In this document: positions 1-64,000 of the stretch, piece after piece
How positions within the stretch are numbered: position 1 is the stretch's first letter
How the letters are laid out: the number at the start of each line of letters is the position of its first letter
Origin: Acutalibacteraceae bacterium
GTDB lineage: Bacteria > Bacillota > Clostridia > Oscillospirales > Acutalibacteraceae
NCBI GenBank assembly: GCA_045589555.1
Contig: JAZNPG010000138.1
Location: 768-64,767, forward strand
Direction of reading: 5' to 3'
Length of the DNA: 64,000 nt
Notes under the pieces: generated by a model
Databases searched by the model: none
The model's input: only the letters and a program-made list of their open reading frames with translations
Told to the model about the DNA's origin: nothing
Position numbers and translations under genes: made by a program

Positions 1-359
1 TGAGAAACTGCAGAAAGATCAATTTCTTCGGTAACCGTTACTTCACCTGCGGTGAATGTGAAAGCGTTTCCGCCTTCATACTCTGTGCCGAGAAGATATG
101 CGGTTTCCCAGATACCGTCTGCACCGGTCGAGCCGCTCTGGCTCAGACCGTTTTCCGCATTATTGGTAAATGAACATTCAATCGCTTCATCATCTGCAAT
201 CAGAGCTGCATTGCGGATAACCTGAAGCGTAAAGAACGATGGAGTTTCAGCTCTTGCAGTTTTACCGATGCCTGCAAGCGGAATGCTGCCTGCCAACAAG
301 GATACCGCAAGAACAAGAGCAAGAACTTTATAAAGCTTTGCTTTGTTATTAATCCTCAT
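1..359 (-). CDS. exported protein, N-terminal fragment (C-terminus lies beyond the window start)
   Basis: Not in the ORF track because it runs off the window. Hand translation from ATG 359-357 gives MRINNKAKLYKVLALVLAVSLLAGSIPLAGIGKTARAETPSFFTLQVIRNAALIADDEAIE..., a signal-peptide-like N-terminus. The ATG overlaps the stop (349-351) of the upstream ORF. Confidence 0.5.
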   Translation of the reverse strand, partial: MRINNKAKLYKVLALVLAVSLLAGSIPLAGIGKTARAETPSFFTLQVIRNAALIADDEAIECSFTNNAENGLSQSGSTGADGIWETAYLLGTEYEGGNAFTFTAGEVTVTEEIDLSAVS

Positions 360-846
360 CTTTTTTTCCTCCTGACATCTGCGATTTTATATATCTGTAG
401 TTTTCGCCGTTAAATACTGCTCTGAGCTGAAAAGCGAGTATAAACAATGCAACGAAAACAAAAACAACCATGTTGTTCAGCTTGAAACCAAACCAGCAAA
501 CCAACAGCGCAACGAGAAAAACAACTGTCAGTATATCAAGAACCATTGCTTCTTTGCTGGAGAAAAAGGTTATTATTCCGGGAAGCTTATGCTTTTGTGA
601 TACTCTGCTGCCGCCTGCCTGCTTCTTTCTCATTGCAGAAACAATGCCGAACAGCACATAAGCTGCAATCAACGATACCCAGAACATTGCACCTGACAGA
701 ATCTGAAGCCATTTCTTACCTGTGTTAAGAGCCATATCGCTTCCGGGGGACATCAGAAGAAATGATACCGAAAACAGAAGCATGAATCCCAAAGAAACAG
801 CAAACAGTATCAGGATTTTTGTAACGGATTTCTTTTGTGTACTCAT
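349..846 (-). CDS. polytopic membrane protein, unknown function
   Basis: ORF 349..888. I moved the start to ATG 846 (MSTQKK...), which follows a GAGGAG RBS and removes the overlap with 860..1531. About four hydrophobic segments; no family recognised. Confidence 0.55.
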   Translation of the reverse strand: MSTQKKSVTKILILFAVSLGFMLLFSVSFLLMSPGSDMALNTGKKWLQILSGAMFWVSLIAAYVLFGIVSAMRKKQAGGSRVSQKHKLPGIITFFSSKEAMVLDILTVVFLVALLVCWFGFKLNNMVVFVFVALFILAFQLRAVFNGENYRYIKSQMSGGKKDED

Positions 847-859
847 ATTGTATATCTCC

Positions 860-1531
860 TCAATTGATTTGCTCGTTTGAATGAACAAATGTTATTTCTT
901 CTTCAATAATAATCTTCGACTTAAGGGTTCTGCTTTCGCCTGATTGCATAGCCGTTGCTCCGTCATACGCCAAAGGAAGCTCACCTGTTGATGCGGAATC
1001 AACGCCAAGAACCGTTGTTTCTCCGTCACCTGAACGGTAGTCCGGAACAGTGGGTTCATCGCCAAACGAAGCATTGCCGAGAACGGTTGTTTCGTTGCCG
1101 AGCGAATCATTTGCAAGAACGGTTGTTTCATTGTCTGTCGAATCGTTGGCAAGAACAGTTGTTTCGTTTTCCGTCAAATCCTGAGTAAGAACCGTTGTTT
1201 CTTCAGCTTTATTGATTTCAACCTTTATTTTTTCAGTTCCGACACTTATTCCGGAAGAAGAAGGCGTATTCTGAACTTTTCCGGATAACGTAATCTTGTC
1301 AGTTATCTTTCCTCTGGACTTGTTAACAGGGCTTGGATTGAATGCCTTATTGCCCGAAGATTCATTCTGCTGCCTTATGTTTTCAATAGCCTTTTTAGCA
1401 TTTGAACCGCTCAGGTCACCTATTACATTTATAATGCGCAGCTTGAAAAACAGGAATACCGCTACCAGAAATGAAATTACGCTTAAAGCAAGACATATGT
1501 AGAAAAGAAGAAGATATTGTTCGTAAGTCAT
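860..1531 (-). CDS. membrane-anchored ETTVL-repeat protein (candidate kinase substrate / FHA ligand)
   Basis: N-terminal TM helix (LALSVISFLVAVFLFF) followed by five ETTVL motifs (EETTVL, NETTVL x3, GETTVL). The start codon abuts the kinase stop (1531/1532). Confidence 0.7.
   Translation of the reverse strand: MTYEQYLLLFYICLALSVISFLVAVFLFFKLRIINVIGDLSGSNAKKAIENIRQQNESSGNKAFNPSPVNKSRGKITDKITLSGKVQNTPSSSGISVGTEKIKVEINKAEETTVLTQDLTENETTVLANDSTDNETTVLANDSLGNETTVLGNASFGDEPTVPDYRSGDGETTVLGVDSASTGELPLAYDGATAMQSGESRTLKSKIIIEEEITFVHSNEQIN
1078..1203 (-). repeat. in-frame 36-nt tandem repeat encoding the ETTVL motif units
   Basis: aagaacNgttgtttc recurs at 1078, 1114, 1150 and 1186 (exact 36-nt spacing). 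A fifth copy lies at 1006-1023. Confidence 0.85.
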
Positions 1532-3280
1532 TTATGCCACCTCTTCTTTCTCTGATGAAGCAACCCTGGCTGCTGCACTGAGTCTTTCTCTTGCATTTTC
1601 AATTTTCGGTGCAAATTTCTGAGCTTCAGTGCGTGTTGCTTTCAGTTTGGCGCTCTTTGAAAGATTTGAGACCGAAGCTTCAACCTTTCCGAGCAGCTCA
1701 TTTATGCTGCTTTCCGTCTGGTCAACGAGCAGATACTCGCAATCCTCGGAAACCGTATTGATGATTTCTTCAAAAATCAGAAGCTTGATATCCTGATCTT
1801 CAAGGTTTTCCGAGAAATTATAAAGCTTGTTCATATTTTCCCAGATACCCTTATAGGATTCATAAACTTTTTCAGGTCTGTTTTGCTTGTCAAACTTGCT
1901 GATGCTGTCTCTTACGGTTGCAATGTCAACAAAAATCTGTGCAAGCTCATATTCCTCTGCAGAATATTCAACCGCATCAGAGAACCAGTCCTTTGCAAGT
2001 GAATATCGGTCCATTTTTATCTCAAAGCAATACCAATAAGCAAATCCGAACTCGTTGCAAACCTCTGCGTGGCCTGCGGGATTGCTGTCTTTCAGCTCAT
2101 CAAAGGGCTTGAGCGTTGAGCTGTAGCCTGAGGTGTTTTTAACCTCAACGCCTATTTTAAGCTGATTAATAACCGAAGCCTCCGCCCTGCTGAAAACAAT
2201 TCCGTCTTCTTCGCTGCTGAGATACATATCAATCAGCTTCAGATACGCATCGGTTTGCGTCGGGTCAATTTCAATTGCCGACAGGTATAGCTTTTCTTTT
2301 TCATCCTGTGATAATGTGGGGTTTTCTGCCTCTGAAATCAGAACGCCGTAATTCTCTGCTTTTTTGTTTTCTGATGAAACAAAACCAAAAATTGCGAGGC
2401 AGGCAAAAACCACGGATAGCGTTGCAGAAACAATAAAGCTTGCAAGCTTTTTCTTTTGTTTGCTGCGGTAAATATTACCCATTTCATTGTGGTGCTCAAT
2501 TGCGTAGAGCAATTCGGCACATGACTGATAGCGGTCTTCAGGCATCTGTGCCGTGCACTTCTGAATAATCGCATCAAGTCCCGGTGAAAGAGAGGGGTTA
2601 ACCGCACGGATGGATTTGTCGGATATAACGTTTTTGCATGGGTCAATCCCGGTAAGCAGATGATAAAGCGTTATACCCAGACAATAGATATCGGTTCTGG
2701 CATCTGTTCTGCCCATACCGCTGCCGATATACTGTTCGGGAGCGGCATAACCGATTGTGCCGATACCCGTTGTTTCGCCAAGGTCAATTTCATAGGTTTT
2801 TGCAGTACCGAAATCTATAAGCGCAATATTTCCGTCAGGCTTGAGCATTATGTTTGCCGGCTTCATATCTCTGTAGATAATCGGCGGATTGCATGAATGC
2901 AGATAGCCGAGAACGTCGCACAACTGCCTTGCCCATTCGATAACATATTCCTGAGGCTGAGCACCGTGTTCCTCCAGCGCTTTATCGAGCGAGTTTCCTT
3001 CAATATAGTCCATAACGATGATGAAGGTGTCATCGTCTTCAATAACGTCAACAATGCTTGGCAGGTTGGGATGCTTTAATCGTTTGAGCGTTTCAATTTC
3101 AGCAACAAGGCCCTGACGGACAACATTGAAATCCAGCTTTCCGTCTTTGCGAATTTCTTTAACTGCCCATGTTTTGTTCGCCTTTTCGTTGAGCGCCATA
3201 TAAACAACACTCATGCCGCCGTGGCCGATTTCACTCAGTATCTTATATTTCCCGTCAAGCACAGAACCGATTTGCAACAT
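1532..3280 (-). CDS. Hanks-type Ser/Thr protein kinase with one TM helix and a helical-repeat C-terminal domain predicted to be extracytoplasmic
   Basis: Kinase motifs GHGGMSVVY, AVKE, YRDMKPANIM, IDFGTAK and GTIGYAAPEQ. TM segment FIVSATLSVVFACLAIFGFV. No PASTA repeats seen. Confidence 0.9.
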   Translation of the reverse strand: MLQIGSVLDGKYKILSEIGHGGMSVVYMALNEKANKTWAVKEIRKDGKLDFNVVRQGLVAEIETLKRLKHPNLPSIVDVIEDDDTFIIVMDYIEGNSLDKALEEHGAQPQEYVIEWARQLCDVLGYLHSCNPPIIYRDMKPANIMLKPDGNIALIDFGTAKTYEIDLGETTGIGTIGYAAPEQYIGSGMGRTDARTDIYCLGITLYHLLTGIDPCKNVISDKSIRAVNPSLSPGLDAIIQKCTAQMPEDRYQSCAELLYAIEHHNEMGNIYRSKQKKKLASFIVSATLSVVFACLAIFGFVSSENKKAENYGVLISEAENPTLSQDEKEKLYLSAIEIDPTQTDAYLKLIDMYLSSEEDGIVFSRAEASVINQLKIGVEVKNTSGYSSTLKPFDELKDSNPAGHAEVCNEFGFAYWYCFEIKMDRYSLAKDWFSDAVEYSAEEYELAQIFVDIATVRDSISKFDKQNRPEKVYESYKGIWENMNKLYNFSENLEDQDIKLLIFEEIINTVSEDCEYLLVDQTESSINELLGKVEASVSNLSKSAKLKATRTEAQKFAPKIENARERLSAAARVASSEKEEVA

Positions 3281-3297
3281 GACGATATAAACTCCTT

Positions 3298-4065
3298 TTA
3301 AACTGTTCTTATGGTAATAACCGATATGTTATCCTGCTCCATCCGGGCTTTATCAAGCTCAATCAGAGCATCCACATTGTTTTTCATTGTGTATTTATCC
3401 TGCATAGCGGCAGGATTCAGAGAAGCATAGATTTCTTCATTGCTTATTTCATGAATAAATCCGTCCGAGCATAGCATATACACTGCGCCGGAAAGATTTT
3501 TTCCTCTGTAAAAAGCAGGCATAACGCTTTCGGAAGCGCCGACACATTGCAGCAAAACGTTCCTTCTGGGGTCTGTCCGTGCCTGTTCGGGCGTCAGCTT
3601 ACCGAGCTCAACCTCGCGGGCAACAACCGTTTGGTCATCGGTTATCTGTCTTACACAGTTGCTTATTTCATAAACGCGGGAATCGCCGACGTTCATTGCA
3701 AGATAACCGTAATCCGTAAGCAAAAGAGCGGCAACGGTTGTGCCGAGATTTATCGACAGCCTTTTACCGTACATGGCAATTTTACTATTCTGCGCCTGGA
3801 CAATTCTTATCCACTGTGTTTTTATTGCTTCAAAATCATCATCAGAAGCACACTGCCCTGAAAACTCCTCACTCAACCATGAGCTGAACGCTTTTATCAG
3901 TTCAGCGCTTGCAAGCTCGCCTTTCTCAAGACCTCCCATGCCGTCGCAAAGAACAGCAAAAGCAATTCTGCCGTTCTGAGATGATGCAACCTTTACCGAG
4001 AGGCTGTCCTGATTGGTTTTTTTCTTGATTCCTATATCTGAGCTTGCAGATATTATATAATTCAT
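3298..4065 (-). CDS. PP2C-family Ser/Thr phosphatase
   Basis: LCDGMGG...GELAS, NVGDSR and LCSDG motifs typical of bacterial PP2C (Stp/PrpC-like). Lies 17 nt upstream of the kinase gene. Confidence 0.85.
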   Translation of the reverse strand: MNYIISASSDIGIKKKTNQDSLSVKVASSQNGRIAFAVLCDGMGGLEKGELASAELIKAFSSWLSEEFSGQCASDDDFEAIKTQWIRIVQAQNSKIAMYGKRLSINLGTTVAALLLTDYGYLAMNVGDSRVYEISNCVRQITDDQTVVAREVELGKLTPEQARTDPRRNVLLQCVGASESVMPAFYRGKNLSGAVYMLCSDGFIHEISNEEIYASLNPAAMQDKYTMKNNVDALIELDKARMEQDNISVITIRTV

Positions 4066-4110
4066 AAACTTACCGTCCTTAAAGAATGATTCCGGATAAG
4101 GAAATCATAA

Positions 4111-5784
4111 TTAAATGAGGATAAAATCAAACTCTTCGTTTGCAAATCTGATCTTATCGCCGGGATTGATTTTGTTTTCAACTCCGCTTTCTATTATTGT
4201 TCCGTTAACAAAAGTATGGTTTGTTGAATTATGGTCAACAAGATAATAATTATTACCCTTAACAACGATATCGGCATGGCTTCTGCTGATTGCGGTGTTA
4301 TCGCTTATAAAATAATCCACATAGCTCTTTTCTTTTCCGATTCTGAAAATGGGTTTATTTACAGCAACCTTCTCGCCGGTTTTGTATCTTACAAGGTGAG
4401 GTACGGGTTTTGCGACAGAGGGAGTCACGCCAAGAACGGTTGTTTCGCCTGAAGCAGGAGCTCCGAGAACTGTTGTTTCGCCGAAATTAGCTGCCTGAAC
4501 CGCAACCGTTTTGGGTGCGAGCTGAGGCATACCTGCAGTAGCAGAAATATCGGCTTTTACAGGTCGGTTTGCTGCGGATGCTGCAGGAGAAGGCGCAACA
4601 GGAGTAATGGGAGGCATCGCAGGAGCAGGTGCGCCGTTAACCGAAGGAGTCTGACCGGGAATTGCAAAATTAACCGGAGGCGCTGCTTTAGGAGCCTTGG
4701 GAGCTTTTCCTGCTTTAACAGGAGGTGCGGGAGGAGCTGCAGGAATGGGCGGAAAATTCATTCCGGGTGCAGGAGCGGCAGCAGGAGCCTGAGCTGCAGC
4801 GCCCTTCTTGTTAGCCTTCTGTGCTTTATAAAGCTCAAGGTTTTCCTTGCTGAATTTTGTAAGCAAAGTCATGAGGCTGATCTGATTTTCGGGTTCAACA
4901 GGAGCCTGTGCAGGTGCACCGGGAACAGGAGGAAGTGCTGCACCCTTTTTGTTTTTCTTCTGCTTCTCAGCCTTCTTGGGAACAGGAGGTGCTGCAGAAG
5001 GCATGCCGCCCAAAGGCATAAGATCACCGAAAGGATCGCTCTGCATGCCGCCTTGAACAGGTGCAGCGGGAGGCGCAACAGGAGCAGAAACGGGAGCAGG
5101 AGCAGGAGGCATCTGAGGTTTGTTCTGAGTGAATGCTGCCTGCGGCTGAGGTGCAGGCGCAGCAGGTCTCTGAACAGGAGGTGCAACTCGAACAGTTGCA
5201 TCCATTCCGCCCGGAGCAGGTCTGCCTGTTGAAAGAGCAACTTTGTCGACAAGCTCCTTAAAATCAGTAATTGAGAAAACCTGAACTCTGTTGAGGTAAT
5301 TAATCAACGTCGCAACATAATCGCAGTTTTCTGCAGAATCAAACTGTGCACCGTAAATAATCTGCTTGAAGAAAAGCTGAAGATCTGTATTGCCTGCGCT
5401 TCCGTTTACAATGGGAAGGCAGATAAGCGTTGTTTCATTTGTTGTTGCATCGACATAGATATGGTCTATATCGAGAACAAAAAGTGATGTATCAACCATA
5501 TATTCTTCAGCTGCTGTATAAGCTGATGCTATTCCCGAGAAAACTCCGAGAAGCCTTTTTTTGGTTACAGAGCCCTTTAAAAACTGGCTCACGGGAATCT
5601 TTGACGAAATGTTATATTTAAGGAATTTATCTGAGTCCATCTGTGTGAACAGAATGGGAGCAATTCCTCTGATTTTATTGTTTGCAAGCATGCCGAAGCT
5701 GAGAGAATCAAATTCATCCTCTGCATTTACCTTATACACCAGATAAGTGTTAACGCCCTGATTTTCAACGGTAAAAATACTCAT
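4111..5784 (-). CDS. FHA-domain protein with unknown N-terminal domain and long Pro/Ala-rich linker
   Basis: C-terminal FHA signature (FRIGK...ISRSHADIV...YYLVDHNSTNHTFVNG...I..GDKIRF). Two GETTVLG motifs about 20-40 aa before the FHA domain. Low-complexity PAPAP region in the middle. Confidence 0.85.
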   Translation of the reverse strand: MSIFTVENQGVNTYLVYKVNAEDEFDSLSFGMLANNKIRGIAPILFTQMDSDKFLKYNISSKIPVSQFLKGSVTKKRLLGVFSGIASAYTAAEEYMVDTSLFVLDIDHIYVDATTNETTLICLPIVNGSAGNTDLQLFFKQIIYGAQFDSAENCDYVATLINYLNRVQVFSITDFKELVDKVALSTGRPAPGGMDATVRVAPPVQRPAAPAPQPQAAFTQNKPQMPPAPAPVSAPVAPPAAPVQGGMQSDPFGDLMPLGGMPSAAPPVPKKAEKQKKNKKGAALPPVPGAPAQAPVEPENQISLMTLLTKFSKENLELYKAQKANKKGAAAQAPAAAPAPGMNFPPIPAAPPAPPVKAGKAPKAPKAAPPVNFAIPGQTPSVNGAPAPAMPPITPVAPSPAASAANRPVKADISATAGMPQLAPKTVAVQAANFGETTVLGAPASGETTVLGVTPSVAKPVPHLVRYKTGEKVAVNKPIFRIGKEKSYVDYFISDNTAISRSHADIVVKGNNYYLVDHNSTNHTFVNGTIIESGVENKINPGDKIRFANEEFDFILI

Positions 5785-5820
5785 AATTAATCTCCAACCC
5801 TTTCCTGAATATCAATCAAA

Positions 5821-6888
5821 TCACATTAAAAGAATCTTGTTAAGATCCTCGGAATTAACCATATGGTTAATAATCTGCTCGGTTGATGCATTCTCATATT
5901 TAGAGATGCCGCCTATCATTTTTATGTTGCTGTCAGAAATAATTCTGCCTGTTTTATTGCTGAATTTGTTATACATAAGAGCAACCTTGGGAAGAATCTT
6001 TATGTTTTTCTGTCTTTCAAAAATATCAATTGCATTGTATGCTCTCATGAATTTTTCATTTGCAACTTCAGAACCGTCAGAAACAAAAATAATGTTCTGT
6101 GACTGCGAAAGAATCTCAATAACTGAAGAGGAAATGTAGAAGCCGGTATCAATAATTATATGTTCGTAGGTTCCCATTGTTTTTATCGCAGTAATAAGCT
6201 GCTGAATATCTTCCTTTGTGATTTCAGCTATATCAAGCGCATTCCGGGATGAGGAATAGAAATTAACGCCCGAGGAATCTTCCTTAACATAGCTCTCCAT
6301 TTTAAATACCATGTTAGCTTTCTTGCTTTTAAGGGAGAAAATGATGTCACTGAAATCAAACTGACCGTCGCCGGAAAAATACATATCACTGTTTCCGAAC
6401 TTTTCAAGATTAAGGTAAAGAACTTTTTTGCCCATTCCCGCAAGACGTTTTGCAAACGCAACAGCAAGGGTTGATGCACCTGTTCCGCCGCTGGCAGATG
6501 TAAAGGTGGAAATCATTGCGTCGCCATCGCCGTCAAATTTAAGCTCGATATCGGAAACCTGATCAGAGAAAATGCTCAGTATCTCTTTGTAAATCATCTC
6601 AGCCTTCTGATATCTGCATATGGTTTTCTGGTCACGCAGACTGTGAACCTCGGGAGAATATACAAAATATGCAAAGCCACAGTGAGGGGGAAGCTTCGAA
6701 ACATTGATTTCAAAGCTGTCGCTGGAGATAAAAACATCTATTTTGTTTTCAATAAGACCCGCGATCGCAACATCCATGCTGGAAAACGAATAAATCTCAA
6801 GCTTATCCGCAAACTTCCCTGTAAAGACCGATGCAATACGGTTAAGATAGCTTTTGTTGTCATCCAAAACTGCAACTTTAATTTTCAT
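5821..6888 (-). CDS. tadZ: TadZ/CpaE-like pilus localisation protein (receiver-like N-domain + ParA/MinD-like domain with degenerate Walker A)
   Basis: The N-terminus MKIKVAVLDDN resembles a receiver fold. The central SASGGTGASTLAVAFAKRLA is a MinD/ParA-type P-loop lacking the lysines. The position in a Tad operon supports the call. Confidence 0.6.
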   Translation of the reverse strand: MKIKVAVLDDNKSYLNRIASVFTGKFADKLEIYSFSSMDVAIAGLIENKIDVFISSDSFEINVSKLPPHCGFAYFVYSPEVHSLRDQKTICRYQKAEMIYKEILSIFSDQVSDIELKFDGDGDAMISTFTSASGGTGASTLAVAFAKRLAGMGKKVLYLNLEKFGNSDMYFSGDGQFDFSDIIFSLKSKKANMVFKMESYVKEDSSGVNFYSSSRNALDIAEITKEDIQQLITAIKTMGTYEHIIIDTGFYISSSVIEILSQSQNIIFVSDGSEVANEKFMRAYNAIDIFERQKNIKILPKVALMYNKFSNKTGRIISDSNIKMIGGISKYENASTEQIINHMVNSEDLNKILLM

Positions 6889-6933
6889 TCAATACCACTC
6901 CTGTAAAATTTGTTGTTTTATTTATTAACCTGA

Positions 6934-7413
6934 TTAAGATATTGAGGCAAGAAGAATTGCCATAAATTCAACCAAAATAAAGGGAACAATATTCTGCGTT
7001 ACAGAAAGAAAATATTCCCTTATGAAATGCTCTTCACGCTTCCCGTAAATAAAAACACAGATTATTTTTATAATCTCATATACTGCAAAGCTTACAAGAA
7101 CACCTCTGACGGAAAATCCGAAAAGCCAGGAAACAACTGACATCACCGTGATAACCGTTATTTCAAGCAGCAGAGAATCCTTGGGGATGGGGCTGCCGCA
7201 ATTTTTGCATTTGCCTTTGCATACAATAAAAGAAATAACAGGCAACTGAAGGTACCATGGGATGCCGGCATTGCATTCCGGACAGCGGCATTCGGATTTG
7301 AGAACTGAGAGTGTGTTGCCCCTGCAAAGCCGTAACATATTCGTTGTTGCCATGCCGCCAAGATGGTAATAAGCAAGGCAAATTGCAATTTTTATAATAA
7401 TTGTATTATCCAT
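6934..7413 (-). CDS. membrane protein consisting of a prepilin-peptidase N-terminal (four-Cys) domain only
   Basis: CPECNAGIPWYLQLPVISFIVCKGKCKNCGSPIPKDSLLLEI matches the CxxC...CxxC N-terminal domain of PilD-type A24 peptidases. I saw no GxGD-type catalytic motif in the remaining ~70 aa. Confidence 0.6.
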   Translation of the reverse strand: MDNTIIIKIAICLAYYHLGGMATTNMLRLCRGNTLSVLKSECRCPECNAGIPWYLQLPVISFIVCKGKCKNCGSPIPKDSLLLEITVITVMSVVSWLFGFSVRGVLVSFAVYEIIKIICVFIYGKREEHFIREYFLSVTQNIVPFILVEFMAILLASIS

Positions 7414-7425
7414 CTGTTTTTACCG

Positions 7426-8856
7426 TTATGCCGCAAAAAAGCAGGTGTGCTTAAAAGCGCTTTTCTTTTCAACCGATATATTTTCTGAAGCGCTTTTGAA
7501 TTTTTCTTTTGCTGATATGCTGTCCGCAGCATAACGCCAGCCTTCTTTTTTATCTATATACATTAATATATAATAGCTATTCTCATTCTGTAAGACTTTG
7601 AAATCGCCTTTTTTAACAGCTTCTTCATGAAGCCATTTGTTGGCTGCGCTTTCTTCATTTTTTATATTAGTTACAAGTCCGCCTGAGTTTGTCTGCACCT
7701 GAGCGCTGTTCATATATATGTCGCACAATACAGCCATATCATATTCACGGTTAGATGAACCGTAAAGCTTATGCTCGATCAGCTTTTTTGTGTTTTCGCA
7801 AGCCTCTGCACTTTCAAAATCAGCTATTCTTAAAGTCAGCTCTCTTGCCGAGCAGGAAATTCCCGTATCAATTGCGGTATCCTCACAAGCCATAAGAATA
7901 AAAGCTGATAAATTTTCCTCATCTGCTATCAGTGTTTTATCGCCGGATTTCCGTTCGTCCGCAAACAGCCATTCTTTAACGATATCATCTTCATCGCATT
8001 CAGACATGACGCTTGCTGACGACGTGAACTGCTTTGTGCCCGTTCTGACCTTCTCCTCAATCTCATTAATGAAAATATCAGGAGTGAGGTTGGTTAACTT
8101 CTCGTAATCCTCAATCGCCGAGGTCATCTCGTAGAGCGATTGAAATGTTACTTCGCAACAGATATAATCCGCATAAACAAGCTCTTCCTTTCTTTCTGAA
8201 TAAAAATTTTTATATTCATCTTCAGAGAGACTGAAGCCTGCACGGAAATATTCATAATAATTCTGAGCAAGATAGCTCATTTCAAGAACAGTTTTTACCG
8301 TTTTGATTCCTACATAATCGCCATAAACCAGAGAAGCATATCGGTCTGCTGAAATTTTGAATTTTGATGCTTCTGCACGGATGGATGCAAGATTGGCATC
8401 CACCCTTGCCTGTTGTTCATCAAAAAGTGTCAGCCCTGCCTCCACTCCTCGGTTATATGCATAAACAAGGGAACGGATTTGTTCCTGAACAATCTCATCG
8501 ATATACATAGCCCAGGTTTTTCCGCTTTTCTCATCATATATCTGCGCTGACAGCGGCAACTCGGAATCGAAACCGGGATATTCATTTTCAAGCTTCACCA
8601 TAACTTCCGGAGAAGATGACGAAGTGTAAAAATAATTGTAAAAACCGATTGTAAGTTTTGTTCCGTCGACCGTTAAAGCAACATTGCCCGGCACTTTTAT
8701 TTCTCTTTTGTTGGGAGAAAAAAGAAATATCAGAAATACCGAGGGAACAATGATGCAGATTATCAGTATCAAAGCTATGATACGGTCTTTGTTTGTGATT
8801 TTTTTCATTTTTTCTTTGGTCGGAAGCCTGAAAAACAGGCCTCTGACATCTTTCAA
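7426..8856 (-). CDS. membrane-anchored protein, unknown function
   Basis: One N-terminal TM (IIALILIICIIVPSVFLIFLF), then ~420 aa of soluble domain. The track start at 8856 is a TTG; an alternative ATG lies at 8808. No family recognised with confidence. Confidence 0.5.
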   Translation of the reverse strand: MKDVRGLFFRLPTKEKMKKITNKDRIIALILIICIIVPSVFLIFLFSPNKREIKVPGNVALTVDGTKLTIGFYNYFYTSSSSPEVMVKLENEYPGFDSELPLSAQIYDEKSGKTWAMYIDEIVQEQIRSLVYAYNRGVEAGLTLFDEQQARVDANLASIRAEASKFKISADRYASLVYGDYVGIKTVKTVLEMSYLAQNYYEYFRAGFSLSEDEYKNFYSERKEELVYADYICCEVTFQSLYEMTSAIEDYEKLTNLTPDIFINEIEEKVRTGTKQFTSSASVMSECDEDDIVKEWLFADERKSGDKTLIADEENLSAFILMACEDTAIDTGISCSARELTLRIADFESAEACENTKKLIEHKLYGSSNREYDMAVLCDIYMNSAQVQTNSGGLVTNIKNEESAANKWLHEEAVKKGDFKVLQNENSYYILMYIDKKEGWRYAADSISAKEKFKSASENISVEKKSAFKHTCFFAA

Positions 8857-9426
8857 TTAGTTTCCTGAATAACCGAAAAGGTTACACGATGCATACTTTG
8901 TAAGCTTGACATTCTTGAATCCGAAAACACCGAACCGAAGATTGACAACATAGATTATTTCTGCTTTGACGGTTCCGTTTTTCGCGGCGTTTCCGTCAAG
9001 ATTTATCACTACACTGTCAATATGCATTTTTTTCAAACTTTCTTTTTCAGTTTCGCCTGTCAAATAATAATAAAACAACTTTTCAAAGGTTTTTTGCTGT
9101 TGCGACGCTGATGACTGGTGATATGTTTTAAGCAAGTCTGAAGAAATTCCATCGAATCCGAAAAGGTTCAGAAAAGGATTTAATACTGATGCAACGTTAT
9201 CAACCATCCCGACGGTTTCGGTATTCTTTGAATTCGTAAGCTCTTTTACCATATTATCTGCCGCAATTGACTGAACCGTTTGCGTAGCTGCGTGAGATAC
9301 TGCATTCTGCGTTGCAAAAACACCTGCAAAATTCCATATGAACAGCATAAAAAAGATCAGGAAAAAGAGAACTATGGATGCTTCAACGACCAAAACGCCG
9401 TTTTCGTTTTTAAACTTTTTCATCAC
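8857..9426 (-). CDS. TadE-like minor pilin / pilus assembly protein
   Basis: N-terminus NGVLVVEASIVLFFLIFFMLF resembles the TadE N-terminal hydrophobic motif with Glu. Confidence 0.65.
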   Translation of the reverse strand: MMKKFKNENGVLVVEASIVLFFLIFFMLFIWNFAGVFATQNAVSHAATQTVQSIAADNMVKELTNSKNTETVGMVDNVASVLNPFLNLFGFDGISSDLLKTYHQSSASQQQKTFEKLFYYYLTGETEKESLKKMHIDSVVINLDGNAAKNGTVKAEIIYVVNLRFGVFGFKNVKLTKYASCNLFGYSGN

Positions 9427-9435
9427 ACGCCCTCC

Positions 9436-12400
9436 TTAATATCCGACATATTCCAAGCCGTAAAGCTCGGGGAAGGAGTTTCCTGACGAGCCAAGCGAGA
9501 ACATAGGAAGCATGGTTTTATAAGACGCCTTGACTTCAGAGCGGATATATGTTGAAGCATCTTTAATCATGAATGTTGCCGTTCCGCTGTTTTTCTTAGA
9601 TTCATAGTATCTTGTTTCAAGCTGCATAAGGTTTGCCACATTCGTCAGCTTTTTATTCATGCCTACGAACAGCAAAAGAATATACAGATACTGGTCATAA
9701 TCCAGCGGAACATATCCGTTCTTTTTATCGTCTTCGCTCGGTTCACTTTCTGTTTTCGGGTTGCAAACCTTACACGGCGTATAGTTCTCATTAACTGCTT
9801 CGCTGATCGTTTTTTTTGTAAGTCCTACTCCGTTGGGGTTTATCTGGATCATATGGCAAGTTTCGTCCTTATGATATCTTTTTCCGTTTCCGCTTGAAGC
9901 AACCCAAACCTTGGTTGAATCAAAGTCACCTATTTCAGACAAAATCTTTGCAAGACCCTCTGCCGAAAGGTGTATATCCTTTTTCCAGAAAGGAACCTTT
10001 TCTCCGATAACAACAAGATAGTTCATATCGATGTTTGTTTCGAGATAAAGCATTGCGATAAACATAAGCGGTGCAAAAAGATTGCACGAAGATACAAGCG
10101 ACATTGCCTGAGAATCCATCAGAATCTGAACGCAGTTAACAACAGCTCGAATTCCGAAAAGAAGCCAGAAGGTTTTTATCTGGTTGTTTTTTTCGCTATT
10201 ATCGCCCCAAAGGCAGTATTCTATACAGCAACTGCTGAAATAGGATTCGCCATCCAAGCTTTCGGTATCTGGAGGAACAAGGGTCGCCCCTTCAATTGCC
10301 GAATTCATTCGGCTCGGAAACTTCTGAGTAATGTATGTGTTTATAAGAAGCGCATGATAGGTTTGAGTTACAATATCAGCAACAACGCTTGCTATGCTGG
10401 AAATTAATCCTGTAATAGCCTCAACCGCTTCCCTGATTGTTTGAATCAGCTTTTTGATTTTCTTTATGAGTTTTCCGAGACCGGTGCTCTTGTTTTCATC
10501 TGCTTCATTATAGATTCCCTCTGTTTTTCCTTCCTCTCCAAAAAGAGATTCCGTTTTACTTTGAAAATCCGATGAGCCGCTTCCAAGCAATTCATTGTCC
10601 GCTCCAACAATTGAATCGTAAAACTCACCAAGTTCTGCATCGCTGGTAACCTTACCCGTAAGGTTGTCAACATAGCTTTTATCACCGGCATTATATCTTC
10701 CTTCTGCCTGATCAAGCTCTTTTATAAGCTTGCCGATTGAATGTTCACTCAGGGTCATGCAATACGAGCTGTCATAAGGCGACGGTACAGGATTCAGGAT
10801 TTCAAGAACTTTTTTGGCAGCTTTCCATAAATTACCTATATCAAGTTGGGAACCGGAATCACCCACGATATCGCTCAACTCATCACAGTTGGATTTATTT
10901 TCATCTCCTTCTGTTGAACTTTCATCAACCTTAATTACCTCTGTATTATAAAGAGTGTCTATAAGCGTGAAATCTCGGCTGACTCTTCCTTTGAGCTTAT
11001 CATTAGATATGCCAACCTGAATGCCGCCGTTAACCGTATCGATTCCCGTATCGGAATTATGGCTACGGTATGTTATTTTTGATCCGTCTGTAGTTGAAAC
11101 ATTGCTTATAAGTGTACCCAAAAATGCTGCCGTGCTTCTCGCTGCGGTTGCCTTCGATTTGAAATCACTGATAACGGCATCGAGATTTTTTTCAACCTCG
11201 CTTGAGTTTGAACCAAGCGATTCAGCATCTGACACTTGTTTGCCTGAACTGTCTTTACCTTCAAGATCAACATTATCCTTATATTCATCTTTTGCAGTAT
11301 GGATTGTGCCTTTGCCATTTTCTCCGGCGCCGGCCGCAATTTCAAGAGCTGCTGCATAATCTTCAAAAAGTGACTTTGCTTTTTGAAGGTCGGTAACATA
11401 CTCGACAGCTTTGGAATTTATTGAACTGTTATGACCTGCAAGCGCATTGTTATAGTTAATGCACTCCTGATTCAATTTGCTTACAAGCGATTGTTTAGCG
11501 ATCGCTTTGCCTTTTGTTTTAAGATCACTGTTATAACTGGAAATATATGAATCCGATGATGTTGAGTCATATCCACTTACATCTGCATAATATTCCAATT
11601 CATAATAATTTGTCGGCGCGGGAGAGTTGGGCCACAGAGCATCAATCGCATCCGTGAGATAAACCGTTTCATTGCTCGTGCCGCTTTTTTCAGGAATGCT
11701 TACTTCTCCTGTCTTGAGATTATACGCATCATCCCTGTAACCCGGAGTTACGGAAAAAGTATACTTTGTAGGAGAAAGACTGTATCTTCCGTTTATTGAT
11801 GCGCCGTCCGGATTATCCTCTGTCGGCTTGTTATTATCGTTCTCAAGAAATTTCATAACGGCCGCTTTATACAGATCATCTTTGCTGACTGTGCCTGTAC
11901 TTCCGACTTTGATTGCAACCGCTTTATCATAGGTAGGTTTGGGATCGGGGTTATTCGCAAGGAAGTCTCTCTTATCGTCAATAGCTTTTACATATGCCGC
12001 ATATCTTCCTTCATAGCCCGTAAGTTTAGAATAATCAGGCGGTGTTCCGTTATTGGGGATTGCACCGTTGCCGTCACTCGTATCAGAATCCCTGATATAA
12101 TCTGACAAAATATCATCATGAGCATAGTCTTTTTTGCTGTAATCCTGACCAAAATAGGTGTTGATTTCAAACGCCCTGTACTCTGCTCTGCCTATAGAAT
12201 AGAAAGCCTTATCCAATGTGGTTACGCTTTCGTCTGTTTCATCTATAAGGTTATTTATGAAATCCTTGGCCTTATCTGCCAAATTTGTTATAGGATCAAA
12301 TAAGCTTCCCAGGTCAAGCTTGTTTGATAAAATTTCATAAGGAACCGAATATTTGGCGTATTCAAGAATCTGTCTTTTTAAAACATCATAATCCGAAAGA

Positions 12401-12738
12401 TTATAAATCGATTCATATTTAATGTTGCTGTCGAGGTTATAAAGCTTCGATGTGTTTCCGCCTTCTGCGTCAGAATTATAGCGGAGCATTGAACTGTAAG
12501 TTTCTGCCTGTGTTCCGTCAGGATCGATTGCGAGGATACCGAATCGGTCAAAAAGATAGGTGTTGAAATTCGCAAGAACAGACATGGACGCTGTTATCTG
12601 TGCATCGGCAAGAGTCTGCCTTGCGCTGACAAACCTGCCCATTTCCATTATCAATGTTCCGAAAGAAAGGAGCGGAATCAGAAGAAGCGAAACCATAACA
12701 GTGATAATACCGGAGGATTTATTTTGATTATTTTTCAC
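9436..12738 (-). CDS. giant TadG-like pilus-associated protein (1100 aa)
   Basis: GTG start. The N-terminus SSGIITVMVSLLLIPLLSFGTLIMEMGRF resembles the TadG/Tad N-terminal motif. The large central region has no recognised domain. The C-terminal part has hydrophobic segments and a Cys/His motif (YHKDETCH...PCKVCNP). Confidence 0.6.
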   Translation of the reverse strand: MKNNQNKSSGIITVMVSLLLIPLLSFGTLIMEMGRFVSARQTLADAQITASMSVLANFNTYLFDRFGILAIDPDGTQAETYSSMLRYNSDAEGGNTSKLYNLDSNIKYESIYNLSDYDVLKRQILEYAKYSVPYEILSNKLDLGSLFDPITNLADKAKDFINNLIDETDESVTTLDKAFYSIGRAEYRAFEINTYFGQDYSKKDYAHDDILSDYIRDSDTSDGNGAIPNNGTPPDYSKLTGYEGRYAAYVKAIDDKRDFLANNPDPKPTYDKAVAIKVGSTGTVSKDDLYKAAVMKFLENDNNKPTEDNPDGASINGRYSLSPTKYTFSVTPGYRDDAYNLKTGEVSIPEKSGTSNETVYLTDAIDALWPNSPAPTNYYELEYYADVSGYDSTSSDSYISSYNSDLKTKGKAIAKQSLVSKLNQECINYNNALAGHNSSINSKAVEYVTDLQKAKSLFEDYAAALEIAAGAGENGKGTIHTAKDEYKDNVDLEGKDSSGKQVSDAESLGSNSSEVEKNLDAVISDFKSKATAARSTAAFLGTLISNVSTTDGSKITYRSHNSDTGIDTVNGGIQVGISNDKLKGRVSRDFTLIDTLYNTEVIKVDESSTEGDENKSNCDELSDIVGDSGSQLDIGNLWKAAKKVLEILNPVPSPYDSSYCMTLSEHSIGKLIKELDQAEGRYNAGDKSYVDNLTGKVTSDAELGEFYDSIVGADNELLGSGSSDFQSKTESLFGEEGKTEGIYNEADENKSTGLGKLIKKIKKLIQTIREAVEAITGLISSIASVVADIVTQTYHALLINTYITQKFPSRMNSAIEGATLVPPDTESLDGESYFSSCCIEYCLWGDNSEKNNQIKTFWLLFGIRAVVNCVQILMDSQAMSLVSSCNLFAPLMFIAMLYLETNIDMNYLVVIGEKVPFWKKDIHLSAEGLAKILSEIGDFDSTKVWVASSGNGKRYHKDETCHMIQINPNGVGLTKKTISEAVNENYTPCKVCNPKTESEPSEDDKKNGYVPLDYDQYLYILLLFVGMNKKLTNVANLMQLETRYYESKKNSGTATFMIKDASTYIRSEVKASYKTMLPMFSLGSSGNSFPELYGLEYVGY

Positions 12739-12753
12739 TCTGCCATCCCTTTC

Positions 12754-13431
12754 TTAAAACTGACCAAAATATTTGTTGTAGAAATCTTTGATTGCATCAA
12801 CAACATCCGAAACGCTTTTCGCCGTCGAATCAAAAGTTTCGTCAATAAGATTTGATACAACGGAGGCTGTGCTGCCCGTATCAAGAATATCAAAGCACTG
12901 TGCTCTGCCGACAGCCTCAACTTCGATTCTGGAATCAACGATCCCGAAAAACCTTATAAACGGCAAATCGTAAGTAGCTCTGATTGTTACAACAACGGAT
13001 TTTTGCATTATTGAACCGGGAACCTTTTCAAAATCGGTGTTGATTGTCATTCCGGCACTTTCTTTATATAGTCTGCTTGATTTAAGACGGTAGCGCGAAT
13101 ACCAGCCTGCCTTGGTTTCAACTGAAGACTCGAGCTTACCGTGAGCCTCTCCCAAGCTTCCTATCGCATTTGAAATTGTTCTGTAATATTCTGTATCACT
13201 CAACTGTTTAGGGGTAACAAAACCAATAAAAGGATCCTTGGTATAAGTTGAATAAATCTGACCTGCACTGGATGCGGTTTCGTTTGCGATAACCTGCAAC
13301 GACGTTTGCTGATACATAATAAAACCAAGATACATCATTACAAAAATAACCATAAGAACAATCGGAACCACTATTGAAGCCTCAACCACAGTTGAACCGC
13401 TTTCTTTTTTTGTAAATTCTTTTATACTCAT
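12754..13431 (-). CDS. TadE-like minor pilin / pilus assembly protein
   Basis: N-terminus SGSTVVEASIVVPIVLMVIFVMMYLGF (TadE-type motif). Confidence 0.65.
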   Translation of the reverse strand: MSIKEFTKKESGSTVVEASIVVPIVLMVIFVMMYLGFIMYQQTSLQVIANETASSAGQIYSTYTKDPFIGFVTPKQLSDTEYYRTISNAIGSLGEAHGKLESSVETKAGWYSRYRLKSSRLYKESAGMTINTDFEKVPGSIMQKSVVVTIRATYDLPFIRFFGIVDSRIEVEAVGRAQCFDILDTGSTASVVSNLIDETFDSTAKSVSDVVDAIKDFYNKYFGQF

Positions 13432-13455
13432 AAAAACTCCTCACAGAAGTACAAA

Positions 13456-14826
13456 TCAGATATTCCAGAAATACATTCTGATATATACCCAGTATCCGTT
13501 ATCGAATTTTACAAGGCAAACGCCATCTGAATTGAAATAGCCTGCATTAACAAGGTTAAGGTCAAGCACAACAGTACCGCTTTCATTGATGAAATCCCAT
13601 TTTTCGCCATCGCTGACCGCTGCAAATCCGTTGGAGAAAGATTTTGCATCGGCAAACTTGGGCTCGATCATGGTTTTGCCGCTTGCATCTGCATAGCCCC
13701 ATTTATTATTAAGCTTGAACGCAAACCATACCTGACCCTTGTTGGAGCCTGTTGCAGCATCAATCGGGAGCTTACAGTCATCGCACTTGAAGCTGTTGTT
13801 TGCGGTAATGCTTACCGCCTCAGGCTTATCGGCATTATAGCTGACATTGATAATGCTGTATTTGCCGCCGCTCTTTGCAAGAATCATGCCGCCCGAAACG
13901 CATTCCTCTGCAGTATTAAGCTTGATATCTTCATAAGTAGTGTTTGAAAGAGGCTGGAATTTTTTGTTGATAAGAATCCACTTGCCGCTCGTTTCCTGAA
14001 CTGCAGCAACACCGTAGCTGAATCTGCCTGCATAAGCATAATCCTTGGAAACCTTTTCACCCTGATTGTTATAATAAGCATATTTATCGCCGATTCTGCA
14101 TGCAATATTGCCTTCAGCAATGCCGCTGCTTGATTCGATATTATCGGGCAGATATTTCTGTCTTACTCCGTCAGAGCTTAATATAAATACCTTATTGTTC
14201 TTCTTTGCAACGGTGTGACCGTCTGCCGAATACGGAGCAATGAAATCGCAGCCGCTGAGAACAGTTGCAAATGATTCCGTAACTGAATAGTGGTTGCCGA
14301 GCTCCTGAATAACATAATAGCCGTTGGTCAGGTCAATATAATCCGAATATGTTGCATGCTGTCTTTCGTAAAGATAACGGACTTTTGCTTTCACATCGTC
14401 AAGAGCCTTTGAGGAAACCTCATTACCCTGTGCAGCAAGAAGAGCGTTTGAAAGCTCATCATAATCGGTTACTGAATAGAAATAGTTGCAGGCCGCTTCA
14501 TAAGCCTTGGGGTCTTTTCTGTAAACAGACATTGTATCAAGAAGCATTGAAACAAGATTACCGTCGCTCGAAAGCTCACCGTTTTCAATAGCCTTCTTGT
14601 TCATTTCAACAATTTTGATTCGCAGGTCAAGCGAGTCCTCATATGTAAGCGCAATTTCATATTCAGCAATTGCTTTTCTGTAAAGCTGCTCTTTTTCAAA
14701 GCTTTTGCCCGCATTAAGATGGTTCTCATATCCGTTGGAATCCGATGAAACGGTTGAAAGTCCCATATACCACGCAAGCGCAACCGCAACAACAAGAACT
14801 ATACATACAATTGTTTTGTTTTTCAT
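13456..14826 (-). CDS. membrane-anchored WG-repeat protein
   Basis: N-terminal TM helix. Repeated segments of the type NKWGYADASGKTMIEPKFADAKSFSNGFAAV and GKWILINKKFQPL are typical of WG-containing beta-repeat proteins. Confidence 0.65.
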   Translation of the reverse strand: MKNKTIVCIVLVVAVALAWYMGLSTVSSDSNGYENHLNAGKSFEKEQLYRKAIAEYEIALTYEDSLDLRIKIVEMNKKAIENGELSSDGNLVSMLLDTMSVYRKDPKAYEAACNYFYSVTDYDELSNALLAAQGNEVSSKALDDVKAKVRYLYERQHATYSDYIDLTNGYYVIQELGNHYSVTESFATVLSGCDFIAPYSADGHTVAKKNNKVFILSSDGVRQKYLPDNIESSSGIAEGNIACRIGDKYAYYNNQGEKVSKDYAYAGRFSYGVAAVQETSGKWILINKKFQPLSNTTYEDIKLNTAEECVSGGMILAKSGGKYSIINVSYNADKPEAVSITANNSFKCDDCKLPIDAATGSNKGQVWFAFKLNNKWGYADASGKTMIEPKFADAKSFSNGFAAVSDGEKWDFINESGTVVLDLNLVNAGYFNSDGVCLVKFDNGYWVYIRMYFWNI

Positions 14827-14844
14827 ATTAACCGCTCCTCAATT

Positions 14845-15588
14845 TTAAAAGTTACCCATCAGCATAACCGCCGAATATCCAATAAGGATAAATGGGGCAA
14901 ACGGGAAAGCTCGTTTTTTGTCACGGTATTTTATAAGCAGGAAAATTCCTGCAACCGATGACGCAATAAGGCTGAAAAGCAAGGTGCCGAAGGTCGCAAG
15001 CGAGCTGGCTGAAAAGCCTATCACCGCAAAAAGCTTCGCATCACCGAAACCAACCGCTCCTCTTGAAACAAGACCCGCAATAAAAAGAATTCCGAATCCG
15101 AGACCGAAACCGATAAGGTCGCTGATGAACAGGTCTTTTATTATATTTCTGCACCACCAGAACTCAAGCAGATAGGTCAGCGCTCTGAGAGCAAGACCGA
15201 TAAGCACGAGCTTGTTGGGAATTATTTTCTTTTTGAAATCGATAAATGCGCTTGCCGCAATTATCACGAACACATAAAAAAGCTTGAAGTAGGATGTTAT
15301 TTCACGTCCCGTTCTGCCGAGAAAAACAACAGCTTCATTAACGGGAGCTGCCGCTGCATTAAAGTTAACAGTGTGCTTGCCGATTGCCGCAGCAATTGCA
15401 AACGCAGCAAAAGCAAACGCAAGAAGGATGATTATTGTCTGCGTTTTGTCGTAGGGAACAAATTCCTTTTTGCTCTCCTCTTCACCTGCAGGAGCAGGCT
15501 TCATATCACAAACGCCGAAGGCCTTAAGCGCAACCCAGACAAGAGCCGTGCCGATAAGCGCCGATGCGGCGTATAACAAATAAATCAT
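14845..15588 (-). CDS. tadV: A24-family prepilin peptidase (TadV/CpaA type, no N-terminal Cys domain)
   Basis: First Asp motif IDFKKKIIPN and second Asp motif GFGDAKLF in a polytopic membrane protein. Confidence 0.8.
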   Translation of the reverse strand: MIYLLYAASALIGTALVWVALKAFGVCDMKPAPAGEEESKKEFVPYDKTQTIIILLAFAFAAFAIAAAIGKHTVNFNAAAAPVNEAVVFLGRTGREITSYFKLFYVFVIIAASAFIDFKKKIIPNKLVLIGLALRALTYLLEFWWCRNIIKDLFISDLIGFGLGFGILFIAGLVSRGAVGFGDAKLFAVIGFSASSLATFGTLLFSLIASSVAGIFLLIKYRDKKRAFPFAPFILIGYSAVMLMGNF

Positions 15589-15643
15589 TGTAAAATCTCC
15601 TCATATTTCCGATGAAAAAACAGTTGTCGCGGAGGGGGATATT

Positions 15644-15666
15644 CCTCCCCGCACAAGGCGGGGAGG
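15644..15666 (-). terminator. intercistronic stem-loop downstream of the pilin gene (partial terminator / stabiliser)
   Basis: cctccccgc-acaag-gcggggagg forms a perfect 9-bp GC-rich stem with a 5-nt loop, 20 nt after the pilin stop. No immediate U-run; a T6 run lies about 30 nt further on the minus strand. Confidence 0.5.
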
Positions 15667-15685
15667 AAACAGATAGAATGCTTAA

Positions 15686-15931
15686 TTAAAGGCCCTGCAT
15701 ACCATCAGTACCACCTGTTGCTTCGCCCAAACTGCCTGCAATTTCACTCCAGATCTGGTTGACCATCTTAGTGATACTCTTTCTGAAGATAACTACGAGA
15801 GCGATAACGATAGCAAGAATAAGGATAACGGCGATAATGTTAGCCTCACCCTTTTCATTCTTAAGGAAACTGTCCATCTTCATTTTTGCCTCAACATACT
15901 TTGCGATGAGGAAATTCTGAAAATCCTGCAT
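15686..15931 (-). CDS. Flp-like / class III signal peptide pilin candidate
   Basis: 81 aa with a strong AGGAGG RBS. A charged leader ends in KNEKG, followed by EANIIAVILILAIVIALVVIF. The position between tadC and tadV supports the call. The canonical Flp G/xxxxEY motif is absent. Confidence 0.6.
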   Translation of the reverse strand: MQDFQNFLIAKYVEAKMKMDSFLKNEKGEANIIAVILILAIVIALVVIFRKSITKMVNQIWSEIAGSLGEATGGTDGMQGL

Positions 15932-16045
15932 TTCTTTTCACCTCCTTATAACAACAATTCAACCTCATGGCGGAGATGCCATCCGCATTTCTCCGCAACA
16001 GGTATTATTTTTATTTTCAAGCCGCCCCTGCGGCACGAAAATCAA

Positions 16046-16912
16046 TCAAAGATTGCTCATAATCGGTAACATGATCATTATGAGAATACCGATAAACATA
16101 ACAAGAATGGGAATAAGCAGCTTGCCCGATGCTTTTTCGCCCTCCTGAAGCAGCTTCTGCTGCTTGAGCTCCCACATTTCGTCGGATTGCTCTTTAAGAG
16201 TAAACGCAAGGTCACTGCTTCCCTTATCAAGACCCTGAATAACCATGGAAACAAATTTAGAAATTTCAGGTGTTGCACAACGTCTTGCCATTGCGCTGAA
16301 GGCATCAGCTTCAGCCATACCGTTATTTCTGTCCTCGGTAACTTTTTTCATCTGCTCATGCATTTCGGTGTTATCGCTGTTTGCAACAAGGTCCCATGCT
16401 TCTCTGAGCACCATACCTGCATTAACCAGAAGAGCAAGAGTGGAAACAATTGAGGGGAATTCGCTGATATATCTTTTGCTGAGTTTTTTGATTGTTTCAT
16501 GAGCCTGAGTCATGAAATAATAATAAACAACAAAAGCCACAACTGCAGAAAGCGCAAACATAATGAGAACCGAATCGGTTTCCATGAAGCAACTTAAAAG
16601 TGCCATAACAACAAAAACTGCCATTGCAAGTGAGAAACGCTGGGCATAGAAAACACGCAGATAATAATCGCCGTATTTTTCACCGTAAAGGATAACCGCT
16701 TCTCTGCGGAGTTTTATTGCGCCCTTGCTTGTATATTTGAAATTTGCCATTTCAAGCAGCTTGAAGCCTGCGCCGTATAAAAATTTAAGCGGAAAGCTTT
16801 TTTCATCCAGCGGCTCAATAAGCGGGTCATACGCCGAGGAGGTTGCAAGCAGGAAAATAAACGCTGCGGTAGCAAGAGTTGCTATAACAAGAACAAAAAT
16901 TGTAACTAACAT
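16046..16912 (-). CDS. tadC: TadC-like type II secretion system F-family membrane protein
   Basis: Size, TM topology and position after the tadB-like gene (3-nt gap). Confidence 0.7.
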   Translation of the reverse strand: MLVTIFVLVIATLATAAFIFLLATSSAYDPLIEPLDEKSFPLKFLYGAGFKLLEMANFKYTSKGAIKLRREAVILYGEKYGDYYLRVFYAQRFSLAMAVFVVMALLSCFMETDSVLIMFALSAVVAFVVYYYFMTQAHETIKKLSKRYISEFPSIVSTLALLVNAGMVLREAWDLVANSDNTEMHEQMKKVTEDRNNGMAEADAFSAMARRCATPEISKFVSMVIQGLDKGSSDLAFTLKEQSDEMWELKQQKLLQEGEKASGKLLIPILVMFIGILIMIMLPIMSNL

Positions 16913-16915
16913 AGC

Positions 16916-17776
16916 TTACACCTCGATTTTCATAACTGCTCTTCCAACAAAGAATGCCGCAACAAAAAGACCGATGGCAATTGTTGTTGAAATCAGACCC
17001 GTGGGAGATACAAAGTTATCGGCAAATCCGCCGTCAGAGAATTTCAGCATTGCAATAAGTCCGACAGGCATAACAAGCATAATATAGAGCTCGTTCTTGC
17101 TCGAAGTGATTTTGGTTTCAATTTCAGCTTCAATAAGAATTTTTTTGCAGAGAATATCATGAGTGTTACGGATAACATCTTTCATGTTGGCACCTCTGCG
17201 ATAGGATGTTTCAAAAACCTTGCCGAAGTTTTCAATATCCTTTATGCGGCTTCTTCTGCCGAAATCAGCAAGCATATCTTCAATCGGAACGCTGTTGCGA
17301 AGACCCTCAATGATAACATCAAGTTCACCGATTATATAGGAATCCTCGGAAAACTGAACTGCAAGATCTTCTCGTGAGGCTTCAAAAGCCTGAGGAACAT
17401 TTTTACCTGCCGCAATTGAGGTTGAAAGCGAATCGAGCAGCGAAATAAACTGTGTGCGCAACTGATTCTTTCTGCTCTTTATTATCTGATCTGCTCTTAT
17501 CGGGAGAAAAGCTCTGCCGAAAAGGAAACCCGCAATTGCCGAAATAACAACGTTGCATATGTAGGTTATCATTGTCGGTCCGTATGCGTCCTGACCGATA
17601 CCGCCGTAGAATATGTAGCCTACGAAAGCACCGACCGCAAAAGCAAGCGCAAAATAAAGAAGCTTTTCTTTCTTCTTCATGTAATAAACGCCGTAGTTGT
17701 AAACCGAAGTATTGATAGCCGAATATAAAAACTCGGGCTCCGGCTCCGGCTTGTTTTTCTTTTTAAAAAGCCCCAT
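16916..17776 (-). CDS. tadB: TadB-like type II secretion system F-family membrane protein
   Basis: Size, TM topology and position directly after the CpaF/TadA ATPase gene. Confidence 0.7.
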   Translation of the reverse strand: MGLFKKKNKPEPEPEFLYSAINTSVYNYGVYYMKKKEKLLYFALAFAVGAFVGYIFYGGIGQDAYGPTMITYICNVVISAIAGFLFGRAFLPIRADQIIKSRKNQLRTQFISLLDSLSTSIAAGKNVPQAFEASREDLAVQFSEDSYIIGELDVIIEGLRNSVPIEDMLADFGRRSRIKDIENFGKVFETSYRRGANMKDVIRNTHDILCKKILIEAEIETKITSSKNELYIMLVMPVGLIAMLKFSDGGFADNFVSPTGLISTTIAIGLFVAAFFVGRAVMKIEV

Positions 17777-17788
17777 TGATTACCCTCC

Positions 17789-19024
17789 TCAAATTTCCTG
17801 ATGATAGCCCATCAGCTTAAGCTTGAAATCATTGATAAGCGGATTTTCAGTTCGCTTGAGTCCGCCCGAAACCTTTTCAAGGGTTGAATTTTCGTCCTCT
17901 TCAAAAACATAAAGGGGATTAAGCATGATTTCACCGTTCTTATATCCCACAACCTCACAGATTTCCATGGTTTTTCTTGAATGATCTCTGAGCCTTGAAA
18001 GGTGAATGATGATATCAACCGCCGATGCAATCTGTTGCCTGATAGCCTCAAGCGGAAGGCCGTCAGCTCCCTGAAGAACCATTGTTTCAAGACGGCTGAG
18101 CATATCTTTAACGGAGTTTGCGTGGCCTGTTGAAAGCGAGCCGTCATGGCCGGTATTCATAGCCTGAAGCATATCCAGAGCTTCACCGCCTCTGACTTCG
18201 CCGACTACAATTCTTTCAGGACGCATTCTCAGCGAAGATTTGATGAGGTCTCTGATTGTTATTGCACCCGAGCCCGAAGCATTTGCGTTTCTTGTTTCAA
18301 GGCTTACAAGGTTATCTATATTAACAATCTGGAGTTCCGCCGAGTCCTCAATGGTAATAACACGTTCATCCTTGGGAATGTAGTTTGAAAGGGCGTTAAG
18401 GAAGGTTGTTTTACCTGAGCCCGTACCGCCGCTGATAAAAATGTTGTATTTTGCTTTAACAAGAATTTCCAGCTTGTCCGCAATCTCCTGCGTTATTGAG
18501 CCGAACTTGATAAGCTGCTGAATCGTCATCGGAGTTTTGGAGAATTTACGGATTGTAACAGTCGGTCCGCACAGCGCAATGGGCGGAAGAACAACGTTAA
18601 CACGGGAGCCGTCAGGCAAACGGGTATCAACAATGGGATTCGCCTGGTTGACTTCTCTGCCGGCGAGTCCAACGATTCGCTGAATAATATCCGTAAGCTG
18701 CTTTTCGGATTCAAAGCGGCGTTCTTCTTTGATAAGCTTACCTGCTTTTTCGATGAAAACATTATTTTCGCCGTTTATCATAACTTCTGTTATGGAATCA
18801 TCTTTCAGAATACTGTCAAGAAGACCAAAGCCTCTGATTGAATCGAAAACACCCTCTGCAATCTGTGCCTTAACAGCAATGGGTAAATAAATATCTTTGC
18901 AGAACTGCTGGGTGATATTATCGATTTTCTCTTTCAGCTCATCATCTGAAAGCTGCTTCATAACAACGTTATCAACAACATACGCTTTTATCTTTTTTTC
19001 AAGCTCTTCGTATCTGTGATCCAC
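17789..19024 (-). CDS. tadA: CpaF/TadA-type pilus assembly ATPase
   Basis: GTG start with a GGAGG RBS. Walker A ISGGTGSGKTTFLNAL, ITIEDSAELQ, and RPERIVVGEVRGGEALDMLQAMNTGHDGSLSTGHANS, typical of CpaF. Confidence 0.9.
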   Translation of the reverse strand: MDHRYEELEKKIKAYVVDNVVMKQLSDDELKEKIDNITQQFCKDIYLPIAVKAQIAEGVFDSIRGFGLLDSILKDDSITEVMINGENNVFIEKAGKLIKEERRFESEKQLTDIIQRIVGLAGREVNQANPIVDTRLPDGSRVNVVLPPIALCGPTVTIRKFSKTPMTIQQLIKFGSITQEIADKLEILVKAKYNIFISGGTGSGKTTFLNALSNYIPKDERVITIEDSAELQIVNIDNLVSLETRNANASGSGAITIRDLIKSSLRMRPERIVVGEVRGGEALDMLQAMNTGHDGSLSTGHANSVKDMLSRLETMVLQGADGLPLEAIRQQIASAVDIIIHLSRLRDHSRKTMEICEVVGYKNGEIMLNPLYVFEEDENSTLEKVSGGLKRTENPLINDFKLKLMGYHQEI

Positions 19025-19086
19025 TTTTCTTCCTCCATTTTGTGTTGTTTTTCATCCAAGAAACAGTATGCAGTGTTTCATAAAGC

Positions 19087-19160
19087 AGACTTTTGGAAAC
19101 AAGTGTGCTATTATATAGTATATTTATAAATATAAAAGGGGTAAGTGTTTCCAAAAGTCT
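19087..19160. repeat. perfect 15-bp inverted repeat bracketing a 44-bp AT-rich candidate promoter of the Tad operon
   Basis: AGACTTTTGGAAACA (19087-19101) and TGTTTCCAAAAGTCT (19146-19160) are exact reverse complements. On the minus strand the spacer contains TATAAT (19115-19110) about 86 nt upstream of the tadA GTG. Confidence 0.8.
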
Positions 19161-19199
19161 ACATTTCAGGACAATTTTTTTGAATATTTTTCCATATAG

Positions 19200-19817
19200 T
19201 TAAACATTTACCATATTACAACATTTCCTGTAGAAAGTTGACGGGCTCATGTTGCACACAGCTGCCGCTTTGCGGACAGAAAGCTCTCCCACAAGAAAAC
19301 TGCTTTTTGCGCTTTCAAAATTTTCCGGCAAATCTTTTGCGGTTCTTCCGAATTTGACTCCCCTGCTTTTGGCGCAGGCTATGCCTTCCGCCTGCCTTTG
19401 TTTTATAAATTCCCTTTCTGTTTGAGCAACATAAGAAAGAATCTGCAAAACAAGGTCGGCAATAAAAACACTTGTCAGATCTCCGTCTTTTTCTCTTGTA
19501 TCAAGCAAAGGGAAATCAATTACAAATATATCTGCTTTTTTGATTTTGGTTATTATTCGCCATTGCTCAAGAATTTCATCATAGTTTCGCCCCAGCCTGT
19601 CAATTGATTTAACAATTACAAGGTCACCCTTTCTAAGCTTCTTGACCATTTTTTCATACTGGGGTCTGTTGAAGTCCTTGCCTGACTGCTTATCAATAAA
19701 AATACTTTTTTCCTTAAGATCCATCTTTTTTACAGCTTCAAGCTGACGGTCAATATTCTGATCCCTGCTTGAAACCCTTATATATCCGTAGTTCATTTGC
19801 CTTTTCTCCTTTTTCAT
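19200..19817 (-). CDS. small serine recombinase (resolvase/invertase family)
   Basis: N-terminus YGYIRVSSRDQNIDRQ (catalytic Ser motif), about 200 aa, C-terminal HTH-like segment (SVRKAAAVCNMSPSTFYRK). Confidence 0.85.
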   Translation of the reverse strand: MKKEKRQMNYGYIRVSSRDQNIDRQLEAVKKMDLKEKSIFIDKQSGKDFNRPQYEKMVKKLRKGDLVIVKSIDRLGRNYDEILEQWRIITKIKKADIFVIDFPLLDTREKDGDLTSVFIADLVLQILSYVAQTEREFIKQRQAEGIACAKSRGVKFGRTAKDLPENFESAKSSFLVGELSVRKAAAVCNMSPSTFYRKCCNMVNV

Positions 19818-19839
19818 AATTTTTTATAACATAATAGCA

Positions 19840-19874
19840 AAAGCTGCGGTTCAGATTCACTGAACTGCAGCTTT
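19840..19874. other. orphan 15-bp-stem hairpin between divergent genes
   Basis: aaagctgcggttcag-attca-ctgaactgcagcttt (one G-T pair). Lies upstream of both the recombinase gene (-) and purC (+), so it terminates no visible gene. Confidence 0.6.
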
Positions 19875-20093
19875 CTGTGTATATTTTAAAAATCCGGGTC
19901 AACCGCTTTTTCACACTCTTGCATACATTTTTGTCATTTTTTATATATCGTCTTATGAATTTTTATGCATTTTTGTGATTTGTCAAAAAATCCTTTTTCG
20001 GTCAAAAAAATTTGCAAAAAAAACTATACAAATCAAAATTTTTGTGATAAAGTAAGGATGTTAAATTACATTCACGTTAAGGAGTGTTGCAAA

Positions 20094-20777
20094 ATGAAAA
20101 AGATTTACGAAGGCAAAACAAAAGACGTTTATTCACTTGACAACGGCAACGTTATGCTCAAGTTCAAGGATGATTGCACAGGCAAAGACGGCGTTTTTGA
20201 TCCCGGTGAAAACAGCGTTGGCCTTACAATCGAAGGCATCGGCAAGGCAAACCTTATTTCTTCCGTACACTATTTTGAACTCCTCAAGAATGCCGGCATC
20301 AAAACTCACTATGTAAGCGCTGATGTTGAAAACGCAACAATGGAAGTTCTTCCCGGCAAGGTTTTCGGTCACGGTCTTGAAGTTATCTGCCGCCTTGTTG
20401 CAACAGGCAGCTTCATCCGCAGATACGGCGAATACATCGCAGACGGCACACCCCTTGAAGGCGGCTATGTTGAATGCACATTCAAAAACGATGCTCTCGG
20501 CGTTCCCCTTGTTACAGGCGAAGGCCTTGCAGCGCTCGGTATTATGAGCCCCGAAATGTTTGAAAGCATGAAGGCTCAGACTCTTGCTATCACAAAGATT
20601 GTTGCCGATGACCTCAAATCAATCGGTCTTGACCTCTGGGATATCAAGTTTGAATTCGGCTATAACAATGACGAAGTTATTCTTATTGACGAAATCGCTT
20701 CGGGCAACATGAGAGTTTATAAGGACGGCAAAATCGTTGACCCCGTTGAACTCACAAAGCTTATCAACAACAGATAA
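20094..20777 (+). CDS. purC: phosphoribosylaminoimidazole-succinocarboxamide (SAICAR) synthase
   Basis: [13 protein letters not shown]... is a typical PurC N-terminus. I moved the start to ATG 20094, after an AAGGAG RBS. Confidence 0.9.
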
Positions 20778-20827
20778 TTCAAAAGCCACACCGCTCGGTG
20801 TGGCTTTTCTCGTTTTGTAATATTATT

Positions 20828-21523
20828 TTACGGTTCTGTCGGATTTTCTGCTGCAGGCGGATGCGGAACATAATGCGATTCCTTGTCGATTACAAGCTTG
20901 CCGTCTGAAACCTTGTATCTGACCGCAACCGATTCAATCAGATGCTCTTCCTCGTTTGTGTAATAAAACATCGGAGTGAATTTATATTGTGAGAACAATA
21001 CGTTGTCATACAAGCGGTTCGCAGGAGTATAGACGATAGTAAAAGTTACCGTTATATCATGCGAAAGGGGCTGAATAAGAACGCTGTCCGATTCCTGCGT
21101 TGCTCTCCAGGCAAGCTCTTCCCTCGGATATTTCGCCGTAACGGTGTATTCCGTTACAAGACATTCATCCTCTTCATAGATGAGCGGACCTGCATAGCCG
21201 TTATCGGAGCAGGCATAGTATTTCTTCTGATTTCCGTTTTTATCGGTAAAAACCAAATCCATCATACCGCCGACAAACTCGGCATCGGTGTTTGACTTGC
21301 AATCCTGAAAAACAAAAATCTGCTCATCTCCCTCGATTCTTGTTTCAATAAGATTCACATAATAATCCTCATCGGCTTCGTATTCCCAGACAATTCCTTT
21401 CGCCTCGTCATAAGGCAAAGCAACCTCTGTTTTTTCACCTGTTGCAGCAGCAAACAAATTGCCGAAAATTAGATAAAAAATCATTATCGGGGCAATAAAA
21501 ATCAGCAAAACGGATGTACCCAT
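20828..21523 (-). CDS. membrane-anchored/secreted protein, unknown function
   Basis: I moved the start to ATG 21523 (MGTSVLLIFIAPIMIFYLIF...), after an AGGAGG RBS. The upstream part of the track ORF lies in promoter/repeat DNA. Confidence 0.5.
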   Translation of the reverse strand: MGTSVLLIFIAPIMIFYLIFGNLFAAATGEKTEVALPYDEAKGIVWEYEADEDYYVNLIETRIEGDEQIFVFQDCKSNTDAEFVGGMMDLVFTDKNGNQKKYYACSDNGYAGPLIYEEDECLVTEYTVTAKYPREELAWRATQESDSVLIQPLSHDITVTFTIVYTPANRLYDNVLFSQYKFTPMFYYTNEEEHLIESVAVRYKVSDGKLVIDKESHYVPHPPAAENPTEP

Positions 21524-21551
21524 TTTTGTCCTCCTTTGTTTTGATGAACCG

Positions 21552-21580
21552 ATTATAATACAAACAAACAGCGATATCAA
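21552..21580 (-). promoter_or_regulatory. sigma-A-type promoter candidate for 20828..21523
   Basis: Minus strand reads TTGATA (21580-21575), 17 nt, TATAAT (21557-21552). Confidence 0.5.
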
Positions 21581-21767
21581 CCAATCCGACTTTACAGCTT
21601 GCGGAAATGCCATGTAAAGCAGAGTTTACAATGTGTTTCTGACGGCACCTTCGGGTATGGGCGGATATCATCCTCCCGAAAAACAAGCGGCGAGATAAGA
21701 GTGTCCCGCCCTGCCTTGAAATTTACTCTTTATTATTTATTCAATATTCTTTCTTCTTTAATCAAAC

Positions 21768-21866
21768 GGGCGATTCGTGAATCGCCCCTACGCACGAACA
21801 CAACAAATATATAATCGGTCATAGGTGTAGCCTATCCTTAACTATTCACTCTCAATTATTCACTAA
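21768..21866 (+). repeat. intergenic repeat family copy A (GC hairpin + CTAC, then TTCAC-rich tail)
   Basis: gggcgattcgtgaatcgcccctac (21768-21791), then aactattcactctcaattattcactaa (21840-21866). Near-identical to 30580-30640. Confidence 0.8.
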
Positions 21867-21891
21867 AAAACGGCAGGAGCAAGCCCCTGCC
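21865..21891 (-). terminator. intrinsic terminator of the phosphohexomutase gene
   Basis: Minus strand reads ggcaggggcttgctcctgcc followed by gtttttt, starting 7 nt after the stop. Confidence 0.65.
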
Positions 21892-21897
21892 CTTAAA

Positions 21898-23307
21898 TCA
21901 AATCTCAAGAAAATCCCTGAAAGCCGCAATGTATTTTGCTGCGGCTTCTTTTGTGCTGCTCTCTGCAAAAATGCGCAGCAGCGGCTCTGTACCCGAGAAG
22001 CGGCAGATTACAAAACTTCCGTCTGCAAAATAAACCTTGCAGCCGTCCTCATAGTTAACCTTTTCGATTTCAACGCCGAAATCGGGGAGCTTCTTTTCAA
22101 CCATAATTATGTTTTCGATTACGCTCTTATATTCGGGCGCAAAACGCAGGTTATCCTCAACCATTTCAAATTTGCCGAAATCCGCTTCAAGCTCGTTCAT
22201 AATCTGTGTGGGAGATTTGCCCGTAACGCTCACCATTTCAGCAAAAAGCGATGCAGCATAAATAGAGTCCTTGCCGTGAATATGTCCTCTTACGGTAAGA
22301 CCGCCCGAGGATTCGCCGCCGAGCACGGCATCAACCTCATCGATTTTGGATGAAATATACTTGAAGCCAACAGGCACTTCGTAGCATTTTTCGCCGAAGC
22401 TTTCCGCAATTTTATCAAGCATATGAGTTGTCGCAAGGTTGCGCACAACGGGACCTGTCCAGCCCTTATACTTAACGAGATAGTAGTAAAGCATACAGAG
22501 AATCTCGTTTGCCCCGATATATTTTCCGTTGCTGTCAATGATTCCGAGACGGTCACCGTCACCGTCCATCGCAATGCCGAGGTCGTAGCCCTCTTTGATT
22601 ACGGCATCGCTCAGAGCACTCAGAGTCTGCTCCGTAGGTGCAGGCATCATGCCGCCGAAATAGGCATCTTTGTTAAGATTAATTGTATCAATTGTGCAGC
22701 GTGCGGTATGGAAAATTACCTGCAGCGGATATGTACCCGAGCCGTGCATTGTATCAAAAAGCACTCTCAGACCTCTTTCACGCAGAGCCGCAACATCAAG
22801 CAAATCAAGGATATCATCGATAAATTTATTGAAAGGATTGCGCTGATAAACAATTCTGCCGTCTGCAACGGCTTGGTCAAATTCAACGAATTCAACATTA
22901 TCAGTTTCCGCAATAAGCTGCTCCAGACGCTGTGTTGTTTCAAGAGGAGCATCCCTGCCCTCATCAACTATGAGCTTTATACCGTTATAACTTGAAGGAT
23001 TATGGCTCGCGGTAATTTCTATACCGAAATAAAAACCTTTGTCTTTTACGGTGTGCATGATAAGCGGAGTAGGTGCGGAACGGTTGAGAAACCAGACCTC
23101 AATGCCGCCTGCAGCGAGCACCTCTGCAACCCATTTTGCTGCGCTGTCTGAAAGAAAACGTCGGTCATAGCCGATGATTATCGGCTTATCGGTTTTGCCC
23201 TGCTCCCTTGCAAGCTTCAGAATGCCTGCGGCAACAAGTCGGATATTATCGCAGGTAAAATCATAACCGATAACCGCTCTCCAGCCGCCTGTTCCGAACT
23301 GAATCAT
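21898..23307 (-). CDS. alpha-D-phosphohexomutase (phosphoglucomutase/phosphomannomutase family)
   Basis: TASHNP active-site serine loop and the MDGDGDRLG metal-binding loop. Confidence 0.85.
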   Translation of the reverse strand: MIQFGTGGWRAVIGYDFTCDNIRLVAAGILKLAREQGKTDKPIIIGYDRRFLSDSAAKWVAEVLAAGGIEVWFLNRSAPTPLIMHTVKDKGFYFGIEITASHNPSSYNGIKLIVDEGRDAPLETTQRLEQLIAETDNVEFVEFDQAVADGRIVYQRNPFNKFIDDILDLLDVAALRERGLRVLFDTMHGSGTYPLQVIFHTARCTIDTINLNKDAYFGGMMPAPTEQTLSALSDAVIKEGYDLGIAMDGDGDRLGIIDSNGKYIGANEILCMLYYYLVKYKGWTGPVVRNLATTHMLDKIAESFGEKCYEVPVGFKYISSKIDEVDAVLGGESSGGLTVRGHIHGKDSIYAASLFAEMVSVTGKSPTQIMNELEADFGKFEMVEDNLRFAPEYKSVIENIIMVEKKLPDFGVEIEKVNYEDGCKVYFADGSFVICRFSGTEPLLRIFAESSTKEAAAKYIAAFRDFLEI

Positions 23308-23317
23308 TTAAATCCCC

Positions 23318-23333
23318 CTCAATTATTCACTAA
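23318..23333 (+). repeat. 16-nt direct repeat copy (ctcaattattcactaa), identical to 21851-21866
   Basis: Exact 16/16 identity, read by eye. The two copies flank the phosphohexomutase gene. Confidence 0.8.
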
Positions 23334-23382
23334 TCTTTATTCCGTTTATCATTTTAGCACATTATTTCTCAACATTCTTTCG

Positions 23383-23396
23383 ATATCAGCTGATAT
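23383..23396. promoter_or_regulatory. perfect 14-bp palindrome, candidate operator in divergent promoter region
   Basis: ATATCAGCTGATAT lies between the phosphohexomutase (-) and AraC (+) genes, immediately upstream of a TATAAT (23400-23405). Confidence 0.4.
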
Positions 23397-23421
23397 GTTT
23401 ATAATTTCGGCTCATATTTTG

Positions 23422-23450
23422 TTGCATTTTTATACATCAGGGTTTATAAT
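23422..23450 (+). promoter_or_regulatory. sigma-A-type promoter candidate for the AraC-family gene
   Basis: TTGCAT (23422-27), 17 nt, TATAAT (23445-50). Confidence 0.5.
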
Positions 23451-23488
23451 AAACATATCGCACAAAAAAATAATAAAGGGGTGAGCGC

Positions 23489-24349
23489 ATGGACTATGTC
23501 AGAACAGAGCTTGATTCTCCGCTCGTTATAGACGGCATTTACACAATCCATTATTTTGAATACGCCAAGGATTTTGCCTATTCGGGTGAATTCCATAATT
23601 TCTGGGAAATAGTTTACGCCGATAAAAAGAGCCTTGTTATAACCGCAGGCGCAAGGGAGCTGACGCTGCAGGTAGGGCAGATGTATATTCACAAGCCAAA
23701 CGAATTCCACAAAATCCGCTGCGACGGTACAAGCGCCGCAAACTCGGTTATCCTTTCGTTTGACTGTGCGTGCCCTGAGCTGATGAACATTGCAGGCATT
23801 GTTATCACCTGCTCTGCCGAAGAAAAAACGCTCATGGGCAGAATCATCGAAGAGGCAACCGATGCGTTTTCAACTCCGCTCGGAGCATCTTACACAAGGG
23901 CTATGCAAAAAGCCTCCTCTTCGGAATTCGGCAGCGAGCAAATGATTCGCATTTACCTTGAGCAGCTTCTGATTCAGCTCATCAGAGGCAACAAAAAGCA
24001 GGCGCCGCCGCCAAAAGCAGTCAACAGCTCTCTGATTCTGAAAATATGCGAATTTCTCGAAAACAACCTTGAAAAACGCTTGCAGTTTGAGGATATCCGC
24101 AAGGAATTCGGAGTTTCCGCCGCAGTTATCAAGCGTCTTTTCCATGCCAACATGAACTGCGGAATCATGGAGCATTTCACAAGGCTCAAAATTGATGCGG
24201 CAAAGCAGCTTATCCGCGAAAGTGACCTGAATTTTACCGAAATTGCCGAAAAACTCGGCTTCAACACTCAGCAATATTTCACAACCGTTTTCAGACGTGT
24301 TTCGGGGATGTCACCCTCGGAATATGCAAACTCCGTTAAGAGAAATTAG
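23489..24349 (+). CDS. AraC-family transcriptional regulator (cupin + HTH)
   Basis: The C-terminus (LNFTEIAEKLGFNTQQYFTTVFRRVSGMSPSEY) is a typical AraC HTH. The N-terminal part is cupin-like. Confidence 0.85.
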   Translation: MDYVRTELDSPLVIDGIYTIHYFEYAKDFAYSGEFHNFWEIVYADKKSLVITAGARELTLQVGQMYIHKPNEFHKIRCDGTSAANSVILSFDCACPELMNIAGIVITCSAEEKTLMGRIIEEATDAFSTPLGASYTRAMQKASSSEFGSEQMIRIYLEQLLIQLIRGNKKQAPPPKAVNSSLILKICEFLENNLEKRLQFEDIRKEFGVSAAVIKRLFHANMNCGIMEHFTRLKIDAAKQLIRESDLNFTEIAEKLGFNTQQYFTTVFRRVSGMSPSEYANSVKRN

Positions 24350-24416
24350 GATTATATATTGCATAGCGGAAAAATTTGATATAAAATAAATGTATGAATA
24401 TACAGGAGGAAACAAA

Positions 24417-25919
24417 ATGACCGATTTATCAGTTAAAAAGCTCTCCGCTTCAACGAAAACCCTCATGCTGATTGCGTTTTCAATTATGACCGGTTTCATG
24501 TGGCGTGTCAGAGGTGACCACGGCTGGGGCTCAATGTGGGGCATGTTTGCGGTTGGCGTTGCAATGATGCTTTTCATTTTCGCCTTTTTCGGAAACCGCA
24601 AAAAAATGAGCTACGAAGCCATCCCGATTGCCGTTATCCTTCTGGGCATAACCAACGGCGGCTGGGGCACTCTCAACAGCCAGATGGGCGGCTACCTCGG
24701 CAGCTCCGCCGTTTTTACGGGCGAAGAAATCGAAAGAACAATCGAAATCAGCCCATTCAGCGGTCTTGCAATCATGCTGCTTCTCGGTTTCGGATGGATG
24801 CCTCTTTTTGCGCTTTTCCTCGGCTCGCTTTTCTCTAAGCGTGAATACAAGCTCAAAAACTACATAACGCTTATTGCCGTTTATTATGTTGCAATGCTTG
24901 CCATGCAGGCATTTGCAGCGCATTATATTCTCCCACTTATCAACGCAGAAGCCGTTGAGGGCTTCAGGCAGGGTCTTGCCGACAGAGGAATCGACGGCTC
25001 GCCGTTAAAGGCTTATCTGACCCATTTTGCCGACGATGCCTGGGCAAAAAAGGTTCCTTTCGGCAGAAACTATTTCACAAGCATCAAGGTTATTTCAAGC
25101 GCTGCCGCAGCTCTTATTTCATCACTTACTGCCCTTGTTTTGCTTAAAGACAAGGTAACGTTTTTCATTTCAACCGCAATCAATTTTATCTGCGCAATCG
25201 CCATTACCGCAGCGGATGTTTTCCTTATTCTCGATTCGGACAGAGGATTTTTTGCAAGCGTCAACGCACCTGCATTCATCAACAATTGCGGCTGGTCGCT
25301 CTGGGAATTCTTCACGGGCTTCCTGCTCGGCTTCGGTATAATGCTTCTTCTTATCTGCCTGCCCGAAAGTATTACAGGCAGCGAGGGAAGATTTGAGTAT
25401 GAGCCCGTTATTGCAAACGATAAGCTCCGCGCAGCTTATAACGCTGTTCTGACCTTTGTTTTCACCTTTGTGCTCACTCTTTCAAGACCTCTCGGCGGCA
25501 GAATCTCCGAATGGATTGCCATAAGAGGCTGGTCCGACGAAGAAGATATGATTCAGATTATCATTGCCGCAGTGCTCTGCGCAGTTGCACTTATTCCCTG
25601 CGCAATTATCGCAAAGAAAAACTGCGTTGCAAGAGGTCTGCCGATTCCTGTTAAAAAGCATATTGACGATTTCTGCAGAATTGCAACTCCCTCATATTTC
25701 GGCGCAACCGCAGTTATCTATTTTACCGCAAGCTACAACAAGCGCATGGATTTAATCACCCTTTTCAACGGCATAAAAAATCCCTCAGCGCTCCTTGAAA
25801 CGCTGAAGGACGGCGGATGTGTTATAACAATCCTTATGATTGCTGCACTTGTTCTTTTCTTCATTTTCTGGGTTGCCGCCGCAGAATCGGCACGCAAAAC
25901 AAGAATCAGCGAAAAATAA
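24417..25919 (+). CDS. polytopic membrane protein, unknown function
   Basis: I moved the start to ATG 24417 after an AGGAGG RBS. At least 10 hydrophobic segments; no family recognised. Lies immediately downstream of the AraC gene. Confidence 0.55.
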   Translation: MTDLSVKKLSASTKTLMLIAFSIMTGFMWRVRGDHGWGSMWGMFAVGVAMMLFIFAFFGNRKKMSYEAIPIAVILLGITNGGWGTLNSQMGGYLGSSAVFTGEEIERTIEISPFSGLAIMLLLGFGWMPLFALFLGSLFSKREYKLKNYITLIAVYYVAMLAMQAFAAHYILPLINAEAVEGFRQGLADRGIDGSPLKAYLTHFADDAWAKKVPFGRNYFTSIKVISSAAAALISSLTALVLLKDKVTFFISTAINFICAIAITAADVFLILDSDRGFFASVNAPAFINNCGWSLWEFFTGFLLGFGIMLLLICLPESITGSEGRFEYEPVIANDKLRAAYNAVLTFVFTFVLTLSRPLGGRISEWIAIRGWSDEEDMIQIIIAAVLCAVALIPCAIIAKKNCVARGLPIPVKKHIDDFCRIATPSYFGATAVIYFTASYNKRMDLITLFNGIKNPSALLETLKDGGCVITILMIAALVLFFIFWVAAAESARKTRISEK

Positions 25920-26559
25920 TATCTCTTACCTCGGCAACATTACGGGCGATAAAGGTTGCGCCTGCTGAGCGCAGCTCTTCTTCGCTGCCGTAGCCGAAGG
26001 TTACGCCGACGCTGCTCACGCCTGCTCCGTTGGCACCGTTTATATCAAAATGCCTGTCACCGACCATAAGCACCCTTGATTTCTCTGCCTTGAGAGCCTC
26101 GGCAGCTTTGGTGATGAGTCTTACCTTGCTCTGGTCAGCCTTATCATCGGCAGGCGCGGAAATATAATCAAAATAATCCTCAAGTCCGAGGTGGGCAACG
26201 ATTCTGATTATGAATTTCTGAGGCTTTGCGCTGGCAATTCCGATTTTTATTCCGTTATCCTTAAGCTCACGGAGCAAATCGAGGATTCCGTCATAAATCC
26301 TGAATTTCAGAATTCCGCTCTCGGCGTAGGCTTCTCTGTATTTTGTAACGGCAAAATCCGCCCGCGCATCGTCGATACCGAGCTCACGCCTGAATGAATC
26401 GAAAATCGGCGGACCGATAAATCTTTTAAGCGTTTCATCCGTCAGCGGTCTGAAGCCGAGAGCCTCCACAGCATACTGCACGGATTCAAAAATACCCTCG
26501 CCCGTATCGGCAAAGGTGCCGTCAAAATCAAATAAAACCGCATCATAATTCTTTTTCAT
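25906..26559 (-). CDS. HAD-superfamily hydrolase (phosphoglycolate phosphatase-like)
   Basis: DFDGTFADT motif I, SAKP, and GDRHFDINGA motif. Confidence 0.8.
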   Translation of the reverse strand: MKKNYDAVLFDFDGTFADTGEGIFESVQYAVEALGFRPLTDETLKRFIGPPIFDSFRRELGIDDARADFAVTKYREAYAESGILKFRIYDGILDLLRELKDNGIKIGIASAKPQKFIIRIVAHLGLEDYFDYISAPADDKADQSKVRLITKAAEALKAEKSRVLMVGDRHFDINGANGAGVSSVGVTFGYGSEEELRSAGATFIARNVAEVRDIIFR

Positions 26560-26691
26560 CCCAAATCTCCTTCAATCCGTCATTATTATTTATTGATAAA
26601 CAGATGATTCTTACTTTGGTTTGATTCTGATTATTATAGCACAAAATAATTCCGTTAACAACTTACTCTCCAAATGTTTTTATTTGATTAT

Positions 26692-26719
26692 TTACAACAT
26701 CAGAAATCTCTGCTATAAT
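26692..26719 (+). promoter_or_regulatory. sigma-A-type promoter candidate with extended -10
   Basis: TTACAA (26692-97), 16 nt, TGCTATAAT (26711-19). Confidence 0.5.
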
Positions 26720-26763
26720 ATGTATTTGTTATTATTTTTTCTTCAGAAAGGTCTGAAAATACC

Positions 26764-27942
26764 ATGGATTACAAATTTTCTTCAGGAATTGCATCTCTGA
26801 AGCCCTCGATTATCAGAGAGATTCTCAAAAGCTCGGGTAACACAATTCCCCTTGCCGCAGGCAATCCTGCCCCCGATGCATTTCCTGTTGATGACATTAA
26901 AAAGATAGTTAACGATGTGCTTGAAAGCCAGCCGATTCTTGCTTTGCAGTACGGCATCAGTGAGGGCTACGGTCCCCTTGTTGAAACCCTCTCAAAGCTT
27001 GCAAAGGAGCGTTACGGCGCTTACGGCGAGAGCGATAAGCTCATCATAACAAGCGGTGCACAGCAGGTTATGAGTCTTGCCTGCCACTGCCTCATAAACC
27101 ACGGCGACTGCATCATCTGCGAAGAGCCTGCATTCATCGGCGCTCTCAACTGCTTCAGAAGCCACGGTGCAAGGCTTGTTGGCGTGCCCCTTGAAAAAGA
27201 CGGCATGAATCTCGAAATCCTTGAAGAGAAGCTTAAAGCCGAAGAAAACGTCAAGTTTATCTATACAATCCCCAATTTCCAGAATCCCGCAGGCTCAACA
27301 ATGTCATTTGAAAAGAGAAAGGCAGTTTATGAGCTTGCCAAAAAATACGGAGTTCTTATCCTCGAGGATAATCCCTACGGCGACCTGAGAGTTTCGGGCG
27401 AAAGCGTGCCCGCAATCAAGAGCCTTGACACCGACGGTCTTGTTATCTATTCAGGCTCATTCTCAAAGATTGTTGCTCCCGGCGTAAGAGTCGGTTTTGT
27501 TGTTGCCAACGAAGCCCTCATTGCAAAATTCACCGTTGCCAAACAGACACAGGATGTTCACACTCCCCTCATCTCGCAGCTCATCGTTTATAAGTGGCTC
27601 ACAGAATTTGATTTCGAAGCCCATATCAATAAAATCAGGGATATCTACCGCCGCAAGCTCAACCTGCTTTGCGACTGCCTCGATAAAGAGGTTGGCGGCT
27701 TCCTTGATTATCAGCGCCCCGAAGGTGGTCTTTTTGTATGGGCAAAGCTTCCCGAAGGCGTTGATATGCTTGAATTTGTTAAAAAAGCAAGCGCTGCAGG
27801 CGTTTCGGTTGTTCCCGGCAACGCATTTCTTTGCGACGGCGACGCCCCCTGCGACTATGTCCGCCTGAATTTCTCAACCCCCTCCGATGAAGACATTGCA
27901 AAGGGCGTTAAGATTCTCGGCGAAGTTGCAAAAACCTATTAA
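26764..27942 (+). CDS. PLP-dependent aminotransferase (class I/II, KAT/AadAT-like)
   Basis: SGSFSKIVAPGVRVG (PLP lysine motif) and NPAPDAFP, typical of the COG1167-type catalytic domain without an HTH. Confidence 0.8.
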   Translation: MDYKFSSGIASLKPSIIREILKSSGNTIPLAAGNPAPDAFPVDDIKKIVNDVLESQPILALQYGISEGYGPLVETLSKLAKERYGAYGESDKLIITSGAQQVMSLACHCLINHGDCIICEEPAFIGALNCFRSHGARLVGVPLEKDGMNLEILEEKLKAEENVKFIYTIPNFQNPAGSTMSFEKRKAVYELAKKYGVLILEDNPYGDLRVSGESVPAIKSLDTDGLVIYSGSFSKIVAPGVRVGFVVANEALIAKFTVAKQTQDVHTPLISQLIVYKWLTEFDFEAHINKIRDIYRRKLNLLCDCLDKEVGGFLDYQRPEGGLFVWAKLPEGVDMLEFVKKASAAGVSVVPGNAFLCDGDAPCDYVRLNFSTPSDEDIAKGVKILGEVAKTY

Positions 27943-27957
27943 GAGAGGATTTTACAT

Positions 27958-28968
27958 ATGGAAAACACAGCTCCCGAGCGTAAGCCGATAGTTCTGAGCA
28001 TGATTCAGCCCACATCCGTTCCCACTCTGGGCAACTATCTCGGCGCTCTCAAAAACTGGAAAGCAATGAGCGACGATTACAACTGTCTTTATGCGGTTGC
28101 CGATCTCCACGCTCTCACAATTCACCCCGAGCCTGCAAAGCTCCGCCAGCAGATTCTTGAAATGTATGCAATTCTGCTTTCAATCGGTCTTGATCCCGAG
28201 CAGAGCATCGTTTTCATCCAGAGTCAGGTGCCTGCCCACGCAGAGCTTGCATGGATTCTTGATTGCTACACGCAGTTCGGCGAAGCTTCAAGAATGACTC
28301 AGTTCAAAGAAAAATCGCAGAAGCATGCCGATAACGTTAACGTCGGTCTGTTTGCATATCCTGTCCTTATGGCTGCTGATATCCTGCTTTATCAGGCAAA
28401 CTTCGTTCCCATCGGTGCCGACCAGAAGCAGCACCTTGAGCTTGCCCGTGACATCGCAACAAGATTCAACTCCCTCAGAGGCAACACATTCACCCTCCCC
28501 GAGCCTTTCATCGGCAAGGTTGGCGCAAGAGTTATGAGCCTTCAGGATCCCACACAGAAAATGTCCAAGAGCGATCCCAACCCCAAGGCATCCGTTTCGT
28601 TGCTTGACACTCCCGAGGCTATCCTCAAAAAGTTCAAGTCTGCAGTTACTGACAGCGAGGCATGCGTGCGCTATGCTGACGGCAAGGACGGCATCAACAA
28701 CCTCATGGCAATCTATTCCTGCTGCACGGGGCTTGACTATGCCGCAATCGAAAAGGAATTCGAGGGCAAGGGCTACGGTGATTTCAAGGTTAAGGTTGCC
28801 GAAGCGGTTATCGAAGAGCTCCGCCCCGTTCAGGAAAACTACAAGCGCCTTATGGCTGACAAGCAGTATCTGCTTGATACCGCCGCAAAGGGTGCAGAGA
28901 AAGCTTCTCACTTTGCAAACAGAACTCTCACAAAAGCAAAGAAAAAAGTCGGTCTTTTGCTCGGTTAA
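27958..28968 (+). CDS. trpS: tryptophan--tRNA ligase
   Basis: PTLGNYLGAL (HIGH-region equivalent), GADQKQHLEL and KMSKS. Lies 15 nt after the aminotransferase gene. Confidence 0.9.
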   Translation: MENTAPERKPIVLSMIQPTSVPTLGNYLGALKNWKAMSDDYNCLYAVADLHALTIHPEPAKLRQQILEMYAILLSIGLDPEQSIVFIQSQVPAHAELAWILDCYTQFGEASRMTQFKEKSQKHADNVNVGLFAYPVLMAADILLYQANFVPIGADQKQHLELARDIATRFNSLRGNTFTLPEPFIGKVGARVMSLQDPTQKMSKSDPNPKASVSLLDTPEAILKKFKSAVTDSEACVRYADGKDGINNLMAIYSCCTGLDYAAIEKEFEGKGYGDFKVKVAEAVIEELRPVQENYKRLMADKQYLLDTAAKGAEKASHFANRTLTKAKKKVGLLLG

Positions 28969-29013
28969 AAGGCGATTTTGCAATAATTTTTGTTAATTAC
29001 GCCAAAATTGCAT

Positions 29014-29058
29014 AAATATTCAAAAACCGCTTGATTTTTTGAATATTCGGTGTATAAT
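29014..29058 (+). promoter_or_regulatory. argG promoter with overlapping ARG-box-like inverted repeat
   Basis: aaatattcaaaaa (29014-26) and tttttgaatattc (29036-48) are 12/13 complementary and contain TGAATATTC half-sites. TTGATT (29031-36), 16 nt, TATAAT (29053-58). Confidence 0.5.
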
Positions 29059-29098
29059 CAATGCATAAAGTAAATTTTACAGATTGGAGATAATACCC

Positions 29099-30322
29099 AT
29101 GAAAGAAATCAAAAAAGTTGTTCTCGCCTATTCAGGCGGTCTTGATACCTCAATCATCATCCCCTGGCTCAAGGAAAACTATAATAACTGCGAAGTTATC
29201 GCTGTTTCGGGCGATGTTGGTCAGGGCACAGAACTTGACGGTCTTGAAGAAAAGGCTATCAAAACAGGTGCTTCCAAGCTTTACATCGAAAATCTTCAGG
29301 ATGAATTCGTAACAGATTATATCTGGCCCACCCTCAAGGCAGGCGCAGTTTACGAGAAGGAATATCTTCTCGGCACATCCTTTGCCCGTCCCATCATCGC
29401 AAAGAGAATCGTTGAAATCGCAAAGGCTGAGGGCGCAGACGCTATCTGCCACGGCTGCACAGGTAAGGGCAATGACCAGGTAAGATTTGAGCTCACAATC
29501 AAGGCTTTCGCTCCTGAAATGGAAATCATCGCTCCCTGGAGAATCTGGGATATCAAATCCCGTGAAGAAGAAATCGAATACGCAGAGGCACACAACATTC
29601 CTCTTAAGATAAACCGCGAAACCAACTATTCAAAGGATAAGAACCTCTGGCATCTTTCACATGAAGGTCTTGATCTTGAAGACCCCGCAAACGAGCCTCA
29701 GTATAACAAGCCCGGCTTCCTTGAAATGGGCGTTTCACCCGAAATGGCTCCCGATGAACCCACTTACATCACAATCCACTTTGAGAAGGGCGTTCCCACC
29801 GCAGTTAACGGCAAGGAAATGGACGGCGTTTCTCTCATCAAATATCTCAACGAAGTTGGCGGCAAAAACGGCATCGGTCTGAACGATATCGTTGAAAACC
29901 GTCTTGTAGGTATGAAGTCCAGAGGCGTTTATGAAAATCCCGCAGGCTCCATCCTCTTCAAAGCACACGATGTTCTCGAAACAATCACTCTCGACAGAGA
30001 TACACAGCACTATAAAGAAATCGTTGCTCATAAGTTTGCAGAGCTTGTTTACTTCGGTCAGTGGTTTACTCCTCTGCGCGAATCTCTTTCAGCTTTCGTT
30101 GATAAGACTCAGGAAACAGTTACAGGCGATGTTAAGCTCAAGCTCTACAAGGGCAACATGATCAATGCAGGCGTAACTTCTCCCTATACTCTTTACAGCG
30201 AAGATTTTGCAACATTCGATGCTGACGAAGTATACAACCAGAAGGATTCCGCAGGCTTCATCAACCTCTTCGGTCTTCCCATCAAGGTAAAGGCAATCCT
30301 TGAAGCTGAACGCAACAAATAA
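29099..30322 (+). CDS. argG: argininosuccinate synthase
   Basis: [12 protein letters not shown] and full-length resemblance to ArgG. ATG 29099 after a GGAGA RBS. Confidence 0.95.
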
Positions 30323-30479
30323 TCTGCGTTAAATTGCGAAATACGGCGTTGCTTCGGCTCGCAATATCGCATATTGCTTCACCTGTGCGCCTTGTCTTTC
30401 ACAATTTCACTTGATTATTCAGATTCGTTAAAATGCAGAATACGGCATATATTCACATTATTCAAACACAAATAAAAAC

Positions 30480-30506
30480 AGAGCCGTCAGGTTTGGCGGC
30501 TCTTTT
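30480..30506 (+). terminator. intrinsic terminator candidate downstream of argG
   Basis: agagccg-tcaggtttgg-cggctct followed by ttt. Confidence 0.5.
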
Positions 30507-30533
30507 CCCGTATAATGAATCATTCGGTTTTAC

Positions 30534-30640
30534 GGGCAGGGGCGGCTATCAGCCGCCATCAGATCAATACAGAATTAACGGGCGATTCATGAATCGCCCC
30601 TACCGAAACTATTCACCATTCACTCTTAATTATTCACTAC
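30534..30640 (+). repeat. intergenic repeat family copy B (two GC hairpins + CTAC + TTCAC-rich tail)
   Basis: ggcggctatcagccgcc (30541-57), gggcgattcatgaatcgcccctac (30580-603), actattcaccattcactcttaattattcacta (30609-39). Confidence 0.8.
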
Positions 30641-30655
30641 CACGGGAGGATTTCT

Positions 30656-31963
30656 ATGAAACTCTGGGCAGGACGCTTCTCAAAAGAAGCCGATAAAAAA
30701 ACAAACGATTTCAACTCATCCATCGCAACCGATTCAAGGATGTATTACTGGGATATCGAGGGCAGTATCGCCCACGCAACAATGCTTGCCGCAAAGGGCA
30801 TCATTTCGCAGGATGACGGTGCGCTGATTTGCTCCGAACTTGCAAAAATCAGGCATGAAATATCAGGCGGAGAGCTTCTCATCGACCCCAACGCAGAGGA
30901 TATCCACACCTTTATTGAGCAGACTCTTACCGAGCGCATCGGCTCTGCAGGCAAGCGCCTCCACACGGGCAGAAGCCGCAATGACCAGGTTGCTCTTGAT
31001 GTAAGGCTTTTCCTTCGTGAGCAGTGCAACGAAACTCTCGTGCTCATCAAAAAACTTATCAAGGCTCTTGAGGAAAAGGGCGATGAATACGCAGGCGCAA
31101 TTATGCCCGGCTACACTCACCTTCAGAGAGCTCAACCCATCACATTCAAGGCTCATTTAACAGCATATACGGAAATGCTTACCCGTGACCTCGGCAGAAT
31201 TGAGGATGCCGCAAAGAGAATGAATTCCTCACCTCTTGGCAGCGGCGCTCTTGCAGGCACAACCTATCCCATTGACAGAGCAATGACCGCCGAATTCCTC
31301 GGCTTTGATTCTTTTACAAAGAGCACTCTTGACGGTGTTGCAGACAGAGATTTCTGCATCGAGCTTGCATCTGCGCTTTCAATCTGCATGGTGCATCTTT
31401 CAAGGCTTTGCGAAGAAATCATTCTCTGGTGCTCCTGGGAATTCAAATTTGTTGAGCTTGATGACGCTTTCTCAACAGGCTCAAGCATCATGCCTCAGAA
31501 GAAAAACCCCGATATCGCCGAGCTTGTAAGAGGCAAGAGCGGCAGAGTTTTCGGCGACCTGATGACACTTCTTACCGTTATGAAAGGTCTGCCTCTTGCA
31601 TATAACAAGGATATGCAGGAGGATAAGGATGCGATTTTCGATGCGTTTGACACCGTTAAAATCTGCCTCATCACTCTCGAGCCCATGATTGCAACCATGA
31701 AGGCAATTCCCGAAAACATGAGAAAGGCTGCTGCAGGCGGCTTCATCAACGCCACCGACTGCGCCGATTTCCTCGTATCAAAAGGTCTGCCCTTCAGAGA
31801 TGCTTACAAGGCAACGGGCGAGCTTGTTGCTCTTTGCATCAGAGAAAACAAAACACTTGAAACCCTCTCTCTTGAGGAATATCAGGGCATCTGCGAGCTT
31901 TTCGATAACGGCGTTTACGATGCCATCAAGCTCGAAAACTGCGTTGCAAGAAGAGGAATGTAA
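30656..31963 (+). CDS. argH: argininosuccinate lyase
   Basis: MKLWAGRFSKE..., GSSIMPQKKNPD signature. Confidence 0.95.
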   Translation: MKLWAGRFSKEADKKTNDFNSSIATDSRMYYWDIEGSIAHATMLAAKGIISQDDGALICSELAKIRHEISGGELLIDPNAEDIHTFIEQTLTERIGSAGKRLHTGRSRNDQVALDVRLFLREQCNETLVLIKKLIKALEEKGDEYAGAIMPGYTHLQRAQPITFKAHLTAYTEMLTRDLGRIEDAAKRMNSSPLGSGALAGTTYPIDRAMTAEFLGFDSFTKSTLDGVADRDFCIELASALSICMVHLSRLCEEIILWCSWEFKFVELDDAFSTGSSIMPQKKNPDIAELVRGKSGRVFGDLMTLLTVMKGLPLAYNKDMQEDKDAIFDAFDTVKICLITLEPMIATMKAIPENMRKAAAGGFINATDCADFLVSKGLPFRDAYKATGELVALCIRENKTLETLSLEEYQGICELFDNGVYDAIKLENCVARRGM

Positions 31964-31970
31964 TAAAAAA

Positions 31971-32001
31971 AGAGGACACCTGACGGTGTCCTCTTTTTTT
32001 A
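31971..32001. terminator. bidirectional intrinsic terminator (argH / convergent lipoprotein gene)
   Basis: aaaaaaa-agaggacacc-tgac-ggtgtcctct-ttttttt. Confidence 0.8.
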
Positions 32002-32604
32002 TTCTGTAATTTCTTTGAATTCCGTGAAAACAATCTTAACGGTTTCGCGCTTGAAATCCATGCGGTTACCCTCGCTGGTTTCGCCAACGTTAAGACCGAA
32101 AAGGTTAACGGTTATCTGGCTTCTGCGTGTAATTTCACCGTTTGCATCATAGCCGATATACGAAACCTTGACCTTATCCTCACCCTCGCCTCTTGCAAGA
32201 ACAGCAAAATCAACATAGGCATCTGCCTTTGAAGTGAAGCCCTGGTCATCAACCACAATTTCCTTGATTGAAACATAGGAGTTGCCCTGCGCAAAATATT
32301 CGGGGTAAACAAACTGAACCGAACCAACCTCAGTAACAAAAGAACCGTCTCCGTCGGGTTCAGTAGCATATTCGTTGACTCTTGAACGCTCAACTTCAAT
32401 TGTATCTGCTTCATATGAAGGCTTGGTTACGTTGGGAACATACTGAACATCTGTCGGACCTGCGTCGGTTACCGCCGCAGTTGTTGCAGGTGCGGTTGTT
32501 GATACCTGATCATCGCCCTGCTTGCCGCACGATGCGAAAGAAAGAACCGATGCCGATGCAACAGCCACTGCGAGAATTGCCGAAAGTTTTCCTGATGCTT
32601 TCAT
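31999..32604 (-). CDS. lipoprotein, unknown function
   Basis: Signal peptide with lipobox (LSFASC). Paralogous C-terminal half with 32649..33173. Confidence 0.55.
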   Translation of the reverse strand: MKASGKLSAILAVAVASASVLSFASCGKQGDDQVSTTAPATTAAVTDAGPTDVQYVPNVTKPSYEADTIEVERSRVNEYATEPDGDGSFVTEVGSVQFVYPEYFAQGNSYVSIKEIVVDDQGFTSKADAYVDFAVLARGEGEDKVKVSYIGYDANGEITRRSQITVNLFGLNVGETSEGNRMDFKRETVKIVFTEFKEITE

Positions 32605-32648
32605 TTTAATTTACCTCACTTTGTTTTGGTTTTATATCTTCGCACAGA

Positions 32649-33173
32649 TTATTTCTTTGTGTAATCATAGAACTCAACCTTTGCCGTGCCTGCAGGCACA
32701 CCGAAGGTCAGCTCAATCGCTTCTCCGTCTTTTTTGCCGTCAATGCTGATGCTCATGCAGCCATTCTCCTTAAGCAGGTTTCCGCTTGCGTCATAGGCAT
32801 TATAGGCAATCTTCATATAATCCTCTTTGCCCTTGCCGATGATGGTTGCTTTTGCCCTGCCGTAAACCGTTGCCTGCGGAACATCCATGTTTTCAAGCTC
32901 AATTGCATTAACGGATGCAACCGTATTGCCGTAAACATAGTAGCTGCGCTGAATAAAACGGATACTGTGAACCGTTTCGATATGCTTCGGCGGCTGAGTT
33001 ATACCGGGATAATCATCCAGATTTTCAGCTACGGGAACGGTTTCGCCGATTGCGTTTTTATAGGTAAATTCCGCCGTGCCTGTTGTTGCAGGCTCCTCGG
33101 GAATGTTCGAGCATCCGCTCATGCACATGAGCACCGCCGCCGCACATGCCAACAATTTAAATGTTTTTTTCAT
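32649..33173 (-). CDS. lipoprotein, unknown function (paralogue of 31999..32604)
   Basis: I moved the start to ATG 33173 (MKKTFKLLACAAAVLMCMSGC), which has a lipobox. This removes the overlap with trmL. Confidence 0.55.
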   Translation of the reverse strand: MKKTFKLLACAAAVLMCMSGCSNIPEEPATTGTAEFTYKNAIGETVPVAENLDDYPGITQPPKHIETVHSIRFIQRSYYVYGNTVASVNAIELENMDVPQATVYGRAKATIIGKGKEDYMKIAYNAYDASGNLLKENGCMSISIDGKKDGEAIELTFGVPAGTAKVEFYDYTKK

Positions 33174-33193
33174 AACAATATACCTTTCGGATT

Positions 33194-33706
33194 TCATTTG
33201 CATTTCCAGTTGAATTTTGTAAGCTCGCCGCGGGTTTTAAGCTCGGGAAAGCCCCATTGCCTGAGCACCTCATAAACGCCGATTGCAACCGTGTTTGAGA
33301 GATTCAGGCTTCTTGCTGCGCTGTTGTCAATCATCGGCAGTCTGACGCAATTTTCGGGGTTTGCAAAAAGCAAATCCTCGGGCAAGCCTGCCGTTTCTTT
33401 GCCAAAAACAAGATAGCTGTTATCGGGATATTCAACATCGGAATAAATTTTTGTTGCTTTTGTGGAAAAATAAAAGAAATGACCGTCTTTATTTTTCTCA
33501 AAAAAATCTGTCAAATTTTCATAATAGGTTATATCAAGCAGGTGCCAGTAATCGAGCCCTGCTCTTTTTAATTTCGCATCATCCACCCTGAAGCCCATCG
33601 GCTCAACAAGGTGAAGCCTTGCTCCGGTTGCGGCGCAGGTACGGGCAACGTTACCCGTATTCTGAGGAATCTGCGGCTCAACAAGAACGATATTCAGAAC
33701 TGACAT
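33194..33706 (-). CDS. trmL: tRNA (cytidine/uridine-2'-O-)-methyltransferase TrmL (SpoU family)
   Basis: LNIVLVEPQIPQNTGNVARTCAATGARLHLVEPMGF is a typical TrmL N-terminus; about 170 aa. Confidence 0.85.
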   Translation of the reverse strand: MSVLNIVLVEPQIPQNTGNVARTCAATGARLHLVEPMGFRVDDAKLKRAGLDYWHLLDITYYENLTDFFEKNKDGHFFYFSTKATKIYSDVEYPDNSYLVFGKETAGLPEDLLFANPENCVRLPMIDNSAARSLNLSNTVAIGVYEVLRQWGFPELKTRGELTKFNWKCK

Positions 33707-33786
33707 TTTATAACTTCCTTAACGCATGAATTTATCTCTCCGAAGGGGCAAAATAATAATGATTTTTTATGATTGGAGGGATAAGA

Positions 33787-33978
33787 ATGTTTATGTCAAA
33801 CCGAAGCGCCGATATCGTGAAGGGTATGGGCATCGGGCTTGCCGTCGGCACTGCGGCGGCGGTTGCAGGCTCAAAAATGATGACCAAAAGCGGCAGAAAA
33901 ACCTGCAAGAAGACCGCTGCAAAATGCATGAGAACAATGGAAGATGTTCTGGACAGCATTTCAGCCATGACAAAATAA
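33787..33978 (+). CDS. small Gly/Ala/Lys-rich protein, unknown function
   Basis: ATG 33787 after a GGAGGG RBS, 63 aa. Contains one hydrophobic GIGLAVGTAAAVAG segment. Coding status uncertain. Confidence 0.35.
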   Translation: MFMSNRSADIVKGMGIGLAVGTAAAVAGSKMMTKSGRKTCKKTAAKCMRTMEDVLDSISAMTK

Positions 33979-34584
33979 TCAGCTGTTAAAGCTGCTCATT
34001 GCTTTATCTATATTGCCGCCGACCATAAGCTCTGCGGCATCGCATGCTTTTTCGCACGCCTCGGCAAGAGCCTTGAGCTCATCCTTTTTAAAGGCGGAAA
34101 GCACCCAGTCCGCAAGGTCATAATCGGGGTGGGGCTTTTCGCCGACACCGAGCTTGATTCTCGGAAATTTATCGGAGCTCATCTGATAAATGATGCTCTT
34201 CATTCCGTTATGACCGCCGTCGCTGCCTTTTCGGCGGATTCGCATTTTTCCGCATGGCAACGAAATATCATCAAATACAATTATGATGTTTTCAGGCGGT
34301 ATTTTGTAAAACTGTGCCGCCTGCCTTACAGCCTCACCGCTGTTGTTCATAAAGGTTTGCGGCTTCATAAGCAGGCACTTATGACCGCCGAGCTCCAGCA
34401 TACCCGTAACGGATTTGAACTGAATCTTGTTTACCTTTACATCATGCTTTTCTGCAAGCATATCCGCAAAAATAAAACCTGCATTATGCCTTGTGAGCTC
34501 ATATTTTTTGCCGGGATTGCCCAGAGCTGCTATAATGAAATCGGGAGGTCCCGAGGGAGTTTTGTTTCTTGAAAAGAATGCCAT
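33979..34584 (-). CDS. pth: peptidyl-tRNA hydrolase
   Basis: GLGNPG-like ALGNPGKKYELTRHNAGF and GHNG motifs. Confidence 0.9.
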   Translation of the reverse strand: MAFFSRNKTPSGPPDFIIAALGNPGKKYELTRHNAGFIFADMLAEKHDVKVNKIQFKSVTGMLELGGHKCLLMKPQTFMNNSGEAVRQAAQFYKIPPENIIIVFDDISLPCGKMRIRRKGSDGGHNGMKSIIYQMSSDKFPRIKLGVGEKPHPDYDLADWVLSAFKKDELKALAEACEKACDAAELMVGGNIDKAMSSFNS

Positions 34585-34599
34585 TTTTAAAAATCCACC

Positions 34600-35706
34600 T
34601 TAAGATACTTTAACCGCAACGGTTTTCTGCTCGCCGACATTTTCGGAATCGGTATCGCCGTTAACGGATTTTTCCGCATAGGTAATGTTGAACGTCATTG
34701 ACTTGACGGCGCTGAGCACCTGCTCATCCGTAAGCTCTGCATTTGAACTCAGAACATGGAGCACAACGGGAGGCGCAACAAAGTTGCCGTCAGCCTGTTT
34801 CGCGGGAATTCCGAGCTCGCCGCTGAAAGCAACCTTAACATAAACGCCGTTTTTGCCGTTATCGGCAACCGAAACGCCGTAAACAACTATATCTTTGCTG
34901 CTCACATTCTCTATATTCACCGAGCTGTTAAAGAAATAATAGTTTTCGGGAGAAGCAAAAAATGCCTTTGCCCCCTCTTCGCCGAGTCCGAAATCGGAAG
35001 CAATTGCGGATTTATATTTATTCGCATCCGATGTATAGGTTTTCCAGAGCGCTTCGGTAGGTGCAAAACCGTTTTCAGAAAGCCTGATAACCGTTTCGCC
35101 CGAAGCTGCCTGAGTAACGGCAACATTATTCTCAAGCTTGAGAGTAAGCTTGTTTTCTTTTCCGCCCTGCTTATAAACAAGTGTCAGATTCATCGCCTTG
35201 ACAGCGTTTACAACCTGTTCATCGGAAAAATCGGGGTTTGCGTTGAGCACATGGAGAGTAATCGCATCTGCAAAATAATCGCTCTCGGGCTGCTTTGCGG
35301 AAACACCGTTTTCGGCACCGTTGAAGGTTTTTCTGATATAAACACCGTTTTTACCGTTGGAATCGGATTCAATGCCGATAATTTCAGCATCGGTATCTGT
35401 ATAGTTGAGAATTTTAACGGTCATGCCGTAAAGAGCATATTCGGCATAATTATCATAGAAATTATCTGCGCCCTCTTTGCCCAGACCGAAATCCTCTTCA
35501 ACGATATCCCTGTATCTCGAGGAATCGTCTGCGATTGTCTGCAGCAGCACATCGTCAAGAATAATTTCCTCATAAATCAGTCGGAAATCCTGATTGACGG
35601 GCGCAACCGTGGGGTCTGTTGTGCCGTCACCCTTGCAGCCTGCAAAAGTAAGAGCAATTGACACCACCAGAATAATTGCCGTTATAATCGATAATGTATT
35701 TCTCAT
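34600..35706 (-). CDS. lipoprotein with internal two-fold duplication, unknown function
   Basis: I moved the start to ATG 35706 after a GGGGGA RBS. Lipobox LTFAGC. The two halves share DFGLG.EGA..F, SDSNGKNGVYI/VADNGKNGVYV and VLHVL..N....DEQV..AVK.M. Confidence 0.6.
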   Translation of the reverse strand: MRNTLSIITAIILVVSIALTFAGCKGDGTTDPTVAPVNQDFRLIYEEIILDDVLLQTIADDSSRYRDIVEEDFGLGKEGADNFYDNYAEYALYGMTVKILNYTDTDAEIIGIESDSNGKNGVYIRKTFNGAENGVSAKQPESDYFADAITLHVLNANPDFSDEQVVNAVKAMNLTLVYKQGGKENKLTLKLENNVAVTQAASGETVIRLSENGFAPTEALWKTYTSDANKYKSAIASDFGLGEEGAKAFFASPENYYFFNSSVNIENVSSKDIVVYGVSVADNGKNGVYVKVAFSGELGIPAKQADGNFVAPPVVLHVLSSNAELTDEQVLSAVKSMTFNITYAEKSVNGDTDSENVGEQKTVAVKVS

Positions 35707-35810
35707 AATAATGTCCCCCATTTTTACTTGTAATCATTATGACAGATTTAAAATGAAAAAACAATAGAAAATATTAAATAAATTATAAACATAGTATAAA
35801 TAAACATTCT

Positions 35811-35856
35811 TTTGAAAAAAGAAAGGCTTGCAACGTTTCAATTGGCGCTGCAAGCC
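35811..35856 (-). terminator. intrinsic terminator of the UPF0210 gene
   Basis: Minus strand reads ggcttgcagcg-ccaattgaaa-cgttgcaagcc followed by tttctttttt. Confidence 0.7.
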
Positions 35857-35869
35857 GAAATGCTTGTTT

Positions 35870-37228
35870 TCAGTTTTTAAGGCTCTGCATGGGAGCGGGG
35901 ATTCTGCCGCCTCTGCCGATAAACTTGGCAGGAGAATATGTTGAAAGCGGCATAACGGGACCGCTGCCGAGAAGTCCGCCGAAGCTGAGCTCTTCGCCGA
36001 CCTGCTTGCCGATTGCAGGTATAACTCTGACCGCCGTTGTTTTGGAGTTGACCATACCGATTGCGGCTTCATCGGCAATAATAGCCGAAATAACCTCTGC
36101 AGGTGTGTCGCCCGGAATGTTAATCATATCAAGACCAACGGAGCAAACCGCCGTCATAGCCTCAAGCTTGTTGAGGGTAAGGCAGCCGCATCGTGCAGCA
36201 TCAATCATGCCTGCATCTTCGGTTACAGGAATGAATGCGCCGGAAAGACCTCCGACATGCGAGGATGCCATGACGCCGCCTTTTTTTACCGCATCGTTGA
36301 GGAGTGCAAGCGCCGCCGTCGTACCGTGGCAGCCGCAGCATTCAAGACCCATTTCTTCAAGGATATGTGCAACGGAATCGCCGATTGCAGGTGTGGGGGC
36401 AAGCGAAAGGTCAACAATGCCGAAAGGTACACCAAGTCTGCGAGAAGCTTCGTTTGCAACAAGCTGACCCATTCGGGTGATTTTGAATGCGGTTTTCTTG
36501 ATGAGGTCGGCAACGGCTGTTAAATCGCAGTCGCCTGCCTTTGCGAGAGCCGCTCTTACAACGCCGGGACCCGAAACGCCTACGTTGATTACGCAATCGG
36601 GCTCGCCTGCGCCGTGGAATGCGCCTGCCATAAAGGGGTTATCCTCGGGTGCGTTACAGAAAACAACCAGCTTTGCAGGACCGATGCAATCTCTGTCAGC
36701 GGTGAGCTCTGCGCTCTTTCTGACGATTTTGCCCATAAGACCGACAGCATCCATGTTGATACCTGTTTTTGTTGAGCCGATATTGACGGATGAGCAGATG
36801 TGGTCGGTAACGCTGAGCGCTTCGGGAATCGCCTCGATAAGCTCTCTGTCGCCGGGACCGAAGCCCTTCTGCACAAGGGCGGAAAATCCGCCGAGGAAAT
36901 TGACTCCGCAGGTAACCGCCGCCTTTTCAAGCGTTCTTGCAAGCTTGACGGCATCCTTATCCTCACAGGAAGCAAGAATCATCGCCGCAGGAGTAACCGA
37001 AATTCGTTTATTGATAATAGGAATACCCAGCTCTTTTTCAATCTGCTCGCCAGTTTTTACAAGGTCCTTTGCGTAACGGGTGATTTTATCGTAAACTCTG
37101 CCGCACATAACGTCAATATCGCTGTGGCAGCAATCGAGCAGGGAAATACCCATTGTTATTGTTCGCACGTCCAGGTGTTCATCCTGAATCATGGTTATTG
37201 TTTCAAGAATGTCTCTTGCGTTAAGCAT
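35870..37228 (-). CDS. UPF0210-family protein (DUF711, PFL-like fold)
   Basis: The N-terminus [27 protein letters not shown] and ~450 aa are typical of this family. Paired with an ACT protein as usual. Confidence 0.8.
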
Positions 37229-37243
37229 GGAGCTTCACCTCTT

Positions 37244-37513
37244 TCAGATAGTGTGCATTGCGTTGAAGATATCCTCATGCATGGCATGGATGGAAAGACC
37301 CATTTCATCGCCTGCTTTTTTGAGCATATCCGAAAACTCCGTAAAGGGTATATCGGATTTTGTGATATCAACCATCATAATCATTGCAAACATATCCTGA
37401 AGGATTGACTGCGTTACCTCAAGAACATTTATGTTATGGTTTGAGCATTCGGCGGAAACCTTTGCAAGAATACCTACCATATCTTTACCTATAACCGTAA
37501 TAACAGCTCTCAT
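37244..37513 (-). CDS. ACT-domain protein (UPF0237 family)
   Basis: MRAVITVIGKDMVGILAKVS..., 89 aa, directly upstream of the UPF0210 gene. Confidence 0.8.
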   Translation of the reverse strand: MRAVITVIGKDMVGILAKVSAECSNHNINVLEVTQSILQDMFAMIMMVDITKSDIPFTEFSDMLKKAGDEMGLSIHAMHEDIFNAMHTI

Positions 37514-37526
37514 AGTTAGCCTCCGT

Positions 37527-38132
37527 TTATTTTATATTCAGTATTTCCGAAATATCCCTGATAACAAACTGTGCTGTGGTTTCGGGAGAATCCTTTTTAT
37601 TAAAAAGACAACCGAAGCAGCCTGCGTTGACACCCGAAAGAACATCGATTTCCCTGTCGCCTATCATAACGGTTTCGCTTCTGTCAAGCCCGTAGGTATC
37701 GCAGATATAGTTCACCGCATCGGGCGCAGGCTTCGAAGCAAAATTCATCGAGGAATCAACAAAAGCCGTAAAATATTTTTTAAGTCCGTATGTTTCAAGA
37801 TAATACTGTGAGGTTTCAAAGCCTCTGTGTGTATAAAGAAAATGCTTTTTACCGTCATTGAAAAGCGTTTCGATTGTTGAAAGCGTGTTTTCAAACGGCA
37901 CCGCAATGGGTCTTAAAGCATAATTATGCTCATATTGGCGGAAACGCTCTTTGATTTCCTCACTCACTCCGTAATGCTCAAAACAATGGGCAAAGGTGAT
38001 TTCAAGCAAAGCCTTCGCTTCATCGTAATCGGCATCCCTGCCGAAATCGTTCATCGCCTTGATGAATGCGGATGTTATGTGCGGATAGCTGTCAAACAGC
38101 ATGCCGTCAAAATCCCAGATGTAATTTTTCAT
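37527..38132 (-). CDS. HAD-superfamily hydrolase
   Basis: I moved the start to ATG 38132 (MKNYIWDFDGMLFDS, motif I); GDREIDV motif. Lies 2 nt after the galE stop. Confidence 0.75.
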   Translation of the reverse strand: MKNYIWDFDGMLFDSYPHITSAFIKAMNDFGRDADYDEAKALLEITFAHCFEHYGVSEEIKERFRQYEHNYALRPIAVPFENTLSTIETLFNDGKKHFLYTHRGFETSQYYLETYGLKKYFTAFVDSSMNFASKPAPDAVNYICDTYGLDRSETVMIGDREIDVLSGVNAGCFGCLFNKKDSPETTAQFVIRDISEILNIK

Positions 38133-38134
38133 AA

Positions 38135-39145
38135 TCAGAAACCGTTGGGATTCATTGACTGCCAGCGCCATGAATCCTCGCACATTTCGTCAATATTTCT
38201 TGTTGCTTCCCAGCCGAGCTCCTCTTTTGCCTTTGAGGGGTCGGAGAAGCAGGTTGCAATGTCGCCGGGTCTTCTGGGAGCGATAACATATTTAATCGGA
38301 TGACCGCAAGCCTTTTCAAACGCCTTCAAAACCTCAAGCACACTGTAGCCGTTGCCTGTGCCGAGGTTATAGGTGTAGCAGCCTTTTGTGCCAAGAACCT
38401 TTTCAACCGCCTTGATATGACCGAGCGCAAGGTCAACAACGTGGATATAGTCACGCACGCCCGTGCCGTCAGGTGTGGGATAATCGTTACCGTTTACGTT
38501 GAGGTGGTCAAGCTTGCCGACGGCAACCTGAGCTATGTAAGGCACAAGGTTGTTGGGAATACCGTTGGGGTCTTCGCCGATTCTGCCGCTCTTGTGAGCG
38601 CCGATGGGATTGAAATATCTGAGCAGGCAAACGCTCCACTCGTTATCCGAAGCATAAAGATCCTTGATGATTCTTTCAATGTAAAGCTTTGTTGTGCCGT
38701 AGGGATTGGTTGTTTTGCCCTCGGGCATATCCTCTTTTAACGGAGAGGGATTTTCGCTGCCGTAAACAGTTGCCGATGAGCTGAAAACCATCTTCTTGCA
38801 GCCTGCAGCAGCCATTGCCTGACAAAGGCAAACCGTGCCTGCGATGTTGTTGTCATAATATTCAAGGGGCTTTTCGCAGCTTTCGCCAACGGCTTTAAGG
38901 CCTGCGAAATGGATGACCGCATCAATCTTATTTTCCGCAAAAATTTTATCAAGGCCCGAGCGGTCACGGATATCGCATTCGTAAAATTTAACATCCTTGC
39001 CCGTAATTTCTTTAATACGTTTTACACTTTCGCTCTTGCTGTTGCAAAGATTATCGAGTATAATAGTATCATAACCTGCAGTCAGAAGCTCAACGCAGGT
39101 GTGCGAGCCGATGAATCCGGCGCCGCCTGTAACGAGAATCGACAT
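38135..39145 (-). CDS. galE: UDP-glucose 4-epimerase
   Basis: ILVTGGAGFIGSH, YGTTK (YxxxK) and full-length GalE-like sequence. Confidence 0.9.
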   Translation of the reverse strand: MSILVTGGAGFIGSHTCVELLTAGYDTIILDNLCNSKSESVKRIKEITGKDVKFYECDIRDRSGLDKIFAENKIDAVIHFAGLKAVGESCEKPLEYYDNNIAGTVCLCQAMAAAGCKKMVFSSSATVYGSENPSPLKEDMPEGKTTNPYGTTKLYIERIIKDLYASDNEWSVCLLRYFNPIGAHKSGRIGEDPNGIPNNLVPYIAQVAVGKLDHLNVNGNDYPTPDGTGVRDYIHVVDLALGHIKAVEKVLGTKGCYTYNLGTGNGYSVLEVLKAFEKACGHPIKYVIAPRRPGDIATCFSDPSKAKEELGWEATRNIDEMCEDSWRWQSMNPNGF

Positions 39146-39238
39146 AATTCAACCTCCAAACATATTGCTACAGCATAATTATAGTTACTTTTAATACAAA
39201 AATCAACGGAAGTGTAAACAATATTTTTTAAAAAGGAA

Positions 39239-39907
39239 GTGTATTTTTTGGTAAGCTTCGAGAATTTACGCAAAGACGGCGAAATTCTGGCATTCATAGA
39301 GATGGCAAACCGTGTTCTCGGCGAAATCGGCTACACTGAGCACGGATTGGCTCATGCCGTTAAAACCGGCGAGGATGCAAGCAGGATTCTATCTTCGCTC
39401 GGTTATGATGAGCATATGTGCGAGCTTGCAAAAATCGCAGGCTTGCTTCACGATACAGGCAACGCCGTTAACCGCTGCGACCATGCTCAGAGCGGAGCTT
39501 TTCTTGCTTTTGAGCTTCTGAGAGCAAGAGGCTTTGATTACAAGGATGTTCTTGAAATCACAACCGCCATCGGTCACCATGACGAAAAAACCGCCGCTCC
39601 CGTAACCCCCGTTGCCGCAGCTCTGATTTTAGCCGATAAAAGCGACGTTCGCACCTCGAGAGTGCGCAGCAGGGATACGGTTTATAACGATATCCATGAC
39701 AGAGTAAACTATGCGGTTTTCAGCTCAGAGCTTGATGTTGACAGAGAAAAGCGTATGATTGTGCTCACCCTGAAAATTGATACTCTTGTGTGCCCCGTTA
39801 TGGAATATTTCGAAATATTCCTTGAAAGAATGGTGCTTTGCAAAAAATCCGCCGCGTTTCTCGGCTGCGATTTTGAGCTGATAATTAATGATACGAGGTT
39901 GCTGTGA
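39239..39907 (+). CDS. HD-domain phosphohydrolase
   Basis: HGLAHA...LLHDTGN...GHHDE motifs. The start is uncertain (GTG 39239 or TTG 39248). Confidence 0.7.
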   Translation: MYFLVSFENLRKDGEILAFIEMANRVLGEIGYTEHGLAHAVKTGEDASRILSSLGYDEHMCELAKIAGLLHDTGNAVNRCDHAQSGAFLAFELLRARGFDYKDVLEITTAIGHHDEKTAAPVTPVAAALILADKSDVRTSRVRSRDTVYNDIHDRVNYAVFSSELDVDREKRMIVLTLKIDTLVCPVMEYFEIFLERMVLCKKSAAFLGCDFELIINDTRLL

Positions 39908-40776
39908 TGTATAATTTAACCGATATCGGAACAATAAAAGAAATCCTTTCAAGGCACGGCTTTCATTTTTCAAAATCGCTCGGTCAGAATTTCATTGTGA
40001 ACCCTTCCGTTTGCCCGAGAATGGCTGAAGAGAGCGGCATCGACGAAAACTGCGGCGTTATCGAAATCGGTGCAGGCATCGGCGTGCTTACCGCAGAGCT
40101 TGCAAAAAGAGTAAAAAAGGTTGTTGTTATTGAGCTTGACTCAAAGCTGCTGCCCATTCTTGATGAAACGCTCAAGGATTTTGACAATATCGAAATCATC
40201 AATCAGGATGTACTCAAAACCGACCTTGCGGCAATAATCGAAGAAAAATTCGAGGGTATGCCCGTTTATGTGTGCGCAAACCTGCCTTATTATATCACCT
40301 CACCCGTTATCATGAGCCTGCTCGAAAGCAGACTTCCCCTCAAAGCGGTAACGGTTATGGTGCAGAAAGAAGCGGCGCAGAGGCTCTGTGCCCCCGTAGG
40401 CAGCAGGCTTTCGGGCGCAGTTACGGTTGCGGTTGATTATTATGCCGAAGCCGAGAAGCTTTTCGATGTTTCGGCAGGCTCATTCATGCCGGCGCCGAAG
40501 GTTGACAGCTGCGTTATCCGCATGAATATAAGACCCGAGCCCGAAAACCCAGTGAGCGATGAAAAAATGTTTTTCAAAATGGTGCATGCCGCTTTCGGTC
40601 AGCGCAGAAAAACCGCTTCAAACTCAATCAGCTCGGGAATGGGCATCCCGAAAGATATTGTTTCAAATGCAATTGAAGCGTGCGGATTCGAACCCTCGGT
40701 CAGAGCCGAAACTCTTAACATGGCACAGCTTGCCGCATTAAGTGATAAAATTGTCGAATTGTTAAGAAATAATTAA
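39904..40776 (+). CDS. rsmA: 16S rRNA (adenine1518/1519-N6)-dimethyltransferase
   Basis: KSLGQNFI, EIGAGIGVLT and NLPYYITSP motifs. Confidence 0.9.
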   Translation: MMYNLTDIGTIKEILSRHGFHFSKSLGQNFIVNPSVCPRMAEESGIDENCGVIEIGAGIGVLTAELAKRVKKVVVIELDSKLLPILDETLKDFDNIEIINQDVLKTDLAAIIEEKFEGMPVYVCANLPYYITSPVIMSLLESRLPLKAVTVMVQKEAAQRLCAPVGSRLSGAVTVAVDYYAEAEKLFDVSAGSFMPAPKVDSCVIRMNIRPEPENPVSDEKMFFKMVHAAFGQRRKTASNSISSGMGIPKDIVSNAIEACGFEPSVRAETLNMAQLAALSDKIVELLRNN

Positions 40777-40837
40777 CAAAAAGAACTATTTTGCTTGACA
40801 AGATAAATCTTTATATGGTACTGTTAACAGGTAGAAA

Positions 40838-41060
40838 GCAATGATAGAGGCGCAGAAGCTATCAGTAACCTCCGCCAAACGGGAATCGGGCGGATGCGAA
40901 AGGAGCTTTTGCCGAAGCGGATATACGCCTCCCGAAGCGGTGTCCGCTGGGCTGCTGCAGAATATGCAGCGGACTGTCACGGTTGTGGAGAGCTATCTGT
41001 TTCAGTTGATGAATCATTTTGCTCCGTTGCCGTGAAAGGTATCGGAGCTTTGTTCTTTTT
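40838..41060 (+). promoter_or_regulatory. lysine riboswitch (L box) with terminator expression platform
   Basis: Conserved L-box blocks AGAGGCGC, AGTAA, GGGAA, GAAAGG, GCCGAAG and CTGTCACGG..TGGAGAGCTATC (pairs with GATAG at the 5' end). Followed by hairpin gctccgttgcc-gtgaaa-ggtatcggagc and tttgttcttttt (41021-41060). A TTGACA -35 lies at 40795-40800. Confidence 0.8.
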
Positions 41061-41103
41061 CAGCGGAGGATTCCGCAAAAATATTTTCTACGGAGGTAAA
41101 CTC

Positions 41104-43023
41104 ATGACACGCAAAAGAAAACTTGCGGCAATATGCATTGTAATTGCTCTTATCGGTTCAATTTTCAGTTGCTTTGCATTTGCATCGGCGGAAGATGCTT
41201 CTGCCTCTCTCTCGGCTGAAGAAGTTATCGCAGCCGTTACCGCTAACGAAGAAAATCTTCTTGAAATCACTGAAGATACTGACCTTGCAGTTGCTAATGA
41301 AGCTATAGCAAAACAGTATGCTGATCTGCAGGCTGTTCTCGCTGTTGTTGACTCAACTTATGTTGCAGAGCTCAAAACAGCAAAAACAATTGAAGAAGCA
41401 CAGGAAATTATGGCTGCACAGTCAGAAAGCATCAGCACTCTTGCAGAACTTGTAACACCCGAAGAAGAACCCTATGTCAGCAAATTCGCAAACTCCGCAT
41501 GGGCTCTTCTGCCTCCCGTTGTTGCAATCGTTCTTGCTCTTATCACCAAAGAGGTTTATTCCTCGCTGTTTATCGGCATCCTTGTGGGCGGTCTGCTCTA
41601 TGCTGAGTTTAACTTTGAAAAAACAATTATACATGTTTTCAGCGACGGATTTGTTGCACAGATTGGCGACAGTTACAACATGGGCATCATAATCTTCCTG
41701 ATTGTTCTGGGCGCACTTGTTGCAATGATGAACAAGGCAGGCGGCTCAGCAGCATTCGGCAGATGGGCTTCAAAACGCATAAAGACAAGAGTTGGTGCTC
41801 AGCTTGCAACTGTTCTTTTCGGCTGCCTTATCTTTATTGATGACTATTTCAACTGCCTTACCGTCGGCTCGGTTATGAGACCGGTTACGGACAAGCAGAA
41901 TGTTTCAAGAGCAAAGCTTGCTTATCTCATCGATGCTACCGCAGCTCCCATCTGCATCATTGCTCCCATTTCATCATGGGCAGCAGCAGTTACGGGCTTT
42001 GTTGCAGAAGAGCAGGTTAACGGCTTCCAGCTCTTCCTTAATGCAATTCCCTATAATTTCTATGCACTTCTCACAATCGTCATGATGGTTGCAATCACAA
42101 TGATGAAGTTTGAATACGGCCCGATGAAGCTTCACGAAAGAAACGCACTTGAAAAAGGCGATCTCTTCACCCGCGATGCAGAAAACTTTAAGGGTTCAAC
42201 AGACGAGCTCAATGCCAACCCCAAGGGCAAGGTTATTGACCTTGTTATTCCCGTTATTATTCTTATCATTTCCTGCATTATCGGCATGATTTATTCAGGC
42301 GGATTCTTCGGTTCTGAAGGCTCTCTCTTTAACAGATTCAAAGATGCATTCTCAAATGCAGACGCTTCCATAGGCCTTCTTTACGGCTCATTCATTACTC
42401 TTATCATTGCCGTGTTCTATTTCTTGGTTCGCCGTGTTATCTCCTTCAAGCAGTGCATGGAATCAATCCCCGAGGGTTTCAAGGCAATGGTTCCCGCTAT
42501 CATGATTCTTGCTTGCGCATGGACCCTTAAAGCTATGACTGACAGCCTTGGCGCAAAGGAATTCATTGCAGGCATCGTTGAAGCTTCGGCAGGCAAATTT
42601 GCACTCTTCCTGCCCGCAATCGTATTTCTTATTGCTGTTGGACTTTCATTCGCAACAGGCACATCATGGGGCACCTTCGGCATTCTCATCCCCCTTGTTC
42701 TTGCTGTATTCCCCTATGAAATGGGCTCAATTTCAATTATCTCCATCTCGGCATGTATGGCAGGTGCGGTCTGCGGCGACCACTGCTCACCCATTTCCGA
42801 TACAACAATCATGGCTTCCGCAGGCAGCCAGAGCAACCATATCAACCACGTTTCAACCCAGCTTCCCTACGCGTTAACCGTTGCGGGAATCTCATTCGTA
42901 ACTTATGTTATTGCAGGTCTGCTCACAAAGGTTAACCTTTCAATCGTTGCTCTGCCCATCGGCATTGCACTCACAATCGGCACTCTCCTTGTTATTAAAA
43001 GCGTTACAAAGAAAAAGGCATAA
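41104..43023 (+). CDS. NhaC-family Na+/H+ antiporter-like transporter with N-terminal signal/TM + ~110-aa extra domain
   Basis: I moved the start to ATG 41104 (MTRKRKLAAICIV...) after a GGAGG RBS. The upstream part of track ORF 40894.. is the riboswitch. The polytopic core resembles NhaC. Confidence 0.75.
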   Translation: MTRKRKLAAICIVIALIGSIFSCFAFASAEDASASLSAEEVIAAVTANEENLLEITEDTDLAVANEAIAKQYADLQAVLAVVDSTYVAELKTAKTIEEAQEIMAAQSESISTLAELVTPEEEPYVSKFANSAWALLPPVVAIVLALITKEVYSSLFIGILVGGLLYAEFNFEKTIIHVFSDGFVAQIGDSYNMGIIIFLIVLGALVAMMNKAGGSAAFGRWASKRIKTRVGAQLATVLFGCLIFIDDYFNCLTVGSVMRPVTDKQNVSRAKLAYLIDATAAPICIIAPISSWAAAVTGFVAEEQVNGFQLFLNAIPYNFYALLTIVMMVAITMMKFEYGPMKLHERNALEKGDLFTRDAENFKGSTDELNANPKGKVIDLVIPVIILIISCIIGMIYSGGFFGSEGSLFNRFKDAFSNADASIGLLYGSFITLIIAVFYFLVRRVISFKQCMESIPEGFKAMVPAIMILACAWTLKAMTDSLGAKEFIAGIVEASAGKFALFLPAIVFLIAVGLSFATGTSWGTFGILIPLVLAVFPYEMGSISIISISACMAGAVCGDHCSPISDTTIMASAGSQSNHINHVSTQLPYALTVAGISFVTYVIAGLLTKVNLSIVALPIGIALTIGTLLVIKSVTKKKA

Positions 43024-43046
43024 TTTCTGCTAAGGTTGAATTGAGA

Positions 43047-43080
43047 AACGGGTGTGTCCTCGGACACACCCGTTCAATTT
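43047..43080 (+). terminator. intrinsic terminator after the NhaC-family gene
   Basis: aacgggtgtgtcc-tc-ggacacacccgtt, followed by caattt. Confidence 0.65.
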
Positions 43081-43144
43081 ATCTTTATGAATCTCTTGAA
43101 ATAGTCGGCAAATATGATATAATATTCCAAAAGGAGTGGTTAAA

Positions 43145-44239
43145 ATGAGCACCGAATTAAAAAGAACCTATGTGCCCTTCAAGGATTGGAAAGAGAAATC
43201 AAAGCAGACCGAATACACCGAAAGCACTCCCCTGCTTGCGCCCGACGGCACTCTGCTTGCAAAAGGTTGGGCAAGGCGCAACGTTTTTGAATATAACCGC
43301 AACCACGTCAAAACAGGTCTTACCAGCCGCAAGGAATGGGATTTCTATAACATTCAGAACGATGAAATGCAGCTGCTTATCAGCTTTGCAAACATCAACA
43401 TCGGCGGCTATGTCGGCGTAAGGCTTGTCAACATAAAAACAGGCGAGGTTATCATTGATTCCAACGAATATTTCCTCGGTCCCAACAAATATGTTCCGCC
43501 TGCAAGGGGCGACGTTCCCAACCGTTTCAACGATAAAATCGGTAAAACCATGTTTGATTTCAACACAATGGAAACGGAAAGAACTCTTTGGATAAGAAAG
43601 CCGTACAAAGGCAAAATTGTTGAATGCGACATAAGCATGGATATCATGCCCGGTCTTGAAAACATAACAACAATTTTCCCCTTTGACGAAGACCCCACAA
43701 GATATTTCATGACAACCAAGCAGTTCTGCATGCCCTGCGGCGGCACGGTTAAATGGGGCGATTACGAATACACCTTCTCAAAGGAAAACGCATTCTGCGC
43801 CCTTGACTGGGGCAGAGTAAACACCATCCACAAAATGGTATGGTACTGGGGCAACGGCTCATTATATGTCACCGATGATAAGGGTGAAAAGCATCTGCTC
43901 GGATTTGAAATCACATGGGCAATCGGCAACGAAAGCCACGCAACCGAAACATGCATTATCTATGACGGTAAGGTTCACAAATTCGGAGCGGTTGACGTTG
44001 AAAAATTCCCGAAGGACAGATTCCTTGAGGAATGGAAGTTTGTTTCCGAGGACGGAAGATTCAATATGACCATGAAGCCCACATTCGATAATCACAGCGA
44101 TATCGACCTGAAAATAGGCAGAATGAACTGCCACCAGATTTTCGGATGGTGGAACGGCGACGTCACACTCGATGACGGCACTAAAATCGAAATCAAGGAT
44201 TTATATACTTTCTGCGAATACGTTGAAAACAGATGGTAA
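43145..44239 (+). CDS. DUF2804-family protein
   Basis: ATG 43145 after an AAGGAG RBS. LLAPDGTLLAKGWARR...RKEWDFYNI...DWGRV...WYWG resembles DUF2804 proteins as I remember them. Confidence 0.6.
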   Translation: MSTELKRTYVPFKDWKEKSKQTEYTESTPLLAPDGTLLAKGWARRNVFEYNRNHVKTGLTSRKEWDFYNIQNDEMQLLISFANINIGGYVGVRLVNIKTGEVIIDSNEYFLGPNKYVPPARGDVPNRFNDKIGKTMFDFNTMETERTLWIRKPYKGKIVECDISMDIMPGLENITTIFPFDEDPTRYFMTTKQFCMPCGGTVKWGDYEYTFSKENAFCALDWGRVNTIHKMVWYWGNGSLYVTDDKGEKHLLGFEITWAIGNESHATETCIIYDGKVHKFGAVDVEKFPKDRFLEEWKFVSEDGRFNMTMKPTFDNHSDIDLKIGRMNCHQIFGWWNGDVTLDDGTKIEIKDLYTFCEYVENRW

Positions 44240-44291
44240 TAAAAAAGGGATATTTCACGAAGCAAAGGCCAAAAGAAACTGAATAAAGAAT

Positions 44292-44331
44292 AAGCGGCTT
44301 GTAAGGGTAAAATCCCGACTACAGGCCGCTT
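44292..44331. terminator. hairpin between convergent genes (DUF2804 / GH92)
   Basis: aagcggcttgta-(16-nt loop)-tacaggccgctt forms a 12-bp stem with one G-T, followed by tggttttgtt. Confidence 0.55.
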
Positions 44332-44387
44332 TGGTTTTGTTGTATAATTAAATTGTTTCGACGTATTTATATACCGTGCGACAACCC

Positions 44388-46610
44388 TTATATTTTGTTA
44401 AAACTGTCGCACGGCTCCTGAGAAAGCTCAACTTTCATCACGCCGCCCGAGGTTATCTCGGCATAGGTGAGATAGGGTCTTGTTATCTTTTCGCCGTTAA
44501 AATATACCACTGAGATATAGGGGTATTCATCGGGGTCTTTATCGCATTCAACGCGAAAGATTTCGCCCGCTGTGCAGGAATGGTATTTCGGGTCAAGCCT
44601 GATGCTTGCCGATTTGAAAAGCGGAGTATTCAGATAATATTCCTCATTAGTGGGACAAACCTGCGCAAAACCGAGCGCAGACAATACATACCATGCCGAA
44701 AGCTGACCGACATCCTCATTGCCGCAGAATCCGAAGGCTCCCGTGCGGTATGCTTCTTTCTGCACCCGTCTTGTCCAGTACTGCGTTCTGTGAGGCATAC
44801 CGAGAATATCAAAATAATGCGTTATATTGTGGCAAGGCTCGTTGGAATGGTTGTAATCCTCGTTCCACAGACGTTTGAAATCCGCTCTTTCAAAGAAACG
44901 TTCCAGCAGCTCAATCGTTCTTTCCCTGCCGAAAAGCTCGCTCAACCCCTCAACATCATACGGCACAAACCATGATTGCTGATAGATATTGCTTTCAACC
45001 GTACCGTCATCGTCATATTCATCCTGCTCGAAAACAAATGAGCCGTCATTATTTCTCGGCGCCATGAATCCGAGACTGCTGTTGTAATTTTCAGGATAAC
45101 GCTTCGCACGGCTCATAAAGAGCTCATAATCCTCCTGCTTGCCAAGCGCCTTTGCAAGCTGTGCCATTGTGTAATCCGCAAGCAGAAGCTCAAGGGTATC
45201 GCTCAGCCTTTCGGGCACATAAGCCTCTTTCAGATACTGCTCGCTTTTGCGCCTTACCGTGCTGAAAGGTCTGCCCGAAAACTCTTCCGCACAAAGAGCC
45301 GAAGCCATTGAGATTGCATAAAGCTTTTCCGCATCAAAATTGCGGATTCCTTTGATATAGGCATCCGATGCCATAATAACCGCAGGGTCGCCGACCATGC
45401 TTTTTGAATCGTTGCCGAGCACCTCCCATCGGGGAAGAGATGTGTTTTTATGTTCTGCAATTCTTAAAAGAGAATTCACCTCATCGTTGACCGTTTCGGG
45501 GCTGATGAGAGTCAGCAGCGGAAATTCGCTTCTGTAAACATCCCAGCCGCTGAAAACCGTTCTGTGAGTATATTCGGCTTTAAAAATATCGTTTGTGATT
45601 GTGAATCTGCCGTCTGTATCCGCTGCAATTCTCGGGTCAAGCAGAACATGATAAAGGCAGGTGTAAAACAGCTTCTTATCCGTTTCGTTGCTGCCCTCAA
45701 CATACGCTCCGTCAAAGGCTTTTTCCCAAGCCTCGGAAGCCGCTTTTGCCATACCGTCAAAATCAAAGCCCACGCTTTCGGCGTCAAGATTCTTTCTTGC
45801 ACCCTCGAGGTCGGTATATGATATCGCGCATCTGATAACAAGAGGCTCATTCAGTTCGCTGCCGAATTCCGCAAGCAGACCTGCATCCTCATGCTCAAAG
45901 CTTTTCAAGCCCTCCTGCGCAAACTCTTCGTTTGCAAAAAAGCGCATAGACTTTGCAGGAACGGAGGTTTCGATAACAAAATACAGCTTATATGAAATGT
46001 TTCCGCCGCCTCTGCCCAGACCGCCGCCTGCAGGAGTGCAAACAAGGCTGCCCTCCATACGTCGGTCATTTATGATTTCAATTTTTTCATAATCGGCATG
46101 TCCGCCAATTCTTCGCGAAAAATTGAAGATAACTCTTGCATCGGATTTTTCGGGATATGTAAAACGCAGCATTCCGGTTCTTTCCGAAACCGTAGCCTCC
46201 GCCCTGATATTGTATCTGTCAAGCATGACCGAATAAAAGCCCGCTTTTGCAATTTCTTTTTCATGGCTGAACGGAGATTTCCAGCCCTCTGTTCCTTTCT
46301 CAAACGGAACTTCTTCATTGCTTCCGCTGCGCAAATCCGTTTCACCCGTTACGGGCATAATCTGAACGTTGCCGAGGTCGCCGTACCAGCCGATTCCGCT
46401 CATTCGGTTCATGCTGAAGCCCTCAATCGTGTTCTGGCAATAGTTATAGCCCGTGCCGTTATCGCCTCCCGTTACCGTATCGGGCGAAAGCTGAACCATT
46501 CCGCCGGGAACGCAGGCGCCGGGATAGGTTTTTCCGCCGCCGTGAAAGCTTTCTTCCTGCTCATCCCCGACCGTTCCTATCATCGGGTCAACATATTCAG
46601 TTTTTCTCAT
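44388..46610 (-). CDS. glycoside hydrolase family 92 (alpha-mannosidase-like)
   Basis: The N-terminus VDPMIGT...GGKTYPGA..PGGMVQLSPDT and ~740 aa are typical of GH92. Confidence 0.8.
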   Translation of the reverse strand: MRKTEYVDPMIGTVGDEQEESFHGGGKTYPGACVPGGMVQLSPDTVTGGDNGTGYNYCQNTIEGFSMNRMSGIGWYGDLGNVQIMPVTGETDLRSGSNEEVPFEKGTEGWKSPFSHEKEIAKAGFYSVMLDRYNIRAEATVSERTGMLRFTYPEKSDARVIFNFSRRIGGHADYEKIEIINDRRMEGSLVCTPAGGGLGRGGGNISYKLYFVIETSVPAKSMRFFANEEFAQEGLKSFEHEDAGLLAEFGSELNEPLVIRCAISYTDLEGARKNLDAESVGFDFDGMAKAASEAWEKAFDGAYVEGSNETDKKLFYTCLYHVLLDPRIAADTDGRFTITNDIFKAEYTHRTVFSGWDVYRSEFPLLTLISPETVNDEVNSLLRIAEHKNTSLPRWEVLGNDSKSMVGDPAVIMASDAYIKGIRNFDAEKLYAISMASALCAEEFSGRPFSTVRRKSEQYLKEAYVPERLSDTLELLLADYTMAQLAKALGKQEDYELFMSRAKRYPENYNSSLGFMAPRNNDGSFVFEQDEYDDDGTVESNIYQQSWFVPYDVEGLSELFGRERTIELLERFFERADFKRLWNEDYNHSNEPCHNITHYFDILGMPHRTQYWTRRVQKEAYRTGAFGFCGNEDVGQLSAWYVLSALGFAQVCPTNEEYYLNTPLFKSASIRLDPKYHSCTAGEIFRVECDKDPDEYPYISVVYFNGEKITRPYLTYAEITSGGVMKVELSQEPCDSFNKI

Positions 46611-46614
46611 TTTA

Positions 46615-48426
46615 TCACCTTATTTTCGGAATTTCCGTCATTCTGAGTTTTGCACAGCCGTAGGGATAAAGAAACATTTCTTCTTCGTCGCTTACAGCCT
46701 CTGTTGATTCGGGAATCTTTGCGCAAACGGTATCGTAGCCGTCCTCAAAGCCCCAGTTAATTTTCCTGACACCCGTTCTGACTGTTACGGGCGGATTCTG
46801 CGAGGAAAACGGTATATCGCCGATTTCATTGCGCTGAATTTCAAGGGAATCCGAGCAATACGCATAGTTCCAGTCTGATTCGGGAATCAGCTCGTAATCG
46901 CAATACGGAAATTTGCGTTCAACGCCGTCTCTTTCGTATTCAAGCATTCTCTTTTCATATTTAATCGGAACAGAGAAAACAAGCGAGCCGCATTTAACAG
47001 ATTTCAGCCCATGTGGTCTTTCAACAAAACCGGCTTTAACCTCAAAACTGATATCAAGCTCAAGCTTTTCGCCTGCAATCAGGTCAAACGAAAGCTCCTC
47101 TGCATCGCAAGCCTCACCGTTCACCTTGAGATTTTCGGCAAATGAGGGAATTCGGATTTTAAACGTAATCGCATCCTTGACCTCAACGGTATATCTGAAG
47201 CTGTTTTCAAACGGATAGTTCGTTTCAAGCGTAATGCGCTCATTTTTCGTTTTAAGCTCCGACGGTACGGGCAGAACATTCACAACCGTGTCGCCGTCAT
47301 ACATAAATGCGGATAGCGCAAATTTCGGCCATGCCTGATTGAAGTTTGCGGTGCAGCAGCCAAAGTTGGGTTCAAGACCGAAAAGGTGCGATTCGCTGCC
47401 GTTTGTTCTGAAAATCGGCTTTCCGGGAAATTTCACGCAGGCTGTCTGGTTGCTCATCTGGTCATACTGGTGAGTCCACATATCGTCGCTCAGCGTTGCG
47501 GGAAGAGCGTTAAACGCAAGCATTTCAAGCCTTTCGGCCCATTTCTTATCGCCCGTATACGCATAAAGAATTTCATAGGAATACATCTGCTCCGCAACGG
47601 CGCACAGCTCCGTGCCCTGAATCGGGCTCAGACCCGAAAGGCATTCGTCGCCCGTAAAAAGACCGACGGGAGTGCCGTTATACTCTTTCAGAATTCCGTG
47701 AAGCTTTTCCGCATTGTCGGTATATTCTTCCCCGAGAATTCCGCAGGAAACCGCCTCGCTCTTTAGCATCATACCCATGTTGACTATATGCGTATCAAAC
47801 CTCCAGCGATTGAGCGGTCTTTTCCAGAGCGGAGTTGCCTCGTTATAGTCAAGACCCTGCTCTTTCAGGATTCTCGCAAGGTCGGCAAGCCAATTCTCTT
47901 TGCAGCGCTCATAAATAAAATTAATTGCAATGAAGCACTCAAACCATCTTGCCTTGCCCCAGTCATAGAGAGCAATTTCGCCGTTTTTCAGCAGTTCATA
48001 ATAGTTTTTGAGAACTCTGTAAACAACATCGGGAATCCGTTCGTCGCCCGAGCACTGATAATAAACCGTCAGCGTTTTTGAAATCAGCTGAACAGCCCAT
48101 GTATCATATGTTTTTCTGTCCTCATCCTTGCATGGGCAAATCCAGCCGTCGGGCTTCTGGAAAGAGAGAATTGCATCGATATATTTTTTTGCTCTCGCAA
48201 TCATATCCTCGTTTTCAAGCAGATATGCAAGCGGAACAAAACCGTCAAGCCAGTATGGCACTCTCTCCCAACCCTCTTTGTCGCCGCCAATCCAAGAGCT
48301 GTTTCTGATATCGGGCCAGATTTTATCGAGGTTGCCGCTCAGACCCTCCGCCTGAATTTCAAGCTGCCTTCTGAGCCAGCCCCTCGGCTTAATTTCTTTT
48401 GATGTATAAAAATCAAATTTGTTCAT
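46615..48426 (-). CDS. GH127-like (DUF1680) six-hairpin glycosidase
   Basis: GTELCAV (E-x-C) and FGCCTANF (CC..N) resemble the Zn-Cys3-Glu site of GH127 beta-L-arabinofuranosidases. Lies 4 nt upstream of the GH92 gene. Confidence 0.6.
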   Translation of the reverse strand: MNKFDFYTSKEIKPRGWLRRQLEIQAEGLSGNLDKIWPDIRNSSWIGGDKEGWERVPYWLDGFVPLAYLLENEDMIARAKKYIDAILSFQKPDGWICPCKDEDRKTYDTWAVQLISKTLTVYYQCSGDERIPDVVYRVLKNYYELLKNGEIALYDWGKARWFECFIAINFIYERCKENWLADLARILKEQGLDYNEATPLWKRPLNRWRFDTHIVNMGMMLKSEAVSCGILGEEYTDNAEKLHGILKEYNGTPVGLFTGDECLSGLSPIQGTELCAVAEQMYSYEILYAYTGDKKWAERLEMLAFNALPATLSDDMWTHQYDQMSNQTACVKFPGKPIFRTNGSESHLFGLEPNFGCCTANFNQAWPKFALSAFMYDGDTVVNVLPVPSELKTKNERITLETNYPFENSFRYTVEVKDAITFKIRIPSFAENLKVNGEACDAEELSFDLIAGEKLELDISFEVKAGFVERPHGLKSVKCGSLVFSVPIKYEKRMLEYERDGVERKFPYCDYELIPESDWNYAYCSDSLEIQRNEIGDIPFSSQNPPVTVRTGVRKINWGFEDGYDTVCAKIPESTEAVSDEEEMFLYPYGCAKLRMTEIPKIR

Positions 48427-48541
48427 TTAATTACCTCCTTGAGCTATGCTGATTTTACCATATCGGCAAACACAAATTCAATAGATATTATAAAAATAGA
48501 TAATAAAATAAACAAAATTATTACCATAAATTACATTTTTA

Positions 48542-48571
48542 TTGACAAACCGACAAATTTTGTTATATAAT
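48542..48571 (+). promoter_or_regulatory. sigma-A-type promoter candidate for the zinc-ribbon/SPFH cluster
   Basis: TTGACA (48542-47), then TGTTATATAAT, giving TATATA at a 16-nt spacer or TATAAT at an 18-nt spacer. Confidence 0.55.
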
Positions 48572-48622
48572 TTTTTCTGCAAGATTATACAAAAAACTTG
48601 CATTAAGGAGGGTTTTGCGAAA

Positions 48623-49219
48623 ATGTCAATTGATGTTGTTGCTGCAACCTGCAGAGGCTGCGGCGCACCGCTGAGCATCGGCGCAAAGGTTTGCGATTAC
48701 TGCCAGGGACCTGTTACAATTTCAACATTCAACAGCGTCAACAGCATGCCTCTGCCTATGATAAATAAATATGCAATGTCATACAGCAGAGATTTAGCAG
48801 GTAATCCCAACGACAAGCAGTCAAACACAGCGGTAGCTTATTGTTATCTTAAGCTTAAGATGTACGATAAAGCGCTTTCATTTTTCGAAAAAGCGGTTGA
48901 AGATAATTTTGACGATTCCGAGGTTTATTTCTATGCTGCGGTTTGCTGCCTCAAGGGCACAAAAGCATTCCTGCATCAGAGACCCACAATCAACAAAATC
49001 GAAGAATTCCTGAATGCCGCAACGATGATTGAGCCCAAGGGTATCTATTATTATTTCTGGGCTTATATCAAGTATGATTACTACGAAAGAAAATTCCTTA
49101 ATACCAACCCCAATTACAGAAGCATGCTGGCAACTGCGGCATCCTACGGTGTTTCGGAATATGATAAAAATCAGCTTTTCTCAATTCTTAATGTGGAGAA
49201 ACCCGCGCAATTGGGATAA
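48623..49219 (+). CDS. zinc-ribbon + helical-repeat (TPR-like) protein
   Basis: ATG 48623 after an AAGGAGGG RBS. CRGCGAPLSIGAKVCDYCQG is a CxxC..CxxC ribbon. The rest is helical-repeat-like (AYCYLKLKMYDKALSFFEKAVE). Confidence 0.55.
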   Translation: MSIDVVAATCRGCGAPLSIGAKVCDYCQGPVTISTFNSVNSMPLPMINKYAMSYSRDLAGNPNDKQSNTAVAYCYLKLKMYDKALSFFEKAVEDNFDDSEVYFYAAVCCLKGTKAFLHQRPTINKIEEFLNAATMIEPKGIYYYFWAYIKYDYYERKFLNTNPNYRSMLATAASYGVSEYDKNQLFSILNVEKPAQLG

Positions 49220-49254
49220 GCAAAACAATAATATTTTTTAAGGAGTTAAAAATT

Positions 49255-49953
49255 ATGGCATCAAACGAAGTTCTCAACTTAGGCGTACAGAAGGCACTGA
49301 TTCAGCAGTATTTCAAGGAGCTGAAAGAAGGCAAAACACATGACCAGAAAGCGGTTATCGACTTCTTCTCCGTTGACTATATCGGCGGCTGCCTCGGTAA
49401 GATTTCAAGCTCAATGACAATTGAGCAGTATCAGCAGAAGGTTCTTGAAAGATGTAACAGCCTTCACATAAAAGAAAGAGCAGAAGCAAAAATCGGTGTT
49501 GACAGAAGCCAGCTTTACGAAATCAACCCCATCTGCCTGAGCGGTTTCTGCTATGGTGATCTTCTCAAGGATAACATCATGCTGAAGGTTTCTCCCGACG
49601 GATATGCCGTTTCCTCGCAGTACAGCGTTTCATGGATTTTCTTCAGCACTCTTCAGATTTATATTTATACAATCACTTTTGATATGCACAGCGATAACAT
49701 CTGGGAAGAAACATATGACTTCTTCTATCAGGATATCACAAGCTTCTCAACCGAAACAAAAATCGTTGAAAACATCATCAAGAAAGGCTGCCTCTTCTTC
49801 AAGAAAGTTACAAAGAAGAATTACAGAGTTGACTCTCTTGAAATCAGAGTTCCCAACGACCATTATTATTTCTCAATGCGTAACAGCGAAAATGTTACCC
49901 GCAGCATAAGCGCTGCCAAGGCAATGCTTCGCGAAAGAAAGTTCTTAAGATAA
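49255..49953 (+). CDS. hypothetical protein
   Basis: AAGGAG RBS, 232 aa, no family recognised. Confidence 0.5.
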   Translation: MASNEVLNLGVQKALIQQYFKELKEGKTHDQKAVIDFFSVDYIGGCLGKISSSMTIEQYQQKVLERCNSLHIKERAEAKIGVDRSQLYEINPICLSGFCYGDLLKDNIMLKVSPDGYAVSSQYSVSWIFFSTLQIYIYTITFDMHSDNIWEETYDFFYQDITSFSTETKIVENIIKKGCLFFKKVTKKNYRVDSLEIRVPNDHYYFSMRNSENVTRSISAAKAMLRERKFLR

Positions 49954-49962
49954 CAATTTTTC

Positions 49963-49991
49963 AAAGGCAACGCCGTTGCGGTGTTGCCTTT
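49963..49991 (+). terminator. hairpin between second and third genes of the cluster (terminator/attenuator candidate)
   Basis: aaaggcaac-gccgttgcggt-gttgccttt, followed by tgaggtttt. Confidence 0.45.
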
Positions 49992-50004
49992 TGAGGTTTT
50001 AAAA

Positions 50005-50484
50005 ATGGATAACTCGGATAACTATGAATATGATGTGAGCGGAATTCCGCTGCTTTATGACAGCGACCCGCACGAAAAAATTCACAACCCCCTCGAAAGA
50101 CCCGAGGTCAGGTTCAAAAAGCCGATAACTGCTTTCGCAGGCTGGATTGTGCTTATGCTCGCAATGTTTTTTTCAGCCAAAGCAGCGCTGAACGGCTTCG
50201 GTGCGGAATTGCCCGTAAGCAATTTGGCGGCAGCAGCCATCGCTTCGGTTGTTTCAGGCTTCATTTACTGTCTTGTAATTTCCAAAAAAGCCGTAATCTG
50301 GCTTGTCAAGCTTTATCAGAGCCGAGCCTCCGACGCAGTAAGGCTCCGTTGCGTTTTTGAGCCGAGCTGCTCTGCTTATATGATTATGGCTGTTGAAAAA
50401 TACGGAACCTTCATTGGCGTATCCAAAGGAATAATACGCCTTTTCAGATGCCATCCGCCCAACGGCGGAAAGGACTACCCTTAA
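50005..50484 (+). CDS. membrane-anchored YidD-like protein (membrane protein insertion efficiency factor domain)
   Basis: C-terminal CVFEPSCSAYMIMAVEKYGTFIGVSKGIIRLFRCHPPNGGKDYP matches the YidD signature. The N-terminal ~100 aa carry two hydrophobic helices. Confidence 0.65.
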   Translation: MDNSDNYEYDVSGIPLLYDSDPHEKIHNPLERPEVRFKKPITAFAGWIVLMLAMFFSAKAALNGFGAELPVSNLAAAAIASVVSGFIYCLVISKKAVIWLVKLYQSRASDAVRLRCVFEPSCSAYMIMAVEKYGTFIGVSKGIIRLFRCHPPNGGKDYP

Positions 50485-50507
50485 TTCAGATGTGAGGAGT
50501 GATTTTT

Positions 50508-51716
50508 ATGGGACTTTTCAGCAAAAAAGAACCCGAAACCGGTCCTAACGGTTATAAAAAGCATTTTACCAACGTAATAAAGAATTCAGGCACAAGCCAG
50601 ATGCTTATCTGGCGCCAGCCCGAGGAAGATTTCAACACAAACTCAACTCTAATAGTTATGCCCGGCGAAGAAGCGCTCTTCATTAAAGGCGGCAACGTTG
50701 AAGCGGTGTTCACACCCGGCACATATAAGCTCAGCACCGAAAACTATCCCTTCATCACAAGGCTCAGAACAGTTTTCAGCGGCGGAGTTTCAACCTTCAA
50801 CTGCGTTGTTTACTTCATCAACAAAACCGCTACAATGGAAATCAAATGGGGCACCCAGACACCCATTCAGGTGCGTGACCCCGTTTTCCAGATCATGTGC
50901 GATGTAGGTGTCAGAGGCACCTTCAGGGTTGAGGTTGCAGACGGCCATAAATTCCTCAACACCATGGTCGGCAACAACGTTAACTTCTATAAAAAAGAGC
51001 ATCTCATGGCTTATTTCCGCAGCGAAATAACAATGCATGTCAAGAGTAACATTGTCAGAGTTATTCAGGGTCTGGGTCAGGAGCTTATCGGAATCAACGC
51101 CCAACAGGATATCATTTCGAAATCGCTCGGCACCGTTCTCAACGAAAGCCTTGAGGAATACGGTATCCATCTGCGCTCCTTTGTTATTGAATCCATTGAT
51201 GTTATTGATAACGAAAACAGAAGAAAGCTCGAGGCGGCAATTGCCAAGAGAGGCGAAATCAATATTCTCGGCAGCAATTATCTTACGCTCGAGCAGATTG
51301 ATATAATGAAAACCGTTGCTTCAAAATCAGGCGGTCAGATGAGTCCGCTCACAGGCATCGGCGTAGGCATGGGTATGGGCAAGGCAATGGGCAACATGAT
51401 GACGGGTATGTTCAGCGGCGAATCCGCAGGCGGAATCAGCCCCATCGATGCTCAGGCAAGCCCTCTTGATAAACTCAACAATCCTGCGCAGAATCAGATG
51501 CCCCAGCAGCCGATGCAGCAGCCGGTGCAGCAGCAATATCAGCAACCGATGCAGCAGCAATATCAGCAGCCTGTTCAACAGCAGGCGGCTCCCCCTGCCA
51601 ACGATTACTCTGCAAAGCTTGAACAGCTCAAGGCTATGTATGAAGCAAATCAGATAAGCAAAGAGGTATATGATGAATACACCTCCAAAATAATGAGCCA
51701 GATGTTTGGCATTTAA
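50508..51716 (+). CDS. YdjI-like SPFH-domain protein with Gln-rich linker and SHOCT-like C-terminus
   Basis: MGLFSKK...LIWRQPEEDFNTNSTLIVMPGEEALFIKGGNVEAVFTPGTYKLSTENYPF matches the COG4260/YdjI-type N-terminus. QQPMQQPVQQQYQQ repeat. C-terminal LEQLKAMYEANQISKEVYDEYTSKI is SHOCT-like. Confidence 0.7.
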   Translation: MGLFSKKEPETGPNGYKKHFTNVIKNSGTSQMLIWRQPEEDFNTNSTLIVMPGEEALFIKGGNVEAVFTPGTYKLSTENYPFITRLRTVFSGGVSTFNCVVYFINKTATMEIKWGTQTPIQVRDPVFQIMCDVGVRGTFRVEVADGHKFLNTMVGNNVNFYKKEHLMAYFRSEITMHVKSNIVRVIQGLGQELIGINAQQDIISKSLGTVLNESLEEYGIHLRSFVIESIDVIDNENRRKLEAAIAKRGEINILGSNYLTLEQIDIMKTVASKSGGQMSPLTGIGVGMGMGKAMGNMMTGMFSGESAGGISPIDAQASPLDKLNNPAQNQMPQQPMQQPVQQQYQQPMQQQYQQPVQQQAAPPANDYSAKLEQLKAMYEANQISKEVYDEYTSKIMSQMFGI

Positions 51717-51733
51717 TCGGTAAAGGTGATTAT

Positions 51734-52405
51734 ATGAAACGAAATATATTTACAGGGCTTGCCCTGCTGATTTTCCCGATTGCGTTTATTGCGGTTTTCT
51801 TTCTGATTGCAGGCACGGAGCATGGCGCCACCTGCTGGATGGGTGTCGGCTTCCTTATGCTCGCCTATGCAATCAAGATTCTCGCTCCGCTCATCACAAC
51901 GCAGTCAAGAGAATCCTATATCATGGGTCTTACCACGAGCAAGGTAACAACCCCCTATTTCATAGCTCAGTTTGTCTACAGCCTCATTCTGATGATAGGC
52001 GATTTTGAGGAATGGAAAATCCCTCTGGTTATCGAAATTATTCTTTCCGCAGGCTTCATCGGTTACATCGCATATCTTCTGGTTTATAACGAGCGCACTG
52101 CGGTTGCCGAAAACAAGCGCGAAGAAAACGTTGCAGGCATCAAGGCGCTCATCTCTCAGGCAAAAAGCATTTATGACCGTGCACAGCTGCCCGAAACCAA
52201 AAAATATGCCAAAGCGGTGTATGATGAAATTAACTCCTGCCCTTCCAGAACAACTCCCGCATTAAAAGAGCTTGATAACTCCATCGCATATGCGCTCAAC
52301 GTTTTTAACCAGACGGTTATTTATGACGATGCCGCCGGTGCAAGAGACAGCGCAAACAAAGCAATAGCTCTTATAAAAATGCGCAAAGAGCAGTCAAAGT
52401 ATTAA
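51734..52405 (+). CDS. four-TM membrane protein with helical cytoplasmic tail
   Basis: Four hydrophobic segments, then a ~100-aa helical region; no family recognised. Confidence 0.55.
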   Translation: MKRNIFTGLALLIFPIAFIAVFFLIAGTEHGATCWMGVGFLMLAYAIKILAPLITTQSRESYIMGLTTSKVTTPYFIAQFVYSLILMIGDFEEWKIPLVIEIILSAGFIGYIAYLLVYNERTAVAENKREENVAGIKALISQAKSIYDRAQLPETKKYAKAVYDEINSCPSRTTPALKELDNSIAYALNVFNQTVIYDDAAGARDSANKAIALIKMRKEQSKY

Positions 52406-52423
52406 TAAAGCAGAGGTTTAATT

Positions 52424-64000: not shown

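Follow-up and report, generated by a model that had tools for sequence, protein, structure and literature searches.

The H1 type VI secretion system (H1-T6SS) of Pseudomonas aeruginosa has a threonine phosphorylation pathway made up of PpkA, PppA and Fha1. GarA and OdhI carry a disordered segment with an ETTS phospho-acceptor beside an FHA domain; the domain binds this segment in cis and docks on the kinase. In the T6SS of Agrobacterium tumefaciens, which uses PpkA, TssL and Fha, the phosphorylated membrane component recruits Fha (PMC11217815). Within Bacillota, the type VII systems T7SSe/j have an accessory set consisting of the kinase TseD, the PPM phosphatase TseF, the DUF6382-FHA protein TseJ, the one-TM proteins TseK/TseH and the large Ig-like protein TseI, and T7SS loci adjoining Tad genes have been reported as T7SSg/h (Garrett et al. 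2024, PMC11217815). Among Tad-like machines, Kil of Myxococcus xanthus has an ATPase, KilF, with an N-terminal FHA domain, as well as several FHA proteins; its authors proposed contact-triggered phospho-signalling analogous to T6SS, and the word "kinase" occurs 0 times in their paper (PMC8460266). Class III CpaF is a recognised class with a fused FHA domain (PMC12019362). A link between FHA domains and Tad is therefore already published, and the original statement that Tad pili lack a described counterpart was too strong.

The locus considered here occupies positions 1-19024 of the window, the whole stretch of 64,000 nucleotides that was analysed. Judging from the sequence, we give a probability of roughly 55% that this Tad (type IVc) pilus operon of Gram-positive gut Clostridia is co-transcribed with a dedicated threonine-phosphorylation cassette that gates Tad. 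According to the ORF list, it contains 17 complete ORFs and one 5'-truncated ORF, all on the minus strand, matching the prediction of about 18 co-directional ORFs. The gaps are 114 nt between the TadC and Flp genes and 97 nt between the Flp and A24 genes, and all others are 0-45 nt or short overlaps, exactly the spacing claimed around the pilin gene. HMM annotation had been proposed as a check, and a Pfam run recovered every predicted domain.

The machine itself begins with a 411-aa CpaF/TadA secretion ATPase (17789..19024; T2SSE 9.7e-61; Walker A GGTGSGKT), in which Pfam found no fused FHA domain. It is followed by the platform proteins TadB (16916..17776; T2SSF 1.6e-6; four hydrophobic segments) and TadC (16046..16912; T2SSF 6.8e-12), an 81-aa Flp-type major pilin (15686..15931; Flp1_like 3.5e-16) and a prepilin peptidase with the catalytic A24 domain only (14845..15588; Peptidase_A24 4.6e-11). 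The pilin leader is conserved across 50 orthologues and ends in K-G ahead of a hydrophobic stretch. Next come a WG-repeat protein anchored by an N-terminal TM helix (13456..14826; WG_beta_rep 1e-22), a first TadE-like minor pilin (12754..13431; TadE 1.3e-8), an 1100-aa DUF5702 protein with a pilin-like N-terminus (9436..12738; DUF5702 1.9e-13) and a second TadE-like minor pilin (8857..9426; TadE 3e-4, slightly under the family cut-off). In related loci the WG-repeat gene adjoins A24 and usually immediately precedes the FHA gene, the DUF5702 gene is kept between the TadE-like genes, and the position of the second TadE-like gene is conserved; the DUF5702 protein presumably has a TadG-like role. 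A 476-aa membrane-anchored protein (7426..8856) is restricted to the closest relatives and has no match in Pfam or NCBIfam, and a stand-alone A24 N-terminal Cys-rich domain protein follows (6934..7413; A24_N_bact 1.8e-14; three hydrophobic segments). TadZ (5821..6888) combines an atypical receiver domain with a ParA/MinD-like ATPase (TadZ-like_ARD 4e-44 and AAA_31) and has the lysine-less P-loop, SGGTGAST, that had been noticed beforehand. In the solved Eubacterium rectale TadZ (PDB 3fkq), a full-length match (E 1.4e-91) with no notable difference, the aligned stretch is CGGVGTST. Because 3fkq has the same Walker A variant, the missing lysine is a known trait of the TadZ family.

An AT-rich interval of 175 nt separates a resolvase gene from cpaF (19025..19199, minus strand) and is a candidate promoter and leader for the operon. 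It contains TATAAT at 19110-19115 and GGAGGA ahead of the cpaF GTG start, as read from the sequence, while a promoter scan made no call in this interval. Across 1-19024, promoter-like and terminator-like sites showed no enrichment over shuffles. A terminator dividing the distal genes from the tad genes had been named as evidence against a single operon; there were no minus-strand terminator-like sites in the intergenic gaps and no large gap either. Directly after the pilin gene lies a GC-rich hairpin with an 11-bp stem (15642..15668, minus strand), and the 102-nt gap after flp folds at -28.5 kcal/mol (z = -2.6). A canonical terminator was rejected here, as no U-run directly adjoins the stem. 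The hairpin may be an mRNA-stability or attenuation element. It could also reduce read-through to the distal genes, which counts against gating of Tad by the cassette.

The distal genes, all on the minus strand, form a cassette of six: a pseudokinase-FHA protein, a PP2C phosphatase, a kinase, an ETxVL anchor, a polytopic membrane protein and a giant Ig-repeat protein. The predicted set of kinase, PP2C and FHA proteins is there; the idea that these three are the unit is not borne out. The first protein, a 557-aa DUF6382-FHA adaptor (4111..5784; DUF6382 1.5e-19, FHA 3.7e-14), has 2331 homologues, with the same architecture in all of the best 120. Its AlphaFold model has two confident domains joined by a disordered linker. 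The DUF6382 domain (aa 1-185, 5230..5784; pLDDT 90.4, pTM 0.86) is predicted to have a kinase-like fold closest to pseudokinases, including the FHA partner MviN, the top Foldseek matches being the TraF N-terminal domain, the Rv3910/MviN pseudokinase, Tribbles and many kinases. None of the GxGxxG, HRD and DFG motifs is visible in the DUF6382 consensus. The linker carries two ETTVL motifs (aa 436-440 and 447-451, 4432..4479; pLDDT <50) about 10-25 residues ahead of the FHA domain; it is otherwise hypervariable, yet G-E-T-T-x-L is invariant in an alignment of 26 sequences. The FHA domain (aa 460-557, 4114..4407) has DgcB-FHA, EmbR and GarA as its closest solved relatives, and its relatives DgcB, GarA and FhaA bind phospho-tails in cis or dock on kinases. 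In the same 26 sequences S-R-S-H and N-S-T-N-H-T are invariant, and an invariant G-K replaces the usual G-R, making the canonical phosphate-binding Arg a Lys.

The phosphatase (3298..4065; PP2C_2 1.8e-10) matches the NCBIfam Stp1/IreP family at 2e-46, under the equivalog cut-off, and has the motifs DGMGG, GDSR and DG. The Hanks Ser/Thr kinase (1532..3280; Pkinase 5.4e-48) has a predicted cytoplasmic kinase domain with Lys41, YRDMKPAN, DFG and APE all present. Its activation loop contains GETTGI, and motifs of the [ED]TTxL type are seen there in 62 of 70 orthologues. Across the cassette, catalytic motifs and most of the motifs for phosphothreonine binding are intact. The single TM helix (aa 283-301, nt 2378-2434), preceded by a KKKK stretch, was anticipated, but the predicted extracytoplasmic domain after it measures ~280 aa, not ~250 aa; Pfam and further profile comparison assigned this domain to no recognisable family.

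The remaining three genes agree with an earlier description of an ETTVL-repeat membrane protein and at least two more membrane or exported proteins. The anchor (860..1531) has a TM helix at aa 7-25 and five ETTVL repeats in its cytoplasmic tail (aa 111, 123, 135, 147 and 171; nt 1007-1201), and 66 of 80 loci encode a member of its family, which is marked by E-T-x-[VIL]-L repeats. A 165-aa polytopic protein of no known family (349..846; three to four hydrophobic segments) has the same start called on an identical contig and is found in 39 of the 80. At the window edge, the 5' end of the last gene (1..359) encodes a signal peptide. The window stops inside this gene, and the downstream layout is read from relatives. 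The protein is at least 655 aa on the identical contig, and orthologues of 2700-3700 aa have an N-terminal signal peptide, Ig/Big domains, a C-terminal TM helix and a Lys-rich tail, with no LPXTG in any of them. The cassette therefore probably ends with a membrane-anchored Ig-repeat surface protein of roughly 3000 aa.

A neighbourhood survey had been proposed as a possible refutation; what it returned was linkage. It covered the 80 species loci, of 292, most similar to the query, a biased sample consisting mostly of MAG contigs, all encoding the FHA protein and belonging to Lachnospirales and Eubacteriales. Tad genes lie upstream of the FHA gene, contiguous and in one orientation, in 69 of the 70 loci with enough flank, and PP2C and kinase genes lie directly downstream of it in 67 of 71. 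The genes for kinase, PP2C and FHA protein are part of the Tad operon, in an arrangement kept in two orders of Clostridia, and in the window's clade tadZ immediately precedes the FHA gene. Genes for kinase, PP2C, anchor and giant protein travel as a group. In two loci (L051, L079) the FHA gene is still with Tad though kinase, PP2C and giant protein are absent, and in a single case (L068) the whole cassette sits beside housekeeping genes without Tad.

Since the gene set fits the T7SSe accessory components and T7SS loci adjoining Tad genes are on record (PMC11217815), the distal genes might be the start of a T7SS locus, with EssC, WXG100 and YukD beyond the left edge and Tad a mere neighbour, as in T7SSg/h. 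We consider this very improbable. In two loci with kept synteny (L006, L008), what lies beyond the giant gene is a pair of small ORFs and, after them, unrelated genes, and the large unassigned ORFs checked in related loci are DUF5702 or Ig-like proteins. No FtsK/EssC-like multi-P-loop ORF or credible WXG100 ORF was found in the 80 loci, and EssC, WXG100 and YukD were absent from the window and from all 80.

Of 80 FHA orthologues, 73 carry ETT[VI]L, with 131 copies between them, and 44 of 66 anchor orthologues carry 102 copies; about 7000 other ORFs contain it 3 times. A pair of [EDQ]TxVL-type motifs is seen in 69 of the 80 adaptor orthologues. An intact pair is found in 0 of 4 loci without a canonical adjacent kinase versus 58 of 67 others (Fisher test, kinship ignored). 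The adaptor could instead be a phospho-independent structural scaffold of the Tad machine, with another or a minor role for kinase and phosphatase, because the FHA Arg is Lys and the Pfam Yop-YscD_cpl model also matches the protein. Precedents are, in T7SSb, the EssB pseudokinase with the EssC FHA domains and, in T3SS, YscD with its FHA-like cytoplasmic domain; a pseudokinase-like fold is seen again in Gram-positive machine components, TraF of pIP501 among them, and L051 and L079 have the FHA gene without kinase and PP2C. We nevertheless find a pure scaffold improbable, given that S-R-x-H and the NxT-loop N show no variation, that both ETTVL motifs are invariant inside a hypervariable disordered linker, that adaptor, anchor and kinase loop have the motif in common, that kinase and PP2C retain intact, conserved catalytic motifs, and that the motifs decay where the kinase is lost.

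In the gating that we favour, the membrane kinase would sense an envelope or contact cue through its outer domain, with the giant Ig-repeat protein and the small polytopic protein possibly sharing in sensing. It would autophosphorylate the [ED]TTxL site of its activation loop, then phosphorylate the first Thr of the E-T-x-[VIL]-L motifs, five in the anchor tail and two in the adaptor linker. The FHA domain would read pT-x-x-L and the adaptor would cluster at the anchor; alternatively, it would switch between a closed, self-bound and an open state, as GarA/OdhI do. DUF6382 would engage TadZ, CpaF or TadB/C and so gate assembly or activity, and the phosphatase would reset the system. We infer each phosphorylation and binding step, and the output, from several lines: operon layout, synteny and tadZ directly before the FHA gene; motif distribution, invariant linker motifs, the kinase-loop motif and motif decay without kinase; the phospho-tail and kinase binding of FHA relatives; the kinase-like fold and machine-specific divergence of DUF6382; and the FHA gene that stays with Tad when kinase and giant protein are absent.

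By sequence, the cassette is homologous to the T7SSe accessory set, with domain architectures that correspond gene for gene. Compared with a T7SS locus of Agathobacter rectalis, the kinase is 49% identical along its full length (aa 1-543, ectodomain included), the PP2C 50%, the FHA domain 52% and the anchor, there with two ETTVL motifs, 29%. The giant protein is best conserved between the two contexts in its membrane-proximal C-terminal ~500 aa (33.5% identity). DUF6382, however, is only 21% identical, versus 49-73% among Tad-linked copies. Because this divergence far exceeds that of kinase, PP2C and FHA domain (~50% identical), DUF6382 fits as the machine-specific end. A neighbour-joining tree, drawn without support values, places the T7SS-linked kinase within the Tad-linked ones of Lachnospiraceae. 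In A. rectalis the giant gene leads the locus; in the window, which has the extra 165-aa polytopic protein and a Tad machine where T7SSe/j have a T7SS, it stands last.

Because the cassette also occurs beside T7SS and once alone, its target need not be the pilus machine, and it could control the giant surface protein, or some shared step, in place of pilus assembly as such. It may accordingly be an autonomous surface-sensing or display unit around the giant protein, merely co-expressed with Tad pili, the two presumably serving adhesion, with no pilus gating and with phospho-output on the giant protein, the anchor or another target. The co-travelling genes, the locus without Tad, the A. rectalis arrangement shared with T7SSe/j (PMC11217815), the kept ectodomain and the conserved membrane-proximal part of the giant protein all speak for such a unit. 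We regard it as rather unlikely, since 69 of 70 loci directly adjoin Tad genes, always in the same orientation, the FHA gene stays with Tad minus kinase and giant protein, tadZ is inserted beside the FHA gene in the window's clade, and the divergence between Tad- and T7SS-linked copies is specific to DUF6382, which a contact of this domain with the machine would predict. Being Tad-linked in ~80 species and also found beside T7SS, the cassette gives the impression of an on/off module that can be moved between envelope machines.

The T6SS pathway resembles the proposed gating of Tad in having a membrane Hanks kinase, a PP2C and an FHA protein inside an envelope-nanomachine operon, and recruitment of Fha by phospho-TssL in Agrobacterium parallels the proposed phospho-anchor. 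The machine is unrelated, though, and the window, known from sequence alone, comes from a monoderm cell whose FHA protein has a pseudokinase-like N-domain and whose kinase outer domain falls in no recognisable family. GarA/OdhI likewise place an acceptor motif in a disordered segment next to an FHA domain, and one of the top structural matches of DUF6382, the MviN pseudokinase (3uqc, 3otv), is the partner of the FHA protein FhaA (3oun). Those systems belong to metabolic and cell-wall regulation in Actinobacteria, whereas the window's acceptor is E-T-x-[VIL]-L, duplicated, and also arrayed on a membrane anchor. Kil and FHA-fused CpaF are Tad-family machines with FHA domains, in diderm Proteobacteria or Myxococcota hosts, with FHA on the ATPase or other proteins; in the window CpaF is free of FHA, and the operon itself encodes a separate adaptor, a kinase, a phosphatase and substrate-like repeats. 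A further FHA-linked Tad case is found in Bdellovibrio.

Every long ORF between positions 1 and 19024 lies on the minus strand. Read from its 5' end, the series opens with a CpaF/TadA secretion ATPase (17789-19024; T2SSE, 9.7e-61), the platform proteins TadB (16916-17776; T2SSF, 1.6e-6) and TadC (16046-16912; T2SSF, 6.8e-12), a Flp pilin (15686-15931; Flp1_like, 3.5e-16) whose leader is conserved among orthologues, and a 247-aa A24 peptidase (14845-15588; Peptidase_A24). These are followed by a membrane-anchored WG-repeat protein (13456-14826; WG_beta_rep), a TadE-like pilin (12754-13431; TadE, 1.3e-8), an 1100-aa DUF5702 protein (9436-12738), a second TadE-like pilin (8857-9426; TadE, 3e-4), a 476-aa protein of no known family (7426-8856), a stand-alone A24 N-terminal-domain protein (6934-7413; A24_N_bact) and TadZ (5821-6888; TadZ-like_ARD, 4e-44, plus AAA_31). 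The distal genes encode a protein with DUF6382 and FHA domains (4111-5784), a PP2C phosphatase (3298-4065; PP2C_2, 1.8e-10), a Hanks kinase (1532-3280; Pkinase, 5.4e-48), a one-TM protein with five ETTVL repeats by motif count, here called the anchor (860-1531), a 165-aa membrane protein that is polytopic by hydrophobicity (349-846), and a signal-peptide protein that starts at 359 and leaves the window as the 5' part of a giant gene. This ORF order and these domain matches bear out the original prediction that Tad genes share the stretch with a kinase, a PP2C and an FHA protein. Searches of Pfam and NCBIfam gave no significant match for the 476-aa protein, the anchor, the 165-aa protein, the kinase outer domain, the N-terminus of the giant protein or the small ORFs 3' of the giant gene.

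Pfam thus recovers a CpaF/TadA-type ATPase, TadB and TadC, a Flp pilin with TadE-type minor pilins, a TadV/CpaA-type peptidase and TadZ. This gene content points to a Tad (type IVc) pilus system, and the pilus itself is a prediction. TadZ matches the solved E. rectale TadZ, 3fkq, with an E of 1.4e-91; because its SGGTGAST loop aligns with the loop of that protein, the lysine-less P-loop is a family trait. The prepilin peptidase is split. Its catalytic A24 domain (14845-15588) and its Cys-rich A24 N-terminal domain, encoded 7 kb downstream (6934-7413), are separate genes, and the latter product has three hydrophobic segments and is limited to the closest relatives of the window.

The predicted gene spacing holds, with gaps of 114 and 97 nt flanking flp and 0-45 nt elsewhere. 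We looked for an internal promoter or terminator that would split the operon and rejected the idea, as the scan was no richer in such signals than shuffled sequence, no gap carries a minus-strand terminator-like site, and the only hairpins flank flp. Both of these are stable (15589-15685, z = -2.6; 15932-16045, z = -3.4). The one behind flp forms a GC stem of 11 bp with no U-run directly following, and it may boost pilin mRNA relative to the remaining operon. Upstream of cpaF lie an AT-rich gap of 175 nt, a resolvase gene and an oppositely oriented ORF that we tentatively read as purC-like. The resolvase-family recombinase (19200-19817; Pfam Resolvase, 5e-30), directly upstream of cpaF, sits in the slot taken by tadZ in many relatives; in the window's clade tadZ is instead directly before the FHA gene, an unusual trait. 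GC content is 0.39-0.45 in the operon, slightly under the 0.41-0.48 (mostly 0.45-0.48) of the remaining window. Across the operon region GC skew is positive in a single 2-kb block (4001-6000, +0.084), at the position of the low-complexity, Pro/Ala-rich linker in the FHA protein.

Scored homologues of the FHA protein number 2331, and the best 120 all combine DUF6382 with FHA; 50%-cluster representatives number 4038. To survey the linkage of the trio to Tad genes, one genome per species was scanned with an alignment of 26 FHA-protein homologues as the query. Relatives were found in 292 genomes, and the ORFs of the best 80 loci, those most similar to the query and mostly MAG contigs, were searched with the window's proteins. 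The hosts of the 80 fall into two orders of the NCBI taxonomy; they are gut Clostridia, among them Lachnospiraceae, Acutalibacteraceae, Oscillospiraceae and Ruminococcus-like bacteria. Some are related to Roseburia, Agathobacter, Lachnospira, Ruminococcus or Faecousia, and at least three are cultured: Ruminococcoides intestinale CLA-JM-H38 (L053), Soleaferrea massiliensis AP7 (L059) and Ruminococcaceae AB4001 (L080). Among these best 80 of 292 loci, same-strand Tad-family genes lie upstream in 69 of the 70 whose upstream flank reaches 3 kb or more, and at least three of CpaF, TadB, TadC, Flp and A24 are present in 52 of the 58 with full flank. PP2C and kinase genes directly follow the FHA gene in 67/71 loci of the same set, and the anchor and the giant gene come next nearly always. 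A typical order is [TadZ] CpaF TadB TadC Flp A24 WG TadE DUF5702 TadE FHA PP2C STK anchor (165 aa) giant, where WG is the WG-repeat protein and STK the kinase; another runs ... Flp TadE DUF5702 x x A24 WG FHA PP2C STK ....

The giant gene extends beyond the left edge of the window. On a contig identical to the window, the last ORF is at least 655 aa long, and in relatives that keep the synteny the giant protein has 2700-3700 aa, in which a signal peptide and Ig/Big repeats are joined by a C-terminal TM helix and a tail rich in Lys. These orthologues are without LPXTG. One locus, L068 (JAEWMT010000136.1), has a complete cassette of FHA, PP2C, kinase, anchor, 154-aa and giant genes (7942-19388), and the 7.9 kb upstream is free of Tad genes; the cassette's neighbours are housekeeping genes, among them those for alcohol dehydrogenase and adenylosuccinate synthetase. 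Such a locus is what would be expected if the cassette mainly served the giant surface protein and were merely co-expressed with pili. Set beside the upstream Tad genes at nearly every surveyed locus, we find this reading unlikely. In these syntenic relatives the giant gene is followed on its 3' side by two small ORFs, beyond which the genes are unrelated. The two small ORFs (~140 and ~227 aa) are conserved directly 3' of it in two distant relatives (L006, 19509-20647; L008, 18725-19861), with only weak zinc-ribbon-like matches.

Subtypes e and j of the Bacillota T7SS come from a 2024 survey, and their accessory set corresponds to the distal genes of the window (PMC11217815). The subtype e (T7SSe) set TseD/F/J/K(H)/I is present here by architecture, and by sequence homology to a T7SS locus of Agathobacter rectalis DFI.5.28 that we found, cassette included, by tblastn of plasmid records. 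That locus encodes, in order, an Ig-repeat protein, a PP2C, a kinase, a 139-aa one-TM protein with two ETTVL motifs, a DUF6382(weak)-FHA protein, WXG100 proteins, toxin/immunity genes, YukD and EssC. It also holds TNT-type toxin and Imm59 immunity genes. The record, NZ_CP143948.1 (L089/L090), is labelled a 252-kb plasmid and is probably a chromosomal piece, because it carries nusG, secE, rpmG and fliD.

Sequence identity between the window's kinase and this T7SS-linked copy is 49% across aa 1-543, a span that takes in the outer domain, versus 46-53% for four Tad-linked loci from other species. For the PP2C identity is 50%, for the FHA domain 52% and for the anchor 29%, and for P0121, an orthologue of the giant protein, 33.5% over the C-terminal ~500 aa. 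DUF6382 is the most divergent part between Tad- and T7SS-linked cassettes, at 21% versus 49-73% for Tad-linked orthologues. A neighbour-joining tree, lacking support values, places the T7SS-linked kinase within the Tad-linked kinases of Lachnospiraceae. Because the T7SS-linked copies are homologous and the kinase is nested in this way, one cassette appears common to two unrelated machines, Tad and T7SS. The accessory set could also mean that a T7SS core lies past the window edge. We followed relatives through the giant gene and found no EssC/TseC within 10 kb downstream (L006, L008), while a regex scan of the 80 Tad-linked loci returned no EssC-like multi-P-loop ORF. Pfam annotation of the neighbours held neither WXG100 nor YukD, and a WXG regex over the 80 loci hit spurious ORFs only. 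A hidden core was rejected on these grounds and is extremely improbable. The accessory genes lately assigned as T7SSe core parts are not T7SS-specific, which connects the two fields and alters how those T7SS components should be read.

Control by a kinase, a phosphatase and an FHA protein is established for T6SS and proposed for T7SS. As in the PpkA/PppA/Fha pathway of T6SS, a membrane Hanks kinase with intact catalytic motifs and a PP2C lie inside the operon of the machine. The kinase retains Lys41 as catalytic Lys, YRDMKPAN, DFG and APE, and has a single TM helix; because this helix comes after a KKKK stretch, the C-terminal ~280 aa should be extracellular. PPM motifs are present in the phosphatase, which hits the Stp1/IreP model at 2e-46, below the equivalog cut-off. 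In the FHA protein, across the alignment of 26, the S-R-x-H (here S-R-S-H) and the loop Asn within N-S-T-N-H-T are invariant, but Lys replaces the canonical phosphate-binding Arg. Nearest among solved relatives of the FHA domain are DgcB-FHA, EmbR, GarA/OdhI and FhaA. DgcB-FHA binds its own phosphorylated tail.

The model of the FHA protein has two confident domains joined by a disordered Pro/Ala/Gln-rich linker, and Foldseek with the full-length model returned FHA matches only. Modelled alone, DUF6382 (pLDDT 90, pTM 0.86) has a protein-kinase-like fold, and its best Foldseek matches are the TraF N-domain of the pIP501 conjugation system, the MviN/Rv3910 pseudokinase, Tribbles and many true kinases. 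The DUF6382 consensus has no Gly-rich loop, HRD or DFG motif, and we read the modelled domain as a putative pseudokinase. The best structural match of the DUF6382 model (window 5230-5784) is the TraF N-terminal domain of Enterococcus pIP501 type IV secretion (8cba, E 7e-6), so kinase-like domains may recur in Gram-positive envelope machines.

The linker carries G-E-T-T-x-L twice, 10-25 residues before the FHA domain. This element is invariant across the alignment and the surrounding linker varies. Over the 80 loci, we counted 131 copies of ETT[VI]L in FHA orthologues and 102 in the anchor family, against 3 in ~7000 other ORFs. The general form in the anchor family is E-T-x-[VIL]-L, which has a hydrophobic side chain at pT+3, a position on which the selectivity of many FHA domains rests. 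The anchor repeats should face the cytoplasm, because the N-terminal TM helix has positive charges behind it; two further segments are conserved, one juxtamembrane and one C-terminal (IEYEITFxH). The kinase activation loop has [ED]TT[CG][LI] in 62 of 70 orthologues. Confined as they are to the FHA and anchor proteins, the ETxVL motifs are candidate phosphorylation sites.

A few loci depart from the usual arrangement. L051 (11595-20723) and L079 (5563-10861) have Tad genes and the FHA gene without kinase or PP2C; there, surface proteins with BspA-type LRR, Ig, CBM25 or PKD domains come after the FHA gene, whose product has a degenerate ETTVL pair. In L064 and L088 the kinase is diverged and placed further downstream. 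An FHA gene kept without a kinase, and the Lys in place of Arg, would suit a phospho-independent scaffold. The intact motif pair, however, occurs in 0/4 loci lacking a canonical adjacent kinase versus 58/67 others (p = 7e-4, not corrected for relatedness of the loci), and we regard the scaffold as improbable.

We favour a threonine-phosphorylation switch acting on the Tad machine, at a probability of roughly 0.55. The kinase would detect an outside cue, autophosphorylate its own [ED]TTxL loop and then phosphorylate the ETxVL motifs of the anchor and the adaptor linker. The FHA domain would bind pT-x-x-L; binding in trans would cluster it at the anchor, and binding in cis would give a GarA-like closed state. 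DUF6382 would touch the Tad platform, and PP2C would reset the system. All six steps are inferred; the analysis itself shows a layout compatible with co-transcription, conserved synteny, the intact motifs and their distribution, a predicted fold, and homology. It is conceivable, if doubtful, that the six genes, for the pseudokinase-FHA adaptor, PP2C, kinase, ETxVL anchor, small polytopic protein and a membrane-anchored Ig fibre of ~3000 aa, form a portable sensor of contact or of the envelope. Gut Clostridia would fit it to unrelated envelope machines, a T7SS ATPase or a Tad motor, and would have swapped it between them within lineages. The giant fibre would then be an antenna read by the kinase outer domain, and DUF6382 an exchangeable, machine-specific plug.

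Tad pili are colonisation factors, and to our knowledge almost nothing is known of their control after transcription in Gram-positive gut commensals. The locus offers a compact and complete hypothesis, with sensor kinase, phosphatase, reader and identifiable acceptor motifs, present in many abundant gut lineages. DUF6382 gains a modelled, pseudokinase-like fold assignment, and ETxVL offers concrete sites for mutation. The original prediction knew of no equivalent for Tad pili, which stands only in part. FHA domains have been published for the Tad-family Kil system of Myxococcus, with an explicit T6SS analogy (PMC8460266), as have an FHA-fused CpaF (PMC12019362) and FHA genes near Bdellovibrio tad genes. 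In the open-access literature we found no Tad operon described with the complete kinase, phosphatase and FHA set, nor the ETxVL motif, the DUF6382 fold or the sharing of a T7SSe cassette with Tad. Searches for ETTVL gave irrelevant matches only, and DUF6382 appears in that literature only in the T7SS survey. That some lineages fuse the FHA domain to EssC or CpaF, and that it sits in a separate adaptor here, suggests a general phospho-recruitment logic for envelope ATPases. At one surveyed locus, L013, three extra ORFs lie between the WG-repeat and FHA genes (6563-9989), with similar ORFs in L020 and L043; those of L013, the one locus of the three scanned, include a flavin amine-oxidase-like protein (Amino_oxidase, 1.4e-12).

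Follow-up and report, generated by a model that had tools for sequence, protein, structure and literature searches.

The window analysed here is the whole 64,000-nucleotide stretch of a contig from an Acutalibacteraceae bacterium, and the genes described below all lie on its reverse strand. Near its left end an ORF (860..1531) encodes a 223-aa single-pass membrane protein carrying an array of T-x-V-L motifs, in the form ETTVL. Its ATG directly abuts the stop codon (TAA-ATG) of a gene for a Hanks-type Ser/Thr kinase (1532..3280; Pkinase, E = 5e-48), and its ribosome-binding site is AGAGGTGG. Further upstream are genes for a PP2C-family Ser/Thr phosphatase (3298..4065; PP2C_2, E = 1.8e-10) and for a 557-aa protein with Pfam matches to DUF6382 and FHA domains (4111..5784), here called the adaptor. 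Downstream of the array gene lie a gene for a 165-aa protein with four TM helices (349..846), a frequent member of the cassette, and one whose translation begins with a signal peptide (1..359), i.e., the N terminus of a giant surface protein whose gene continues beyond the window's left end. These six genes (FHA adaptor, PP2C phosphatase, kinase, array protein, four-TM protein and giant surface protein) are referred to below as the cassette. It is set in a Tad/Flp pilus operon (5821..19024, from Pfam matches) encoding TadA, TadB, TadC, a Flp pilin, an A24 peptidase, a WG-repeat protein, two TadE proteins, a DUF5702 protein and a TadZ-like ATPase. The kinase contains the motifs GHGGMS, VKE, YRDMKPAN, DFG and APE, with a single TM helix (residues 283-301), beyond which some 280 aa up to the C terminus are extracytoplasmic; the phosphatase contains DGMGG, SDG and DNIS.

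Gene order was invariant in 39 species-level loci, i.e., DUF6382-FHA, PP2C, Hanks kinase, array protein and giant surface protein. The kinase gene was immediately upstream of the array gene in all 39, with a 4-nt overlap or a gap of no more than 15 nt, and PP2C and FHA genes were present in every locus with sufficient flanking DNA. An ORF of at least 1000 aa occupied the position of the giant protein in all 30 loci with enough downstream DNA, while a four-TM gene followed the array gene in 27 of the 39; the one in the window is homologous to its positional counterpart in a T7SS locus (L043). The settings of the cassette were Tad-pilus loci, one T7SS locus, or free-standing. The cassette is tied to the giant surface protein and is not specific to Tad pili.

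The array protein matched no Pfam or NCBIfam family, and a profile of its own family matched no PDB sequence. The family is nevertheless large, with 986 homologues and 3207 representative clusters, and its carriers are Clostridia of gut and rumen from at least two orders, including Lachnospiraceae and Oscillospirales; Lachnospiraceae of the Agathobacter/Eubacterium rectale type are among those that can be cultivated. The initial annotation had described five ETTVL motifs behind one N-terminal TM helix, and the ORF, motif mapping and TM prediction confirmed this; the motifs are where it had placed them except that its positions were off by one base. The exact coordinates are 1187-1204 (EETTVL), 1151-1168, 1115-1132 and 1079-1096 (each NETTVL), and 1007-1024 (GETTVL). 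Four of these had been correctly described as spaced 12 aa apart, but the fifth is not the outlier that it was taken to be: because a decayed unit, DEPTVP (1043-1060), sits in register between units 4 and 6, the array consists of six units starting at residues 110, 122, 134, 146, 158 and 170, with a spacing of exactly 12 aa. Together they form an acidic segment (residues 110-175; 1007..1204; net charge -15). Behind the array is a conserved C-terminal segment of unknown role, SKIIIEEEITFVHSNEQIN (863..919), for which the alignment gave the family consensus F.VE.EITF.HT.E.I; it is also kept in the homologue from the T7SS locus.

The TM helix (residues 3-30; 1442..1525) was modelled by AF2 with a pLDDT above 95, and one hydrophobic segment was found in 120 of 121 family members. 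Its N-terminal flank is net negative and its C-terminal flank is rich in K and R; there follows a conserved basic juxtamembrane region (residues 32-104; 1220..1438) with a net charge of +7. Alignment of this region revealed invariant columns at G38, G42, A45, I49, R53, N56, G60, K62, N70, R73, T77, S83, G84 and T99, with T77 and T99 lying in the sequences TDKI and TEKI, respectively. Short juxtamembrane helices were modelled at residues 33-41 and 43-59 (pLDDT 75-81), whereas residues 94-223, including the array, had pLDDT values below 50. We rejected TatA, the name given by JGI to one homologue (P0098), since the array protein had no Pfam or NCBIfam match at E ≤ 0.01; the name probably reflects just a layout of TM helix plus amphipathic helix.

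Because the flank on the N-terminal side is negative and the juxtamembrane region carries +7, the positive-inside rule gives an N-out/C-in orientation with the tail in the cytoplasm; the repeat region is predicted to be cytoplasmic and disordered. Conversely, if the C-terminal part were extracytoplasmic, its Thr-rich units might be O-glycosylation, cell-wall or adhesion repeats of a pilus-associated protein, an idea that suits the pilus locus and the adjoining giant surface protein, and many of the units read N-E-T, an N-x-T sequon. However, besides the charge distribution, the acidic nature of the N-terminal region means that it is not a signal peptide, the N at -2 (numbered from the first Thr of the motif as position 0) gives way to G, D, S or E, and the identical motif occurs in the adaptor, which has neither a signal peptide nor a TM helix. 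We consider an extracytoplasmic array highly improbable, and extracellular glycosylation repeats were rejected on topology.

Is the motif more than a chance or recent repetition? Six-frame translation of the 64-kb window yielded seven copies of ETTVL, five in the array protein and two in the FHA protein. The back-translated pattern GARACNACNGTNCT likewise had seven matches on both strands of the window, all in the same two genes; in dinucleotide shuffles the expected number was 0.02 ± 0.14, and seven was reached in none of 100. Over the 39 loci, ETT[VIL]L occurred 84 times in orthologues of the array protein and 54 times in FHA proteins, with four occurrences in all other proteins (about 204 kb-equivalents). 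The motif was present in all of the best 120 homologues of the array protein, and at least two copies were found in 130 of 138 new representatives (≤50% mutual identity), so that the initial proposal, which a lack of motif conservation among orthologues would have refuted, withstood this check.

The conserved element is not the full ETTVL of the initial annotation but its core, T-x-[VIL]-L; position -1 favours E and position +1 favours T without requiring them, and +1 also accepts S, E, D, A, M and V. Position 0 was T in 583 of 602 motifs (S in one) and in 296 of a second set of 302 (S in none), i.e., the first Thr is conserved to about 97-98%. Position +3 was L in 584 of the 602 (97%), the others being I (15) and M (3). 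Over 1064 aligned units the information content was 3.1 bits at -1, 2.9 at +1 and 3.3 at +2, with less than 1 bit in the flanks. By contrast with this core, the period (7-15 aa), the number of copies (2 to >12) and the spacer sequence all varied across the family, and the differences in period and copy number among lineages indicate independent expansions. Judged by sequence, the array shows the pattern typical of short linear motifs.

Alternatively, the repeat might have arisen through recent tandem duplication of low-complexity sequence and have no function; Tandem Repeats Finder does report a 36-nt period for the four N-terminal units, at 80% DNA identity. Yet the copies diverge at synonymous sites (ACG, ACT or ACC for the second Thr; CTT or CTC for Leu), the core but not the spacers has been kept in thousands of sequences from at least two orders of Clostridia, and the motif recurs in a second, unrelated protein of the operon. 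The comparative data contradict this account, which we find hardly credible.

The second protein is the adaptor, in which DUF6382 (5230-5784) is followed by a Pro-rich linker, a conserved helix (4804-4890) and the FHA domain (4114-4407); AF2 modelled DUF6382 and the FHA domain with pLDDT values of about 94 and about 90, respectively. As the initial annotation had noted, (G)ETTVL(G) occurs twice in it, and we place the copies at 4462-4482 and 4429-4449. The two GETTVLG motifs (4429..4482), spaced 11 aa apart, precede the FHA core FRIGKEKSYVDYF by about 32 aa. Exactly two copies, 11-12 aa apart, were found in 119 of 120 FHA orthologues, with the second Thr 30-34 aa ahead of the FHA core. Related FHA proteins had from one to six copies of T-x-[VL]-L fused N-terminally to their FHA domain, even where DUF6382 was missing.

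By sequence and fold, the FHA domain is closest to domains that bind pThr peptides, i.e., DgcB with its phosphorylated tail, FhaA, EmbR, GarA and OdhI; all 50 of the matches listed by Foldseek for the adaptor model were FHA domains, the top ones being pThr-binding. The pocket residues S500, H503, T521 and N522 are invariant. The canonical phosphate-contacting Arg of the FHA 'GR' is replaced by an invariant Lys, K484, in 42 of 42 aligned orthologues; this is a counterpoint to a docking role, and whether pThr binding is retained is undetermined. In an AF2 model of the full adaptor, computed without phosphate, the unphosphorylated motifs were not docked on the FHA domain (pLDDT 32-38), an absence that, on the evidence of a model only, we rate as neutral to weakly negative for pThr docking. 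A DUF6382 profile matched no PDB sequence, and no relative of known function was detectable.

FHA domains bind pThr strictly and select at +3. A Thr, rather than Ser, acceptor together with Leu at +3 fits FHA-type pT-x-x-L recognition, as judged from the aligned motifs. The same conservation could also be imposed without phosphate, if T-x-V-L were a phosphorylation-independent linear motif, perhaps a β-strand-addition ligand of another cassette component such as DUF6382, the TadZ-like receiver or the four-TM protein, with other sites, e.g., the invariant T77 and T99, being those on which the kinase, phosphatase and FHA domain act. T-V-L is β-prone, docking on the FHA domain is absent in AF2, the invariant TDKI and TEKI sequences offer other Thr residues, and every adaptor has DUF6382, confidently folded but of unknown function. 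Against this, other β-branched residues were almost never found at position 0 (V 0 and I 2 of the 602), so that β-branching alone is an insufficient explanation and the requirement is for Thr itself. In addition, bacterial Hanks kinases have substrate preferences that include an acidic context, which the acidic -1 residue and the acidic surroundings of the motif fit, and related proteins without DUF6382 likewise have the motif ahead of their FHA domain. A role independent of phosphorylation therefore seems to us quite unlikely.

The array might also serve mainly the kinase rather than the adaptor, as a multi-site substrate sink, pseudosubstrate or kinase-docking tail that buffers or times the output or recruits the kinase, without being bound by the FHA domain. 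In that case the adaptor's FHA domain would read just its own two sites and/or the phosphorylated activation loop of the kinase. The array gene is translationally coupled with the kinase gene, and a segment of the kinase activation loop, ETTGIG (2759..2776), resembles the substrate motif ([DE]-T-T-x-[IL]-G); in kinase orthologues the loop reads DLGETTGIGT or NLADTTCLGT. The Lys in the FHA pocket, where the canonical Arg would be expected, also suits this alternative. Moreover, Hanks kinases fit the Thr preference as well as FHA domains do: many of them also prefer Thr over Ser, so that this preference favours 'kinase substrate' more firmly than 'FHA ligand'. However, adaptors (119 of 120) and other FHA subfamilies alike keep the motif, with its Leu at +3, beside the FHA domain, and this ties it to the reader as well as to the writer. 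Furthermore, +3, the classic position of FHA selectivity, is the most conserved after the Thr. We regard a mainly kinase-side role as unlikely.

The array of a conserved motif, the constant kinase, phosphatase and FHA neighbours, and the two motifs in the FHA protein itself point instead to a multi-site phospho-docking scaffold, part of a signalling cassette of gut Clostridia that has not been described. We put the probability at roughly 0.6 that the array protein is a membrane-anchored, disordered scaffold with multivalent cytoplasmic pThr docking sites, its phosphorylation and FHA binding being inferred. The initial annotation had suggested a kinase-written, FHA-read array of this kind, and every prediction that could be checked at the level of sequence was borne out (motif conservation, Thr with Leu at +3, predicted topology and disorder, synteny and adaptor geometry), the support being comparative only.

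In such a scheme the Hanks kinase, whose gene directly precedes that of the array protein and which is probably translated along with it, would phosphorylate the first Thr of each E-T-x-V-L unit, and the resulting pT-x-x-L sites would be read by the FHA domain of the adaptor and, in T7SS versions, probably also by the FHA domains of EssC-type ATPases. The PP2C phosphatase would reset the system. The adaptor's own two GETTVLG sites may compete in cis or in trans, which could give self-binding of the GarA/OdhI type or head-to-tail oligomerization, and phosphorylation might thereby toggle the adaptor between two states, one closed or self-associated, the other recruited to the membrane. Through the six-gene cassette, a signal from outside the cell or from its surface would reach an envelope machine, in this case the Tad pilus. 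The analysis establishes the motif and its pattern of conservation, the synteny and the FHA fold, along with topology and disorder as predictions; that the sites are phosphorylated and bound by FHA domains, that a cis/trans switch exists and what the output might be are all inferences, without experimental evidence for any member of the family. At the shortest periods (7 aa), neighbouring sites could not all hold FHA domains simultaneously, a counterpoint to the docking scaffold.

A bolder proposal, possible but doubtful, is that the six genes form an autonomous, portable, surface-sensing phospho-relay of Clostridia, whose multivalent pThr/FHA network builds a membrane hub (a polymer or condensate) upon kinase activation. 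The unit might plug into unrelated envelope machines (Tad pilus, T7SS) or work alone, and the network would arise from 2 to >12 pThr sites at the membrane together with an adaptor that contributes a single FHA domain and a further pair of pThr sites.

Triads of Hanks kinase, PP2C and FHA protein gate secretion machines such as the T6SS, and to our knowledge substrates read by FHA proteins are known in only a few cases, each single-site. Here, a large unannotated family with thousands of representatives seems to be devoted to multivalent pThr docking in the form of an array, recognizable by a simple, searchable motif (T-x-V-L with E at -1). It offers a concrete and testable candidate substrate/reader pair for the kinase modules of T7SSd/e/j loci, and links those modules to Tad pili and to a free-standing giant-surface-protein cassette. 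It could also explain how surface signals lead abundant gut commensals to turn their adhesion pili or T7SS on and off. If true, a phosphorylation-dependent higher-order membrane hub would be a mode of signalling not yet described in bacteria.

The closest published counterparts are TseK, TsdH/TseH and TsjK of T7SSd/e/j, in which one TM helix is accompanied by a short, unstructured segment in the cytoplasm (Garrett & Palmer 2024, PMC11217815); the TseK/TsdH proteins are named there without motif, repeat or function. The array protein has this layout, with one TM helix ahead of a region predicted to be disordered and cytoplasmic, and shares the context of a TseD-like kinase, a TseF-like PPM phosphatase, a TseJ-like DUF6382-FHA protein and a TseI-like giant protein. 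Its homologue in the T7SS locus L043, which contains EssC-FHA and two WXG100 genes, lies at the TseK/TseH position (hhalign probability 99.7%, E = 4e-27). Unlike TseK/TsdH loci, the window contains no EssC-type ATPase or WXG100 genes, the setting here being a Tad pilus locus and, elsewhere, a free-standing cassette. TseJ of T7SSe has two GTTVL motifs ahead of its FHA domain (SGTTVLGVEDVGTTVLAD), in the same place as in the adaptor; a homology search with an OCR-derived TseJ fragment returned mostly short or fragmentary FHA proteins, which contributed to the evidence for motif fusion, and TseJ was not among them. The array family probably represents the uncharacterized TseK/TsdH components of T7SSd/e, although the published sequences were not compared and the choice between TseK and TseH is unresolved. 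The family had initially been thought not to be a described one; that holds for function and motif but, given this probable identity, not entirely. Our literature search found no paper describing an ETTVL/TTVL motif, and the module was mentioned only in PMC11217815.

In the Esr threat-sensing pathway of Actinomycetales, an FHA protein undergoes Thr phosphorylation in its disordered region under the joint control of a kinase, a phosphatase and a giant surface protein (PMC13622651, a 2026 preprint). Esr resembles the cassette in having a giant secreted filament (of Ig-like repeats) and in the position of the phosphorylated Thr of its FHA output protein, N-terminal to the FHA domain, where the adaptor has its putative sites; Esr is also genetically linked to a T7SS. 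However, the N-terminal domain of EsrG is a pseudophosphatase rather than DUF6382, and no membrane-anchored motif array has been described there (PMC13622651).

The T6SS also has a Hanks kinase, PP2C and FHA protein inside a secretion-machine locus: PpkA phosphorylates TssL on Thr, Fha binds phospho-TssL, and the machine is activated (PMC3953482). TssL, however, offers a single site on a structural component, whereas the cassette has a dedicated tandem-array protein; the T6SS is Gram-negative, whereas the cassette belongs to Clostridia with a Tad pilus or T7SS, and there is no sequence relationship. No T6SS genes were found in the operon, and the TagH equivalog TIGR03354 scored 28.6 bits on the adaptor, against a cut-off of 120.

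With GarA and OdhI, whose FHA domains are among its closest solved relatives, the adaptor has in common that an E-T-T motif, within a disordered stretch, precedes the FHA domain on the same polypeptide. In GarA and OdhI, phosphorylation drives intramolecular FHA binding. They are small (about 140-160 aa), single-domain regulators of TCA-cycle enzymes with one ETTS and no membrane partner array, whereas the adaptor has 557 aa, DUF6382 and two ETTVL copies; the NCBIfam OdhI model NF041660 scored 23.4 bits on it, against a cut-off of 200. The resemblance is one of mechanism only, with phosphorylation and binding inferred for the adaptor.

The best match for the adaptor's FHA domain in both sequence and fold is Bdellovibrio DgcB (PDB 6hc0/6hc1), whose FHA domain binds the phosphorylated N-terminal tail of the neighbouring protomer. 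DgcB has a GGDEF cyclase as its output, just one site and no array protein beside it, but it provides a precedent for binding of a pThr tail in trans. For the array itself, the nearest parallel is MDC1, whose SDT repeats are bound by the FHA domains of NBS1 and aprataxin (PMC2836575). The sequences are unrelated, MDC1 having Asp at +3, CK2 as writer and a nuclear scaffold in place of a bacterial membrane protein. Yet both present a short acidic Thr motif in tandem within a disordered region, and one writer kinase, FHA readers and recruitment through multivalency are inferred for the array as well; the array family would be a bacterial counterpart to eukaryotic multi-site FHA docking scaffolds.

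The initial annotation proposed that the 223-aa membrane protein encoded at 860..1531 (-) is an array of docking sites written by the Hanks kinase (1532..3280) and read by an FHA domain. The ORF starts with an ATG directly after the TAA stop codon of the kinase gene, preceded by a ribosome-binding site (AGAGGTGG), and its five ETTVL motifs were confirmed by their coordinates, i.e., EETTVL at 1187-1204, NETTVL at 1151-1168, 1115-1132 and 1079-1096, and GETTVL at 1007-1024, all (-). The 12-aa spacing reported for four of them also stood, but the fifth is not set apart, as had been thought. A decayed unit, DEPTVP (1043-1060 (-)), fills the gap between the fourth and last copies, so that the slightly more regular array comprises six units in one 12-aa register (residues 110, 122, 134, 146, 158 and 170). 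Tandem Repeats Finder detected the 36-nt period with 80% identity; synonymous positions differ between motif copies. The back-translated motif pattern had seven matches on both strands of the window, against 0.02 expected from dinucleotide shuffles, all within this gene or that of the DUF6382-FHA adaptor (4111..5784), where copies at 4429-4449 and 4462-4482 (-) bear out the claim that the FHA protein carries the motif twice.

The array protein consists of a very hydrophobic helix (residues 3-30; AF2 pLDDT above 95), a basic (+7), conserved juxtamembrane region with two short helices (32-104), a strongly acidic (-15) stretch predicted to be disordered (105-180; pLDDT below 50), and a conserved C-terminal segment, SKIIIEEEITFVHSNEQIN, forming the last 19 residues. 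A single hydrophobic segment was found in 120 of 121 family members, its short N-terminal flank being net negative and its C-terminal flank K/R-rich; by the positive-inside rule, the tail bearing the repeats is therefore predicted to be cytoplasmic. This contradicts the notion that the units are extracytoplasmic glycosylation or adhesion repeats, as does the occurrence of the motif in the FHA adaptor, which has neither a signal peptide nor a TM helix, and we consider that explanation very improbable. The juxtamembrane region (window 1220-1438) also contains invariant T77 (TDKI) and T99 (TEKI), both in a T-x-x-I context, which from their sequence may be additional candidate FHA-type phosphosites outside the array.

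No Pfam or NCBIfam model matched the array protein. A word-indexed search returned 986 homologues. With an exhaustive profile search, 3207 representative clusters passed E <= 1e-3, and 1866 of these also passed E <= 1e-10. One homologue (P0098, with 185 member sequences) has been named Sec-independent protein translocase protein TatA by JGI; no TatA model matches the family, and the name looks like a misannotation, probably prompted by a shared layout in which an amphipathic helix comes after the TM helix.

Absence of the motif from orthologues would, according to the initial annotation, have refuted its proposal. The motif is kept in all of the best 120 homologues (1-8 copies each, nearly all at least two), and 130 of 138 further representatives, with mutual identity of at most 50%, have at least two copies. 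Counting from the first Thr as position 0, the information content of 1064 aligned units was 3.1 bits at -1 (E), 2.9 bits at +1 (T, then S, E, A), 3.3 bits at +2 (V, then L, I) and 1.6 bits at -2 (N, G, D, S), with variable flanks below 1 bit. Depending on lineage, the units of regular arrays recur every 7 to 15 aa, and copy number runs from 2 to more than 12; this variation, judged from the alignments, indicates a selected core around which the array expanded repeatedly and independently. The deep conservation of that core excludes a recent duplication without function, to which we give practically no credence.

Divergent family members keep just T-x-V-L, as in the related protein P0274 (ETVVL, LTMVL, VTTVL, ATAVL and others). 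Position 0 was Thr in 583 of 602 motifs (Ser in one, Ile in two, Val in none), and in 296 of 302 from an independent representative set (Ser in none). The +1 position accepts S, E, D, A, M and V, and Leu occupies +3 in 97%. A strict requirement for Thr, together with conservation of a hydrophobic residue at +3, is the rule by which FHA domains recognize their ligands. Because other beta-branched residues are nearly absent at position 0, a purely structural requirement there is argued against; that the motif is a phospho-independent ligand of some other partner also sits poorly with the Thr-only pattern, and is quite unlikely. At three Faecousia loci (L030, L035 and L037) the +1 residue is systematically Glu or Asp (ETEVL, ETDVL), and the homologue in a T7SS locus (L043:13189-13908) has x-T-E-V-L throughout. 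As read from sequence, this could be phosphomimetic fixation of a second site, or mere tolerance at +1.

We compared 39 loci that are distinct at the species level, taken from metagenomes and genome assemblies (all gut or rumen MAGs), of the Oscillospirales (Acutalibacteraceae, Faecousia) and Lachnospiraceae (Agathobacter, Acetatifactor). The kinase gene lies directly upstream of the array gene in 39/39, the two either overlapping by 4 nt or lying no more than 15 nt apart, and PP2C (3298..4065 in the window) and DUF6382-FHA genes lie upstream in every locus with sufficient flanking DNA. Downstream, a giant ORF (>1000 aa) is present in 30/30 loci having at least 4 kb of downstream DNA, with a four-TM gene (349..846 in the window) intervening in 27/39. 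A motif search among proteins of kinase/FHA loci had been suggested; in these loci ETT[VIL]L occurs 84 times in array proteins, 54 times in FHA proteins and four times in all other ORFs. The giant protein (window 1-359 (-); also L001, L003, L043 and L045) reaches 2000-3100 aa in orthologues, with a signal peptide, faint Big_13/Ig-like matches, a C-terminal TM helix and a KKRKK tail; the start of its gene and the end of the four-TM gene share 11 nt. Similar proteins are TsdI/TseI in T7SSd/e and EsrA in the Esr pathway.

In the window, a Tad/Flp pilus operon (TadA, TadB, TadC, Flp pilin, A24 peptidases, two TadE-like proteins, a DUF5702 protein and a TadZ-like ATPase) carries the cassette at its distal end. 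The T7SS locus L043 also contains the cassette, alongside two WXG100 genes and an EssC-type ATPase that bears FHA; the array homologue there (hhalign probability 99.7%, E = 4e-27) shows nine [AST]-T-E-[VAL]-L repeats plus one GTTVL. A stand-alone six-gene cassette (L045; GCA_965356865.1 contig CBDTFB010000050.1, 5701-17663) is flanked by 5.7 kb upstream and 2.6 kb downstream in which Tad and T7SS genes are absent. Its adaptor has the pre-FHA motifs DTVVM and DTVNM, with Met at +3, and its array protein 12 T-x-V-L units with variable -1 and +1 residues. A previously unlisted small ORF in the window (15588-16046 (-)), between A24 peptidase and TadC genes, encodes a Flp-type pilin with a class III signal peptide (MKMDSFLKNEKG/EANIIAVILILAIVIALVV...). 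TadA (17789..19024) is the first Tad gene, and a serine recombinase gene (19200-19817 (-); Resolvase domain, E = 5e-30) lies directly upstream of it. The intergenic region between the two has a 20-nt inverted repeat (19082-19165; 90% complementary, 44-nt spacer), possibly a terminator hairpin or else a small invertible/phase-variation element for the pilus operon.

Exactly two motif copies, typically NFG-ETTVL-G-x(4-6)-G-ETTVL-G, were present in 119 of 120 FHA orthologues, 11-12 aa apart and with the second Thr 30-34 aa N-terminal of the FHA core FRIGKE[KR]SYVDYF. In related FHA proteins without DUF6382, the FHA domain is preceded in the same chain by between one and six T-x-[VL]-L units (P0136 has six [DE]-A-T-[GD]-L-L units); these fusions are domain-fusion evidence for a functional link between motif and FHA domain. 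The FHA domain of the adaptor (AF2 pLDDT about 90) gave as best fold matches DgcB with its phosphorylated N-terminal peptide, FhaA, EmbR, GarA and OdhI, i.e., domains solved with phosphothreonine ligands; sequence matches were also found. Across 42 orthologues, S500, H503, T521 and N522 are invariant, and the canonical G-R Arg is replaced by an invariant Lys, K484, which is the main structural caveat on reading by this domain. AF2 left the unphosphorylated motifs undocked, which speaks neither for nor against binding. DUF6382 itself (window 5230-5784, residues 1-185) is very confidently predicted to be a compact alpha/beta domain (pLDDT about 94), with no relative detectable by sequence in the PDB; the Foldseek matches listed were FHA domains. 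The Pro-rich linker contains a conserved helix, ISLMTLLTKFSKENLELYKAQKANKK (window 4804-4890, residues 299-327, AF2 pLDDT 81-86), and an NFAIPGQ motif (window about 4654-4668, residues about 373-377) that is duplicated in many orthologues.

The kinase has the full catalytic signature set (GxGxxS, VAIK-Lys, YRDxKPxN, DFG, APE) and a single TM helix, with about 280 aa on the extracytoplasmic side. In PP2C the metal-binding motifs are present. The activation loop, DLG-ETTGIG-T in the window and NLA-DTTCLG-T in the other subgroup, fits [DE]-T-T-x-[IL]-G in both versions and resembles the substrate motif. This likeness, the translational coupling with the kinase gene and the Lys in the FHA pocket would all fit an array that is a kinase-side sink or docking tail not read by the FHA domain. 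We regard that alternative as unlikely; it would leave unexplained why this motif, down to the Leu at +3, is also fixed beside FHA domains.

We favor the model in which kinase, array and FHA domain act together, with a probability of roughly 0.6; phosphorylation and FHA binding are inferences that rest on how the motif is conserved and on topology, synteny and fold. A surface signal, sensed perhaps by the giant protein, the kinase ectodomain or the four-TM protein, would activate the membrane kinase, which would phosphorylate the T-x-V-L units of the co-produced array protein at their first Thr, as well as the two adaptor sites. The FHA domain would bind pT-x-x-L, the array recruiting and concentrating the adaptor at the membrane, and the adaptor's own sites competing in cis or joining adaptors in trans. 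Output would pass to the Tad machine via DUF6382 (in T7SS loci perhaps via the EssC FHA domains), and PP2C would reset the system. The signal, output and reset steps are inferred from gene content and precedents such as T6SS TssL-Fha (PMC3953482).

The gene set of the cassette is the accessory set listed for T7SSd/e/j by Garrett & Palmer (PMC11217815), i.e., kinase TseD, phosphatase TseF, DUF6382-FHA protein TseJ and giant Ig-like TseI, plus the single-pass TseK and TsdH/TseH, each "with a short unstructured cytoplasmic stretch". In Figure S4 of that paper, TseJ can be seen to have two GTTVL motifs preceding its FHA domain; the paper comments on no motif. The initial annotation had not recognized the array protein as a described family. 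This holds for the T-x-V-L/ETTVL motif, of which our literature search found no published description, but the protein itself is very likely the TseK/TsdH-TseH equivalent, although this is not proven, there being no comparison with the published TseK/TseH sequences. An analogous Actinomycetales pathway (PMC13622651, a 2026 preprint) combines a giant Ig-like surface sensor, kinase, phosphatase and an FHA output protein that is Thr-phosphorylated in a disordered region, and is linked to Esx secretion. Hanks kinase/PP2C/FHA pathways gating envelope machines are already known, as are eukaryotic multi-site pThr-FHA docking arrays, e.g., the MDC1 SDT repeats (PMC2836575). What appears to be new is a dedicated membrane-anchored family in which conservation centers on a tandem array of an FHA-type Thr motif, the duplication of the same motif beside the FHA domain that would read it, and a portable six-gene cassette common to Tad, T7SS and stand-alone contexts.
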